DNA of 64,000 bases from Rhynchopus sp. YZ270_cl-10 (GCA_964035575.1 OZ037836.1:1922001-1986000), one strand, 5' to 3'. Counted from the first letter of the stretch, positions 1 through 64,000 are shown. Notes: generated by a model not told the origin, from the letters alone. Translations and numbers: made by a program.

Positions 1-1
1 A

Positions 2-3000
2 CTCCAGCTGTCTCCTGTGATGACGAACAACAGCACGAAGCTTTGCACTGGCAAGGTGGCCGACAGCTGGAGCAGTTTCCTGTCCCAGGCTCATGAGCTG
101 AATCGCTTCACACACGAGCACCCTTGTGTGATCTTTGACCAGTCCTCGGAGGAGGGGCGGGAGGTGCTGAACGCAGTGTCTTTGGTTCTCGGCCTGCGCC
201 ACTCGAAAGCGCTCACGTTTGTTGAGGTGACGTGCCACCTGAAGCCCTCAAAGGCGAAGGTCCTCCGCAGCTTTCAGGAAGAGAATGCGAGCTACTACCA
301 GCTGAAGGCGATGAACCCGACGGAGCAGTGGGAAGTGAGCATCGAGATGCGGCGTGAGGAGGGCCAGGAGGGGTTTGCTTTTCTCCATGCGGGTGCTGTG
401 CTGCTGCACAAGATCATCGCGAAGCAGGTGCACCTGGTGAGGGTTGACATCCGCAACAACGGTGTCGGTGTCGAGGGTGCGGAGCTGCTTCTGCAGGCGC
501 TGCGTGTCAACAGGCATGTTGTGCAGCTCAGCATCTGCGACACTGAGCAGCAAAAGCTCCAGACGCACCACAAGCCTCTGCAGGTGCGTGACACACACGC
601 ATGCGACGCAGAGGACGGGGACGATGCACACCTGGGGGAGGTTGTGGCACAGCGCATGATGTACATCCAGCACGTCATCAACATCAGGTGTGCGCACAAC
701 AGAGGCACCATTGTGGCGAGCACGTTCTCCGACCTGGGTGACACCTGGCCACAGTACGCCACGGAAGCGCTGTACGACGTGGACGTGGTGGACATGGCCT
801 TCTCGGACCTGTTCGACACCCGCCAGCGTGAGTCCGTTCGCTTCATCCGGCTTCTGCAGAAGGAGGTTGACGCACAGCAGCACGCAGCACAGCAACAGGA
901 GCTTGCTTTGAACAGGACGTACCCAAAGCTCCCAGGCGCGCTTGTTGCTGCTGCGTGCTTCTGCGACCCGTGCGACATTGAGCTGCTTCTGGACATGCAC
1001 TGCAACCCCTTCGAGACGGACGCGTTTGGCGAAACACCACAACTGAAGATGTGGCGCCGTCGCAACAGAGGCACAGACACTCATGTGATACACAGCCCTC
1101 TCTTGGACGGCCTGGTGCAGCGCCTTCACGTGTGTCTGGACAGGCTCCAGCCCGCAGTGTTCCGGTACGACGAGCCACTGTGGAAAGTGAAGAACTTTGC
1201 GCTGGAAGTGATGCGGATGGCAGACGACCGTGAACACATCTCTCTCGCAACTGAGCTGATCCACAACGTGCGCGTCAGCTGCGAAGCCTTGCTCGGGAGC
1301 GAGGCTGCCACGTTGTGCGTATCTGAGTGCGTCACGAACGTGGGGCGCATGATGCAGGACACCCTGGACGTCTGCAAGAAGTGCTCCGTCCTGGTGCTGC
1401 AGTGCCCTCTTGGCCGTCAGGAAGCAAGCCTCTTCTGTCTCAAGGTGTTTTGTTCGCGTGGGAACGAGCTCTTTCCCATTGTGCAGGCAACGGACGAGAT
1501 GCATGACATGACCGATATGCGCAGCACGGGGCGCAGGATGTGTCAAGGAATTGGAAATGCAAATCCTGACACGGAGCGTTACCAGAGTTTTACAAAATTA
1601 TGTAATTGGGATAGTCTTCAATGTAGGCATTGGTCTCGTCTTCCTGAGGAGAGAAAGCTTCCACGCAGAATGGACAAGAACGGAATACACTACTTCGAGC
1701 ACGAAGTTGCTTTGCAGGACACGGAACCATGGTCAGACATGCAAGAGGCAGACGTGTGCAGCACGCATCGCAGACTGTACGAAGACAGCTACGTTACAAA
1801 GCAGCAGTATCTGGACAAGGTGTGGAGCACAGCCGAGCAGGAGGCGAAGCAGATACGCAGGCAGAACGCTGACGGCTACTTTGTCTTCAAACACGACTGG
1901 GATGAAGACATGGAGGGTGGTGCGTGGGAGGACGGGAAGAAGGAGACACTGCCGACGCTTGTGGAGCAGTTGCGGCAGCCCTCTCTCAACCTGTACGACC
2001 CAACGGTGTTTGGGAGCCGCATTGAAACGGAGGAGAGCAGGGCCCAGCTGCGCACGTGGTCGAGGCTGTGGGGTGCTGTGAACGCTGTGCTGGTGACAAG
2101 CACGGAGAAGGAGCGGGTGCTCTTCCGCAAGGTGGAGAACGTGACGGACACTGTGCTGCTCCACCACCTCCACCTGAAGCGTGGTGAGCTGTACTGCCAG
2201 CCCGACATCACTCTCTGGGATGTGGAGCGCCGCTACAGAAACCGTGCTTTGGGTGACCACAACGACAGTGGGGACAACACAGCAAGGACGAAGGTGGAAT
2301 TCAACGACAACTCAGGAAGACTGTGGGAGGCGTCAGAGCGCAGATGGACAGGGAGGGGTGGCGAGGAGGCTGCGTATGAAGGCGAGCTTTGCTACGAACA
2401 TGAGTTCAAAGACAAATGCATGCAGGCACACAAGCAGGCACGCAAGGAGAGCGGGGAGGACGTGGGGTTTGATCTGAACACGTTACTCAGATGGGAAGAT
2501 GCGAAGCCTGAGGACCCTTTCCTGACACACGTCCCTGGCGAGCACGTTGAGGTGGAGACACGCAAGAACAGCAGCAGCATGACAACGATTCTGTTTAGCG
2601 CGCGTGGGAAGATGCACGGCGAGTGTGTGGGGCTGCTGAGCGACGGACACGACTTCCTCCTTCCTGCGCTTGAGATGTTTGTTGTGGAGGATGTGCAGGC
2701 ACGTGGCGCGTGCCTCCATGTCAGCCTCGTCGCACGTGGCTCGCTGCTGCGTACGGACAAAGAGCTCTGTGCCTGGTGCTCCAGCATGCAGAGTACTGGC
2801 CTGGATTCTGTTTGGGGCAAGAACGGTGATATGGATGAGTGTTTGCGTCCTGAGAGCAAGACAGCAAAGGACGACACAGTGGACAAGCAGAGCTTCTTGA
2901 GCACAGACGAGTGTGACGTCTTCTTCAGTCGCAAGTCTCAGATGCTCCACGGAATGGAACGGCAGGCCATATTGCACGATCTGAAGCGTATTGTCAGACC

Positions 3001-4856
3001 TGTGACCTATTTTGCATTCCACAGAATACAGGGTGCAGACGGACAGGTGACGAACCATAGTGGGTGTAGCCTGCCAAAGGCTGTGCCCACCACGTACCGC
3101 CCAGGGAAGACGTTTTTGAGTGGGTTGAACCGCAAGAAGCGTCCTGAAGGGGATCACACTGCAGAAGGCATGCGAAGGGCACACGGCGACGAACTCGGAC
3201 ACATCCCCGACGTTGAACTCGCGAAGGATTGGGAGAAGGACATGGATGTGAACGATGTGGTCACTGTTTCGGGAGCATCCATCCAGGCCTACCACGACGA
3301 GCACACAGACGAAGACGCGTACTTCAACACGACAGTCAAGGACACGTGCGACACACCTGGGCAGTGCCCCCCGCCTGTGAGCGATGTGTACGGAGGGAAG
3401 GAGTTCCGCATCACTGTCGGGGAGGTGCAGCAGCTGCTGAAGACAAGCACGATAGTCACGTCGCTGTCCCTCCCACTGCGTTTTGTGCAGTGTCTGATCG
3501 GCTCGTTCACGTCCGCGAAACAGCGTCTGCTGTTCTTCAACGTTTTCCGTGCAACGTCGCTGCTCAGCGTTGGCATCGACGAAGACTGGGAACGTGAGAA
3601 GAGCGTTGCCAGAAACGCTGCGACGGATATGCTTAAAGCGAGCGAAGTGCGGGTTTGCGATGCACGTGATTTTCTGAAGAGATCGGACATTGACCATAGC
3701 CAGAAGGAGCTTCAAATCGGCAAGCTGTACCGTAATCTGGTATTGATCGAGATCAACAAACAAATACTTGCGTATCTGGACGGCGAACTTGATGCCGACT
3801 GTGCAGAGCCTATTGAAGTCACCCGTGACAACTTCACATCGTGGATGGACACCGTACAGGCGGAACCTACACAGTACGGCTTCACCTCAAAGGAACATGC
3901 GAGACTGACGTTGGCGAAGTCGATGGTCGAACTGGGCACAGAAATGTGTGTCTCGCAGCAAGCCTTCTCCTTCACCTCTGGCATGGACGGTGAGCACAAC
4001 CAGCTCTGTGAGAAGACGCACCACAGCATCGCCATCCTTGCAGCCCCTGGGATGGACTTCTGTTACGTGCGGCCCACTCTGTGTGAGGCACCAAAGTACT
4101 TCGTGAGAATACCACGTAAAGGACATGGAGCACATGAGGGCTGGGCGTTCTTCCAAGAAGGCAAGCAACGTGAATTTGTGGACCGTCTGAAGGTGCTGTA
4201 CACATGCATCTTCGAATCTGCAAGGAAACAGCGTGTGCGGAATATGTGCATGATCCCGATGGGCCTTGGTGTTTTCACACACAACCTTGGGGCAGAACTG
4301 AAGAACCAAGTTGCAGAAATGTACTTCCGTGCGCAGTTCGAACTCCTTGCAGAACAGGATTGGGGTTTTGACAACGTATGTATTTGAGTAGTTCTTTCAT
4401 GTCCTTCACTTTCACATTCTCCTTTTACCTTTCCTCTCAAAACAGTATTGGCTCGATGCAAATGCGTTCAAGGAAATGGCGATCCGGACCTTGAAGAAAG
4501 GACTGCACGACTGTGGCGACTACAACAACGAGGCACAGGGGTTGTATTTGAGGTGCAACATTGTTTTCCACAACAAAGACACGAGGTTTCTTGCAGTGCG
4601 CCTCGCCCATCTGAAGAAATCACCTTCGCTATTGTTACCATCTGACTCGCAGGCACTGCTGCAGGGACAGTACGGCATGTACTGGGAGGAAGGCAGGTCT
4701 TGGAACTATGTTGGCGAAGAAGACTTGGTGGCCACATCGACAGGTGTGCTGATGAACTACAGCATTTCGAAGAAGGCACTTAACCTCGACTTCTCTGCAC
4801 TGAACTGCAGCGAAGACACCAGCCCCGTTGCCGGTGCAGATGATGAAGACTTCTGA
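2..4856 (+). CDS. Large multidomain protein, probably 5'-partial; exons <2-4375 and 4446-4856. RI-type LRR, ankyrin-like repeat, degenerate ADP-ribosyltransferase-like region, C-terminal macrodomain/PARG-like region
   Basis: The frame is open from base 2 through the 1456-aa ORF. A GT-AG intron at 4376-4445 joins ...WGFDN to YWLDANAFKEMAIRTLKK... in frame with ORF 4476-4856. Motifs: LVRVDIRNNGVGVEGAELLLQAL (LRR), IELLLDMHCNPFETDAFGETP (ANK-like), VLFRKV...LKRGELY...TILFSARG...FLLPALEMFVV (ART-like), AILAAPGMDF...IPMGLGVF (macro-like). The CDS is well supported; the domain names are tentative. Confidence 0.8.
4376..4445 (+). other. Canonical 70-bp GT-AG intron
   Basis: Donor AAC|GTATGT, long pyrimidine tract, acceptor AAACAG|TATTGG. 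Removal (phase 0) fuses the two ORFs. Confidence 0.9.
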
Positions 4857-6490
4857 CATGCATGCTCTGCAATGCAGGACACATGCACGGCCTTGCGGTG
4901 CAGGACACCTAGCACTGCTGCACTGAACTCACGTGGGTGCCGTTTCCGTTAAAGATGTTGGCGTCCAATATCCAAGAAAAAGGCCATCAGGCTTACAGTC
5001 CCAGCATGAGCGAGTTGCAACGTACTGTTATTCATCGTGTTTCTGTGTGTGATGTGGGTGAGGAAGCGTTCCAACTTTTCAACATCTCCCCCATTTTTCT
5101 ATTCGCGATTTTCCCCACCCCCGTATTTAGAATCAACAGAGTGTGGGCATTAATATTTTTGATTTTGTGGTGTTACTGATCTGCTGTCGGGGACATGTCA
5201 ACGACATGTCAAGGACATGTCAATATAGGGGGGGTGTGTCATTTTCCCCTGTAAACCTTGTGTCAAGGACCTGTCAATATGGGCCCTTTCGGGAACACCA
5301 TTTTGTTGAAATAAATAGTCTTTTCCCCGCATCAGTGTTTTGGTTTCTGTTTTCCAACAGAAAAGCAACATCCTTGCTGAATGCGCACGACACCCTATTA
5401 TTCTATCAGTTTTTGTTTTAACTAATGTATGCACTTCAGCTGAAATGTGGCACAATTGTGTGGTCTTATATTGTTTCTCTTCCGTAAGGGTGGTCAACTT
5501 ATTTCCTATTGGTATGAGGACAGTCTCGTGGGTCTTATGTGTGTTCTTGGTGTTCTGCTGATAGGCAAGCTCCTTGCTCGTGTGGTATGTTCTCGGGTTT
5601 GCGGGTTGTGTATTAAGATCCCATGCAATGCTAAAAGGAAATTGAACACCGTACCCCTACTCCCATCCTTTTTCCATTTTTCTAATCCGGGGCGGGTTGG
5701 AGTAGAGCCACATTTCACCGACAGGTCGAGGTGTGTGCGTTTCACCAAGGCAAAGTAGGAGTGCGGTTTCAACTTTACCCAGCACGCTCGTGGGTTTCAT
5801 AGGGCTGATACACAGGATAGGATATAGAGACTGTGAGACCAGAACCCCGAGAGCTCACATGAAACCCACGAGATAGACACCATAATAAAAAAAAAGTAGT
5901 TTTCCTCCCCCTTTTTCTTCCACACGCGCTGGGTTTTGTGCTCGCTCATTTTTATCAAAAAGGTTTCCTACGAATCGTTTCCCCATGTATTGCACGGGAA
6001 ACAATATGACAAACAGGTGCAGGGTGGTTCCGTGCATATCATAGAACCTGGCACCTTGTGTGTCTTCCAAAAAACCAAATGCGTTATGTGCGAAGTTTTG
6101 AAGTCAAAGTAACAATCTTTGTTTGCTCTCTGCACACCTGCCGTGCTCCGAATAGAGCGCGAAGTGCACGCAGGGGTGTTACGTGCAAGAAGCCTTTGTC
6201 GCAACTGCCGACACTGCTGCAGTTGCGCATTTACCGTCACAGCCGATGTAGCGACCACGGCAAGAAGCCTTGCTGTGCTCTGCTTCTTACAGAAGGATTG
6301 CACCTTTGATGGCTCTCCAGCCCTGCAGCTGTACGCCGGGTACACAGACCTGCTTACCTTGTTTGAACAGTACGCCCTCCTCCAGCTGCGCATATGCATA
6401 CGTGCCTGCACAGCGTTACCGCAATGTCTCCTGCCTTTTAGTGTGCTTCTTCTTGCCCCACCCAAAACACCTGAAACAGAGAGAGACAAA

Positions 6491-8268
6491 ATGGAAATAT
6501 GTGTGAAGAGCTTTGACGGAGAGAAGTACACAGTCGAGGTGGGTGTGGATGATACAACTGCGGACATACGGCGGAAGGTGGCGACTGCAGCAGAGTTGTG
6601 CGAAGACGGCTTTGACATGAGCTTTGGAGGGAAGCTGCTGGCCGAAGGAGACGACACGACGCAGCTGAGTGCTGGGGACACAGTTGTGCTGAAGAAGATG
6701 CTGTCACAGAAGGACGACGCCATTGCAGCTCTTCGTGACTTGGGTGAGACACGGCTGACTACAGACAGGTTGTATGGTCTGACAGATCCCAAGCTGGTGC
6801 ATTTGTTTCTGCAGGCGGAGGTTGTTACTGAGATCCCCGATACCTTCTTGCAAGGTAGTCCGTATGAAGAGCTTTATCTCAGTGGTGTCCCAGGTGTGAC
6901 GAAAATAGGGAGCAACTTCCTCCGTGGGTGCACCTCATTGCACACAGCTGAGGGGACAAAAACGTGAGGTGGCAGCCCCCCGGCATTTTTGCCCTGGCGT
7001 CCCCGGATATAATCTCTTTTTTGAGTGAACGAAGGCCACGCGTGGGATGGTTGCATTGCACTTTTGCAAACCCGGGCACATGATACTGGAGGGTCCAAAG
7101 CAACTGGAGGAGGTGTATGCTGGGCTTTTTGTGCCCTCAGGGATTTAAGCGACCCTGCACCTACTTTACGACCATGCACAGCTTTTGCTTTTCTTTTCTT
7201 TGCTTTTCTTTGCTTTTTGTAGGTGCTAACCTGCGGCAGTGGTTTGCATCATTGGGTGTTCCACTCACCGCAGTTTAGAGAATTAGGAGATGCCAGTCAT
7301 TCGTTCCTCCCATTGGAATGACTGGTGGTTTTATTGTTGTTTATTTCTTTTGACGCTGCCAGAGTGCGGCGGACCTTGAACTGGCTTATATACTAACCTA
7401 GGCCACCAGCGGTGGTATACGGCCCCTGTTCACTTAGGTGTCGCTTCTTTGTTGGGTATAAGTCAGCAAATGGGATCAAGCCACTCTCTGGCACACCGTG
7501 GTGCCATCCTTCCCTTTTGCTGGTTTTTCTTTTTGCGGGGGTGGATCACGTTTTTCAAGTTTAATCTCATTGCACACAGCTGATTTATCTGGGTGGAGCA
7601 ATGTGACGCACATTGATTACCACTTCCTGTACAACTGCAGAGCATTGCGGACCCTTGACTTGTCTGGGTGGCACAGTGTGACTCACATAGGGAGGTGCTT
7701 CCTCTACAACTGCACCTCGTTGACCACACTGGATATTTCTGGGTGGGGCAACGTGACGCGAATTGGAGACAGCTTCCTCCACAACTGCACTGCGGCTACC
7801 TCGCTAGACGTGTCCGGGTGGAGCAATGTGACGCAGGTTGGGAGTCACTTCCTCTGCTACTGCGATTCATTGACCACACTCGACTTATCTGGGTGGAACA
7901 ATGTGACGCAAATAGGGAGCTACTTTCTGGCCTACTGCACCGCATTGCGAACCGTTGACTTCTCTGGGTGGCACAGTGTGACGCACGTTTCATTTGCCTT
8001 CCTCTCCAACTGCAGCGCGTTGACGGCACTTGACGTATCTGGGTGGAGCAATGTGACGGACATTGGGATCGATTTCGTCATCAACTGCAGCGCACTGAAA
8101 ACACTTGACATGTCTGGGTGGACGAGTGTGACGCAAATTGGTCATGGCTTACTACAAGGATGCGACGTACCTACGATCAACGTCACCGGATCGAGCAGTG
8201 TTGTGGCAAATCATGTGTACGGCCGTAACCTCGTAGGCGATACCAAGCGCAAATGTGTGTGCATGTGA
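6491..8268 (+). CDS. UBL-LRR-CaaX protein, subfamily A; predicted exons 6491-6963 and 7560-8268 (393 aa)
   Basis: Starts MEICVKSFDGEKYTVEV (ubiquitin-like), has 25-aa repeats LTTLDLSGWxNVTxIGxxFLxNC, and ends KRKCVCM*. Both halves are free of stops. Interrupted by the insertion at 6952-7565. Confidence 0.8.
6952..7565. mobile_element. 614-bp non-coding insertion with 18-bp TSD; candidate retroposon-derived intron (6964-7559)
   Basis: Perfect direct repeat CTCATTGCACACAGCTGA at 6934-6951 and 7566-7583. Paralogs have a single copy of this site. No TIRs seen. Confidence 0.85.
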
Positions 8269-9048
8269 GGCATGTGTTTCGGGAGGCTAGCGACCCTTTT
8301 GATTTTCGCCATTTTTTGAGGTGATCAGGAACGCACATTGTTCACGGTATGGTGTGGTGAAATGAGAACAATGGTGTTCCCGAAAGTGCCGATATTGACA
8401 GGTCCTGGGATCCACTCTATCATTCCTTAGCACTTTACGGACCGTGTACACTGTGTGTACTGTGCGAGGTACCCACGGCACAGGACCTCACAAGTTCTCA
8501 GTAGCTTACTAACTCTCACCTAACTCAGGAGGTACCCTAATATTCGCCCCTGGTTGCCCCAATTCGCGCCAATTCGCGTTTTGTACTTAGCCGTTTTTTC
8601 GCGAAAAAAAACGCGAATTGGCGCGAATTGGCGCGACACGATTAGGGTATGAAATTCGCGCCAATTCGCGTTTTTTTCCCCAGGTACCTGGTGGTGCCGA
8701 AATTCCCCAGCCAAAATTGGTCGCAAAATCGGCCGATTTTTCAAAAATCTCAAAAAAAAAAAAATGTTTTTTTTTTTTTTCACAAGGGAAGGCTCGTTTT
8801 TCCATTTAATGTTACAAAGTAACAATAAAACCACTTTTTCGGCGACCGGGAACCCCCCCCCCCCCCCCCCTTTGTTACACGGAAAAACTGTTTTTCCGAA
8901 TTGGCATTTATTGTTACAGTGGGCATACACCGGGTGATGATGAAATTTTTAGCCGGCATTTGCATTTCCGGAATCCGTCCGGCCAGTGGTGGGGTCAATT
9001 TGACGAAATGGACAAGTTCTCGTTTTTGGTCAATTTCCGCGCAGTACA

Positions 9049-9538
9049 CAGTACAGTACAGTACAGTACAGTACAGTACAGTACAGTACAGTACAGTACA
9101 GTACAGTACAGTACAGTACAGTACAGTACAGTACAGTACAGTACAGTACAGTACAGTACAGTACAGTACAGTACAGTACAGTACAGTACAGTACAGTACA
9201 GTACAGTACAGTACAGTACAGTACAGTACAGTACAGTACAGTACAGTACAGTACAGTACAGTACAGTACAGTACAGTACAGTACAGTACAGTACAGTACA
9301 GTACAGTACAGTACAGTACAGTACAGTACAGTACAGTACAGTACAGTACAGTACAGTACAGTACAGTACAGTACAGTACAGTACAGTACAGTACAGTACA
9401 GTACAGTACAGTACAGTACAGTACAGTACAGTACAGTACAGTACAGTACAGTACAGTACAGTACAGTACAGTACAGTACAGTACAGTACAGTACAGTACA
9501 GTACAGTACAGTACAGTACAGTACAGTACAGTACAGTA
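9049..9538. repeat. (CAGTA)n microsatellite, about 98 copies
   Basis: Perfect pentamer array; accounts for the QYSTV/YCTVL ORFs. Confidence 0.98.
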
Positions 9539-9634
9539 CTGTACTGTTTGGCCTGTCGACGTAATAATACGAAGACAGGGGGGCGGTGCCAACAATTTTC
9601 CAATGATGTAACGTTTTATCTGATTGATTTATCG

Positions 9635-9989
9635 GAGGAATAAGAAAAAAGAAAAAAAAAAACTTTTGTATTTTGTGTATTCCCGAAACAAAAAACTGAA
9701 GTAGAAGGTACCAAATGTTCACACGAACATCGGTTTCACGATATTCACCCACCATTTAAAGGGAAATCACTGAAGATGTCCACCCTTTTGAATACAACTG
9801 TATGATTCTTAGGACTGAAACAGGGTTAATATCAGAAACCAATCTACTGAAGTTTCAACTTGTGCATGAAGCATTTTACTTTTCTTTTCTACGTTTTGCA
9901 AAACACACAACATAAAAAGAAAGATGGGACCATTTTTGTTGATCCCTCACCATATACTATCAATTTATTGATTGCATATGATGAAAATA
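9635..9989. mobile_element. Short retroposon-like insertion with 15-bp TSD
   Basis: CTGATTGATTTATCG at 9620-9634 and 9990-10004. Its right ~70 bp recur at about 48946-49015 and homology stops at the same end. Confidence 0.7.
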
Positions 9990-11978
9990 CTGATTGATTT
10001 ATCGTTTCGGTACTTTCAAGCGATGCTTCGTTATGTCATTGGGGTACCTGGGTGGTGACACCTGTCAAAAATTTTCACTAGTCATCACCTGCACGCGGGT
10101 GTCACAAACACCCAAACTGGGAAAGCCTTCAAGGCGGTAATGGATTATACAGTTGCTATTACAGCAACTTGACCGAGGAATCCTCCCACGGCTCGACTTT
10201 TACACAAGAGCGCTTTTGCATCGCGTACTTCGATCGCGGTGCTTCTCTTAGCGGGTACACGAAGCTGTACGAAGTTGTGCACAGGTGGCATCGCATCCTG
10301 ACCCACTTCGTCGAGAGCATGAACTTCCAGAAGCACATGTCTTCCATTGCCACTCAGAGAACTACGTCGAGAGTTCCGCAGATTCGAAGAGTGGTGCAAG
10401 CAGAAATACCAGGTATCTCAGAGATATGCAGCTTCTTGTGGCAGCGGGCATCTTTGGGGGGGACAGCCCCCATTTTGCTGTGGAAACAACCAAACTCGCA
10501 GTCCATTTTTTTCACTCACGTATTTTCCCCTCGCCGTTATTTTTTTCGCGCGAAAATGCCTTTTTTGGCACATTTCAACCAATCCAAACCCGTGGTGACC
10601 TCTCTCAGTCAAATTTGTGGTCATTTTCTCCTTGTGACAGAATTTCCCCTTGCAGAATATTGGGCAAGTTGCATTTTGCAACCGAAAATGCAACAGATTC
10701 AGGTAGAGGGGTGAAAAAAAAATGAGCTTAGTGAGGCCGCCAGCGTGCCACCGTGGACATGGAGGAGTACGTGATAGAATGTGCGACAGCAAGCAGGAGA
10801 CTGGGGGGAGTATGTGCGAGTGTCGGAAGCTGTGGACCATGCGTCAACACATGCTCACGCACAGAAGCATTCTGATACATGCAATGAAGTTGGCAGGAGA
10901 TGCCACCAGGGGTCAGTCGGGTGTAGCCCCGTAATAATACCCTGTAAATAACCCCGTCCCAAAATCTCTCCGTCCCTCATTCGTGTGGTTTTCCTTCTAG
11001 TTTGTTTGGTATGATCTTGATAACAATAAAAATATAACTGGTCTCATGATAACCCCATTTTGCGTACTTGGTATTTTTTATATCAGGAGCACCAATATCA
11101 GTGTTTTTCGTTGAACGCAGCCAAATAGGGGTAAAAATCTGTTTGGCGCAAGGTGAAATAGGATTCAAGGGGAAATACTGTTATACAAGATCTGAACGTT
11201 GGCTTTCTTTTTGTCTAGTTTCTTAATACACTACGTGTTAGGAAACAAAAAACATACACCGTCTAGCAGCTCTCCGTGTTTCCCCCGTGGTTCTCCCGCG
11301 GGTTGTCTGTACCCCCTGCATCACACCAGGAATATAATCCCTTATTACGGAGCTTGATCTTGCACCTTACGTTCCCTAAACTTACGAAAAATATAAATGG
11401 CGCCGCAGGCGGAAAAAAAATAGGGTACAGTGTAAAAATGCTGGTTTACACCACACAGTCACTCAACAAACCCTTTTTTGCGGAGCAAAAAAGAAAAATG
11501 GCGCCGCAGGCAAAAAAAAAATTAAGGGGTACGGTACCTCTTCGAGCGCAGCGAGCAGAAAATTTTTGTTACCACAGGGAAAAAGTCACTTTTTTCCCGC
11601 CATTGTTACAACAAAAAAATTTTTTCCTCGGATTTCGATCGGGACCCCCCCCCCCAACCTTAGGCAGAAAAACACTTTTTCCCGCCATTGTTACAAAAAA
11701 AAAGTTTTTTCCCGGATTTTGGCCTGACCCACCCCCCCCCCTTTTTATTGTTACTTTGTAACATTAAATGGAAAAACGAGCCTTCCCCAAGTGTTTTTGA
11801 GGCCTGCTCACTACACCCTAGGCACCCTTCTGAGACCAAAAAGTCAAAAAAAGCAAGAATTGGGCTGTTTTGAGCCTCTAAAGTCAATTCCCCAGCCATT
11901 TTTTGTACCACCCCAGCCATTTTGTATGGGCCAGCGCCTTAGCGAAAAATCGAAAAATCTCAAAAAAAAAATTTTTTT

Positions 11979-14437
11979 GGGAAATATTCATATTGGAACC
12001 GAAACTTTGGGGAACCGGTCATTTCGGAACCGGGAACCGGGGAACCGGGAACCGGTTCCCGGGAACCATACGGGGGGAACCAGGGAACCGGTTCCCGGGG
12101 ACCGGTTCCCTGGTTCCCGTGTGGTTCCCCCTGTGGTTCCCCGTTACTGGGTACTGGGTACTGGGTACTGGGTACTGGGTACTGGGTACTGGGTACTGGG
12201 TACTGGGTACTGGGTACTGGGTACTGGGTACTGGGTACTGGGTACTGGGTACTGGGTACTGGGTACTGGGTACTGGGTACTGGGTACTGGGTACTGGGTA
12301 CTGGGTACTGGGTACTGGGTACTGGGTACTGGGTACTGGGTACTGGGTACTGGGTACTGGGTACTGGGTACTGGGTACTGGGTACTGGGTACTGGGTACT
12401 GGGTACTGGGTACTGGGTACTGGGTACTGGGTACTGGGTACTGGGTACTGGGTACTGGGTACTGGGTACTGGGTACTGGGTACTGGGTACTGGGTACTGG
12501 GTACTGGGTACTGGGTACTGGGTACTGGGTACTGGGTACTGGGTACTGGGTACTGGGTACTGGGTACTGGGTACTGGGTACTGGCCAGAGAAGGCACCTT
12601 GACAGCTTACAGGTTACGGTGAAGATAAGGTATGTAAATGTGTTTAACTTTCAGATGTGTTTTACTTGTGTAGATTCAACAAGACGTCCAGTGGTTTGCG
12701 GTATTTTTTTAGTGTCTGTTTTAGTGTGAGTTTTGAAAAGGTTCTGTAGTACAACGCTTTCGTACGCCGTGTTTCACCACTTTTTTCATTAACCTAACTA
12801 CTTCTACGTTTGTACACCATAACTTAATCACACCCCACATTTATACAGGATCGTGAAATATGACTGTATCTGCGATTGCGATGAAAGAAGCTTCGCCTCG
12901 TCCGACATTCAACAACTCAAAATTCAACGGGTGTTCACCCGCATCAGTCTATTCTGGTTTGCGGGTGAAATACCTGGGGGTGGAAGGGTGGGGGGAACAT
13001 TTTGTCAGTCACTGCTATAGCCATTTAACCCAGGGAGCATAGCTAGTGCAAGAAATTCGACTTTGGAAACCTTCCAGAAAGTCTGTCCTCTGCTTGCGGA
13101 GGACTAGCACAAGAAAATATTGCGTTCCCCCAGAAAACCAGTGCACATTTCACACTCCTTGTGGGTGGTCTTGTTGCCTTTTCGTCATAGTAATTTTGGC
13201 CCAGGCATGCTCTTGAAGCATGACAATTTAGTGTGTATGGGGCAGGGTGTTGTTTTGTTCTGAATTCTCTTTGTTATAACATCTAAGTCAATCGCGGGTG
13301 GTGGTTTGTGTAGCGTGAGGCACTCTTTTTAGCAAACTTCCTGCGGCTGCTAAAGTGTTATTTCTTCGGATTTAACAACGTACAGCGTAACATAGTGGTT
13401 TAGCCTGGTCGACACAACCTTTGATAGATACGGGATAACCAACCCCCTTCGACCCCTCGTGGGTTCACTGAACAAGCCCTAGTGGTAGTTAAACGCGATT
13501 GACATTTACATTCCTAGAGATGAAAGAACAAGATAACACTTCTGTACCCGCGCATCAAAATTGTGGAAAACTTTGCACCCCAAACACCCTCAACAACGCC
13601 CGCCAAAAGGCGCCCCTTGTTGCTGGGAGTTGTTCTCATGTTTGATACCTGCACAGCGGGCATTCCTCTGAGTCCAACGCATGTTTGGCCTGTCTGCGGC
13701 GTTGTACTTAAGGTGCACGAAGACAGGGTCTGGTGGTAAATTTTGCGTAGTACTGCGACGTGGTACTGCGTGGGTCTGGGAATATGGGTACCTGGGTACA
13801 GGAAATTTGTTGTGGAAGACATCAACCACCATGCATTGAGGAGGGTAAGACAGTGTTCGCAGTTTCTACCTGATAGCATTACAACATTTAACTTCTCCAC
13901 GGGGGTCTTGGGCCGTTCACTCGGTTCTACCTTGACTACCGGAAGATATTCTTGAGGCCTTTTTGGTCTCTAGAATATCCGGTCTTCCCGAACGGAGGCA
14001 CACTTTGTGTGTTACTACGACCTGGCAATTTCCAGCAGTAGGTTAAGTAATCTTTCTTGTAAATTGTTGGATCATTATCTCCTCAGTGCATGAATGCCCC
14101 ACGTGACTGGACACTTTTGTGTTTGTCATGTGGAGCTGTGGTTGCTCTTTCACGACTTTTTTCCTGTTCCTGGGTACCTGTTCCTGGACCTGGACCTGGG
14201 TATCTGGGTACCTGGGTACCTGGGGAACCAGGGAACCAGGGAACCGGTTCCCTGGTTCCCCCTGTACGGTTCCCGGGAACCACAGGGGGAACCACACGGG
14301 AACCAGGGAACTGGTTCCCGGGAACCAGTTCCCTGGTTCCCCCCGTATGGTTCCCGGGAACCGGTTCCCGGTTCCCCGGTTCCCGGTTCCGAAATGACCG
14401 GTTCCCCAAAGTTCTGGTTCCAATATGAATATTTCCC
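11979..14437. mobile_element. Foldback/MULE-like element, copy A, with modular GGAACC/GGTTCC TIRs
   Basis: Ends GGGAAATATTCATATTGGAACC ... GGTTCCAATATGAATATTTCCC, TIRs about 165 bp, flanked on both sides by AAAATTTTTTT-type target. Confidence 0.8.
12146..12584. repeat. (ACTGGGT)n heptamer array, about 62 copies
   Basis: Perfect array inside foldback copy A. Confidence 0.98.
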
Positions 14438-14450
14438 AAAAATTTTTTTT

Positions 14451-16009
14451 GGGAAATATTCATATTGGAACCAGAACTTTGGGGAACCGGTCATTTCGGA
14501 ACCGGGAACCGGGGAACCGGTTCCCGGGAACCATACGGGGGGAACCAGGGAACTGGTTCCGGGAACCAGTTCCCTGGTTCCCGTGTGGTTCCCCCTGTGG
14601 TTCCCCTGTGGTTCCCGGGAACCAGGGAACCGGTTCCCGGGAACCGGTTCCCGGGAACCGGTTCCCTGGTTCCCCTAAGGTTCCCCCCTGTGGTTCCCGG
14701 GAACCGTACAGGGGGAACCAGGGAACCAGGGAACCGGTTCCCTGGTTCCCCAGGTACCCAGGTACCCAGGTACCCAGGTACCCAGGTACCCAGGTACCCA
14801 GGTACCCAGGTACCCAGGTACCCACCCCCGCAGGAAGTTTGCTAAAAAGAGTGCCTCACGCTACACAAACCACCACCCGCGATTGACTTAGATGTTATAA
14901 CAAAGAGAATTCAGAACAAAACAACACCCTGCCCCATACACACTAAATTGTCATGCTTCAAGAGCATGCCTGGGCCAAAATTACTATGACGAAAAGGCAA
15001 CAAGACCACCCACAAGGAGTGTGAAATGTGCACTGGTTTTCTGGGGGAACGCAATATTTTCTTGTGTCTAGTCCTCCGCAAGCAGAGGACAGACTTTCTG
15101 GAAGGTTTCCAAAGTCGAATTTCTTGCACTAGCTATGCTCCCTGGGTTAAATGGCTATAGCAGTGACTGACAAAATGTTCCCCCCACCCTTCCACCCCCA
15201 GGTATTTCACCCGCAAACCAGAATAGACTGATGCGGGTGAACACCCGTTGAATTTTGAGTTGTTGAATGTCGGACGAGGCGAAGCTTCTTTCATCGCAAT
15301 CGCAGATACAGTCATATTTCACGATCCTGTATAAATGTGGGGTGTGATTAAGTTATGGTGTACAAACGTAGAAGTAGTTAGGTTAATGAAAAAAGTGGTG
15401 AAACACGGCGTACGAAAGCGTTGTACTACAGAACCTTTTCAATAACTCACACTAAAACAGACACTAAAAAAATACCACTGGACGTCTTGTTGAATCTACA
15501 CAAGTAACTGAAAGTTAAACACATTTACATACCTTATCTTCACCGTAACCTGTAAGCTGTCAAGGTGCCTTCTCTGGCCAGTACCCAGTACCCAGTACCC
15601 AGTACCCAGTACCCAGTACCCAGTACCCAGTACCCAGTACCCAGTACCCAGTACCCAGTACCCAGTACCCAGTACCCAGTACCCAGTACCCAGTACCCAG
15701 TACCCAGTACCCAGTACCCAGTACCCAGTACCCAGTACCCAGTACCCAGTACCCAGTACCCAGTACCCAGTACCCAGTACCCAGTACCCAGTACCCAGTA
15801 CCCAGTACCCAGTACCCAGTACCCAGTACCCAGTAACGGGGAACCACAGGGGGAACCACACGGGAACCAGGGAACCGGTCCCCGGGAACCAGTTCCCTGG
15901 TTCCCCCCGTATGGTTCCCGGGAACCGGTTCCCCGGTTCCCGGTTCCGAAATGACCGGTTCCCCAAAGTTTCGGTTCCAATATGAATTATCTGAATCTGA
16001 ATATTTCCC
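14451..16009. mobile_element. Foldback/MULE-like element, copy B, inverted relative to A and internally deleted
   Basis: Same termini as A. About 14830-16009 is the reverse complement of about 11979-13345. Contains (CCCAGGTA)n near 14748-14823 and (AGTACCC)n at 15578-15835 (~37 copies). Followed by AAAATTTTTTT. Confidence 0.8.
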
Positions 16010-17199
16010 AAAATTTTTTTTTTCACAAGTGCTTTTGAGGCCTGCTCACTACACCCTAGGCACCCTTCTGGGACCAAAAAGTCCAAAAAAGCAAGAATTG
16101 GGCTGTTTTGAGCATCTAGAGTCAATTCCCCAGCCATTTTTTGTACCACCCCAGCCATTTTGTATGGGCCAGCGCCTTAGCAAAAAATCGAAAAATCTCA
16201 AAAAAAAATTTTTTTTTCGGGAAAATTTCGACCACTGAGGTGGGTCTTTGGGCACCAAAAAATGCAAAAAAATGCAAAAATCGGGTGTTTTGACCATCTG
16301 TGGTTACACAAAACACACTTCTGTGTACAAGCCTACACCAATACAGTGGTAATACAAGGCGATTTTTGACCAAAAAAAAAATTTTTTTTTCGCCCAAAAT
16401 CGGGCGTGGTACGTCATAAAATGGCCCAAAAAATCCAAGGAAAACCTTCGATTGGGCAAATTATGAAAAAAAATTTCAAGTCAAATTTTCAACCAAAATA
16501 CGGTCATTTTGTTCACACAGTGATTCTACGTCATGCTAGCTTCCTGTGCAGAACTCCAGCAATTCACCAATGCCGGCATCTATCTTTCCATTATCGCCAT
16601 TGCACTTCGTGTGTTACCAACGTGCTCAAGAAATGACGTGCTGTCACACTCCAACCAGAGTATCGAACCCGTACGTACATAACGAAGATACACGAGCCCA
16701 CCCAAAGCCTACTGAGTCGGTTTAAGTCGGATTGGTAGCCTTGTCCCCTATCATCTCCCCTCTTCCCCCTTTTAATACAAGGGCAGTCTCGTGACTATGT
16801 AACCTACAAAACCACCATTTAAGCACCTCAGTATCATACCCTCAACCCTCATCCACACAGATTCGCCTCCTTAAACCTGCAAACCTGCAAACCTTCTAAC
16901 ACCTCAGAGGGCAAGGCCCGCAAACCCTTATTCCAATGGAAGAATTTTTCAAAAATTCTCTATACTTCCTATGACTGGACCCAACTCCCCTCACTATTTT
17001 TTCCCTAAAAAAGCCCCCAAAATTCCTACCATTTTTACCATTTTTACCATTTTTGACCAATTTAGGGTACCTCCTCAGTAAGCTCTCACGGCCTGTTGTG
17101 TGGTACGAGACGGTCATAGACCGAATTATTTTAGCTTTTCAAAAATAATAATAAAAACCCCTTTCATCTTTTGTTTAGTTGGTACGCTGCCCACGTTCG

Positions 17200-17568
17200 G
17201 ATTTATCTGAGTGGAAGAACGTGACGCAGGTCGGAGCTGACTTCCTCTTCTCCTGCAGCGCACTGACTGATTTGGACCTCTCCACGTGGAAGGATGTCAC
17301 GCAGGTTGGCAACAGCTTCCTCTACGCCTGCAAGTCACTGAACAACCTCCTCAACTTATCTGGGTGGAAAAATGTAACCCACATTCCAGACCAGTTCGTC
17401 AGCCACTGCAGCTCGTTGAGAACACTGGACTTATCTGGGTGGGCGAGTGTGACGCATGTTGGGCGAGAAGCACTTGACCGCTGCAACTTACGTAGATGCA
17501 GCATGAACGTCACCGGATCGAGCAGTGTCGTAAACAGCCTTGGCGCCAAGAAGAAGAATTGTGTGTGA
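17200..17568 (+). pseudogene. 3' fragment or orphan exon of a subfamily A-like LRR gene
   Basis: DLSEWKNVTQVGADFLFSC repeats, ends NVTGSSSVVNSLGAKKKNCV*. No UBL part nearby. Preceded by a possible acceptor TTTGTTTAG at 17178. Confidence 0.7.
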
Positions 17569-17619
17569 ATGTGAGCGTCCATCATTTCAACCTCTCTCAC
17601 TTTTCCCATTTCTCTATTT

Positions 17620-18903
17620 GGCTCAGTCCATAAACCCCCCCACCTGAAAGGTATCCTCAGCAACTATTTGGATATTATCAAATATGTACTAGGACGTTCT
17701 GTTCGATTTTTGTTTTAATGGATTCAGAGTAAAGTTTCTGAATTCATTAAAACCAAAATCGAGCAAAAAGACCGAGTACAAATTTGATGGATCACCCCCG
17801 AGAGGTAAATAAGTTACCGGTAACCCGAATTACCGGTAATTCCTTAAGGATTCCTTAAGAAACACGGAAAAAAGCAAAAAAATATCAAAAGAGGGGGCAC
17901 TTTAATTTATCATTTGGAAACCCTTCCCACTTTACGCGTTGTTCATTTTGTCTTTTTTATTCTCAAAAAAATCGGTTCATCCAATCGTGCCGGTTGCCGA
18001 GAGGCAGGCCAGGGTCCTCCTCTTCTGCAATCTCAGGTGCCTTTTCGTTTTCATAATTGTATGGGCTGATGTCGGGAGGCACTTCCAGTCCAAAGAACTT
18101 TTGCATTTTCTCCTTTTCAAGTTTTGTACAAAACCCGTTACTGTTAACTATTTTTGTGAAAAACACGGGAAAGACGGGCGGGACTTCCATTTTGGAGTCG
18201 TGTCCAGACATTTGGAGGATATCGTCGTTACGGAGCTTGTTACAGTAGATGATGTTGCCTTACACCTGTCCAACATTGCTCATACAACTGGCATTGCGTT
18301 GAAGTTGAAGGACTCAACACAATACACTATAACCCGTGTAGAGTGCAACTTGTTCACTGCTCTTTTTGTTGGCAAAGGAATACAGAAAAAACTGTGTTTG
18401 CTTCCATGCTCTCCGATCCGCAAGAATTTGTGGAGGTGGCTTACACGATTTCTTCTGAAAAGACCACAAGGAAAACGAAAAGGCACCTGAGATTGCAGAA
18501 GAGGAGGACCCTGGCCTGCCTCTCGGCAACCGGCACGATTGGATGAACCGATTTTTTTGAGAATAAAAAAGACAAAATGAACAACGCGTAAAGTGGGAAG
18601 GGTTTCCAAATGATAAATTAAAGTGCCCCCTCTTTTGATATTTTTTTGCTTTTTTCCGTGTTTCTTAAGGAATCCTTAAGGAATTACCGGTAATTCGGGT
18701 TACCGGTAACTTATTTACCTCTCGGGGGTGATCCATCAAATTTGTACTCGGTCTTTTTGCTCGATTTTGGTTTTAATGAATTCAGAAACTTTACTCTGAA
18801 TCCATTAAAACAAAAATCGAACAGAACGTCCTAGTACATATTTGATAATATCCAAATAGTTGCTGAGGTTACCTTTCAGGTGGGGGGGTTTATGGACTGA
18901 CCC
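17620..18903. mobile_element. 1284-bp foldback element with 433-bp inverted arms and 4-bp TSD ATTT
   Basis: 17620-18052 is the near-perfect reverse complement of 18471-18903. ATTT at 17616-17619 and 18904-18907. Confidence 0.9.
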
Positions 18904-20343
18904 ATTTACAGAGTGGATACATGATGATTTGTCCCACTTCTCCTTTGTTGTGCACTCAGTGACTCAACTCATTCTCTGCTTCGAGACATGTTTTTCTTTT
19001 TATAGGTCAAACGCAGTTGACAAGGGGAAGTGCGACGGTCACACTAACTGTCGACGCACCCTCATTTGTACTCCTCACTTCTCACAGCACCATCTGCGGA
19101 AGCGTACAGACTAGCAAACTCTCGTTTTCGTTTCCCGTTTTTCCTGTGCGGGTGAAGATAGCTATTGACACCCGTAGTATTTTGTTGCTACGTGTGCGGA
19201 CGCAGCGGAAGCGTAGTGGGTTGCACTTCGAGTGCGCAACAAAGACCCGATATTTTTTGTGGCTCGGGGCCACACGCAGGGGACATTACTAGTTTGATAT
19301 TTAAAAAAAAACGGCCGGTATGAGCCAAGAAACCGGTGTGAGGCAATTTTTTCCCCACACATTTTTGACAGAGACCTCCACAACTCTCCTCCGCGCCCTT
19401 GTCTGACCATAATAAGGCACATATGGCACCAAAACACTTCTGGCGAATCCACGGTACGCAACATTTCATAAATTCTGACATAAAATCGCACGCTTTTACA
19501 GCCAAACTATGGCATAGGTAGGGTAGAGCTGTGGGCTGCCGCTCAATAATAATTCTTAGCTGCGTCGCGGGGGCACGGTACACGCTACTTTTATATGAGA
19601 GTTGCGAACATGTTGAAAAAGGACTCTGACGAACGCACCGGACCTCCACTCTTCCTCCTCCGCACAGGGGGGTGGTGCTACTAACGTAGAAGAGAATTAT
19701 GCGAACCAGCAGCATTTGCTGCACGAAGTATCTTCTTGTCTGCCACGTGAAAGCGATAGTGCTACTGCGAACGGGAAGAGAGAAGAGGACGTTGCGGACT
19801 ACACGTGGCTGGAAAGGGAAACGGGAAGAGGGGTTCCATTCCGGAGAGCGAGCCTGGGAAGCATCTGTCCGATCGATCAGGGGTTGGGGTGGGGGGTGGT
19901 ACTCAAAGTGTCGGTCTTGGGATCGGTGGAGACGCATGGAGGCTGTGCGGGTTTCTTGTGCAGAACGGGGCAGGTAACGGTGCGTGAGAGGGCCAGGGGA
20001 AGGTGGGTTTGCTTTCGTGAGGAGGGAACGTCTGTGAAGGGCGCTGGTTCAGGGAGAGGGGATGGAGAGGTGAGAGATCTGAAGTCGGGGGTTGTGGGTT
20101 GTGGGTCGGGGAGAGGGGCCTTCTCCATACACCTGTCACACTTGTCACCTGTGTGATCTTCACGCAGCCGGCAACTTGCCTGTCTTGCTTCACCCATTCA
20201 AAGCCACTTTATTTCTTCACACTTTGCTGACTACTCAAAGAGCCCCTCCCCTTCAACCCTTCATTGAAAAGGACTGCAGGCTTGTTGTCCTCCACACCCC
20301 ACCACCACACATAGAGATCAGAACACAAAACCACAACAAAGAC

Positions 20344-23064
20344 ATGGACCTGAACATCAAGGGCTTCGACACGAATCTGCACACAGTCGAGGTGGGTGCA
20401 GATGACACAGTGGAGGGCTTGCGGCGGAAGGTGGCGTCTGCAATGGGGTTGCCTGAAGACAGCTTTTGCATGAGTTTCGGAGACGAAGCGATGGGAGAAG
20501 GAGCGGACATGACGCAGCTGAGTGCTGGTGACACAATCATCCTCACAAAAACGCAGAAGGGGGCAATTAACGTCTGACCAACCGCCAAGTGGGGCCCCTG
20601 GACGCCGTGTTCGCATGGTACTGAGTCAGCGTGGGCGGCCGCCTCTCCAATGATGGATTCGCTCGGGACCGGAGGAGGAACAAGCCGATGTGGGAACCCT
20701 GGTTATTAATACAACATCACAGTCAATTTCGGGCAGATCACCAGCTTATGTAGGCTACGCAAACCCCTTCGGAGGGGTTTCAAGGATCTGTTACCTGTGC
20801 GGTGACTGGGAGTGTGTTGATGCCGATGAGGGGATCCCAGGTACAAGAAGGAAGCGTTGCCGGTGTCTCTACTGGTGACGGAATATTGTTGCTGTTCCTG
20901 TGTTGTCGTTTGACCGCATGGGAACGTTGTGTTGCTTTGTTGGTGCGTACACTGCATGTGAAACAACTGTGGATCAGCAGGTACGTGCTCTTGTGTATTC
21001 AGTGTGGTGTGTTGTAGTTTTGTTCAGTTCAGTTCAGTTTTCATCTTTTTGCCGTAGTAGAATTCTTGTGTTATGTGTTTAACCTCAGGCTGTGTACACC
21101 GTAGTGAAACATCTGTGGATCTGCAGGTGCGTGCTCTGTCGTTAATTCAGTGTGGCATGTTGTAGTTTTTGGTCTGTTTTTACGTTTTTGATACGTTAGT
21201 AGAAGAAGGGATCTGCGAACATTCATTCGCAGGTGGGTACAAGTTGTCGCCGTGGCATTCAGCTACGGTGCAGAAGAAGTAGTAGGGCAGACCAACGTCT
21301 GTGCTAGAAGGAAGAGGTTAAACTTTCAGGGTGTATGCACTCTGCAGGTACATGCTCTGTTGTTTTCCAATGTGTTTGTTTTTGTTCTATTTTCACGTGC
21401 TTTGGTACGTTGGAGATGAAGGAGTTGTCGCCGTGGCGTCCAGCTACGGTGCAGAAGAGGCAGTAGGGCAGACCAACTACCAAATGTAGGGTCTGTGCTA
21501 CGCGGAAAGGCTGGTACTTGAGTTTGTTCACTGTTTGTTGTAACTCCTTCCCTACCGGTACTCCCTTTCTTGTAAGGAAGAAGTTACAACTTTCTCTGTA
21601 CAAATCAGGGGAATTTTGTGTGGCCGTCTGCCATATTGTGTGGACATGTTAGCTGACGGTGCTGCTGTTTCTTTTACAACAACACTGCTCTTGCTGTTGA
21701 TTTTTCTTTTTCATTTTTACTTTTTATTGTTTCGAAAAACGGAGGTTAATGTTTCCGGTTCGGGCCTGGACTCCGACCCCTACTCTTGCTGACGCGAACG
21801 AACGGTCGTGAACCGTCCCCATTCTCTTACGGTGTGGGCACCGCGGTAACGGTGGCTAGGAAGAAGGGAATCACCCAGAACCACTAATCGCAGCCTGACA
21901 GGCACCGAACCTCGGGTGAGAATCCCCTCCTGTCAGCCCTGTTCGAAGTACCTATTTTGTTTGACCTTCTTGTCTTTTTGACTTTTTGACTTTTTCTTTT
22001 ATGCTATCGAACAGTGCACCCCCAGTAGTGTTGGCATGCATACCTGGGCTGGTCGGCTTGCCGATCTGTTCCAGGGACTGGGGTAAAGTGCCACTAAACG
22101 CAGCAGGTACCTGTGTTTTTTGGGGGTCTTTTGGTTGGGAAGGCCACAGAAAGAAGGCCCGGCCTGCCAGAGACCGTTAAAACGGACTACCACCCTCACA
22201 AAAACGCAGAAGTACGAAGCCATTGCAGAGCTTCATGCGTTGGGTGTGACCGACATCACAGCGGAGAAGTTGGAGAATGTGGAGAATCCTGAGGTGGCGT
22301 GTTTGCTTCTGCAGGCGGAGGTTGCGACTGTCATTCCGAGTGGGTTCTTGTCAGGCACTTCGTTGACGAGACTTGATCTCAGTGCTGAGTTGGCCATTGT
22401 GACTCACATTGGAGACTACTTCCTGCACAACTGCACCTCGTTAACAAGTATCAACCTCTCTGGGTTGAGCAATGTGACGCAGGTGGGTGCATATTTCCTT
22501 GCGAACTGTAGGAGCTTAACGAACCTGGATTTATCGCCACTCAGCAATGTAACGAGGATTGATAGCAGCTTTCTTGAAGATTGTAGGAGCTTAACCACCC
22601 TCGATTTAACCCCGCCCAGCAATGTGACGCAGGTTGATGTGTGCTTCCTTATTAACTGCAGCAGCTTAACCACCCTCGATTTATCTCCACTCAGCAATGT
22701 GACGGAAGTTGGTGCGTGCTTCCTTGCGAACTGCAGCAACTTAACGACCCTCGATGTATCACCACTCAGGAATGTGACGCAGGTTGGTGCGTGCTTCCTT
22801 GGGGACTGTACGAACTTGACGACCCTGGATTTGTCACCACTCAGCAATGTGACGTCGATTGACTTGGCTCCTTGGGTCAAGACTACGCAATTTGCTGCGA
22901 ACTGCACTTCGTTGACGAGCATTTACCTTTCCGGCTGCAGCAGTGTTGTGTCCAACGAAGTGAGGAACGGCAAGCTGAGCAAGCTTGTGGTTGAAGCACG
23001 TCCGAAACGAAGCAGAGACGAATCCCCCGAGCAAAGCCAGAAGCGACAGAGACACGCACAATGA
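20344..23064 (+). CDS. UBL-LRR protein, subfamily B with NLS-like tail; split by the insertion at 20560-22193
   Basis: MDLNIKGFDTNLHTVEV...IILTKTQK resumes at YEAIAELHALG...; repeats LTTLDLSPLSNVTQVGACFL; ends RPKRSRDESPEQSQKRQRHAQ*. Precise removal of the insert gives 355 aa with no stops. Splicing is unproven. Confidence 0.7.
20560..22193. mobile_element. 1634-bp non-autonomous retroposon-like insertion with 19-bp TSD
   Basis: CCTCACAAAAACGCAGAAG at 20541-20559 and 22194-22212. No TIRs and no long ORF. Right end AAAACGGACTACCAC resembles the 3' end of the LINE at 58350. Confidence 0.88.
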
Positions 23065-23266
23065 CGACGTGGTGTGTTGGTGGCAGGGCAGCACCTCCCC
23101 GAGGTGGAGGGTCTCTGGCAGTATGTCTGCTTGCATCCTCTGACAAGTTGTGTCGTGTTTACATCGCTCTCACCAATAATTTGGGCACACTCAGATATCC
23201 TCCCCTACAACCTCTGCAAGGCGGTTGTCTCAATAAAAATAACACAATGTGTGGAACGTCTTGCTC

Positions 23267-23379
23267 ACGAAGCTTTCAAAACAAAACAAAAGACCTCTCC
23301 CCTTGTAACTGTTTATTGTCTCTTGCGTACTCTTACCCCCAATTGAAAACACCTGCACAAAACAGAGAGACACAAAACC
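23267..23379 (+). promoter_or_regulatory. Conserved 5' flank of subfamily A genes: pyrimidine tract plus AG, candidate trans-splice acceptor
   Basis: GAAGCTTTCAAAACAAAACAAAAGACCTCTCCCC...CACAAAACAGAGAGACACAAAACC-ATG recurs at about 27998-28110, 33659-33771 and 63244-63347, and in interrupted form at 60180-61199. Function is inferred. Confidence 0.55.
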
Positions 23380-24939
23380 ATGGAAATATGTGTGAAGAGC
23401 TTTGACGGAGAGAAGTACACAGTCGAGGTGGGTGTGGATGATACAACTGCGGACATACGGCGGAAGGTGGCGTCTGCAGCAGAGTTGTGCGAAGACGGCT
23501 TTGACATGAGCTTCGGTGGGAAGCTGCTGGCCGAAGGAGACGACACGACGCAGCTGAGTGTTGGGGACACAGTTGTGCTGACGAAGACGAAGTCGCAGAA
23601 GGACGACGCCATTGCAGCTCTTCGTGACTTGGGTGAGACAGCGCTGACGTCAGAGAGGTTCAAAGGTACCCGACGGCGGACCGCCCCCCATAGCACATTT
23701 TTGCGGTGCACGGGCGTACGGGATTAGTATCTTTTTTTCGAGAGAACCCAAGAGCGGCCAGGTCCTGGACAAGTACGTTGTGCTTTTAGACCTACAAACT
23801 GTCTGGGGTGGTGGGACCTCGGGGCGAAGGGTGCTTCCCGGGACCCCAATATCCTACCACAAGGAGCTCGAGTCGTGCATGGAATGCAGGGTACTCTGAG
23901 CCGATTACTTCCACAAAACTCCCAGATCCCAAGACCTCCACGGGGGGCAGGCCTCCACGGCAACCCGCGACCGCCGACACCTTAGCTCCGTACTGCCTCT
24001 GTCTGTAACCTGCCGGTCCCCCACCTACCTACGCTTTTTGTGGTGTCTTTTTACGACGGTGGACCAAGGGGCTTTGCAGTGCAGTCAACGCCGACGGAGC
24101 GAGACTCGATTGTGACCGGGTGAAAAGGGAACCTTAGCCAGCGCTAACCAGCGGCAGTTTTGACTCAGGGAGGAGTTTCTCACCGCAGACTGGCGACACA
24201 CCCCCACTTTTTCGGGGTGGCTGCATTCCTCTTCGGAACGGGGTGTTCCATCCTATTTTTAAAAACGTTTAGGTCAGAGAGGTTCAAAGGTCTGGAAGAT
24301 CCCAAGCTGGTTCATTTGTTTCTGCAGGCGGAGGTTGTGACTGAGATCCCCAATAGATTCTTGGCAAATAGTCCGTATGAAGAACGTGATCTCACGTTCT
24401 CAGAACTTGATCTCAGTGGTGTGCCAGGTGTGACTGCAGTAGGCTGCGCATTCCTCCAATACTGCACCTCATTGCACACTCTTGATTTGTCTGGGTGGTG
24501 CAATGTGACGCAAATAAGGAGAGCCTTTCTCTCCAACTGCACCGCGTTGACGACACTTGATTTATCTGGGTGGACCAATGTGACGCACATTGGCGACCAC
24601 GTTCTCTTCAACTGCAGCGCATTGCGAACCCTTGACTTATCTGGGTGGAACAAGGTGACGTGGATTGGTCACTACTTTCTCTCCAACTGCACCTCGTTGA
24701 CGGCACTTGACATGTCTGGGTGGAGCAATATTCCGCACATCAGTCTTTTCTTCCTCTCCAACTGCACCTCGTTGACAACACTTGACATGTCTGGGTGGAC
24801 GAGGGTGATGACATTTGAGACAGGCTTCCTGGAAGGATGCAAAATACGCACAAGCAGCATCAACATCACCGGATCAAGCAGTGTTGTGTCTAAATGTGTG
24901 CGCAACAGGCGTACCAAGCGCCAATGTGTGTGCATGTGA
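23380..24939 (+). CDS. UBL-LRR-CaaX protein, subfamily A; one 624-bp insertion-derived intron (311 aa)
   Basis: MEICVKSFDG...LTSERFKG resumes at LEDPKLVHLFL; ends RRTKRQCVCM*. GT-AG removal of 23666-24289 or 23649-24272 restores the frame exactly. Confidence 0.82.
23668..24272. mobile_element. 605-bp non-coding insertion with 19-bp TSD
   Basis: GTCAGAGAGGTTCAAAGGT at 23649-23667 and 24273-24291. Confidence 0.88.
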
Positions 24940-25008
24940 GGCACGTAGGCTGGTTGCTCATATCCCTGTTCACACCACCACTTTTTTTTGAACAAGATAA
25001 AACAAATA

Positions 25009-25125
25009 CAGCAGGACAAGTAATCTTGGCGACCAAAAAAGTCGCCAATTGCAAGAAAACCCCCAAAATCCGCCAATATTATTTGGTCGCCAATTTTTTT
25101 GGTCGCCAAGTTTCTTGTCCTACTG
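25009..25125. mobile_element. 117-bp MITE with TA TSD (Tc1/mariner-type)
   Basis: TA-CAGCAGGACAAG...CTTGTCCTACTG-TA. Empty sites of the host repeat at about 32950-32980 and, inverted, 63012-63036. A partial inverted copy lies at about 62692-62775. Confidence 0.85.
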
Positions 25126-25204
25126 TAAGCTTGCGTTTCTTTTATCGAACAGATTTAAATCTCCGCCCCGTACCCAAAACGTAAACACCACTTTGAAGCA
25201 GAAA

Positions 25205-25941
25205 TAGCTATTTATTCGTCTGAGGAAATATTCACTTTTCCTCACACGAGTGTACCTTTCAGAAACGAGTGGCATTTTACCCCACGAGCGAAGCGAGTGG
25301 GGTAATAGACTTTATCTCACGAGCGAAGCGAGTGGGATAAAGTCAGCCACGAGTTTCTGAAAGGGCACGAGTGGAGGGAAAGTGAATATTTCACCAGAAT
25401 ATAATAGTTTTCTCAACTGAAGGAAAAGTAGCTCTAAGCAAACCCCGTGGAAGAAGTGTGGGGTGAATATGCAGAAAAAAAAGACGATTTTTTGGTGGGA
25501 ATATTTTTCACAGAAAATCGAATTTCACTATTAAGATTGGCTCTGCTCGACACCCAGTAAGGCTACTATGGGCCCCATGGGACATTTTGGCCCGAATACC
25601 AGGCCGTATTTTCAAAAGATTGATAATCCCAGAATATGGTATAGCCCTGTGGTACCAAATTTTTGGCCGAAAAAATGGACCAAAAAATGGTCATGTTGGT
25701 CACGGTGACAAAATGTGAAGCAGAGATATCAAAATGACCCACTCTCCCACCCAATTTTTTTTTTTTTCGACCCCCCCTCTACTTTTCCTCACACCAAAAA
25801 AAGCCTCACACATAGGCTTTTTTCTACACAAACCCCAGCCAAAAATTATTGCTACTTTTCCAAATTGTGTGAGGAAAAGTGAATTTATCCTCACACTTCT
25901 TCCACGGGGTTTGCTCAGAGCTACTTTTCCTCAGTTGAGAA
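25205..25941. mobile_element. About 740-bp insertion built from two inverted-repeat modules
   Basis: Hairpin 25225-25392 and ~58-bp inverted repeats at 25410-25468 / 25883-25941. Absent from the homologous repeat near 33040. Boundaries approximate. Confidence 0.6.
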
Positions 25942-26176
25942 AAAATATTTTCTTTACATTTTTCTTCCACACGCGCTGGTTTTTGTGTTCATTAATCTTT
26001 ATCAAAAAGCTTTCCCTCCCTCAGCGAAACGTTTCTCCATGTATTGCACGGGAAACAATATATATGACAAACAGGTGCAGGGTGGTTCCGTGCATACCAT
26101 AGAACCCGGCACCTTGTGTGTCTTCCAAAAACCAAAAGCGTTGTGTGTGAAGTTTTGAAGGAAGGAAAAATAAAAT

Positions 26177-27351
26177 CAGTCCTATTCGTGGTCATTTACC
26201 CCCCCCCCCTAAATTTACCCCCCCCCCCCCTTATTTTACCCCCTTTTTCAGAAAAAAACGGTTCAGGCCAAAATAACATGGTAATTTACCCCCCCCCCCT
26301 TATAATACCCTGTTGTGGCTGGTACTTTACCCCCCTGGGGGGGTAAAGTACCAGCCACCAGGTAATTTTTGGGTAATTATCGCCGCAACACGCCAGGTGG
26401 TGTTTTGTCATAAGTAAGAGAAAACCGAATGGAGTGGGAACGCTAGTGAGAGCGCAGCGGAAACGATAGTGGGAACGCAACGAGCTTTTTTCATAATGTT
26501 TTATTCTTCCCCACAAAATATCACGCGCAGAGAAACACTCGTTTTTCACACAGCGCGTCCGTTTGTTTGTTTTTCTCAAACGACACCTTTTTTCAAAATT
26601 TTTTAGACAAAGAGAAAAACAAAGAGATTTTGACAAAGTGAACAATAAAACGAGTGACCTAAACCCACGAGCGAAGCGAGGGGGTTCAGGGAACGAGTGG
26701 CAAAACACCACCTGGCGTGTAATTATGGGGTAATAGTTTCACTTAGTGCAGCGCATACCTGTTTTGTTTTATGGTTTGCTGGGAGGGGCTGATGTGTTCA
26801 GCGGGTCGTACATCCGGAGACTGTAGGACTCGTCTGATTTGAAGCTGGAGACAAGCTCGAAATGAGGAAAGGGGTAAAGTGCAAATAATCTTTCACCCTG
26901 TTTTACATCACGTGTGCAGGTAGATGGGTGCAGGTGGGTACGTTTGTGCTGCGTGGGCGATACGTTTGGGACACCTCACGGAATCTGAGGCAACACCGTG
27001 ATCCCTGACCAGTCATGGTTCAGGCACGGGCAGAAAGATGATGTGGATGATGTGGATCCATGATGCATGACTGCTTGCGATGTCGCAAGGAAGTGAGGAA
27101 TTTTTTTCAGATGACACATTTGTCATGAGAGCATGTGTTGTCACACTGTGTTGTGCAAAATTTTACCCCACCGTGTATGAAAAAGTCCCCCCTTCCCACC
27201 CAAAAACATGACCTAACCCATAACATGGTAATTTACCCCCCCCCCCCTTACCCCCTCATTTACCCCCCCCCCCTTATGTTACCCCCTTATTTCCAAAATT
27301 TCCGGTTCACCGACCCAAAGGGGGGGGGGTAAATGACCACGAATAGGACTG
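26177..27351. mobile_element. 1175-bp TIR element with a nested ~335-bp inverted-repeat element (about 26387-26721)
   Basis: TIR CAGTCCTATTCGTGGTCATTTACCCCCCCCC and its reverse complement, flanked by AT. Inner repeats ACACGCCAGGTGGTGTTTTG / CAAAACACCACCTGGCGTGT. Confidence 0.8.
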
Positions 27352-28110
27352 ATGTTTTTTTTGTGAGGAGAAAACCAAAACAAAATGAAGCTTGTAAAAT
27401 GAGAGTGGAGGTTTTTCATAATGTTTTATTCTCCCCATTACCACCACTTCGCAGAAAAAAACTCTTTTTTTTTTCGTTCGCGAGTTTGTTTTGCGTCTTC
27501 CGCAGTTTACAAACTTTTATTTCTCGGTATCACTTGTGATACAGTTTCCATGGATAGACATGAAAAGGAGCACAGGTGGTTTTGTGCTGGTCTTTCACAC
27601 GTGGGGCGTGTCTCCCAAACAACAATAAAGTAAATGACTAAAAATGTTGAAAGAAAAAGGAAGAACAAAACAATGTGGTTTACAAAGGGGACTATAAAAT
27701 GAGACACGTGTGCATATCTAGTAGTAACCACGACTCGTTTTTTTCCCTCCGGAGGGGGTCTGTGTGTGTGTTGAAGTTAGATCACAAAGCAGGTCTTTTC
27801 AGTATTAATGAAAAGATGCAAAGCTTAGATCTGGCGAGATTCTTACACTGTTCCACACTGCATCAATGCTGCGAATATTGTGCTTGTAACCCCAAAATAA
27901 TCAACATTTTTTGAGCATGCCATCAGGTTTCCTTTTTACAGTACAGGGTACACTTTTGGCAGCTGGAGCACATCCTCGGGTGTGCAAACTATTACAACGA
28001 AGCTTTCAAAAACAAAACAAAAGACCTCTCCCCTTGCAACTGTTTGTTGTCTCTTGCGTACTCTCACCCCCAATTGAAAACACGTGCACAAAACAGAGAA
28101 ACACAAAACC

Positions 28111-29031
28111 ATGGAAATATGTGTGAAGAGCTTTGACGGAGAGAAGTACACAGTCGAGGTGGGTGTGGATGATACAACTGCGGACATACGGCGGAAGGTG
28201 GCGTCTGCAGCAGAGTTGTGCGAAGACGGCTTTGACATGAGCTTTGGAGGGAAGCTGCTGGCCGAAGGAGACGACACGACGCAGCTGAGTGCTGGGGACA
28301 CAGTTGTGCTGACGAAGACGAAGTCGCAGAAGGACGACGCCATTGCAGCTCTTCATGACTTGGGTGAGACAAGGCTGACGTCAGACAGGTTCGATTATCT
28401 GAGAGATCCCAAGCTGGTTCATTTGTTTCTGCAGGCGGAAGTTGTTGCTAGGATCTCCCATAATTTCTTGCAAGCTGGCACGTTCTCAGAACTTGATCTC
28501 AGTGGTGTGCCAGGTGTGACTGCAGTAGGCTGCAACTTCCTCCAATATTGCACCTCATTGCACACTGCTGATTTATCCGGGTGGAACAATGTCACAGAAA
28601 TTTCGGAATACTTTCTCTCCCACTGCTACTCATTGACCACACTGGACTTGTCTGGGTGGACCAATGTGACGCACATTGGGAACGGCTTTCTCTCCCACTG
28701 CAGATCGTTGACCACACTGGATATTTCTGGGTGGAACAATGTGACGCAGATTGGGCAGTCCTTCCTCTCCCGCTGCACTGCGTTGACTACACTTGACCTA
28801 CAGGGGTGGAACCATGTAAGGCAAATAGGGAGCTACTTCCTCATCAACTGCAGCGCATTGAAAACACTTGACATGTCTGGGTGGACGAGTGTGACGCATA
28901 TTGAGACAGGCTTCCTAAAAAGATGCACAATACCCACAAGCAGCATCAACGTCACCGGATCGAGCAGTGTGTCATATTGTGTGCATGGCCACAACGGTGA
29001 TAACCTCAAATATCAATGTGTATGCACGTGA
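28111..29031 (+). CDS. UBL-LRR-CaaX protein, subfamily A, intact and intronless (306 aa)
   Basis: Complete ORF from MEICVKSFDG to LKYQCVCT*. Confidence 0.93.
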   Translation: MEICVKSFDGEKYTVEVGVDDTTADIRRKVASAAELCEDGFDMSFGGKLLAEGDDTTQLSAGDTVVLTKTKSQKDDAIAALHDLGETRLTSDRFDYLRDPKLVHLFLQAEVVARISHNFLQAGTFSELDLSGVPGVTAVGCNFLQYCTSLHTADLSGWNNVTEISEYFLSHCYSLTTLDLSGWTNVTHIGNGFLSHCRSLTTLDISGWNNVTQIGQSFLSRCTALTTLDLQGWNHVRQIGSYFLINCSALKTLDMSGWTSVTHIETGFLKRCTIPTSSINVTGSSSVSYCVHGHNGDNLKYQCVCT

Positions 29032-29934
29032 GGCATGTGCATATGTCAAGAGCTTGGCGCTCATTGCGATGTTCACTGTTGATCATACAGCAAGACTGCC
29101 ACGAGTTTTTTGCTGAGCTGGTGGACGCCAACAAGTACGAGTAGACGTTCCACAAATTGTGTTATATTTTACACTGCAAAAGAATCTCCACAAAAACCCA
29201 TGTCTTATTCATTACGTACCTCCCCGCCCAACCCCCCTTTTTTTTCTGTAATTCATCACTACTGAACTCGTTGAACACCACGTGGTCTTTCACTGTCTTC
29301 TTCGACACACACACCCGACCACTCCCAAAAACACCTGCCATCCTGTGGGTGATCTCATGTACGGCGTGTGTCGTCAAGATGGCAGCCATCCACAAAGTCA
29401 TTAACCTGTCAGAGTGTCCCACGTCAAGAGGGCCTTCCCCACCTCCCGCATGAGGCCAATATGGAGGTGTTGTCCTACGTATCCTGTACCTGTTTTGTTG
29501 TTTTTTCTTGCCCCACCCAAAACACCTGAAGCAGAGAAATCACTGAGATGGTTAGGTTGTAGATGCATTCCAATGTGAGAGATCTATCTCGACCTTGCCT
29601 TGTGAACAGAGGCGGTAGGACTCACGACCTTGATGCCTTGCTGAAGCATTTCTGTGAAGATGGGTGTCGGGAGGGTCACGTTGCAGACACCAAGGCTTTC
29701 TATGACGTCTGCTCGGGTGGTGATCGTTTTGTTCCTTCACACCAACTGACTGCAGGTCACCCCCAAGACACCCCCACGCACCATAACCTGAATAGGAAGC
29801 TGATTACACATCCCCACCCTTTCTCTTCTGCGTCTATATCCAAAAGAGGTCTTGTTATGTTGAAGGGTTTTTCTGCGAGATGTTTGCGCGACAGAAGGAC
29901 GATTCGGTTCGGTCGACGCTGGAACACCACACAT

Positions 29935-32587
29935 GCGCCGAGTGAAGTGCCTGCAGCACATCATGGACACACCGAGACTGTGCGCAATGTTGCGGGTTTG
30001 CCAGAGGTGGACGTGAAGCACGCAGATGAGAACGGGATGACTGCGTTGCACTGGGAAGCAAAGAGAGGTTCTCCTGATGTGGTGCAGGCGCTCGTTGATG
30101 CAGGGGCAGACATCGAGGCAAGGAACAGCTTGGGTTGTTCGCCTCTGCTTGTCGCTTGCGAGAACGGGAATATTGCAAAGGTGAAGATGTTGGTCAGAGC
30201 TGGTGCAGATGCACGTGCCACAGATGCCGGCGGACACACGTGTCTTAATTCTTGCAGCATATTTGGGACACACCGAGACTGTGCGCTATCTTGTGCGCTT
30301 GCCGGAGGTGGACGTGAATCACGAAAGCAGCAAGAACAGCACTGCGTTGCACGTAGCTGTGCAGGAGAAACATTCAGACGTGGTGCAGGTGCTCATTGAT
30401 GCAGGGGCAGACATTGAGACAAAGAATGATAAAGGACGCTCTCCTTTGCTCGAGGCTGGCTGTTTAGGAGCACTCACAATTGTGAAGAAGTTGGTCGAAG
30501 CTGGTGCGGATGCACGTGCCACAGATGCCGAAAGAAACACGTGTCTTTCCCTTGCAGCGTATTTTGGGCACACGGAGACTGTGCGCTATCTTGTGGGCTT
30601 GAAGGATGTGGATGTGAATAGCGCAGATAACCACTTCACTGCGTTGCACAGAGCGGTGGCCAAAGGACATGTCGATATCGTTCAGGTCCTCATTGAGGCA
30701 GGGGCAGACGTCGACGCAAAGAACGACATGCTATTTTCGCCTCTGCACTTGGCTAGCTGGGAGGGGAATATGGCAATTGTGAAGATGTTGGTCGAAGCAG
30801 GTGCGGATCTAAGTGTCGCAGACAATAAAGGTAACACTTGTCTTACCCTTGCAGAATATGAAGGACACACCGAGACTGTGCGCTATCTTGCCAACTTGCC
30901 GAAAGTGGATGTGAATAGCGCAGATCATGAAGGCTTCACTGCGTTGCACAGGGCGGTGGGCGGACGACGTGCTGATCTGGTGCAGGTGCTCATTGATGCA
31001 GGGGCAGATATCGAGACAAGCAATAATGGAGGACGCACGCCTTTGCTCGAGGCTAGCTGTTTAGGAGAACTCATAATTGTGACGAAGTTGGTCGAAGCAG
31101 GTGCAGATGCACGTGCCACAGATGCCGAAAGAAACACGTGTCTTATTCTTGCAGCATATTTTGGACACACCGAGACTGTGCGCTATCTTGTGGGCTTGTC
31201 GGAGGTGGACGTGAATCACGAAAGCAGCAAAAACCGCACTGCGTTGCACGTAGCTGTGCAGAAGAAACATTCAGACGTGGTGCAGGTGCTCATTGATGCA
31301 GGGGCAGACATTGAGACAAAGAATGATAAAGGACTCTCTCCTTTGCTCGAGGCTGGCTGTTTAGGAGCACTCACAATTGTGAAGAAGTTGGTCGAAGCTG
31401 GTGCAGATGCACGTGCCACAGATGCCGAAAGAAACATGTGTCTTTCCCTTGCAGCGTATTTTGGGCACACGGAGACTGTGCACTATCTTGTGGGCTTGAA
31501 GGATGTGGATGTGAATATCGCAGAGAAACACGTCACTGCGTTGCACAGAGCGGTGGCCAAAGGACATGTCGATATCGTTCAGGTCCTCATTGAGGCAGGG
31601 GCAGACGTCGACGCAAAGAACGACATGCTATTTTCGCCTCTGCACTTGGCTAGCTGGGGGGGAAATATGGCAATTGCGAAAGTGTTGGTCGAAGCAGGTG
31701 CGGATGTAAGTGCCTCAGACGAGCACGGTGACACGTGTCTTACCCTTGCAGCACAGCATGGACACATCGAGACTGTGCGCTATCTTGCCAACTTGCCGAA
31801 AGTGGATGTGAATAGCGCAGATCATGAAGGCTTCACTGCGTTGCACAGGGCGGTGGGCGGACGACATGCTGATCTGGTGCAGGTGCTCATTGATGCAGGG
31901 GCAGACATCGAAACAAAGAATGATGAAGGACGCACGCTTTTGCTCGAGGCAAGCTGTTTAGGAGAACTCATAATTGTGACGAAGTTGGTCGAAGCAGGTG
32001 CAGATGCACGTGCCACAGATGCCGGCGGACACACGTGTCTTATTCTTGCAGCATATTTTGGACACACCGAGACTGTGCGCTATCTTGTGCGCTTGCCGGA
32101 GGTGGACGTGAATCACGAAAGCAGCAAGAACAGCACTGCGTTGCACTTAGCTGTGCAGGAGAAACATTCAGACGTGGTGCAGGTGCTCATTGATGCAGGG
32201 GCAGACATCGAGACAAAGAATGATGAAGGACGCTCTCCTTTGCTCGAGGCTGGCTGTTTAGGAGCACTCACAATTGTGACGAAGTTGGTCGAAGCTGGTG
32301 CGGATGCACGTGCCACAGATGCCGAAAGAAACACGTGTCTTTCCCTTGCAGCGTATTTTGGGCACACGGAGACTGTGCGCTATCTTGTGGGCTTGAAGGA
32401 TGTGGATGTGAATAGCGTAGACGCTAAAGACTTCACTGCGTTGCACTTAGCTGTGCAGGAGAAACATTCAGACGTGGTGCAGGTGCTCATTGATGCAGGG
32501 GCAGACATTGAGACAAAGTGTGATGAAGGACGCTCGCCTTTGCTAAGCATCGTCCTCAAGTCCCTCAGCGACGGGCCAGTGTCATAA
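29935..32587 (+). CDS. Ankyrin-repeat protein, about 26 repeats; +1 frameshift near 30247 (pseudogene or assembly error); start uncertain
   Basis: Canonical TALH/SPLL/TCL ankyrin repeats in ORFs 29563-30399 and 30203-32587. TGTCTTAATTCTT at 30241 has one extra A relative to the sister repeat TGTCTTATTCTT near 32036. Confidence 0.85.
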
Positions 32588-33123
32588 CCTTTACACATTG
32601 TATGTTCAGTTCTCCCTCTCATTTGTTTGCCTCACAGGAATAAGCTCAAGAATTAAACTCTTCCCCCCAAACCCCTTTTTCGTCTTTGTTTTCTTTATCC
32701 AAACGGCAAGTGGATGTGCCTATGTAGTGAAGTGATTGAGACAAAGTTCGTCCAGTTTTCTGATAATCGGTGTACGTGTTTTCGTCGCCGCTCTAGATGT
32801 TGTTAATCCCTGTTCCACGAATTAATTTTATGAGGACAAATACTTTGTGGTGGGAAATGATTAAAACATCTGAGACTTGTCGTTATTCCCTTCCCCCTTT
32901 ATTATGCACTCACCTCATTCTGTACTTCAGGCTAAGGGTTTTTTTCCTGAACAAGATAAAACAATAAGCTCGCGTTTCTTTTATCGAACAGATTTTATTC
33001 TCCGCCTCGTACCCAAAACGTAAACACCACTTTGAATCAGATAAAATATCTTCCTTCCCCTTTTTTCTTCCACACGCGTTGGTTTTTGTATTTCGCTAAT
33101 TTTTATCAAAAAGCTTTCTTTAT

Positions 33124-33272
33124 ATGATACAACTGCGGACATACGGCGTAAGATGGCGTCTGCAGCAGAGTTGTGCGAAGACGGCTCTGACATGAGCTAT
33201 GAGGGAAGGTGCTGCCCGAAGGTGCGGACTCACGCGGTTGAGTACTGGTGATACAACCGTCCTGGCCTAGAC
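33124..33272 (+). pseudogene. Decayed UBL fragment, subfamily A
   Basis: ATGATACAACTGCGGACATACGGCGTAAGATGGCG... matches the UBL coding sequence but has no start, has indels and a stop. Confidence 0.8.
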
Positions 33273-33771
33273 GCTGAACCTGCAGGAGCGATCCCCGTGC
33301 ACAGGCTGCGATCTGTGTGTAAAAAGGAAGAACAAAACAATGTGGTTTACAAAGGGACTATAACTTGAGACATGTGTGCGTTTATAGTAGTAACCACGAC
33401 TCGTTTTTTCCCCTCCGGAGGGGTCTGTGTGTGTGTTGAAGTTAGATCACAAAGCAGGTCTTTTCGTATTAATGAAAAGATGCAAAGCTTAGATCTGGCG
33501 AGATTCTTACACTGTTCCACCCATCAATGCTGCGAATATTGTGCTTGTAACCCCAAAATAATCAACATTTTTTGAGCATGCCATCAGGTTTCCTTTTTAC
33601 AGTACAGGGTACACTTTTGGCAGCTGGAGCACGTCCTCGGGTGTGCAAACTATTACAACGAAGCTTTCAAAAACAAAACAAAAGACCTCTCCCCTTGCAA
33701 CTGTTTGTTGTCTCTTGCGTACTCTTACCCCCAATTGAAAACACCTGCACAAAACAGAGAGACACAAAATC

Positions 33772-34591
33772 ATGGAAATATGTGTGGAGAGCTTTGACGG
33801 AGAGAAGTACACAGTCGAGGTGGGTGTGGATGATACAACTGCGGACATACGGCGGAAGGTGGCGTCTGCAGCAGAGTTGCGCGAAGACGGCTTTGACATG
33901 AGCTTCGGAGAGAAGCTGCTGGCCGAAGGAGACGACACGACGCAGCTGAGTGCTGGGGACACAGTTGTGCTGGCGAAGACGAAGTCGCAGAAGGACGACG
34001 CCATTGCAGCTCTTCGTGACTTGGGTGAGACAAGGCTGACGTCAGAGAGGCTCCAAGGTCTGACAGATCCCAAGCTGGTGCATTTGTTTCTGCAGGCGGA
34101 GGTTGTTACTAAGATTCCCTCCAACTGCTTGAGAGATGGCACGTTCTCAGAACTTGATCTCAGTGGTGTGCCAGGTGTGACTGGTATAGACTGCAACTTC
34201 GTCCGAAACTGCACCTCATTGCACACGGCTGATTTGTCTGGGTGGAACAATGTGACGCAAATATGGGGGGGCTTCATCTTTAACTGCACCGCGTTGACCA
34301 CACTTGACTTGTCTAGTCGGATCCGGCTTCCTCTCCAACTGCACCTCATTGACGACACTTGACTTATCTGGGTGGAACAATGTGACGTGCATTGGTCACA
34401 ACTTTCTCTTCAACTGCACTTCGTTGACAACACTTGACATGTCTGGGTGGAGGAGTGTGACGCTGATTCTTCCACCCTTCCTGGAAGGATGCAACATCCC
34501 CACAAGCAGCATCAACATCACCGGATCAAGCAGAGTTGTGTCTAAATGTGTGCGCAACAGGCGTACCAAGCGCCAATGTGTGTGCATGTGA
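33772..34591 (+). pseudogene. UBL-LRR-CaaX subfamily A copy, frameshifted by a 20-nt deletion near 34315
   Basis: ORFs 33772-34362 and 34304-34591 overlap in different frames. The GWNNVTQ part of one repeat is missing. Its tail is nearly identical to the gene ending at 24939. Confidence 0.85.
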
Positions 34592-34925
34592 GGCACGTAG
34601 GCTGGTTGCTCGTATCCCTGTTCACACCACTTTTGTTTTGTTTTTTTATGAGACATGTGTGCATTTCTAGAAAATTTTTTCAGTATCCACGACTCGTTTT
34701 TTTTTCCTCCCGTGCTCCCTATCTGTCTCACAGTACAATACACACCAGGGAATTTGTCAAATTTTTTTGTGTGACTGAGTGCGAGATGCCTTCAAGAATT
34801 AAGCTCTCCCCCGCAAACCCCCTTTCGTCTTTGTTTTTCTTGTTTTTCTTCGTGCACTCGTACTTTTCACGAAATGGAAGTGGTGATGCCTTTTATGCAC
34901 ATTTCTTCCGCAAACCCATAAATCA

Positions 34926-35111
34926 GGTCATGGTCATGGTCATGGTCATGGTCATGGTCATGGTCATGGTCATGGTCATGGTCATGGTCATGGTCATGGT
35001 CATGGTCATGGTCATGGTCATGGTCATGGTCATGGTCATGGTCATGGTCATGGTCATGGTCATGGTCATGGTCATGGTCATGGTCATGGTCATGGTCATG
35101 GTCATGGTCAT
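34926..35111. repeat. (GGTCAT)n microsatellite, 31 copies
   Basis: Perfect hexamer array. Confidence 0.98.
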
Positions 35112-35409
35112 ATGGTCATAGTCGGGAAGGCAAAGTGGGGAGAGGGCAATAGGGAGGGGGTCTGTGTGTGTGTGTTGAAGTTAGATCACAAAGCAGGTCT
35201 TTTCAGTACTAATGAAAAGATGCAAAACTTAGATCTGGCGAGATTCTTGTGCATTACACTGTTCCACAGCGTGGGTCTGGGTACCTGGGTCTTCCTTAGT
35301 AACGTGTGTTCTGTACAGAGAATGACGTGCACATGTCATCGTTTTTACCATGTCATATGACATGTGGTCGTGTGGACACAAAACAGCCACCCCTCCCCAT
35401 GTAAATAAG

Positions 35410-38400
35410 AGCGCCCCCCCCCTTTAGGGGGCGCAGTGAGACCCTTTTTTCTGTCACACCCCCCAAAAAATCATGAAAAAGTGTAAAAAAAATATCCGAA
35501 AACACAAAACCACCCCAGAAAACACATTTGTGGGACTATTTCTTACTTTTTGATGCCTTTTTGGCACTTTTTGGCACTTTTGGGAACTTTTTTTGACACT
35601 TTTTGTAGCGTTTTCACCCCATTTTCATCGTTTTCTAAGGGGGTTTGATACAGGGCGATTTATCAAAAAATTCAATTTTTTTCAATAGTCCAAAACAAGA
35701 GGAAAAGAGGTTTTTTCCACTCAGATGTGTCCACAGAGCGATTTCTGGGGGGTTTTGGGGCCAAAAGTCTATTTTTTTGTACACCTTTGCTGAAAATTTT
35801 GAATTATTTTTTTGCCGTAAAAACCACATTTTAGCCGGGATGAGGAAGTGTGACATAAGTGTGACATTGGAGGGGGGCATCTCATAGCCCAGAAAAAAGC
35901 GTTTTTTTAACTTGGAAGTAGGGTTTTCTGCCTATTTGGGTGTCCCCGCATCCATTCCGAGCCGAATTCTGGCCTTCTGTGACTTTTTCGGCGGCCCTTT
36001 TGAGGTCGGCATTTGGGAATCATCCCAAGAACACCCCAAAGAACAGGTATTTTTAGGGTAACATGAGTATTTTTTTTTGTACACAACACACGAAGCGGTA
36101 CGCGCACGGTTGTTAGGAAATAATACAGACCGAAATGTTTGGGCGGCTTCGGTTCGAATGATTGGAATTGCGTGTGAAACTCAGACATAAATACTGGCTC
36201 TTCTATCTTGTTCTTTTACTCATTGTTTTCCTTTCATTGCCCTTTGCTTGTGCTCCCCGACTCCAATTCAATCAACACTTACAGAGGGGGGCTAAAAAGT
36301 TATTAGCGTTTTTCAAAAAAAAAAAAAAAAAAAAAGGGGGATGCGTCCAATGAAAATCACGTCGTTTAGAAGAGCTCAAGAATGTAGGTTTTATTATTTT
36401 GAAAAAAAATATTTCTGGGGGTGCCAAAAAAGCCCCAAAACTATATTTTCCCACCCCCGGACCTCACCCAAATATGATGGGAGTGGTTTTCGGGGCTTTA
36501 CAGGTGCTCCGTGGAACCAGAAATGGTGATTTAGGAAGTGTGACAGAAGTGTGACAGAAGTGTGACAAGAAGTGTGACAGAAGTGTGACATCGGAGAAAT
36601 TTGGATCTGGGGTCACCAAAATGGGCAAAAACCATCTGAAAACAGTCTATTCCACCCCCAGTGGGGTCCGGCAATCATTTTCGAGTGGTTTTGGGGACTT
36701 ATGTGGACCTGTGGACAATTTTTTGGGGGTTTTAATGTGTGTAAACATGCTAAGAAGTGAGGGAAATGCTGCTTTTTTAGGCGTTTCAGACACTGCAGAA
36801 TACATCTGGGGCCCACATCAGGACCCCTAAAAGCTGCAAAAACCATACATTTCCACCCTGGGACCCCACCGGATGTGGACCGAGGTGTTTTTCGGGTGTT
36901 TAGAAGGCATAATGTCTCCTTAGAATTTTTTTTTGAAAAGTGTTGAAAATTGACCCAAAAGCGTTACACAAGCGTTACACATTTTTGGCCATTTTTTCAC
37001 AAAAAACCAATTTTTTTTAATCAGGAAAGTATCTGTAGAGGTCGTCAGGTGGTTTAATGAGATATTTGGGTGATCCCCAGGGCGATTTGCGGCCAGGTAC
37101 GACCTTTTTAGTGGGTTTCTTCACCTAAATTTCAAAAAAATGGGTTTGTGACAGTATTTGTACAGGGATTTAGACACCACTGCGCCCCCTACCCCCCCCC
37201 CTTAGGCATAGTGTGCAGACGAACAAAATGTTCGTCGATGTTCGTCGTGGGGGGAAAAAAAATTTTTGTTCGTCGATGTTCGTCGTTGTTCGTCGTGGGT
37301 TGCCCTTGTGGCAGGGACCTGTTCGTCGATGTTCGTCGATGTTCGTCGACGAACATCGACGAACAAAACCGACGAACATTTTGTTCGTCGACGAACCAAA
37401 AATGTTCGTCTGCACACTATGCTTAGGGGGTGCGATGAGGCCGTTTTTTCTGTAACACACCCGAAAAAATCATAAAAAGTGTAAAAAAAATCAGTCGAGA
37501 ACACAAAATCACCCCAGGAAACACATTTGGTGGACTATTCCTTACTTTTTGGTGCCTTTTTGGCACTTTCTGGCACTTTCCCCCCCGATTTTTTGACACT
37601 TTTTGTCGCATTTTCACCCAATTTCCCCCTTTTCTGAGGGGATTTGATACAGGGCGATTTATCAAAAAATTCAAAAATTTAAAATAGTCCAAAACAAGAG
37701 GAAAAGTGGATTTTTCCAGTCATATGTGTGCACACGAGTGATTTCCAGGGGGTTTTGGGTCCAAAAGTCCATTTTTCTTTATGTCTTTGCTGAGAATTTT
37801 GAATTTTTTTTATACATAAAAACCACATTTTGGCCGGGAGGAGAAAGTGTTGCAAAAGTGTTGCAAGAGGGGTTTTTGACCTGCAGGCACCAAAATCGAC
37901 CAAAAAGTGGTCGCAAATATGATTTTCCACCCCTCCTGGGGTGGGGAGGGTAACTCCTGGGGGTTTTTGTGACCTCTGTGGACCTTTGGGTGGAGTTTTT
38001 TGGGTTCTCGGGTACGGAACAAGTCTGGAAACTACTAATGTATAGGTGATTTTTAGCGTTGCACCCGACGAAACACCTCTTGGAGACCCAACCTGGACCC
38101 CTAAAAGTCGCAAAAACCACATAATTCCACCCTGGGACCCCACAGGAGGGCGAATGGGGTGGTTTTCTGGTGTTTGGAGGGTTTTCTGGGGGCTCGGGAG
38201 AGTATTTTCGAAAGTGTTGCATTTCGGCCAAGACGTGTTACATTTTTGTTACATGTTTTTCGTGATTTTTTCAGAAAAAATGCATTTTTTTTGGGTAGGA
38301 AAGCTCCTGTGGTGATCGTCCGGTATTTTACTGGGATATTTTGCTGGTCCCCAGGCGGATTTGCGGCCAGGTACGCCCTTTTTAGTGGGATTTTTGACCT

Positions 38401-38480
38401 AAATTTCAAAAAAATGGGTTTGTTACACTAATTCCTTAAGGATTTCTACTACGGTTGCACCCCCTACCCCCCCCCCCCCT
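35410..38480. repeat. Two diverged tandem copies of a 1.0-1.8 kb non-coding repeat
   Basis: About 35440-35845 resembles 37440-37850, and about 36820-37200 resembles 38090-38480. Units begin at a GCGCCCCC...GGGGG(C/T)GC hairpin. Boundaries approximate. Confidence 0.7.
37206..37422. mobile_element. 217-bp MITE made of ATGTTCGTCG repeats, 4-bp TSD TTAG
   Basis: TIR GCATAGTGTGCAGACGAACA / TGTTCGTCTGCACACTATGC. TTAG at 37202-37205 and 37423-37426. Confidence 0.85.
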
Positions 38481-38707
38481 TGTTCTTTTCATAAATACAA
38501 GACTCAGCAGCAACAGGCTTCAGAGACCATTGTGTCCAACTTTTTCCCCTTTCCGCTTCGCTTTGATACCGAATCTGATCAAAGGTGACATAAAGCAAGG
38601 ACCTTTCTTCCCTGCCTCACCACCCTTCAGCACTCACAACACCACGACCACAGAAGGCACGACAATAGAGAAGAAAAATCTGAAGAAGAAAAAATACACA
38701 GCAAAAC

Positions 38708-39641
38708 ATGGATCTGAATGTGGAGTTTTGCGACGTGATTGAGGTGGCTCTGGCTGACACAGTGGAGGACATGCGTCGGAAGGTGGCGTCTGCAGTGGGG
38801 CTGCCTGAAGACAGCTTTGACATGAGTTTCGGAGGCGAAGCGATGGGAAAAAGATACGACACGATGCAGCTGAGTGCTGGGGACACAATTTTGGTGACGA
38901 CGACAAAAAGGTGCGAAGCCATAGCAGCACTTCATGCGTTGGGTGTGACCGACCTGACGCCTGGGAGGTTGGAGGAGGTGGAGGATCCTGAGGTGGCGTG
39001 TTTGCTTCTGCAGGCGGAGGTTGCGACTGTTATTCCCAACTGCTTCTTGGCGGAGACATCGATAACGCGACTTGATCTGAGTGCTGTGTCGACGGTCACG
39101 CGGATTGAGGACAGCTTCCTCTACCTGTGCAGGAGTTTGACAGCTGTCGACTTGTGTTGTTTCAACAGTCTCACGCACGTTGGGGACTGGTTCCTCGAGG
39201 GGTGCAGCAGTTTAACAGCACTCAACTTGTCTTCACTCAACAGCCTCACGCGCATTGGGAACAGCTTCGTCACCGGATGCAAGAGTTTAACGAGCATTGA
39301 TGTGACTGCACTCAAGAATGTTACGGTGATAGGGTACAGCTTCCTCCTCAACTGCACCAGTTTAACATCTCTGGACCTGTCGTCACTCACCCAGCTTACG
39401 CACCTCGGGGCTTACTTCCTCCAGGGATGCGAAAGTTTAACATCTCTCGACTTGTCTTCACTCAACAACGTTACGCACGTGGCCCACCCCTTCTGCATGG
39501 GTACAAACTTACAAGCCATCCGCCTCTCTGGGTGCAGTGCTGTTGTGTCACTTGATGAAGTTTGTTGTGGATGTCCGTCCGAAACGGAAGCGAGACGAAT
39601 CACCTGACGAAGACTGCAAGCGACCGAGACTGTCGCAGTGA
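38708..39641 (+). CDS. UBL-LRR protein, subfamily B; ORF ends at 39607, ancestral NLS tail displaced into the +1 frame
   Basis: 299-aa ORF. After VVS near 39550 the +1 frame reads LMKFVVDVRPKRKRDESPDEDCKRPRLSQ* (stop 39639-39641), matching the paralog tails. Confidence 0.8.
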
Positions 39642-40278
39642 CAGACCACGATCTCTCTTATTCGTGCCGAACCTGAGTATGTTTGTGCAGTCCTGAGGTC
39701 TGTGCACGGGTTTTTCGATGGCACCGTTGTGACCGGACGTGGCTAGCCGCATTTCGGAGTAATGGCGCCATACCCGTGCAGAACGTGACTCAGGATGACA
39801 ACTCGTCGAGAGACCTTCCACAGCTGCGTATGGCAGCATTGAGGGAGACGTCGTGAGCAGTGAGTTTGCTTAACTTACCTTTTAATTTGTTTCAGCTCTT
39901 GTAACGAGAGTTGATGTTTGTTTATGTTGTCATTTAGTGTTTATGAGTGCATCATCTGTTAGCAAATAACCCCACCCCACCCAATATATTTTTGTTCAGA
40001 AGACGGAAGGAAGCGTGTGTACGTGCCTATGTATCACTGGCCATGCGGCACTGTGCAGACAAAGTTCGTCCAGTTTCCTGATAATCGGTGTACGTGTTTT
40101 CGTCGCCGCTCTAGCTGTTGTTAAACCCTGTTCCACAAATTAATTTGTACGAGTACACTGCCGGGTTTTGTATTTACTGGGTACTGGGCATTGCATTCCG
40201 AATCCTCACCACAGCCCACACACCCCCCTCCCCCACACACACCTCCCTTTGTGAGGATCCCCCACAACACTCCTAGCA

Positions 40279-43200
40279 ATGGTTGAGGGGAAGGCGCCGT
40301 TGTGCGAGACCGACTCTGAAGATGGCGACGTGCTGCTTGAGGTGCCTCCCGCGAGTGTGGAGCAGATGGGCGAGGAAACGCCTCCGACACCGCAGGAGCT
40401 GCAGCAGGAGCAGGCGCTGTTCGAGACCGACGATGCCGTCTTCGCAGGCTCTGGGAGCGTCTTCACCGTGCAACCGAAAGGGGTGGACCGGAGAAAAATT
40501 GCGATCGGGGTCTGCGTACTGCTTCTTGTCGTTCTCATAGTGTTGCTGATTGTTTTTGTCCCTGACTGGGATGACGACAACAACGATACCAACGCACCTG
40601 ACACAGACACACTCAAACAAACAAGCTCACCAGACGCCACACCCACACCAGGAGGCACGCCTACCACCCCCCCAACCCAGACTGCTTCCACCTCCACACC
40701 TCTGCCTGACATCTGCGGGGCCCCCGACGTTCAGGTCGGCCGTTACAGCAAGAAAACCGCGCGTACTGTTGTGCTCCCCAACGGCATTCCTGTGGTGATC
40801 TTCAGTGATCCCGATGCTGCTCTGGCAAGCGCCGCTTTTGATGTAGGAGTGGGCTCGTTCGATGATCCTGAGGAGTTCTACGGGCTGGCACACTTTGTAG
40901 AGCACATGGTCTTCAAGGGGTCTGCACGCTACCCAGGAGAGTCGCAGTTTGGGGAAATAGTACAGCGTTTTTCTGGAAGCTCGAATGCCTTTACCGACAG
41001 CACGCAAACCAGCTTTTTTTTTGAGTGCGCGGCAGCCGGGCTCGCCGAGGTGCTTGGTGTGTTTGGTGGGTTTATAGACCAGCCGTTATTCCCTGAGTCT
41101 GGGGTGCTGCGTGAGGTTGCGGCAGTGGACAGTGAATATAAAGCTTATTTACCACGTAGCGTGTGGCGTACGTTTGCATTGCAGAAGGAGACGGCGGAGA
41201 ACAAACCGATGAAGGGGTTTTCTGTGGGGAGTGTTGGGACGTTGAATAAGACTGGTGTGCGTGACGCGCTGGTTGCCCTGCATGCTCGCTCTTATACGAC
41301 AGACAATATTGCGATCGCGGTGACCGCCCCGCTCCCGCTCGACGCCCTGCAGGATGCGGTGCTTGCCGCCTTTGGTGCCATACCACGCAGCACTGCGACC
41401 CGACCACAGTGGGTTGCCGACCCTGCCTCAATGCCCCTCCCGTACCCAACCCCAGGACGTATCGTCACCGCACGCCCCTACAGCCCCGAAGAACGGCGCC
41501 TCAAGATCGTATGGCAGGTCCCCTTCGATACCCAAGGTGCTCCCCCTTCTCCAGGGCCGGGTGCCGTGCTGGCCTTTTTGATTGGTCAAGAAGGAGCTGG
41601 GGGGCTGCCGGCAGTGCTCCGTGACGCTGGGCTGGCGACCAATGTAGTGTCGGAATTCTACGATCGGCAGAATTGGGTGTCGCTGCCGGCGGTGACAATT
41701 GAGCTGACGGAGGCAGGCCTGCAGAGGATAGACGATATAGTGGCGACAGTGTACGCATACCTACGGACAGTGCGGGAGACTGGCGTGGTGGGTTTGGAGC
41801 AGTGGTACGCAAGGGTGCAGCGTGCAGCGGTTGTCGGGTGGGATCTGCTGCCTGAGTCGCAAGGGATGAATGCGGCGAGTGGATATGCGTTCCGGCTGCG
41901 GAAGTTGCAGGAGAGCACCCAATGCTTGAACCATGTGACCAACCCGCCGTCGTTGTGGGCGTTCAACGAGACATTGGCGCTGGCGGAGTTGGACGAAATG
42001 AAGGAAGAGAATATGTGGCTGTATCTGTTCTCGGAGGGTGCGTACACAGCGCGCAAGGCGGCGCAGCCAGACGCAGCGCAGACGGAGCCGTGGTTCCAGG
42101 TCGCCTACGTGTCGGAGGTGGTGTCGGATGCGCGGCGTGCAAGCTGGGCGCCTGCCCTCTCGCCGCTGGCGGCAGTGCTGCGTCCCCCGCCTGCAGACGC
42201 GCTCTTCTCTGTGTCCGTGCCCGACGCAGCGAGCGACACAGACGCCCCCGCGGCAGATGATGTGCTCGCACTGCCGGCCCCGACAGCGCTCCCCACAACA
42301 TCCGGGGGGCACATCGACGCCTACTACCGCGGGTCTGTCTTCACACGCCCTGTGGGTGTGCTGCGTGTACGCCTGCTGCGTGCGGTGCCTGCTGTCGTGG
42401 TGCAGAACATACGCAACGTGGACGACGAGGTTGCCGCTGCGCTTGCGTCACGCGGCGTGAACAACGCACTGCGCGACGTGCGTGCGCAGGCGGCGGAGGT
42501 TGCGATGTCCTTCGCCGTCTCCTTCGACCTCGACTTTCTTGAGGTTGCCCTCAGCGGCGTCGTTGCACAGTTCCCTGCACTTCTGTCACACATCCTCAAT
42601 GCACTCTCCACGCCCTTCAACGGCAGCACCACAAACTTCGCCACCGCCAAACAAGACTTTTCTAACGGCCTCCTCTCTTGGCGCACCGAATCCTGGCTCG
42701 TACAACAGGCACTCTCCATCCTCGACAGCGAGGTCACACCAGACAATACCAATGCCGCTTTAACCTCCGCCCTCACCACTGCCTCGCAAGCCACCGCTGA
42801 AGCTGTTGCCAACGAATACAAAGGCTCCTGCCAGCTGCTCCTCGCCTCAAACACCAAGCAGACACCACGCGATGCGGCATACTCCGCTATTGCAGCGCAG
42901 CTCCGTTCTGCTGGCTTCTGTTCAACGCCCTCTGCGGCACACAACCCGCTCACCCGGGTCCTCAGGACAAAGAACTGGAATGTCATCCGGAGAGTAGCTC
43001 CGAACAGCCAAGAAACCGCAGGGGCTGCCACCGATGCGTTTCAGTTAGGTGTAAACACTCCCGAGGTCGAAGCTCGCAGCAGGGTCCTGCAGACGTTGAT
43101 GGGTGAGGCATTCTTCACGCAGTTGCGGAGTGTGGAGGCGTTGGGGTATGTAGCGCAGGTGGTGCGTCGGGTGGTCAGCGGGGTGGTGACGATGTATACA

Positions 43201-46200
43201 ATTGTGCAAGGTAGTGTGCGTGATGCGGGGTATATGGGGGCAAGGATTCAAAACTTTTTGTTTGTATTTGAGAAGACGTTGGAAGCGATGGACGGTGCTG
43301 CGTTTGCAACGGTTGTGCAGAGTATGGTGGCGGAGCAGATGGCGCCTCCGGCGGACAAAGGTAAAGAGTCGGAGGTGGTGTGGTCGGAGCTCACCTCAGG
43401 CACCAGGATGTGGGACAGAAGGGCGCAGGTGTTGGCAGCATTGCGTGGGGTGACGCAGGCGACGCTCCTGGAATGGTACCGGGAAAACTTCTTGCGCACT
43501 GAGTCGCGCAGAATCACGTCTGTGTTGGTATGGCCTTTTTGTTCATCTTGGATTATGATCTTATAAACTTTTCTTTTATTTTGTTCTGTCCTGAGTCGAA
43601 ACGGGAGTAGCGGAGTATCATATGTAAACCACGAAATGGATGTAGGACTGCATTGGTTGGGGGGGTCCACCTCTTGCCATACAGGTTTTTTCTAGCGTCT
43701 TCCCCCTCGCCAGCGTTCATCACCGAATTGGTGAACCCCTTCCCCAACACAAAGCAAAATCCTCTCTTAACTCTACTTCACTTTTTTTTCCACACAACAC
43801 CCAACACAGCTGTACAGTGCGTCCACCGCTGTGCCTACCCTCGATGTCACCGCCATGCCCGATGCTCCTGCTGACGTACGCCCGACCCGCTACGTCTCGG
43901 AAGGTTTTATCCCTGCGATGTACAACGAGACCTGGGCAGACACACCCACCTTCGTTGTACCGGGCACATGCCGGACGATTGAGGCGACTGCGCAGACGGT
44001 TGTGCAGAGTGCCTACAGCACGACGCAGACACGCACCTTCGTGCTCCCCAACGGCATCCCCGCCACCCTCGTCTCCGACAGCACAGCACCTCTCGCCTCA
44101 GCAGCCGTCCACGTCGCTACCGGGTCGTTTTCGGACCCAGCAGAGTTTCAGGGTCTTGCGCACTTCCTAGAGCATATGCTCTTCATGGGGTCACAGAGGT
44201 ATCCCGGTGAGACATACTACCATGACATGGTGCGGAACAATGCGGGGAGTGCCAACGCATGGACCGGGCCTGACGGAACGAATTACCATTTTGCAGTGCT
44301 GCCAGACGCATTTGCCGCGGTGTTGGATGTGCTGGGCGGTGTCTTCGAGGGGCCGCTGCTAGCAGAGTCAGCAATATCGCGTGAGGTGCAAGCCGTGCAG
44401 AGTGAATACGATTTGAATTTAGGCAAGCCGTACAGACGGTTGTCCCAGCTTCAGAGAAGTGTGTCCGCGCCAAACACCCCATGGAACGGCTTCAGCGTCG
44501 GAACGTTGGAAACATTGAACAAGACCGGTGTGCGTGACGCGCTGCTCGCCCTGTATGCTCGCTCCTACACAACAGACAATATTGCGATCGCAGTGACCGC
44601 CCCGCTCCCGCTCGACGCCCTGCAGGATGCGGTGCTTGCCGCCTTTGGTGCCATACCACGCAGCACTGCGACCCGACCACAGTGGGTTGCCGACCCAGCC
44701 TCAATGCCTCAACCGTACTCTGGGGTTTACAATGGCAGAGTGTACACTGGGCTTCCTGTCTCGGAGCAGGCGAGTCTGTCGGTGTACTGGCAGGTACCGT
44801 ACAGTACGGAGCGTACGACGGTGACGGATGTGACAGCCGTGGTGCGCTTTCTGTTAGAGCAGGGTGCGGAGGGTGGGTTGGAGGCTGAGCTGCGTCGTGC
44901 AGGGTGGGCGATGGAGGTGGAGTGTGATGTGGAGAGGTATTCGTGGTTCTCGCTGGTGGGGGTGGTGGTGTCGTTGACGACGGAGGGCGAGGGGCAGGCA
45001 GATGCCGTGGTAGCAACCATCTACGCGTACCTGGATGCGGTGGCGGTGGGGCTGGCGGCTACGCCGACGTTGCTTGAGGATGTGTTTGCGAGGGTGCGTG
45101 ATGCGGCCTTCGCGGTGTGGACGCTTGCGCCGCAGACGCGTGGGCAGCTGTCGGACACAGCGTATCTAGCAAAGACGACGAGCGCCATCTGGCGTGGCGA
45201 CCGATGCTTCAACCAGATGTACTACCCCCCGCAGCTGTGGGTGTTCGATGCTGCTGCGGAGCGGGCGGTGTTGGCGCTGCTGACAGTGGAGAACAGTGTC
45301 GTGTATCTGTTCTCGGAGGGTGCGTACACAGCGCGCAAGGCGGCGCAGCCAGACGCAGCGCAGACGGAGCCGTGGTTCCAGGTCGCCTACGTGTCGGAGG
45401 TGGTGTCGGATGCACGGCGTGCAAGCTGGGCGCCTGCCCTCTCGCCGCTGGCGGCAGTGCTGCGTCCCCCGCCTGCAGACGCGCTCTTCTCTGTGTCCGT
45501 GCCCGACGCAGCGAGCGACACAGACGCCCCCGCAGCAGATGATGTGCTCGCACTGCCGGCCCCGACAGCGCTCCCCGCAGCCACATCCGGGGGGTACATC
45601 GACGCTTACTACCGCGGGTCTGTCTTCACACGCCCTGTGGGTGTGCTGCGTGTACGCCTGCTGCGTGCGGTGCCTGCTGTCGTGGTGCAGAATATACGCA
45701 ACGTGGACGACGAGGTTGCCGCTGCGCTTGCGTCACGCGGCGTGAACAACGCACTGCGCGACGTGCGTGCGCAGGCGGCGGAGGTTGCGATGTCCTTCGC
45801 CGTCTCCTTCGACCTCGACTTTCTTGAGGTTGCCCTCAGCGGCGTCGTTGCACAGTTCCCTGCACTTCTGTCACACATCCTCAATGCACTCTCCACGCCC
45901 TTCAACGGCACCACGGCAAACTTCGACGCTGCCAAACGCGACGTGCAGAGCGACCTGGACGCATGGCTGGACTCACCACTTTACCAACAAATCAGCGACA
46001 TGCAGGTCCACTTGGGCCTCGGCCCTGGCAACGTTGTCCCTGCCCGCATCACCGCCCTCGACCGCTCCGTCGAACGCTTCGCCGCTGTCGTCCCCGAAGC
46101 TTACCAATCAGGCTCCTGCCAGCTGCTGCTCTCCTCCAACACCAAGCAGACACCGAGGGATGCTGTCTACGCTGACATCGTCGCACAGCTCCGTACTGCA

Positions 46201-48442
46201 GGCTACTGCAGTGCCGCAGTGACGGACACTCTCGTCCCGAACCTTGCGTCACGCCTATTACAGATAGACCAATGGATCGTCGTCCAGGAGCCTAGACCGA
46301 AGGACAACGGTGACGGCAACGAGGCTGCGTCCGAAGTCTACCAGCTCGGTCTCGACTCCACGGACAACGAAGCCCTGGCACGGCTGTGCGGCAGCGCGCT
46401 GCACGGTGCGGTGTTCACACAGCTGCGTACCAAGGAGGCCTTGGGGTACGTGGTGTGGGCTGGGGGCAGGCTGCGCAGTGGCGTCTGGCAGGTCGAGCTT
46501 CTGGTGCAGGGTGCCGCGCGGGGTGCGGCGTATATGGGGGCAAGGATGCAGAACTTCATTGCGACGTACGCTACGCAGCTGGACAGCATGGGGGACGATG
46601 CGTTCCGTGCGATGGCGGATGCGGTGGCGGCTGGGCTCAAGGCCTACCCCTCCACGACAGTAGCCGAGGCAGCGCCTGTGTGGGCACAGCTCGTGACAGG
46701 TGCACCGGACTGGGGTCGTCGCACTGCGGTGATTGCGTACCTCGAGTCCCTAAGCAGGGAGGCCTTCGTTGCCTGGTACCGTGAGACCTTCCTCAGTGCA
46801 AGGAGGCGGCTGCTCTCGACGCAGGTATGCTGGGATTCGTCAAAAAATGGGTGGGTTTTTTGTGGTTTTTTGCGTTGGGCAGGAGGGAGGGGGGGTGGCA
46901 TCCTGAGTGTGTGGCGTAGTATGAAAAGGCTTTCGGCCAACACTGAGTACAGACATATCACCCTGAGCTCCCCACCCCCAGGGCTATGACGGCAGGAAAA
47001 CGGGAAACGTTTCCTTTGCAGAAGCGGGTAATCCCCCCCGAATTGGGACCACTTGTCCTGCATGTCTTCCCGTGCTGCTGAAGCCGCCATGCCCTTCTCT
47101 AGTGGTCTGGAGGACCAGTTCTCCTACTGCAAGTCAATCTTCCCCGAAGAGCGTGCGCCCCACGACTTTCTGGAGCCCTGCTTTTGCCTTTGCACAACCG
47201 CGGGCAGCTGCGCGTGAAAACGGGATGCAGTATATACCCGCAGTGGTGGATGGGCTTTTTCGGCGTGCACCCACCTCTCCGCGCCATCCTCACCATCTCA
47301 TCCCTTCGCTCAACGGATGAGCTCTAGCTGAGGTCAGCTACGTACGCCGTCCACACTTCAATAAGATGTTCGCTACATTGATCGGAGGGGACTCGCCTGG
47401 TTCTCCGTCTGTGTCCCGCAGCCGAAGGAAGCGCCACGTGGGTGTCGTCAACCTGCAGATCTTATCTACGTTTTCCCAAACCTCGTCTCCGATGACTTGG
47501 TTTCTACGAATGTCGGCAACCCCCTTCGCTATCGGTTTTTTGCGCCCGTCTCCACTCTGTGTAGTCCAAGGAGACAGCGCTTCTCAAAGCCGCTTTGAGC
47601 TTCTTCAAACGGCGGAGACATATAAAAGTTGTCCCCATGCGTGTGTCATTGGGACACACCAGGGCGAGAGCAATCTTTTCGAGGATTGTTGCCAACCGTC
47701 CACCTTCTTTCCTCCATAGGGAGATATGGAGGTCCTTCTTCTCGTCTTTTGGGCTTGCAGATGCTGACACCCTGCCCCCCGGCGTCTGCAGGCTTTCACC
47801 CGGCTCGCACTCGAAGCAGTGAAAACTGCTTCGCAAAAAAACAGCATTTCACTGTTTTCGTCTTTGCCGTCTTCCGCCTGAACCTCCACGCTGTGCCATA
47901 CGCTCACGCCCTCACCCAACTAGCAACAGCAACAGAAACAAACGGGCTGAACCCAACGCCAGCAACTCTTATCCACACCCCCCCAGTGTTCTAAAAATAC
48001 GTATTGATTGAACAGTTCACAAATGTTCGAATAACGAGATCGAAATGTTAGTTATCAGATTCGTATCAATACGTACGCGTACTAATACATCAAGTGGTCA
48101 TCAATAGTGGGGGTGGATCACGTATTTTAGAACACCTGATCCACCCCTGCCCATTGTGCATTCCATTTTAAGGTGTATTCCACACTCAACAACAACCCAA
48201 CAAATAGTCTCCACCCAAGCATGGTGTGGCCTATACAGGGGTAGTGGTATACCTTAGAAGGACCTTTTTTACACCTTTTTTTTTTGGAAAAATTACACCA
48301 TTTAACACATCAGATATTCACGAACTCCAGCATCTACGAGCCCATGTCTGCTGCCGACATGCCTGACGCTGATCCTTCTCTCGTGCCGAAGTACCTTTCC
48401 CTGGAGAAAATGAAGATAACGTACCCCAACACATGGGCATAA
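40279..48442 (+). CDS. Type II membrane tandem M16A (insulinase/pitrilysin-like) metallopeptidase; exons 40279-43527, 43810-46824, 48314-48442 (2130 aa)
   Basis: TM segment IAIGVCVLLLVVLIVLLIVFV followed by a T/P-rich stalk. Two HxxEH motifs (GLAHFVEHMVF, GLAHFLEHMLF) and two FTQLR..EALGY motifs. Phase-0 GT-AG introns join the ORFs. The last exon (MPDADPSLVPKYLS...YPNTWA*) is homologous to the unit-1 tail (MPDAPADVRPTRYVS...YNETWA). Confidence 0.88.
43528..43809 (+). other. 282-bp GT-AG intron
   Basis: TTG|GTATGG ... CAACACAG|CTGTAC; in frame with ORF 43831. Confidence 0.82.
46825..48313 (+). other. 1489-bp GT-AG intron
   Basis: CAG|GTATGC ... CATCAG|ATATTC; same protein position as intron 1. 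Confidence 0.8.
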
Positions 48443-48913
48443 AACAAAATTTAAAAAAAAAAAAAAACGTCGAAAATTTTGCTCTTTTGTTATTACTTAG
48501 ATATGTACGGTCCTAAAGGCGATCGTTGTGTTAAATACAGAAAGTATCAGTCGATCAGTATCAGGCTGTCCATACAGATGCATGCCACGCGGTCGACTCT
48601 AAATAACGTTTTCTTTTTAAAAAGAACCCCCGATATAACTCCCTATGTCTGAAGAAAAAAAGTTGCTGTTACGCCCATTCTACGGTATTTTGACAAACCG
48701 TAAAAACCCCCCTTCCCTATTTACTGTAAAATGAAAAACAGTGCAAGTTATCTCCTGTTTGTGTGACTAAAAAACAAAAATCAAAAATCAAAAACAAAAA
48801 CAAAAACAAAAACAAAACAACTAGTGTGGATGAAGGGGCCTGACTTCGTAGTGCTTGCGCACTTCTTGCGCACTTTTTTCACCATACCCCTATGCACCAA
48901 AAAACTTCGAGGG

Positions 48914-49013
48914 ACAAAGGAGGATGAAACATACGCCGTGAGAAGAAAGATGGGACCATTTTTGTTGATCCCTCACCATAACTATCAATTTATTGATTGC
49001 ATATGATGAAAAT
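48914..49013. mobile_element. Short copy of the 9635-9989 family between 33-bp direct repeats
   Basis: ACCATACCCCTATGCACCAAA(A/G)AACTTCGAGGG at 48881-48913 and 49014-49046. Confidence 0.6.
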
Positions 49014-50804
49014 ACCATACCCCTATGCACCAAAGAACTTCGAGGGTCAAAGCATTTTTTTTTATATAGGTCAAACGCAGTTGATGGTGGTCCAATCATT
49101 TTCGGTTTGTATAATTTCCTTACAAACCGTACACGTGCCTCTTTGTTTGTTGAAAACAAAAAAAGAAAAAATTGAGGTGGGAAGCGTACAACTAACAAAC
49201 TCTCCCCTCCTGTTTCGTTTCCCGTTTTTCCTGTGTGCGTGAAGATATAGCTATTGACACCTGTAGTGTTTTTATTTTCTTCTTTTTTTTTGTTCTTCTT
49301 GGCAGGCCAGTCTCTCTAGAACGCTGAAATGCTGTGTCGGCAAAATATATACATTTGCTCATACAAAACATGGAACGGAACGGAACGTTGTGTGTTTGTT
49401 TTCATAAGATTTTGTTTGTGTCTGTCCGGGAGGGGCCATCTGATTTTTTTTTGACCCGAGTTTGTCGGTGTTTTGGCGGTGTTGGGATGAATCACAAAGC
49501 AGGTGTAGGGGGGTAAAAAATCCCACCTTAGTTTTTTGAAATCCTGAAAACGCACCTTACGGTATTAGCTCCCTGATATTTCTTGTGATGTAAATTTGAA
49601 TTTTTTATTTTAAATTTTAGGTTTTTTGGTGCTCCTGAAATAAAAAATACCAAGTACGCAACAAGTACGCAAAATGGGGTTTTCAGGAGCACCATTTTTT
49701 TTATTTCAAAGTGATTACGCATACAAGTGAGAGTTCAAGATATTGCTTCATTTTCTTTTTGTGTTATCTGGGTGGGGTGTGTTTCCTTCTGAGGTGACCA
49801 AGCATGAGAGGCTTAGGTTCATCCGATAAACGTTTTCCTCTTATTTTCCTCCGTTTTGCAACTCCTCCCCAAACAAATTCCCCCGTTTTCATGAATGATC
49901 TGAACAGCGAGCAGTGGATCCCAGAAAATATGTTACAAATCGCAGGTGGAAAAAAAGTAGTAAAAGGCTGGGGGAGCGCAGACCCCCCCTTTTAGGTTTT
50001 GTACTTACTACAAAGCCTATTCACTTTACTCCTTACTTCTTCTCTATGTACCCCATTCAGGAGCAGCTGTGATGCTGTGCCCCGCCTTTTCTAGCTAGCA
50101 CTTTTGTTTTTTGTTTTTTCCCCGGTGTCCAGAGTTTCCGCCAGGATTTGGGGTTTCAAGAATTGGAGCGGGCTATCAAAAAGACCCCCCAAAATAAATT
50201 TGTTTTCTTCCCGCAAAAGCGGTCGTCGCAGGGGGTGGAGAGGCGAAGGGGTGTGCTGATGCCAACACCAGGGTTTGATAGCAAGCCATGGTAATCTTCA
50301 CAGCTGTGTTGTCTGTCTTGTTGAGGTGGTTTGTTTGGAGGTCAGAACTATTGGGTGATCTATGATCGTCTCCGTGAGACACGTAACAGGCTGCGAGACG
50401 AGCTTGTGAGAGAGTCTGTGAGAGCCTGTCAGAGCTTACTGAGAGCTAGTGGAAAAATCTCTCTCCCGTTCATAGGTCACTATGCCATATATAACCCAAC
50501 AAATGGTTTTTTTTTTGTCAAGAAGTTGGGACTTCCTGTTCGCGAACAGTTCACAGCTGCTCTCCACAGGGGGGACCTCTACCTAGATACTACGTTACAC
50601 TGCGTTGTTGTCTGCAAAAATAATAAAACCTACATCCTCGAAACTTTTCTACACAAATGATTTCATTGAACGCATCCTCCAGGACCCTAAGGACCCTGAG
50701 GGACGCTGCGCGAACAAAACATACCCCCCACCCGATCGCCGACCTAAACGGCAAGTATACAAACAAAAGATGAATACAGAACAAAAGAGGAATACTGAAC
50801 CTTG

Positions 50805-51648
50805 TAAACTACAAGTACACCAACAAAAGAGGAATACAGAACAAAAGAGGAATACTGAACCTTGTAACGACCGCCAAAGGCCAAATACCGCCAGTGTGAA
50901 CCTTTATAAGGACCTCCGAAACTACGGGCTCTTGTCCTCACATCTCGGGAGGAGTCCGCCTTTTTAACCACCGGGAGCCGAAGCCCATTTGGCGTCAACA
51001 GGATTCGTAAGTCGTAGTCTCTCCCGTCTCCGTAAATCAACCCTTGCTACGAAAGGCTTCCTATGTACGATGAACAGAGAGCGGGAAAGCTTCACTACGG
51101 AGTTGTGTGCTATGAGCCTGTACTGTATGCCGCGTGCTAGTAGGCTACTCCAACAAGAGTACCGGACGGTGATGAGAGGCAAATAGCAACAGTACACCAA
51201 AGGTTGCAACTGCGAATAACCAGGCTATAACAAACTACAAGTACACAAACAAAAGAAGAACACAGAACAAAAGAGGAATCCTGAACCTTGTAACGACCGC
51301 CAAAGGCCAAATCCCACCAGTGTGAACCTTTATAAGGACCTCCGAAACTACGGGCTCTTGTCCTCACATCTCGGGAAGAGTCCGCCTTTATAAGCACCGG
51401 GAGCCGAAGCCCATTTGGCGTCAACAGGATTCGTAAGTCGTAGTCTCTCCCGTCTCCCTTGCTACGAAAGGCTTCCTATGTACGATGAACAGAGAGCGGG
51501 AGAGCTTCACTACGGAGTTGTGTGCTATGAGCCTGTACTGTATGCCGCGTGCTAGTAGGCTACTCCAACAAGAGTACCGGCACGGTGATGAGAGGCAAAT
51601 AGTAACAGTACACCAAAGGTTGCTACTGTGAATAACTAGGCTATAACA
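50805..51648. repeat. Tandem duplication, period about 420 bp
   Basis: About 50805-51230 is repeated at about 51231-51648 with small indels. Confidence 0.9.
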
Positions 51649-51649
51649 G

Positions 51650-54600
51650 AGTCACTGAGAGCGACCAGCACGAATAGACACCACTGTGGGCCTCCGCAGT
51701 GAGACGTACAGCTTGAAACGGTGCGAAGTGCCAGAGAGCGAATTAATAGGCAACATTGGCCACAGTATGAAATGTGTTTTCTTTCCTCTCTTCAAGAAAA
51801 GATCTTTACTTATTAAGTTTTGGTTGAGACACATCAATGGTGTCGGGTCTGTGAAGTCACTGAACTATCCAAATATTGAATTATATCGTTAATTATTCGT
51901 ACCCTGCGTTGACCTGACTGCAGGGGAGTTCGCGAACTATCACGACCAGGAATTTTTAAAAAAGATGAAAGCAGAGAGTTAAGAGGGGAAGAATAGCAAA
52001 AAACGATGTAGGAAAAGGTTTTACCTGACCAGTGGATTCTCCTGCGTCAGTTTACTCTTTCACAGAACCAAGCAGTGAGACGTAACTAGCGAACGGTGCT
52101 CCCTCTTGACATGGACATGCCACCCCGGTATCACTGTAAAGGAACCGGCCGTAAATGAGAGATAAATGTGCATCCGCAGCTTTGCCATAATTGTGCACTA
52201 AATAGGTAGCAACAGTGCGCGTTGGAGACGGGTCCACCCAATAGCACAGTTCCACTCATGGAAAATAAAACTGCACTTCTACGTACAGCTTTGCATTTGT
52301 CTCTGAGCTAGCGGTGACCTGCATATTCCCAAACTCGTGTCACACTGCTTTACCCTATTTCGCTCTTATTGTCCAGAATCACTGTTCTTGCTGTAACGAC
52401 CATTCCCCCACTCAGAGAGGTCGGCCCGACGATCCAGTGCACGAGACCACAGGCCAGAGGCTCTGGGCCCGATAGGCTAGAGAAATCGTAGACGTCGGTA
52501 AATATGTAGTATGGCTCGGAGGGGTCGCGACGCTTCTCCTGTGGTGGGGAGTGGTTAGAGTAATAAGGGAATAAAACACATCAGAGAGTAGTGAACTGTA
52601 TGTAAAATAGTCTGGAACAGCGCGCTCACCGGCCGCCAACGTGGGATACAAAAGACGCACCAGCTGTGCTCCAGCCCGGCAGCAAATAGAAAGAAGAGTG
52701 TATAAAATGACCCTAAGCCTCTCGTGCTTAGCCACCTTATCGCGGAGCAACATTTTGCGCAGGCCTCCACAAGTATAAGTCCCACACTACTATAAGTCCG
52801 GGTGCGCCAATGGATCAGAGGAAGACAACAGCGCTCCAACCACAAATAGATGCTCCCTGTGTGTGATAGGGGACCACATGTGAAACAAGTACAATACAAT
52901 GATTGAAGGCACTCAAGTCACCCTTACGCATGTCACTAGCGTCCGACAATGAGGAGGCCTTTGAACTGTAAAAATATTAAATATGATGATATGAACTAAA
53001 GTCTCTTCTGTTAAAATGACATTGATATAATATACAAGTATGAAACAAACATGACGGAACCCAAACGTGAACCTAGTCCTCGAATACCGGGGAACCATGT
53101 GTCATTATCGCAACTCTGCGACACTACCGCGAGCTCGCACGCATCACTGAAACAGATGCGGTTGCACAGCATGCCACCGCTGAACAGATGAATACATGAG
53201 AGCTGCGGCAGCATAAAGTACAGATCGGTTCCGCCCTCGGACTGTAAAAAAGGTGTTGGTAACCTGAAGGTATCTGGTGTCCTGCTCCTGAGACGCTTCA
53301 ACCCAGAGGGGTGAAAAGCAACGTCGTTACGCCGCAGATTTTGTACTGAGTCCGCACATCATTAGGTGTATCGGGGAACCCCTGAGAGGTACACATCACG
53401 GTGGTGGGCAGTACTGAGGCGGCCTGGTCTGCACACCCCAACAAAAACGATCACCATCTCGTTCCCGAATAAACGTTGCAAACAATGCGTACAAAAGAAC
53501 CGCTGTGAAGAGCACAGAAAGTCCTCAACCCCATAGACGCTCAACGTGCCGTAGACAAGCCAGTCCAAAACGGAGAAGCCTCCACTGAAGCACCACGCAG
53601 GACACGTACAGAACGGCCTCGTGCTATGCTACGATACAGAGGCCAGGATGGCTGGAAACATAGAGATCGTCTTCGCCACCGTCAGGGTTAGACACAGTTC
53701 CTCAAAACACAGATAAGTGCTCGAGAGAGTCGCCTGCCCACGCAGGATTCTGTTTGCACCACCGCACTGCGGACGACCCCCCTTCGGCAGTTCTCGTTCA
53801 GGTGTAGTCGACAACTCCTCCCTCTGCGCGGCACAAGCAACTCGGTGGACACTGAAGACTTCACTGTCGCGCAAGGGGAGACGACTGAGTTCGAAAGACC
53901 GATGCTGCAACGGGCGAAAAATAACCGTATTCAGTGTCCTCTTAAAGGACGGGCAATTTCCCAAGGGAGGTGCAGTACCGTCTGACAACATCGGCACTAT
54001 CTTCGCTGGAAACACGAAGCACGCGGCGCTGCTTAACACGCACGCCTCGGGAAACCTTGTGGAGATGACGCAGATCAGCGACGATGCGTTTCACCGTACG
54101 CGCGTTTGCGTCGAACCCGATGAGACGTTCAATGATCAGAGCTAAACGCCTGGGACGGGGACCACTAATACTAAGACTTCCCCAGAGCCGTTCATCGATG
54201 GCTAGCTCGTTGATTTGTCTGGGCGAAGAAAACGATGCTGACTACCCCGAGAACCCTCCATCTGGAACTCTCGACAAGCAGCGAAGGCCGTATCGTGCTC
54301 ATCTGTGACGACACGTCTGGGTGCGCATCTCTGCTGCAACGGAAGGGTGACAGTCCCTTTGCAGTGGACCGTCAGATGTGACGGCAATGCATTTTAAATA
54401 CACCGTACCATACGACACTCTCAGAAGGGGAGGCGTAGGACGTATGCTGCCATTAGGAAGCCCTCTCTTGGTACTGTATGCCGCTGCCATCTGCTAGAGA
54501 CACCACCCACTGCCACTCATAGGCATCTCGGCCTCAGGGACACCCTAACCCCCCGTATACATCGGAGACGAAGGCGCACAATGCGATCGGCAAACGTGAG

Positions 54601-54700
54601 CAGCGGAGCAAATCCCCAGTACAGAGTTGATGCCTGTTCCATATGTGTCTGCACTTTCATAGTGCAGCGCGCAGAAACCCCGTGTAGCGAAGTCCACCGT
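51650..54700 (-). mobile_element. Possible heavily decayed retroelement or coding relic
   Basis: Coding-like composition without a long ORF. Weak RNase H-like text (YWVDPS...NYGKAADAHL) and Cys-rich fragments on the minus strand. Confidence 0.25.
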
Positions 54701-54749
54701 GCAGAGGCATGTCTTCAATCACAACCAAAGCAGATGCGTAACTGATAAC

Positions 54750-54900
54750 AATGCAACGTCACAGTGGTTCTCGAGAAGAAGTAGGATGGAATCGCAGTCG
54801 CAGCTCCTGCCTGCAGGAGCAAACAAGCCACCTTCGGATAATTGCATACATCAGTCACCATATTGAAGCCAAACCTCTTCGGATCAGTCACCTGCTCCAA
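54750..54900 (-). pseudogene. Decayed subfamily B UBL-LRR fragment on the minus strand
   Basis: PKVACLLLQAGAATAIPSYFFSRTTVTL matches the family motif PEVACLLLQAEVATVIPxxFLxxTSLTRL. Confidence 0.75.
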
Positions 54901-55248
54901 CCGTTAGCCAGCAGCAAAACTAATATGAGCCGAAACTGATGAAAGCGGGGATGTGTAGGACGATCGTCTTTCATAACAGCGCCTCCTACCCCCCTCTGGC
55001 ACCTGGCCAGCTGTGGCTAAATAAATAGGAAGCCACGACGCACAGAAGTCAGCCGCGTCCTGTTTGAGGCTCAGCTCCAGTGGTGCTACCTTCAAACGTA
55101 CCACAAACAAAGAGGACCCATCGCTTCGTCAGCGGGCTGACTCCGCCCAAAACTAGCTCTTCTTTTTCATCGTCATCTTCATCTTCTTCATTTGGAAAAG
55201 TTGATGACGTGTTGACACCTCGCAATGAAGCACATTTTTTTTTTTTTT

Positions 55249-55293
<45 letters not shown>

Positions 55294-55852
55294 CTAATTA
55301 TTTATTTGAAACGCAGAGTTTGTTTTGGCCCCGTCTGTGAGTGTTGGTTGAATTGGAGTCGGGGAGCACAGGTTGGGGAGGAAAGAGAGAGAGGAAACAA
55401 ATACAAGACTATCGAATTATACACACGAATTCATCCTTCGATTCCAAAAAGGTCCGATCCTTACAGTTTGTATTATTTCCTAACAACCACTCCGTTGCAC
55501 TGCGTTACGCTGCGTTACACTGCGTTGTTGTCTGCAAGAACAGAAAAATAGGAATCAAAAAAAAATCAAAAAAAAAAAAAAATAAAAATAGAACTTTGTA
55601 AGCCACCGCTTTCCGTCCTCTCTCCAAAAAGAAAGAACGAAAGAAAACGCCCCCGCCCCCCTCACTGGGCCCCCCCAGTTGACTGCAGTACTGAGGGCAC
55701 AGCCCGGTCCATTTCCCCCACCTCCGAACATTCAATTTTTAAACGTTTGTGAAACGCTGCCCCCCCGGATAGCACCATATTTCTTGTCTTGTCCTCCACA
55801 CCCCACCACCACACGCAGAGCTCAGAACACACAAAAAAACCACAACAAACAA

Positions 55853-58800
55853 ATGGACGTGCACTTCGAGGATTTCAGAGCGAATCAGCACACAGTTGAG
55901 GTGGGTGCAGATGACACAGTGGAGGGCTTGCGGCGTCTGCAATGGGGTTGCCTGAAGACGGCTTTTGCATGAGTTTTGGAGACGAAGCGATGGGAGAAGG
56001 ATACGACATGACGCAGCTGAGTGCTGGTGACACAATCATCCTCACAAAAACGCAGAATGCAGGCACGACAGGCTGGGACGCCCACGCTCCCGACGAAACT
56101 GGAAGGCACCATCGACGCATGCGGACCGCTAGCAGGTAAGGTGGGATGCCTCCCGCTGACTCAAGGTGAGAAAGCAGGCATCATGCAGGCTGCAGTGATG
56201 TCGAAATCTGTGTACGGTATCACGGTGCAGGACCCACCTGGGAAATACGTGAACAGTCTTGCAACTGCAGTGGAGAAAGGGGTCCACGGCGTGAACAAGA
56301 TGAATCGGCGAAGCGTACCGGTCATGCTGAATGTCTTCGAGAAAGGCCATCTGCTCGACCCCTCAGTGGCATTCGACTACAGAAGGATCATGACGTGGGC
56401 GGCGATGATACGCAAATCGGATGAGATCTGTTCGCTGGTCGAAAAGTGCAGGTTACGTGCGAAAGCGAAGCAGGCGAAGACTGGAGGACCCATCGGGTTG
56501 ATTGCGCGAGCCCTCAGCCGCCTTGCGTGGTCGTGGATAGACACGACAAAGGTGAAAACGCACGATGGGAGCATCGTTGATGTGAAGACGGTAAGCTTGG
56601 GTAGACTGGGCCACGTTGTGCGAGAACGGATGTTCTTCATTCGACTCTCCCGTACGAAGACGACTGCGAAGGTCAATGGCAAAGGCAGAGCTAACCTGAA
56701 GGGTATTGAAGCGGGGGTGGATAAGGAGAAAACCCTTGCTCTCACCCGAAGCAAAACTTTGACGGATTACGAGGCGGGGACGCTGCGACACATTGTAGCT
56801 GACGGTGCGATAACGGGGGTGCGACTTGCGAGAGCGCGCATACGGGACTCGGCCATCTGCGTTCACTGCGAAGCGGGGGTGGACGAAAATCACAAACACT
56901 TGTGGTGGGAATGTGAAGCATGGAGTAGCATTCGTGCGGAGTACCCCTTGCTGTTGGACATTGACAGAACGACCTGGCCAAACTGTCTCGCTATCTGCGG
57001 CATGTGCACACCGGACACACCTTTGGAATGCGCCCGTGTTGCAGACCTGCAGAAGATGATGGTGCGCATCCTCATCGCACGCTCCAAGTGGAGCAGACCG
57101 GAAGCGGCGAACCCGCGACTGCAAGAAGACCGATACCCGTGGACGTGGGCACCGGAGTTGGACACGACGACGCAACACGCGAACAGTTTGGTGGACTACA
57201 CCCCCCTGAAAAGGAGGTGGCCGTATGGACGTGCTCTGCTGCTGGCGTTTGCCTCCTGGCTGGGTGGTTTACAATGGAGCGACGAAGCTGGACGTGAAGT
57301 CTCCCACATGGAGCTGCTCATCGACTTCGAGGTTGCCACAGGGATGGACATCCGACCTGGGGACAAGACCGGCAGAATAGCGCCGAAGCTGAAGCAGCCG
57401 AGGGCTGGGACTGGGGAAGAAGACAACAATGGGGGGGAAGACGACGGGAGTGGGGAAGACGACGATGATGACGACGTGGTGCCAGTAGCGCTGGCCCACA
57501 GAGAAATGGCGAAGACGACCACCTTTGGGCATATGTTGGCTTCACTCAGAACCTTTTCGGAGAGCTCTCTCCATCCGGGGAAGGTGAAGGTAACGCATGT
57601 TCTCGCTTCGTTTGGGGCGAACGCCATCACAGGCATCGACCGCCGTCCTATCTTTGCCGGCGGAGAAGAAACGTTGAAGGCATTGCGTGCGCTATACGAT
57701 GCTGGTGTGGCGTACCGTCTGCAACGCAGCTCCGAAGGCATGTCTGAGGTGGAGCTCCGTGGTGGCGATAGAGCGAGAGGTACATGGATGGGGGAGTATT
57801 CTGCTGAGACGGCGTACCCCTCCACAGAAGTTAGAGGCAGGAGGGCACTACCATTCATCCAGCGGGCTGAACAGGAGACATCTGCGCATGCTCGCTACCG
57901 GCACCATGAGCACGTGCGTCCAGGGGATGCACCCGTGAAGGCACCTGAAGGAGCGGTTCCGATCTTCCAGTTTGCGATATGTGTGCTGCACCGGAAGACG
58001 AAGTGTGATGCCTGCTCGAAGAACGCCCAGGCAGACCTGATGCATTGCTGCTTTGCGCACCACTCCGACGACGACGGGTTACCGATCCGACACGAAGCAT
58101 GCACTAAGCATAGACTCTCGAGGTGCGGGAACTGTGTGCAAGAGAAGAGTACGCTGGAGCACTGCTGCCGCCGCCACCACGACACCTCGAAGGGGCGACA
58201 GACGACGCTGGGAGGCTTCTTCAAGAAGAAGCAGACGAAGCAGAAGGATGGGCACAGCAGGGGCGGTGATGGACTTATGTAACATCACCTCCACGATGTA
58301 TTGTATCACCTATCTCGGATAGGGGTGCATGCATCGAAAACGGGCCCCCACCTCACAAAAACGCAGAAGTACGAAGCCATTGCAGAGCTTCGTGCGTTGG
58401 GTGTGACCGACCTGACTGGAGAATCCTGAGGTGGCGTGTTTGCTTCTGCAGGCGGAGGTTGCGACTGTCATTCCTGATGGGTTCTTGAGGGAGTCATCGT
58501 TGACGCGCCTTGATCTCAGTGCTGTGTCCTTTGTGACACAGATTGGAGACAACTTCCTCGAGGAGTGCACCTCGTTGACAAGTGTCGACCTCTCTGGGTT
58601 GAGCAATGTGACCCTGATTGGCAGTCACTTTCTTTGGGGCTGCAACTCTTTACCCACCCTGGATCTGACACCACTCCACAACGTTACGAGGATTGGGATT
58701 TGCTTTCTTGACGACAACTCTTTAACCACCCTGGATCTGACACCACTCAGCAACGTTACGAGGATTGAGGGCTGCTTTCTTCACGGCTGCAACTTTTTAT

Positions 58801-59027
58801 CCGCCCTGGATCTGACACCACTTGACGAGGTTGAGTACGTAGGTTTGGGTTTTGCTATGAACTGCACTTCGTTGACAAGTATTTACCTTTCCGGCTGCAG
58901 CAGTGCTGTGTCCGACGCAGTAAGGGAGAGAGAGGATCTGAAGCATCTTGTGGTTGAAGCACGTCCGAAACGCAGCAGAGACGAATCCCCCGATCAAGCA
59001 CACAAACGACAGAGACACGCACAATGA
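55853..59027 (+). pseudogene. UBL-LRR subfamily B copy disrupted by a LINE and two frameshifting deletions
   Basis: Starts MDVHFEDFRANQHTVEV. 10-nt deletion near 55935, LINE at 56058-58350, 20-nt deletion near 58416. Ends RPKRSRDESPDQAHKRQRHAQ*. Confidence 0.88.
56058..58350 (+). mobile_element. 5'-truncated non-LTR retrotransposon with 18-bp TSD; ORF open to 58282
   Basis: TSD CCTCACAAAAACGCAGAA at 56040-56057 and 58351-58368. Post-RT motif KVGCLPLTQGEKAGIMQAAVMSKSVYG, CCHC finger CVHCEAGVDENHKHLWWEC, 68-bp 3' UTR without poly(A). RT core absent, consistent with 5' truncation. Confidence 0.85.
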
Positions 59028-60574
59028 CGACGTGGTGTGCTGGTGGCAGGGGATAAAGGGAAGGACTGGAAGAAGGGTACGAAGGGAGGTGGGGATGGGG
59101 CCGGTAGGTACTGCCTACTCTACTCGTCTGCACAAACTTTACAACACAAAGAAAGACACAAAAACATAGGAGGCATAAAGCAGGGAAAGGGGTTGAGGGA
59201 CAGGAGGATAGCGATAGGTAAGAAGCGGACCATATCTACTCCACTAATCGGGTCGAGAAAAAATGTCGTGAATTCAGAGTAGGGTTGGCGTTCGGTTCAA
59301 AACGCACGTTTTGAAGCGATCGGAGCCTTATTTGCACCTTCAAATGCGAGTATCCATTTTTGAAAAAGTGACTTTTTGGCTGATGTTGTCTGAGGGTGTG
59401 GAAAAACCATACCAGGTTCGAAAATAATAGGGCTGATAATTTTTGGATTGTTGCGCTTTTGCTGCCCCCTTTTTGTACCACAGTGGACTGGCTGAGTACC
59501 CCCTGCACAACTATGCTTGTGCACGAGAGAGGCCCCATGGAGCTTTCAAGGTTTCGTTCTTTCGTTCAATTACCCCTCATTTGTGTGTGGGAATATTTTT
59601 GTGCTGTGAGAGAAATGTGCAGGGTTGGACCCCTGTAGTCATGATAAAAGCCATGCCGCCATTGAGCGACTCATAGGCGCATGAGTGATAGACGTTGTCG
59701 CTGTGGTATCCCGCCTCGCAGAGGAAGGTGTTTTTGACACAGCAACTTCGTGAGTCAGTATCGGTCTGCGAATCAAATTGAAAACGGCGTGTTTGCGCGT
59801 CATATCGCAGAGGATAGAGAAACTGAAGAAAGTCATGATACAGTCATCCAACAAACGTTGGTGGGTAAAAACGTTGGTGGGTAAAAAGGTTGGTGGATTT
59901 GGGGTCTCGAAAAAATTTGGTGGGTTTTTTGGATTAGAACTGCATTTTTGAGTTTCCTTTACGTGGACCCCTATGCCCCTATGCCCCTATGCCCCTATGC
60001 CCTTCCTCCCCTCCCCCACTTCCACCCAAACCCGGTCCAGATTGAAAAAATAATACCGCAAAAGTAAAAAAAGATGACCCCATATACAAAACTTACGTAA
60101 AGCCAACAAAAACGATAGTGGCCAAGTTCACAAGGAACACATAGTGGAGCACATCCTCGGGTGTCCACACTAATACAACGAAGCTTTCAAAAATTCAAAA
60201 CAAAAGACCTCTCTCCCCTTTGTAACTTGTTTCAAGACCTCTCACTGTGGGTCTTGTGTGGTCACGAAGGTTGTTCGCCCCTACGTGGGTGCAATTCACG
60301 CAGTACCGTGCCTTCTCTTGAGTGCAAAAGGGGTACGTTAGGGGACATCGCTTCAGTAGGGAAGGTGTATCCACAGTTTTATGGGGCTGAAGGGCTGGCA
60401 GAGGTTTTTATCGATGAAAGGAGTGGGGATGAGGATGAGGAAGACGGAGACGAAATTTCTCCGAAAAGCAGAAAGGCGAATACAAACAAAACCATTCCAC
60501 ATAACAGCGGTGCTAGAACGAAGCCTGAACGGCGGAGCCTTTGCTCCCATCTCTTTTGGTGGTCTCACAGTAAC

Positions 60575-60774
60575 CGCCCACGCCCACGCCCACGCCCACG
60601 CCCACGCCCACGCCCACGCCCACGCCCACGCCCACGCCCACGCCCACGCCCACGCCCACGCCCACGCCCACGCCCACGCCCACGCCCACGCCCACGCCCA
60701 CGCCCACGCCCACGCCCACGCCCACGCCCACGCCCACGCCCACGCCCACGCCCACGCCCACGCCCACGCCCACG
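60575..60774. repeat. (CGCCCA)n microsatellite, about 33 copies
   Basis: Perfect hexamer array inside a ~0.9-kb insertion in the conserved 5' flank of the 61200 gene. Confidence 0.98.
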
Positions 60775-60805
60775 GCCCACGGCCCACCCATTTCGCAGTT
60801 GAGTA

Positions 60806-60973
60806 CACCACGGTGAAGTCAATGACCTGACATGTGCATTTGACATGTGCTTACTTACCATGTAACTTGTTTTTACATGTGCGGTAACGTATATTGGCCG
60901 TAAAAATGTCATGTGTTTCACATGTCATTTTACATGTAAAAGCACATGTCATGTCATTGACTTCACCGTCGTG
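60806..60973. mobile_element. 168-bp MITE with TA TSD
   Basis: TA-CACCACGGTGAAGTCAATGAC...GTCATTGACTTCACCGTCGTG-TA, with internal ACATGT repeats. Confidence 0.85.
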
Positions 60974-61199
60974 TAGGTTAGACACCCTTGGAATATATCA
61001 CGGGTACTTTTATGTCATTGGCCCCACAACTGTAGGGACTTCACGCGAAGCTGTCGGCTAACTGCAGTTCCCTTCGCAACACATTTCACGTCGCAAGGGC
61101 ATTAGCAGGAGTGTCGAACGACTTGACTGATCAACGTGTCCTGCTTGATTCTTATTCTACCCCCAAAACACTTTGCACAAAACAGAGAGACACAAAACC

Positions 61200-62507
61200 A
61201 TGGAAATATGTGTGAAGAGCTTTGACGGAGAGAAGTACACAGTCGAGGTGGGTGTGGATGATACAACTGCGGACATACGGCGGAAGGTGGCGTCTGCAGC
61301 AGAGTTGTGCGAAGACGGCTTTGACATGAGCTTCGGTGGGAAGCTGCTGGCCGAAGGAGACTACATCACGCAGCTGAGTGCTGGGGACACAGTTGTGCTG
61401 ACGAAGACGAAGTCGCAGAAGGACGACGCCATTGCAGCTCTTCGTGACTTGGGTGAGACAAGGCTGACGTCAGAGAGGTTCAACGGTCTGAGAGATCCCA
61501 AGCTGGTTCATTTGTTTCTGCAGGCGGAGGTTGTTACTGAGATCCCCGATGAATTCTTGTCAGGTCGCACGTTCACAGAACTTGATCTCAGTGGTGTGCC
61601 AGGTGTTACCTGTATAGGTTACAACGTTTTCCAATTCTTCAGCGTATTGCACACCGCTGATTTATCTGGGTGGAGCAATGTGACGCGGGTTGGGCACTCT
61701 CTTCTCTCCACCTGCACTGCATTGCAAACCCTTGACTTGTCTGGGTGGAACAATGTGAGGCTGGTTGATAAGTACTTTCTCTCCAACTGCACCTCATTGA
61801 CCACACTGGATATTTCTGGGTGGAACAATGTAACGCAGCTTGGGGACCATTTTCTATCCAGCTGCAGCAAATTGCAAGCACTTGACTTGTCTGGGTGGAG
61901 CAATGTGACGCGGGTTGGTAGTTTCTTCCTCTCCGATTGCATCTCATTGACCACACTGCATATTTCTGGGTGGAACAATGTAACGGAGCTTGGGGACCAT
62001 TTTTTATCCAGCTGCAGCAAATTGCAAGCACTTGACTTGTCTGGGTGGAACAATGTGACGCGGGTTGGTGACCACTTTCTCTTCAACTGCAAATCACTGA
62101 CCACACTAGATATTTCTCGGTTGAACAATGTGAGGCTGATAGGGAACTCTTTTCTCTCCATCTGCACCGCATTGCGAAGCCTTGACTTGTCTGGGTGGAA
62201 GAATGTGACGCGGGTTGATAAGGACTTTCTCGCCAACTGCACCTCATTGACCACACTGGATATTTCTGGGTGGAACAATGTGATGCTAATAAAGAGGGAC
62301 TTCCTACGCAACTGCACTGCATTGCGAACACTTGACCTATCTGGCTTGACGACTGTTCGGCACATTGAGGAAGGCTTCCTAAAAGGATGCAAGATACCCA
62401 CAAGCAGCATCAACGTCACCGGATCGAGCAGTGTTGTGTCAGAAAATGTGCAGAGCCAGAGCGGTAGCCTCGTGGACGATACCAAGTGCAAATGTGTGTG
62501 CATGTGA
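61200..62507 (+). CDS. UBL-LRR-CaaX protein, subfamily A, intact (435 aa, longest LRR array)
   Basis: Complete ORF ending TKCKCVCM*, with a recently duplicated 150-nt two-repeat block. Confidence 0.93.
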   Translation: MEICVKSFDGEKYTVEVGVDDTTADIRRKVASAAELCEDGFDMSFGGKLLAEGDYITQLSAGDTVVLTKTKSQKDDAIAALRDLGETRLTSERFNGLRDPKLVHLFLQAEVVTEIPDEFLSGRTFTELDLSGVPGVTCIGYNVFQFFSVLHTADLSGWSNVTRVGHSLLSTCTALQTLDLSGWNNVRLVDKYFLSNCTSLTTLDISGWNNVTQLGDHFLSSCSKLQALDLSGWSNVTRVGSFFLSDCISLTTLHISGWNNVTELGDHFLSSCSKLQALDLSGWNNVTRVGDHFLFNCKSLTTLDISRLNNVRLIGNSFLSICTALRSLDLSGWKNVTRVDKDFLANCTSLTTLDISGWNNVMLIKRDFLRNCTALRTLDLSGLTTVRHIEEGFLKGCKIPTSSINVTGSSSVVSENVQSQSGSLVDDTKCKCVCM

Positions 62508-63347
62508 GGCATGTGCATCTTTCGAGAGGCTAGGCGCTCATTGCGATGTTCAGAGAACGAATTTTACTTTGCACGTTGCACTTTGCCCTTACCAAAAATA
62601 TGAAACTGTATATGTTTTTTTATGCACAGTTCTTTGCATCCTCGCGTGTACACTGATACAACCAAGCATGTTGTTGTTTTATACTACGTTACAGTAGGAC
62701 AAGAAACTTGGCGATCAAATATTATTGGCGGATTTTGGGGGTTTTGTTGCAATTGGCGACTTTTTTGGTTGCCAATTCCGTTGTGATTTCTCATACAAAA
62801 GCTGTATGTCGTCTGTTTTCAGGATATTCTACTCCACGTCGTTAGAATCAACGTGTGTGTACGTTACGACTTTATTGTTTTATTTCTTCTTCCTTCAAAA
62901 CTTCACACACAACGCTTTTGCTTTGTACAAGACCTGTGTGCATTTCTAGTGAAATTTTTGTAGTAGTTACGTTTTGGGTGCGGGGCAGAGAGTAACATCT
63001 GTTCGATAAAAGAAACGCAAGCTTATTTGTTTTATCTCCTCCCCTTTATTGTGCAGGACCGAAACTTTCCAAAAAGGCATTTTCAAAGGAATGATAGTCA
63101 CCATTGTGACAGGTTTCGCGCTAAAGTGGAGAGGAAGGTGTTTTTTGACACAGCAACTTCGTGAGTCAGTATCGGTCTGCGAATCAAATTAAAAACGGCG
63201 TGTTTGCGCTTCGTGTTCCACTAATTTGTTGATGGCATCCAATCAAAAACAAAACAAAAGACCTCTCCCCTTGTAACTGTTTGTTGTCTCTTGCGTACTC
63301 TTACCCCCAATTGAAAACACCTGCACAAAACAGAGAGACACAAAACC

Positions 63348-64000
63348 ATGGAAATATGTGTGAAGAGCTTTGACGGAGAGAAGTACACAGTCGAGGTGGG
63401 TGTGGATGATACAACTGCGGACATACGGCGGAAGGTGGCGTCTGCAGCAGAGTTGTGCGAAGACGGCTTTGACATGAGCTTCGGAGAGAAGGTGCTGGCC
63501 GAAGGAGACGACACGACGCAGCTGAGTGCTGGGGACACAGTTGTGCTGACGAAGACGAAGTCGCAGAAGGACGACGCCATTGCAGCTCTTCGTGACTTGG
63601 GTGAGACAGCGCTGACTACAGACAGGTTCGAAGGTCTTGCAGATCCCAAGCTGGTTTATTTGTTTCTGCAGGCGGAGGTTGTGACTGAGATCCCCTCAGC
63701 ATGCTTGTCACATGGCACGTTCTCAGAACTTGATCTCAGTGGTGTGCCAGGAGTAACTACAATACGCCACAACTTCCTCCGTGGCTGCACCTCATTGCAC
63801 ACTCTTGATTTATCTGGGTGGAGCAATGTGACGCACATTGCTTTCTGCGTTCTCTCCAACTGCACTGCCTTGCGCACCCTTGACTTTTCTGGGTGGAACA
63901 ATGTCACGCACATCGGGTACGACTTCCTCGAGGGCGACACTGCGTTGACTACAGTTGACTTCTCTGGGTGGGGCAGGGTGACGCACATCGGGAGCAACTT
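63348..64000 (+). CDS. UBL-LRR protein, subfamily A, 3'-partial
   Basis: ATG after the conserved flank; frame open to the window end. Confidence 0.9.
   Translation, partial: MEICVKSFDGEKYTVEVGVDDTTADIRRKVASAAELCEDGFDMSFGEKVLAEGDDTTQLSAGDTVVLTKTKSQKDDAIAALRDLGETALTTDRFEGLADPKLVYLFLQAEVVTEIPSACLSHGTFSELDLSGVPGVTTIRHNFLRGCTSLHTLDLSGWSNVTHIAFCVLSNCTALRTLDFSGWNNVTHIGYDFLEGDTALTTVDFSGWGRVTHIGSN

Follow-up and report, generated by a model that had tools for sequence, protein, structure and literature searches.

As listed in Table 1, the window, by which we mean the whole 64-kb stretch of Rhynchopus sp. DNA analysed here, contains members of a UBL-LRR gene family, some of which are split by inserts. 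The Pfam matches in this family are ubiquitin (E 2e-6 for the UBL of the copy at 28078) and LRR_5, with no RHS family among them. Most subfamily B proteins end in a basic NLS-like tail, and those of subfamily A in a CaaX-like CVC[MT]. The family had been called receptor-like in an earlier note on this DNA, a description that is not borne out: the highest 19-residue hydropathy among the nine intact proteins checked is 1.72, and no clear membrane segment is seen in them.

Two diverged subfamily-B genes are occupied at one and the same position, as that note had claimed. There are exactly four copies of CCTCACAAAAACGCAGAA in the window (20541, 22194, 56040 and 58351), each pair brackets one insert, and the UBL-LRR gene is split in both cases at the LTKTQK codons (site 1). 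The two genes are identical at 188 of 205 positions upstream of the insert and at 551 of 674 downstream. The codons at site 1 vary within the family (TQK, TKK, TMK, SKK, TLK, MRN, TTK). A third copy is indeed unoccupied, with a diverged homologous site, but the suggestion that it is empty on account of this divergence is weak, because P0034, in which a LINE follows IFLTTTK, falls in the same supported clade (97/88).

Table 1. Features of the split UBL-LRR genes and their inserts (TSD, target-site duplication)
Feature	Position	Strand	Remarks
Insert A with flanks	6934..7583	+	614 bp, non-coding, 6952-7565; 18-bp TSD at 6934/7566
Gene 1 (subfamily B), 5′ half	20344..20558	+	UBL domain, closing in left TSD
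Left TSD of insert 1	20541..20558	+	18 bp (19 if G20559 is assigned to the target)
Insert 1	20559..22193	+	1635 bp, non-coding; internal degenerate repeats; no poly(A)
Predicted HDV-like double-pseudoknot ribozyme fold	20559..20629	+	5′ end of insert 1; hand-built descriptor
Terminal 3′ 15-mer of insert 1	22179..22193	+	12/15 match to LINE 3′ tip
Gene 1, 3′ half	22194..23064	+	BspA-type LRR, basic tail; right TSD 22194-22211
Insert B with flanks	23649..24291	+	about 606 bp, non-coding, 23666/23668-24272; 19-bp repeat at 23649/24273
Unoccupied subfamily-B-like copy	38708..39607	+	homologous diverged site at 38894
Gene 3 (subfamily B), 5′ half	55853..56057	+	UBL, frameshifted; left TSD 56040-56057
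Insert 2	56058..58350	+	2293 bp, 5′-truncated family-1 LINE; stop at 58282; 68-nt 3′ UTR; no poly(A)
Terminal 3′ 15-mer of LINE	58337..58351	+	last base also in TSD
Gene 3, decayed LRR half	58351..59027	+	right TSD 58351-58368

The insert lengths given previously, 1634 and 2293 bp, are right for the boundaries then chosen. As for the duplications, put at 19 and 18 bp, the second stands, whereas the first is best taken as 18 bp, insert 1 then opening with G20559, because helix P1 of the predicted ribozyme begins at 20559 and because five Gs account for both the GAINV and the GGN read-through tails described below. The 3′ boundary of the insertion has a 1-base ambiguity.

Further inserts are found at other positions of the same gene family. 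Insert B sits at a second recurrent site (site 2, ERxxx codons) of a subfamily-A gene, and the homologous site is occupied by this element in P0185 and P0177 as well. Insert A, which is weakly related to insert B, interrupts one of the LRR repeats in a subfamily-A gene (a third site, seen once). A further insert with duplicated flanks is possible near 54474 on the minus strand, outside the family.

The LINE families and the non-coding elements

Insert 2 covers aa 924–1664 of a 1664-aa ORF, to which it is 98.4% identical, and encodes a CCHC-type zinc knuckle and a Cys/His-rich C-terminus. Its 5′ truncation is clean (a loose end is present in the run X3 contigs), and no loose end is seen at its 3′ junction among the run X3 contig ends listed. 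Two sister LINE families are represented among database proteins by full-length ORFs of 1664 and 1666 aa, which are 77% identical to each other. With these full-length ORFs the endonuclease can be classified, as the earlier note had proposed, and it is an APE: the ORFs match Exo_endo_phos (E 6e-10 and 5e-11) and RVT_1 (E 2e-19 and 1e-19), with no match to an RLE family, and contain the motifs DVEE[H/N]PGP, GDFN, HRPV and YADD. In the full-length ORF the APE catalytic motifs N, QE, GDFN, RID and H are all present and the RT catalytic motif is intact; a putative 2A-like motif, DVEE[H/N]PGP, occupies aa 81–88, and the APE starts from about aa 92. The RT is of the non-LTR type, its best solved relatives being LINE-1 ORF2p and R2; in a tree of relatives the LINE groups with P0025/P0026 (99), and the nearest sequences by path form a Rhynchopus cluster. 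No RNase_H or RVT_3 match was obtained in P0016, P0023 or P0024 at E<=1, and an RVT_3-type RNase H is present in a sister family of the same assembly. With RT, APE and 5′-truncated copies flanked by TSDs, the elements are APE-type non-LTR retrotransposons.

The predicted model of the C-terminal 483 aa (pLDDT 77, pTM 0.64) gave no Foldseek match at E<=0.001. Its first 90 residues match weakly the zinc-knuckle regions of R2 and L1 (Z 5.0, 4.8, 4.1), and a DNA-binding module was not identified in the model, in which the part beyond these residues was barely tested. In the ESM Atlas, aa 88–940 of the LINE retrieved generic APE-RT clusters only and aa 1270–1664 no match; scans of JGI metagenomes with the LINE protein and with a UBL query found no relatives. 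No RNA data set was listed as carrying the LINE region, a result that is silent on expression.

Insert 1 has a longest ATG ORF of 83 aa, and the N-terminal 90 aa of the LINE are not encoded in it (tblastn). The claim that the two inserts are unrelated internally is upheld, as the best blastn (E 0.038) and tblastx (E 0.23) similarities are not significant, and only about 15 bases are common to insert 1 and the last 2.3 kb of the LINE. The two nevertheless end alike and without poly(A), as had been noticed, and the agreement of their terminal 15-mers is the best match to that of the LINE among 127,970 positions on both strands, self excepted. The 15-mer at the 3′ end of insert 1 is likely the cis signal for the RT.

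An HDV-like ribozyme is predicted at the 5′ end of the non-coding inserts. The putative fold of insert 1 comprises a P1 of 6 bp with G1.U, P2, P3, P1.1, a UUCG-capped P4 and CNRA, and in each of the three non-coding inserts a descriptor match starts at the 5′ junction (exactly at 6952 in insert A, from 23666 in insert B). The descriptor was written after the sequences had been seen and was adjusted twice, and the three matches are the union of its versions, of which the first had failed to find insert 1 and the second to find insert A. In controls it matched 0 of 1000 shuffles of each junction and was absent from 40 shuffled 64-kb strands at P1>=6; with the threshold lowered to P1>=4, shuffled sequence gives 0.85 matches per strand. 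It also matches a palindromic repeat (14617), position 46248 and minus 54474. L3 of the predicted folds is non-canonical (9, 18 and 24 nt), Rfam returned no ribozyme in insert 1 (a chance snoRNA match only, E 4.8), and MFE folding did not recover the pseudoknot, the folds having no advantage over shuffled sequence (z +0.7 to +1.6).

Recurrence of insertion at site 1

Seven LINE copies, seen at the protein level, have seven different 5′ truncations and are joined to a UBL at the same K-x-x-K codons. Family 1 is truncated at aa 924 in the window, aa 843 in P0010 and aa 1216 in P0034, and family 2 at aa 611 in P0002 and aa 1094 in P0004; P0196 and P0201 begin at insert bases 1564 and 2155. A contig joint from 56056 to 58293 in run X3 fits an eighth copy at site 1, a 3′-UTR stub. 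Out-of-window junctions were taken from predicted proteins, a source that favours genic insertions and gives 5′ junctions only; 3′ junctions are seen only for the window's two copies.

On the UBL side, 13 of 22 short-protein clusters switch to a foreign tail right after K-x-x-K (nine GAINV, two GGN, the window's own LINE copy and one unknown), and individual cluster members contribute one more GAINV and two more LINE tails. The GAINV and GGN tails, which are read through from the 5′ end of insert 1, follow site 1 in 12 further paralogs, seen as proteins and spread over several contigs; ten of the 12 have an identical 5′ junction, and the two GGN copies lie at a different offset. Overall, site-1 insertions occur on at least seven contigs, distinguished by their lengths, and the junction is kept within about 1 base across many diverged paralogs. 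The paralogs with the insert-1 5′ end are scattered over the paralog tree: on the UBL tree the GAINV label requires 10 changes for 11 rows (shuffled mean 9.7), at least six of them forced by starred branches. Occupied genes also have near-identical empty sisters (P0173/P0195, P0176/P0197). Since the paralogs are scattered and the 5′ truncations differ, a single ancestral insertion is excluded. Scatter on the UBL tree would also be expected from gene conversion. Neither LINE ORF, read in a shifted frame, accounts for the foreign tail of P0180 at site 1 (best 16/25).

On the LINE side, 29 LINE-family proteins were seen, and four of the six with a foreign N-terminus are joined at site 1, a small and biased sample; the other 23 are uninformative on the junction, and 19 of 34 main-cluster members lie outside the count. 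Most informative copies are thus on target rather than at unrelated sites. The two exceptions are P0003 and P0206. The foreign N-terminus of P0206 resembles intergenic DNA at 60918–60974 (68% over 19 aa), which lies about 230 bp upstream of a family gene, inside a palindrome-rich repeat. Of the earlier proposal of a site-specific LINE system on a protein-coding family, repeated independent insertion at one site holds, whereas strict sequence specificity is overstated, because two of the six LINE-side junctions are off site 1 and the codons at the target are variable. Site specificity is strong, yet not absolute.

Explanations for the recurrence

We consider it probable that the same UBL-LRR codons have received many separate insertions of two sister APE-type LINE families and of a non-coding element, likely through a strong sequence preference of the LINE endonuclease, and that the LINE copies the non-coding element in trans. 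Full-length elements would be co-transcribed in the direction of the host gene and released by the 5′ HDV-like ribozyme, which is predicted for the non-coding elements and unseen for the LINE. The 2A-like motif would part an N-terminal peptide from the APE-RT, and the LINE protein would bind the common 3′ tip (AAAACGG.C..CCAC). The bottom strand would be nicked at or next to C^CTCA, where reverse transcription would be primed, and a second nick would follow 17–18 bases downstream. As in ingi/L1Tc, the preference would be relative, and disrupted copies would persist thanks to redundancy within the family. In the autonomous and non-autonomous pair suggested previously, the APE-type LINE is likely autonomous and there is a non-coding partner whose 3′ tip matches; that the LINE mobilises insert 1 is what we infer.

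It is unlikely, though worth weighing, that the LINE prefers the site while insert 1 is not its passenger, being served by some other, unseen LINE that shares the target, or spread in part by gene conversion or half-swapping among paralogs. The short common tip, the nearly uniform 5′ junction and the P0180 tail, which neither LINE ORF explains, would agree with this, and for RHS pseudogenes an origin by recombination on the upstream side of the insertion site is reported (PMC7563717). A 5′ ribozyme would, however, give an identical 5′ junction as well, and the two GGN copies have their own offset. Moreover, four codon sets (TQK, TKK, TMK, SKK) directly abut the GAINV tail in the left TSD, and three of the four are also found in empty paralogs, TMK only as SMK. 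Somewhat less likely again is recognition of nothing beyond a short motif, with many C[CG]TCA-like sites cut and the pile-up reflecting survivorship in an abundant, transcribed and dispensable family. All three nick sites in the window have C^[CG]TCA in common, a motif with 316 occurrences on the two strands; between sites 1 and 2 only 17 of 40 positions agree, a level that about 1.5% of window positions also reach; and off-site LINE copies exist, as does the possible insert outside the family near minus 54474. Survivorship would account for the gene family but not for the codon, as all seven protein-level LINE junctions in UBL-LRR coding sequence are at site 1 (in genes of 0.9–1.3 kb), B-type inserts recur at site 2, and none of the six LINE-side junctions is at site 2 or 3. 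Descent of both inserts from one insertion older than the gene duplication, with one copy later replaced or rearranged, would fit the same position and the common 3′ tip, but has a vanishingly small probability: it is refuted by the multiple LINE truncation points, seven in two families, and the lack of internal homology and the near-identical empty sisters also speak against it.

Comparison with other retroelement systems

The earlier framing, in which site-specific elements avoid protein-coding genes, overlooks a direct precedent, as ingi and RIME are described as an autonomous/non-autonomous pair at one site of the protein-coding RHS family of trypanosomes (PMC7563717). NARTc and L1Tc have a common 13-nt 3′ end, 85% conserved (PMC1874656), a precedent for a partner that matches in its tip only. 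The RHS hot spot of T. brucei ingi/RIME and T. cruzi L1Tc/NARTc is found, like the present one, in a euglenozoan host (PMC7563717, PMC5814959, PMC1874656, PMC4035085). The likeness extends to a LINE with one APE-RT ORF in which a 2A-like motif directly precedes the APE, a non-coding partner with only tips in common, a single hot spot located in the 5′ part of the coding sequence of a protein-coding multigene family, split pseudogenes and relative specificity; both element types are observed here, too, at one site in many family members. A 5′ HDV-like ribozyme, which with the Pr77 hallmark is common to LINE and partner in the Ingi clade, is described as shown in the ingi/L1Tc system and is predicted here on the non-coding inserts. 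2A-like motifs are also reported in clades other than Ingi (PMC3708506). The differences are the absence of RNase H from the two site-1 families and of poly(A), a CCHC-type knuckle and long Cys/His-rich tail in place of two C2H2 fingers, further element families at other sites of the same gene family, and the absence of the published RHS motif GAxxAxGaxxxxxtxTATG^A from site 1. The target is UBL-LRR here and RHS in trypanosomes, and the RT motifs, compared by eye, are QGCPLS and RPITI..YRL as against QGSVLGP and RPISL in L1Tc. The duplications of 17–19 bp are unlike those of ingi, which are about 12 bp.

R1 and R2 partition the 28S rDNA, several site-specific elements sharing one repeat, and multiple CRE elements are said to occupy Crithidia mini-exon arrays. 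As in these systems, more than one element family here has its own recurrent position in the same multicopy unit, but the unit is a fast-diverging protein-coding family. Among APE LINEs, those of clades Tx1 and R1 that are target-specific (Keno, R1, TRAS/SART) resemble the present ones in their APE, precise multicopy target and frequent 5′ truncation, whereas the targets listed for them are rRNA, spliced-leader, tRNA and snRNA genes, transposons, microsatellites and telomeres, with no protein-coding family among them (PMC4640811). By eye, the RT motifs are similar to those of Proto1/L1-group LINEs (RTclass1 sequences, part of the PMC3708506 supplement). The L1-type CCHC knuckle, with its weak fold match to R2 and L1 ORF2p (Z 4.1–5.0), and the RVT_3-type RNase H of the sister family are further likenesses to this group. 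To our knowledge, no site specificity is known for Proto1. A 2A-like motif is present here, and none is reported for the Proto1 clade in PMC3708506.

Diplonemid mobile elements are not curated, their rigorous identification being said to await a better assembly (PMC10161547), and no description of this system was found in the literature on diplonemid non-LTR retrotransposons, searched mostly outside subscription journals and Repbase Reports. New relative to the RHS precedent are what is probably another LINE lineage, another target family and several elements in one family. Tentatively, this fast-evolving protein-coding family could be an rDNA-like niche split among retroelement families, each with its own site: at the UBL end, two 2A-APE-RT LINEs together with a ribozyme-headed passenger; at the UBL-LRR linker and inside an LRR, other SINE-like families headed by ribozymes; and perhaps, in the 5′ UTR, an OTU-APE-RT-RNase H LINE. 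The whole would have evolved independently of the trypanosome RHS system, in a non-Ingi lineage without poly(A). If so, RHS would be no one-off, a second euglenozoan lineage having reached the same arrangement with a different LINE and gene family, and the role of redundant protein-coding families as safe havens or controlling traps for retroelements would become testable. A tail-less 3′ tip of about 15 nt, common to LINE and cargo RNA, would then be a compact cis signal, and sister elements preferring different sites in one gene would offer a natural series for the study of target choice by APE-type LINEs.

Two inserts at one site of the UBL-LRR family

The window holds four occurrences of the 18-mer CCTCACAAAAACGCAGAA, arranged as two pairs that each bracket one insert, and in both cases the break point lies in the LTKTQK codons (site 1) of a gene of the UBL-LRR family, which combines ubiquitin-like and BspA-type LRR_5 domains. 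Insert 1 (1.63 kb) is non-coding and insert 2 (2.29 kb) carries a long ORF; identity between the two host paralogs is 92% before the site and 82% after it. Sequence comparison found no significant internal similarity between the two inserts and neither has a poly(A), and their last 15 bases match at 12 positions, the top such match across both strands of the window. The 18-mer pairs at these codons and the lack of internal likeness bear out the claim of the earlier note that two different inserts occupy an identical site in two paralogs.

Positions of inserts, genes and neighbouring features within the window
Feature	Position	Strand	Description
Insert 1	20559-22193		subfamily-B gene, site 1
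Insert 2	56058-58350		subfamily-B gene, site 1
Insert A	6952-7565		614 bp; 18-bp repeat at 6934/7566; subfamily-A gene, site 3
Insert B	23666/23668-24272		about 605 bp; 19-bp repeat at 23649/24273; subfamily-A gene, site 2
Subfamily A genes	ends 8268, 24939, 29031, 62507		terminate CVC[M/T]-stop
Subfamily B genes	ends 23064, 59027		basic KR-rich tail
Element with inverted arms	17611-18912		1.3 kb; 442-bp arms at 98.9% identity; flanks without obvious TSD
Large inverted duplication	11986-16200		1022 bp at 98.4% and 417 bp at 98.1%, around GGGAACC/GGTTCCC palindromic repeat arrays
ORFs inside UBL-LRR array	40255-46989 and 29563-32587		M16/insulinase-like peptidase ORFs, two in tandem (labelled by eye from HxxEH), plus one long ORF with ankyrin repeats
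14-bp sequence	54484, 51548, 51133	minus	around a ~2.9-kb stretch and a 416-bp tandem repeat
HDV-like descriptor match	from 54474	minus	starts GTACC like insert B
Decayed inverted UBL-LRR fragment	near 54.8 kb		adjoins the minus-strand 54484-51133 stretch

Recurrent use of site 1

Junctions outside the window were taken from predicted proteins. The LINE-side sample, drawn blind to target, comprised 29 family proteins (the main cluster contributed 15 of its 34 members, two smaller clusters all of theirs, 7 and 4, and three proteins were singletons), six of which have a foreign N-terminus; in four of the six (P0002, P0004, P0010 and P0034) a UBL domain is fused at the site-1 codons, and in the remaining two (P0003 and P0206) the junction is not at site 1. 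On the UBL side, nine of 22 clusters of 42-135 aa end in K-x-x-K-GAINV, an exact read-through into insert 1, and two end in GGN, the head of insert 1 at another offset; one is the window's own LINE copy, one has an unassigned tail at site 1 and one terminates there, while four carry foreign tails at a second site, one is uncertain and three resemble plain frameshifts. Of eleven more cluster members, one carries GAINV, two are joined to the LINE out of frame at site 1, and eight have an empty site 1. Variation of the target sequence is tolerated, and the third subfamily-B copy, described earlier as unoccupied at a diverged site, belongs to a clade in which the LINE insertion P0034 sits, which makes divergence of the site a weak reason for its being empty.

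The seven different LINE truncation points at site 1, read at the protein level across two families, are joined by an eighth that a contig joint suggests. On a weakly resolved UBL tree (36 sequences, 72 columns), occupied and empty copies are interleaved, and the GAINV label requires 10 changes for 11 rows, which is not below shuffled labels. Because the truncation points differ and occupied and empty copies interleave, a single ancestral insertion is excluded, and with it the descent of both inserts from one event before the gene duplication, which the earlier note had set against its own claim. Part of the spread of insert 1 could be due to gene conversion, a process unable to produce different truncation points. 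Site 1 is a hot spot that retrotransposons have used repeatedly within a protein-coding family, and the sequence-specific LINE system proposed for it stands as a strong preference, seen in four of six LINE-side junctions, and not as an absolute one, since two lie elsewhere.

The LINE, predicted ribozyme heads and known systems

The insert 2 ORF shares 98% identity with aa 924-1664 of a protein of 1664 aa, which supplies a full-length ORF and the endonuclease class that the earlier note had left to be found: APE type, with RT. This protein and a sister family (1666 aa, 77% identical) share the order 2A-like DVEE[H/N]PGP, immediately followed by APE, then RT, CCHC-type knuckle and Cys/His-rich tail; neither site-1 LINE family has a match to RNase H. 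A loose end in sequencing run X3 continues into LINE coding sequence upstream of the start of insert 2, which shows that insert 2 was cleanly truncated at its 5′ end. Named relatives, looked up for ten clusters, are solely proteins of the diplonemids Flectonema and Rhynchopus, so that the host is probably a diplonemid itself. In a predicted structure, the C-terminal region resembles the zinc knuckles of R2 and L1 only weakly. Ahead of the 2A-like motif, aa 1-56 of the LINE proteins P0016, P0023 and P0024 are identical across families otherwise 77% alike, which may mean that an RNA or DNA signature, and not the peptide, is conserved. In run X6, a depth-12 contig leads from the site-1 flank into 711 unplaced bases, and depth is 4 over the full-length LINE body and 12 over the final 580 LINE coding bases; these depths fit abundant insert-1 copies plus many short 5′-truncated LINEs, or a RIME-like deletion derivative.

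By eye, the 5′ end of insert 1 has helices laid out like those of an HDV-type ribozyme. A hand-written descriptor, changed twice and post hoc, matches at 20559, 6952 and 23666, the three 5′ junctions, exactly or within 2 bases, with no hit in 1000 local shuffles per junction and, over 40 shuffled strands, none at P1≥6 and 0.85 per strand at P1≥4; L3 of the predicted fold is non-canonical, and the descriptor also matches three other window positions. It has no match on the truncated LINE head, as expected. An Rfam search of insert 1, which returned nothing, and unremarkable MFE folds speak against the ribozyme, as do the post hoc descriptor, the non-canonical L3 and the three other matches. An HDV-like ribozyme is a prediction from sequence for the 5′ ends of the non-coding inserts. 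If real, it would explain the uniform 5′ junction of insert 1 and make the first duplication 18 bp, equal to the second; of the 19 and 18 bp given earlier, the second stands and the first would be one base too long.

Same-site integration is recurrent and bears TPRT-type hallmarks, and the APE-RT ORF is intact. In the mechanism that we propose, a 5′ ribozyme would free element RNA from host co-transcripts, the tail-less 3′ tip common to LINE and passenger would be recognised, a first nick would fall at the site-1 sequence and a second 17-18 bases off, and disrupted copies would persist through family redundancy.

In RHS genes, the 5′ coding region contains a hot spot at which ingi and RIME insert, and more than half of the family is predicted to be disrupted (PMC7563717, excerpt). 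L1Tc carries 2A, an HDV-like ribozyme, RNase H and poly(A), and its site specificity is relative (PMC5814959, excerpt); NARTc has in common with it a 77-nt head and a 13-nt tail (PMC1874656, excerpt), and ribozyme activity across the clade is treated in PMC4035085 (excerpt). From these accounts, the site-1 system operates like ingi/RIME in RHS and is a variant of that kind. Unlike Ingi, however, the site-1 LINE lacks RNase H and poly(A), and its RT motifs, compared by eye, are unlike those of L1Tc and closer to Proto1 (PMC3708506, excerpt); it is therefore not classed as Ingi. Targets of specific elements are listed as RNA genes, transposons, microsatellites and telomeres (PMC4640811, excerpt). 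The earlier list of mostly rDNA, snRNA/SL RNA, telomeres and microsatellites omits ingi/RIME in RHS (PMC7563717, excerpt). RHS goes unmentioned in the excerpt of PMC12278014, rigorous curation of diplonemid elements is still awaited (PMC10161547, excerpt), and no prior description of a UBL-LRR hot-spot system was found in the literature surveyed, which covers few subscription journals.

Other sites, element families and surroundings

UBL-LRR coding sequence makes up ~15% of the window, and a window scan for TSD-like repeats gave two further non-coding inserts, A and B. The head of insert B is found at the homologous position in the predicted protein P0185 and, slightly truncated, in P0177, and two other proteins have a different tail in common there. 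Insert A has a weak relationship to insert B (76% identity across 50 nt, E 0.009), and because both end in TTTA[A/G] and not in the LINE tip, they are probably mobilised by a different LINE. Each of the three nick sites fits a reading as C^[CG]TCA, but with 316 occurrences in the window this motif is a frequent one, and only 17 of 40 positions agree between sites 1 and 2.

A third LINE family, P0029, has the order OTU-APE-RT-RNase H, is apparently active, and lies on contigs whose lengths equal those of the site-1 LINE contigs. Its cluster has 17 members; the 1991-aa protein starts with an OTU-like protease domain and has its RNase H, of RVT_3 type, downstream of the zinc knuckle. One truncated copy, P0223, is fused to a UBL-LRR 5′ UTR ~30 nt upstream of the ATG (16/16 aa against 20264-20311), and a second, P0213, has a short N-terminus without a match; the P0223 junction is a single case, which does not show targeting by this family. 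The use of several sites of one gene family by several element families is the newest aspect and is partly shown.

The CVC[M/T] ending of subfamily A we take to be a CaaX-like prenylation signal, and the KR-rich tail of subfamily B resembles a nuclear localisation signal. RHS proteins are likewise nuclear (PMC7563717, excerpt). A clear membrane segment is present in none of the nine intact UBL-LRR proteins checked, so that the receptor-like nature attributed to the family is not supported. Away from the coding sequence of the family, the minus-strand stretch 54484-51133 may be one more retroelement.
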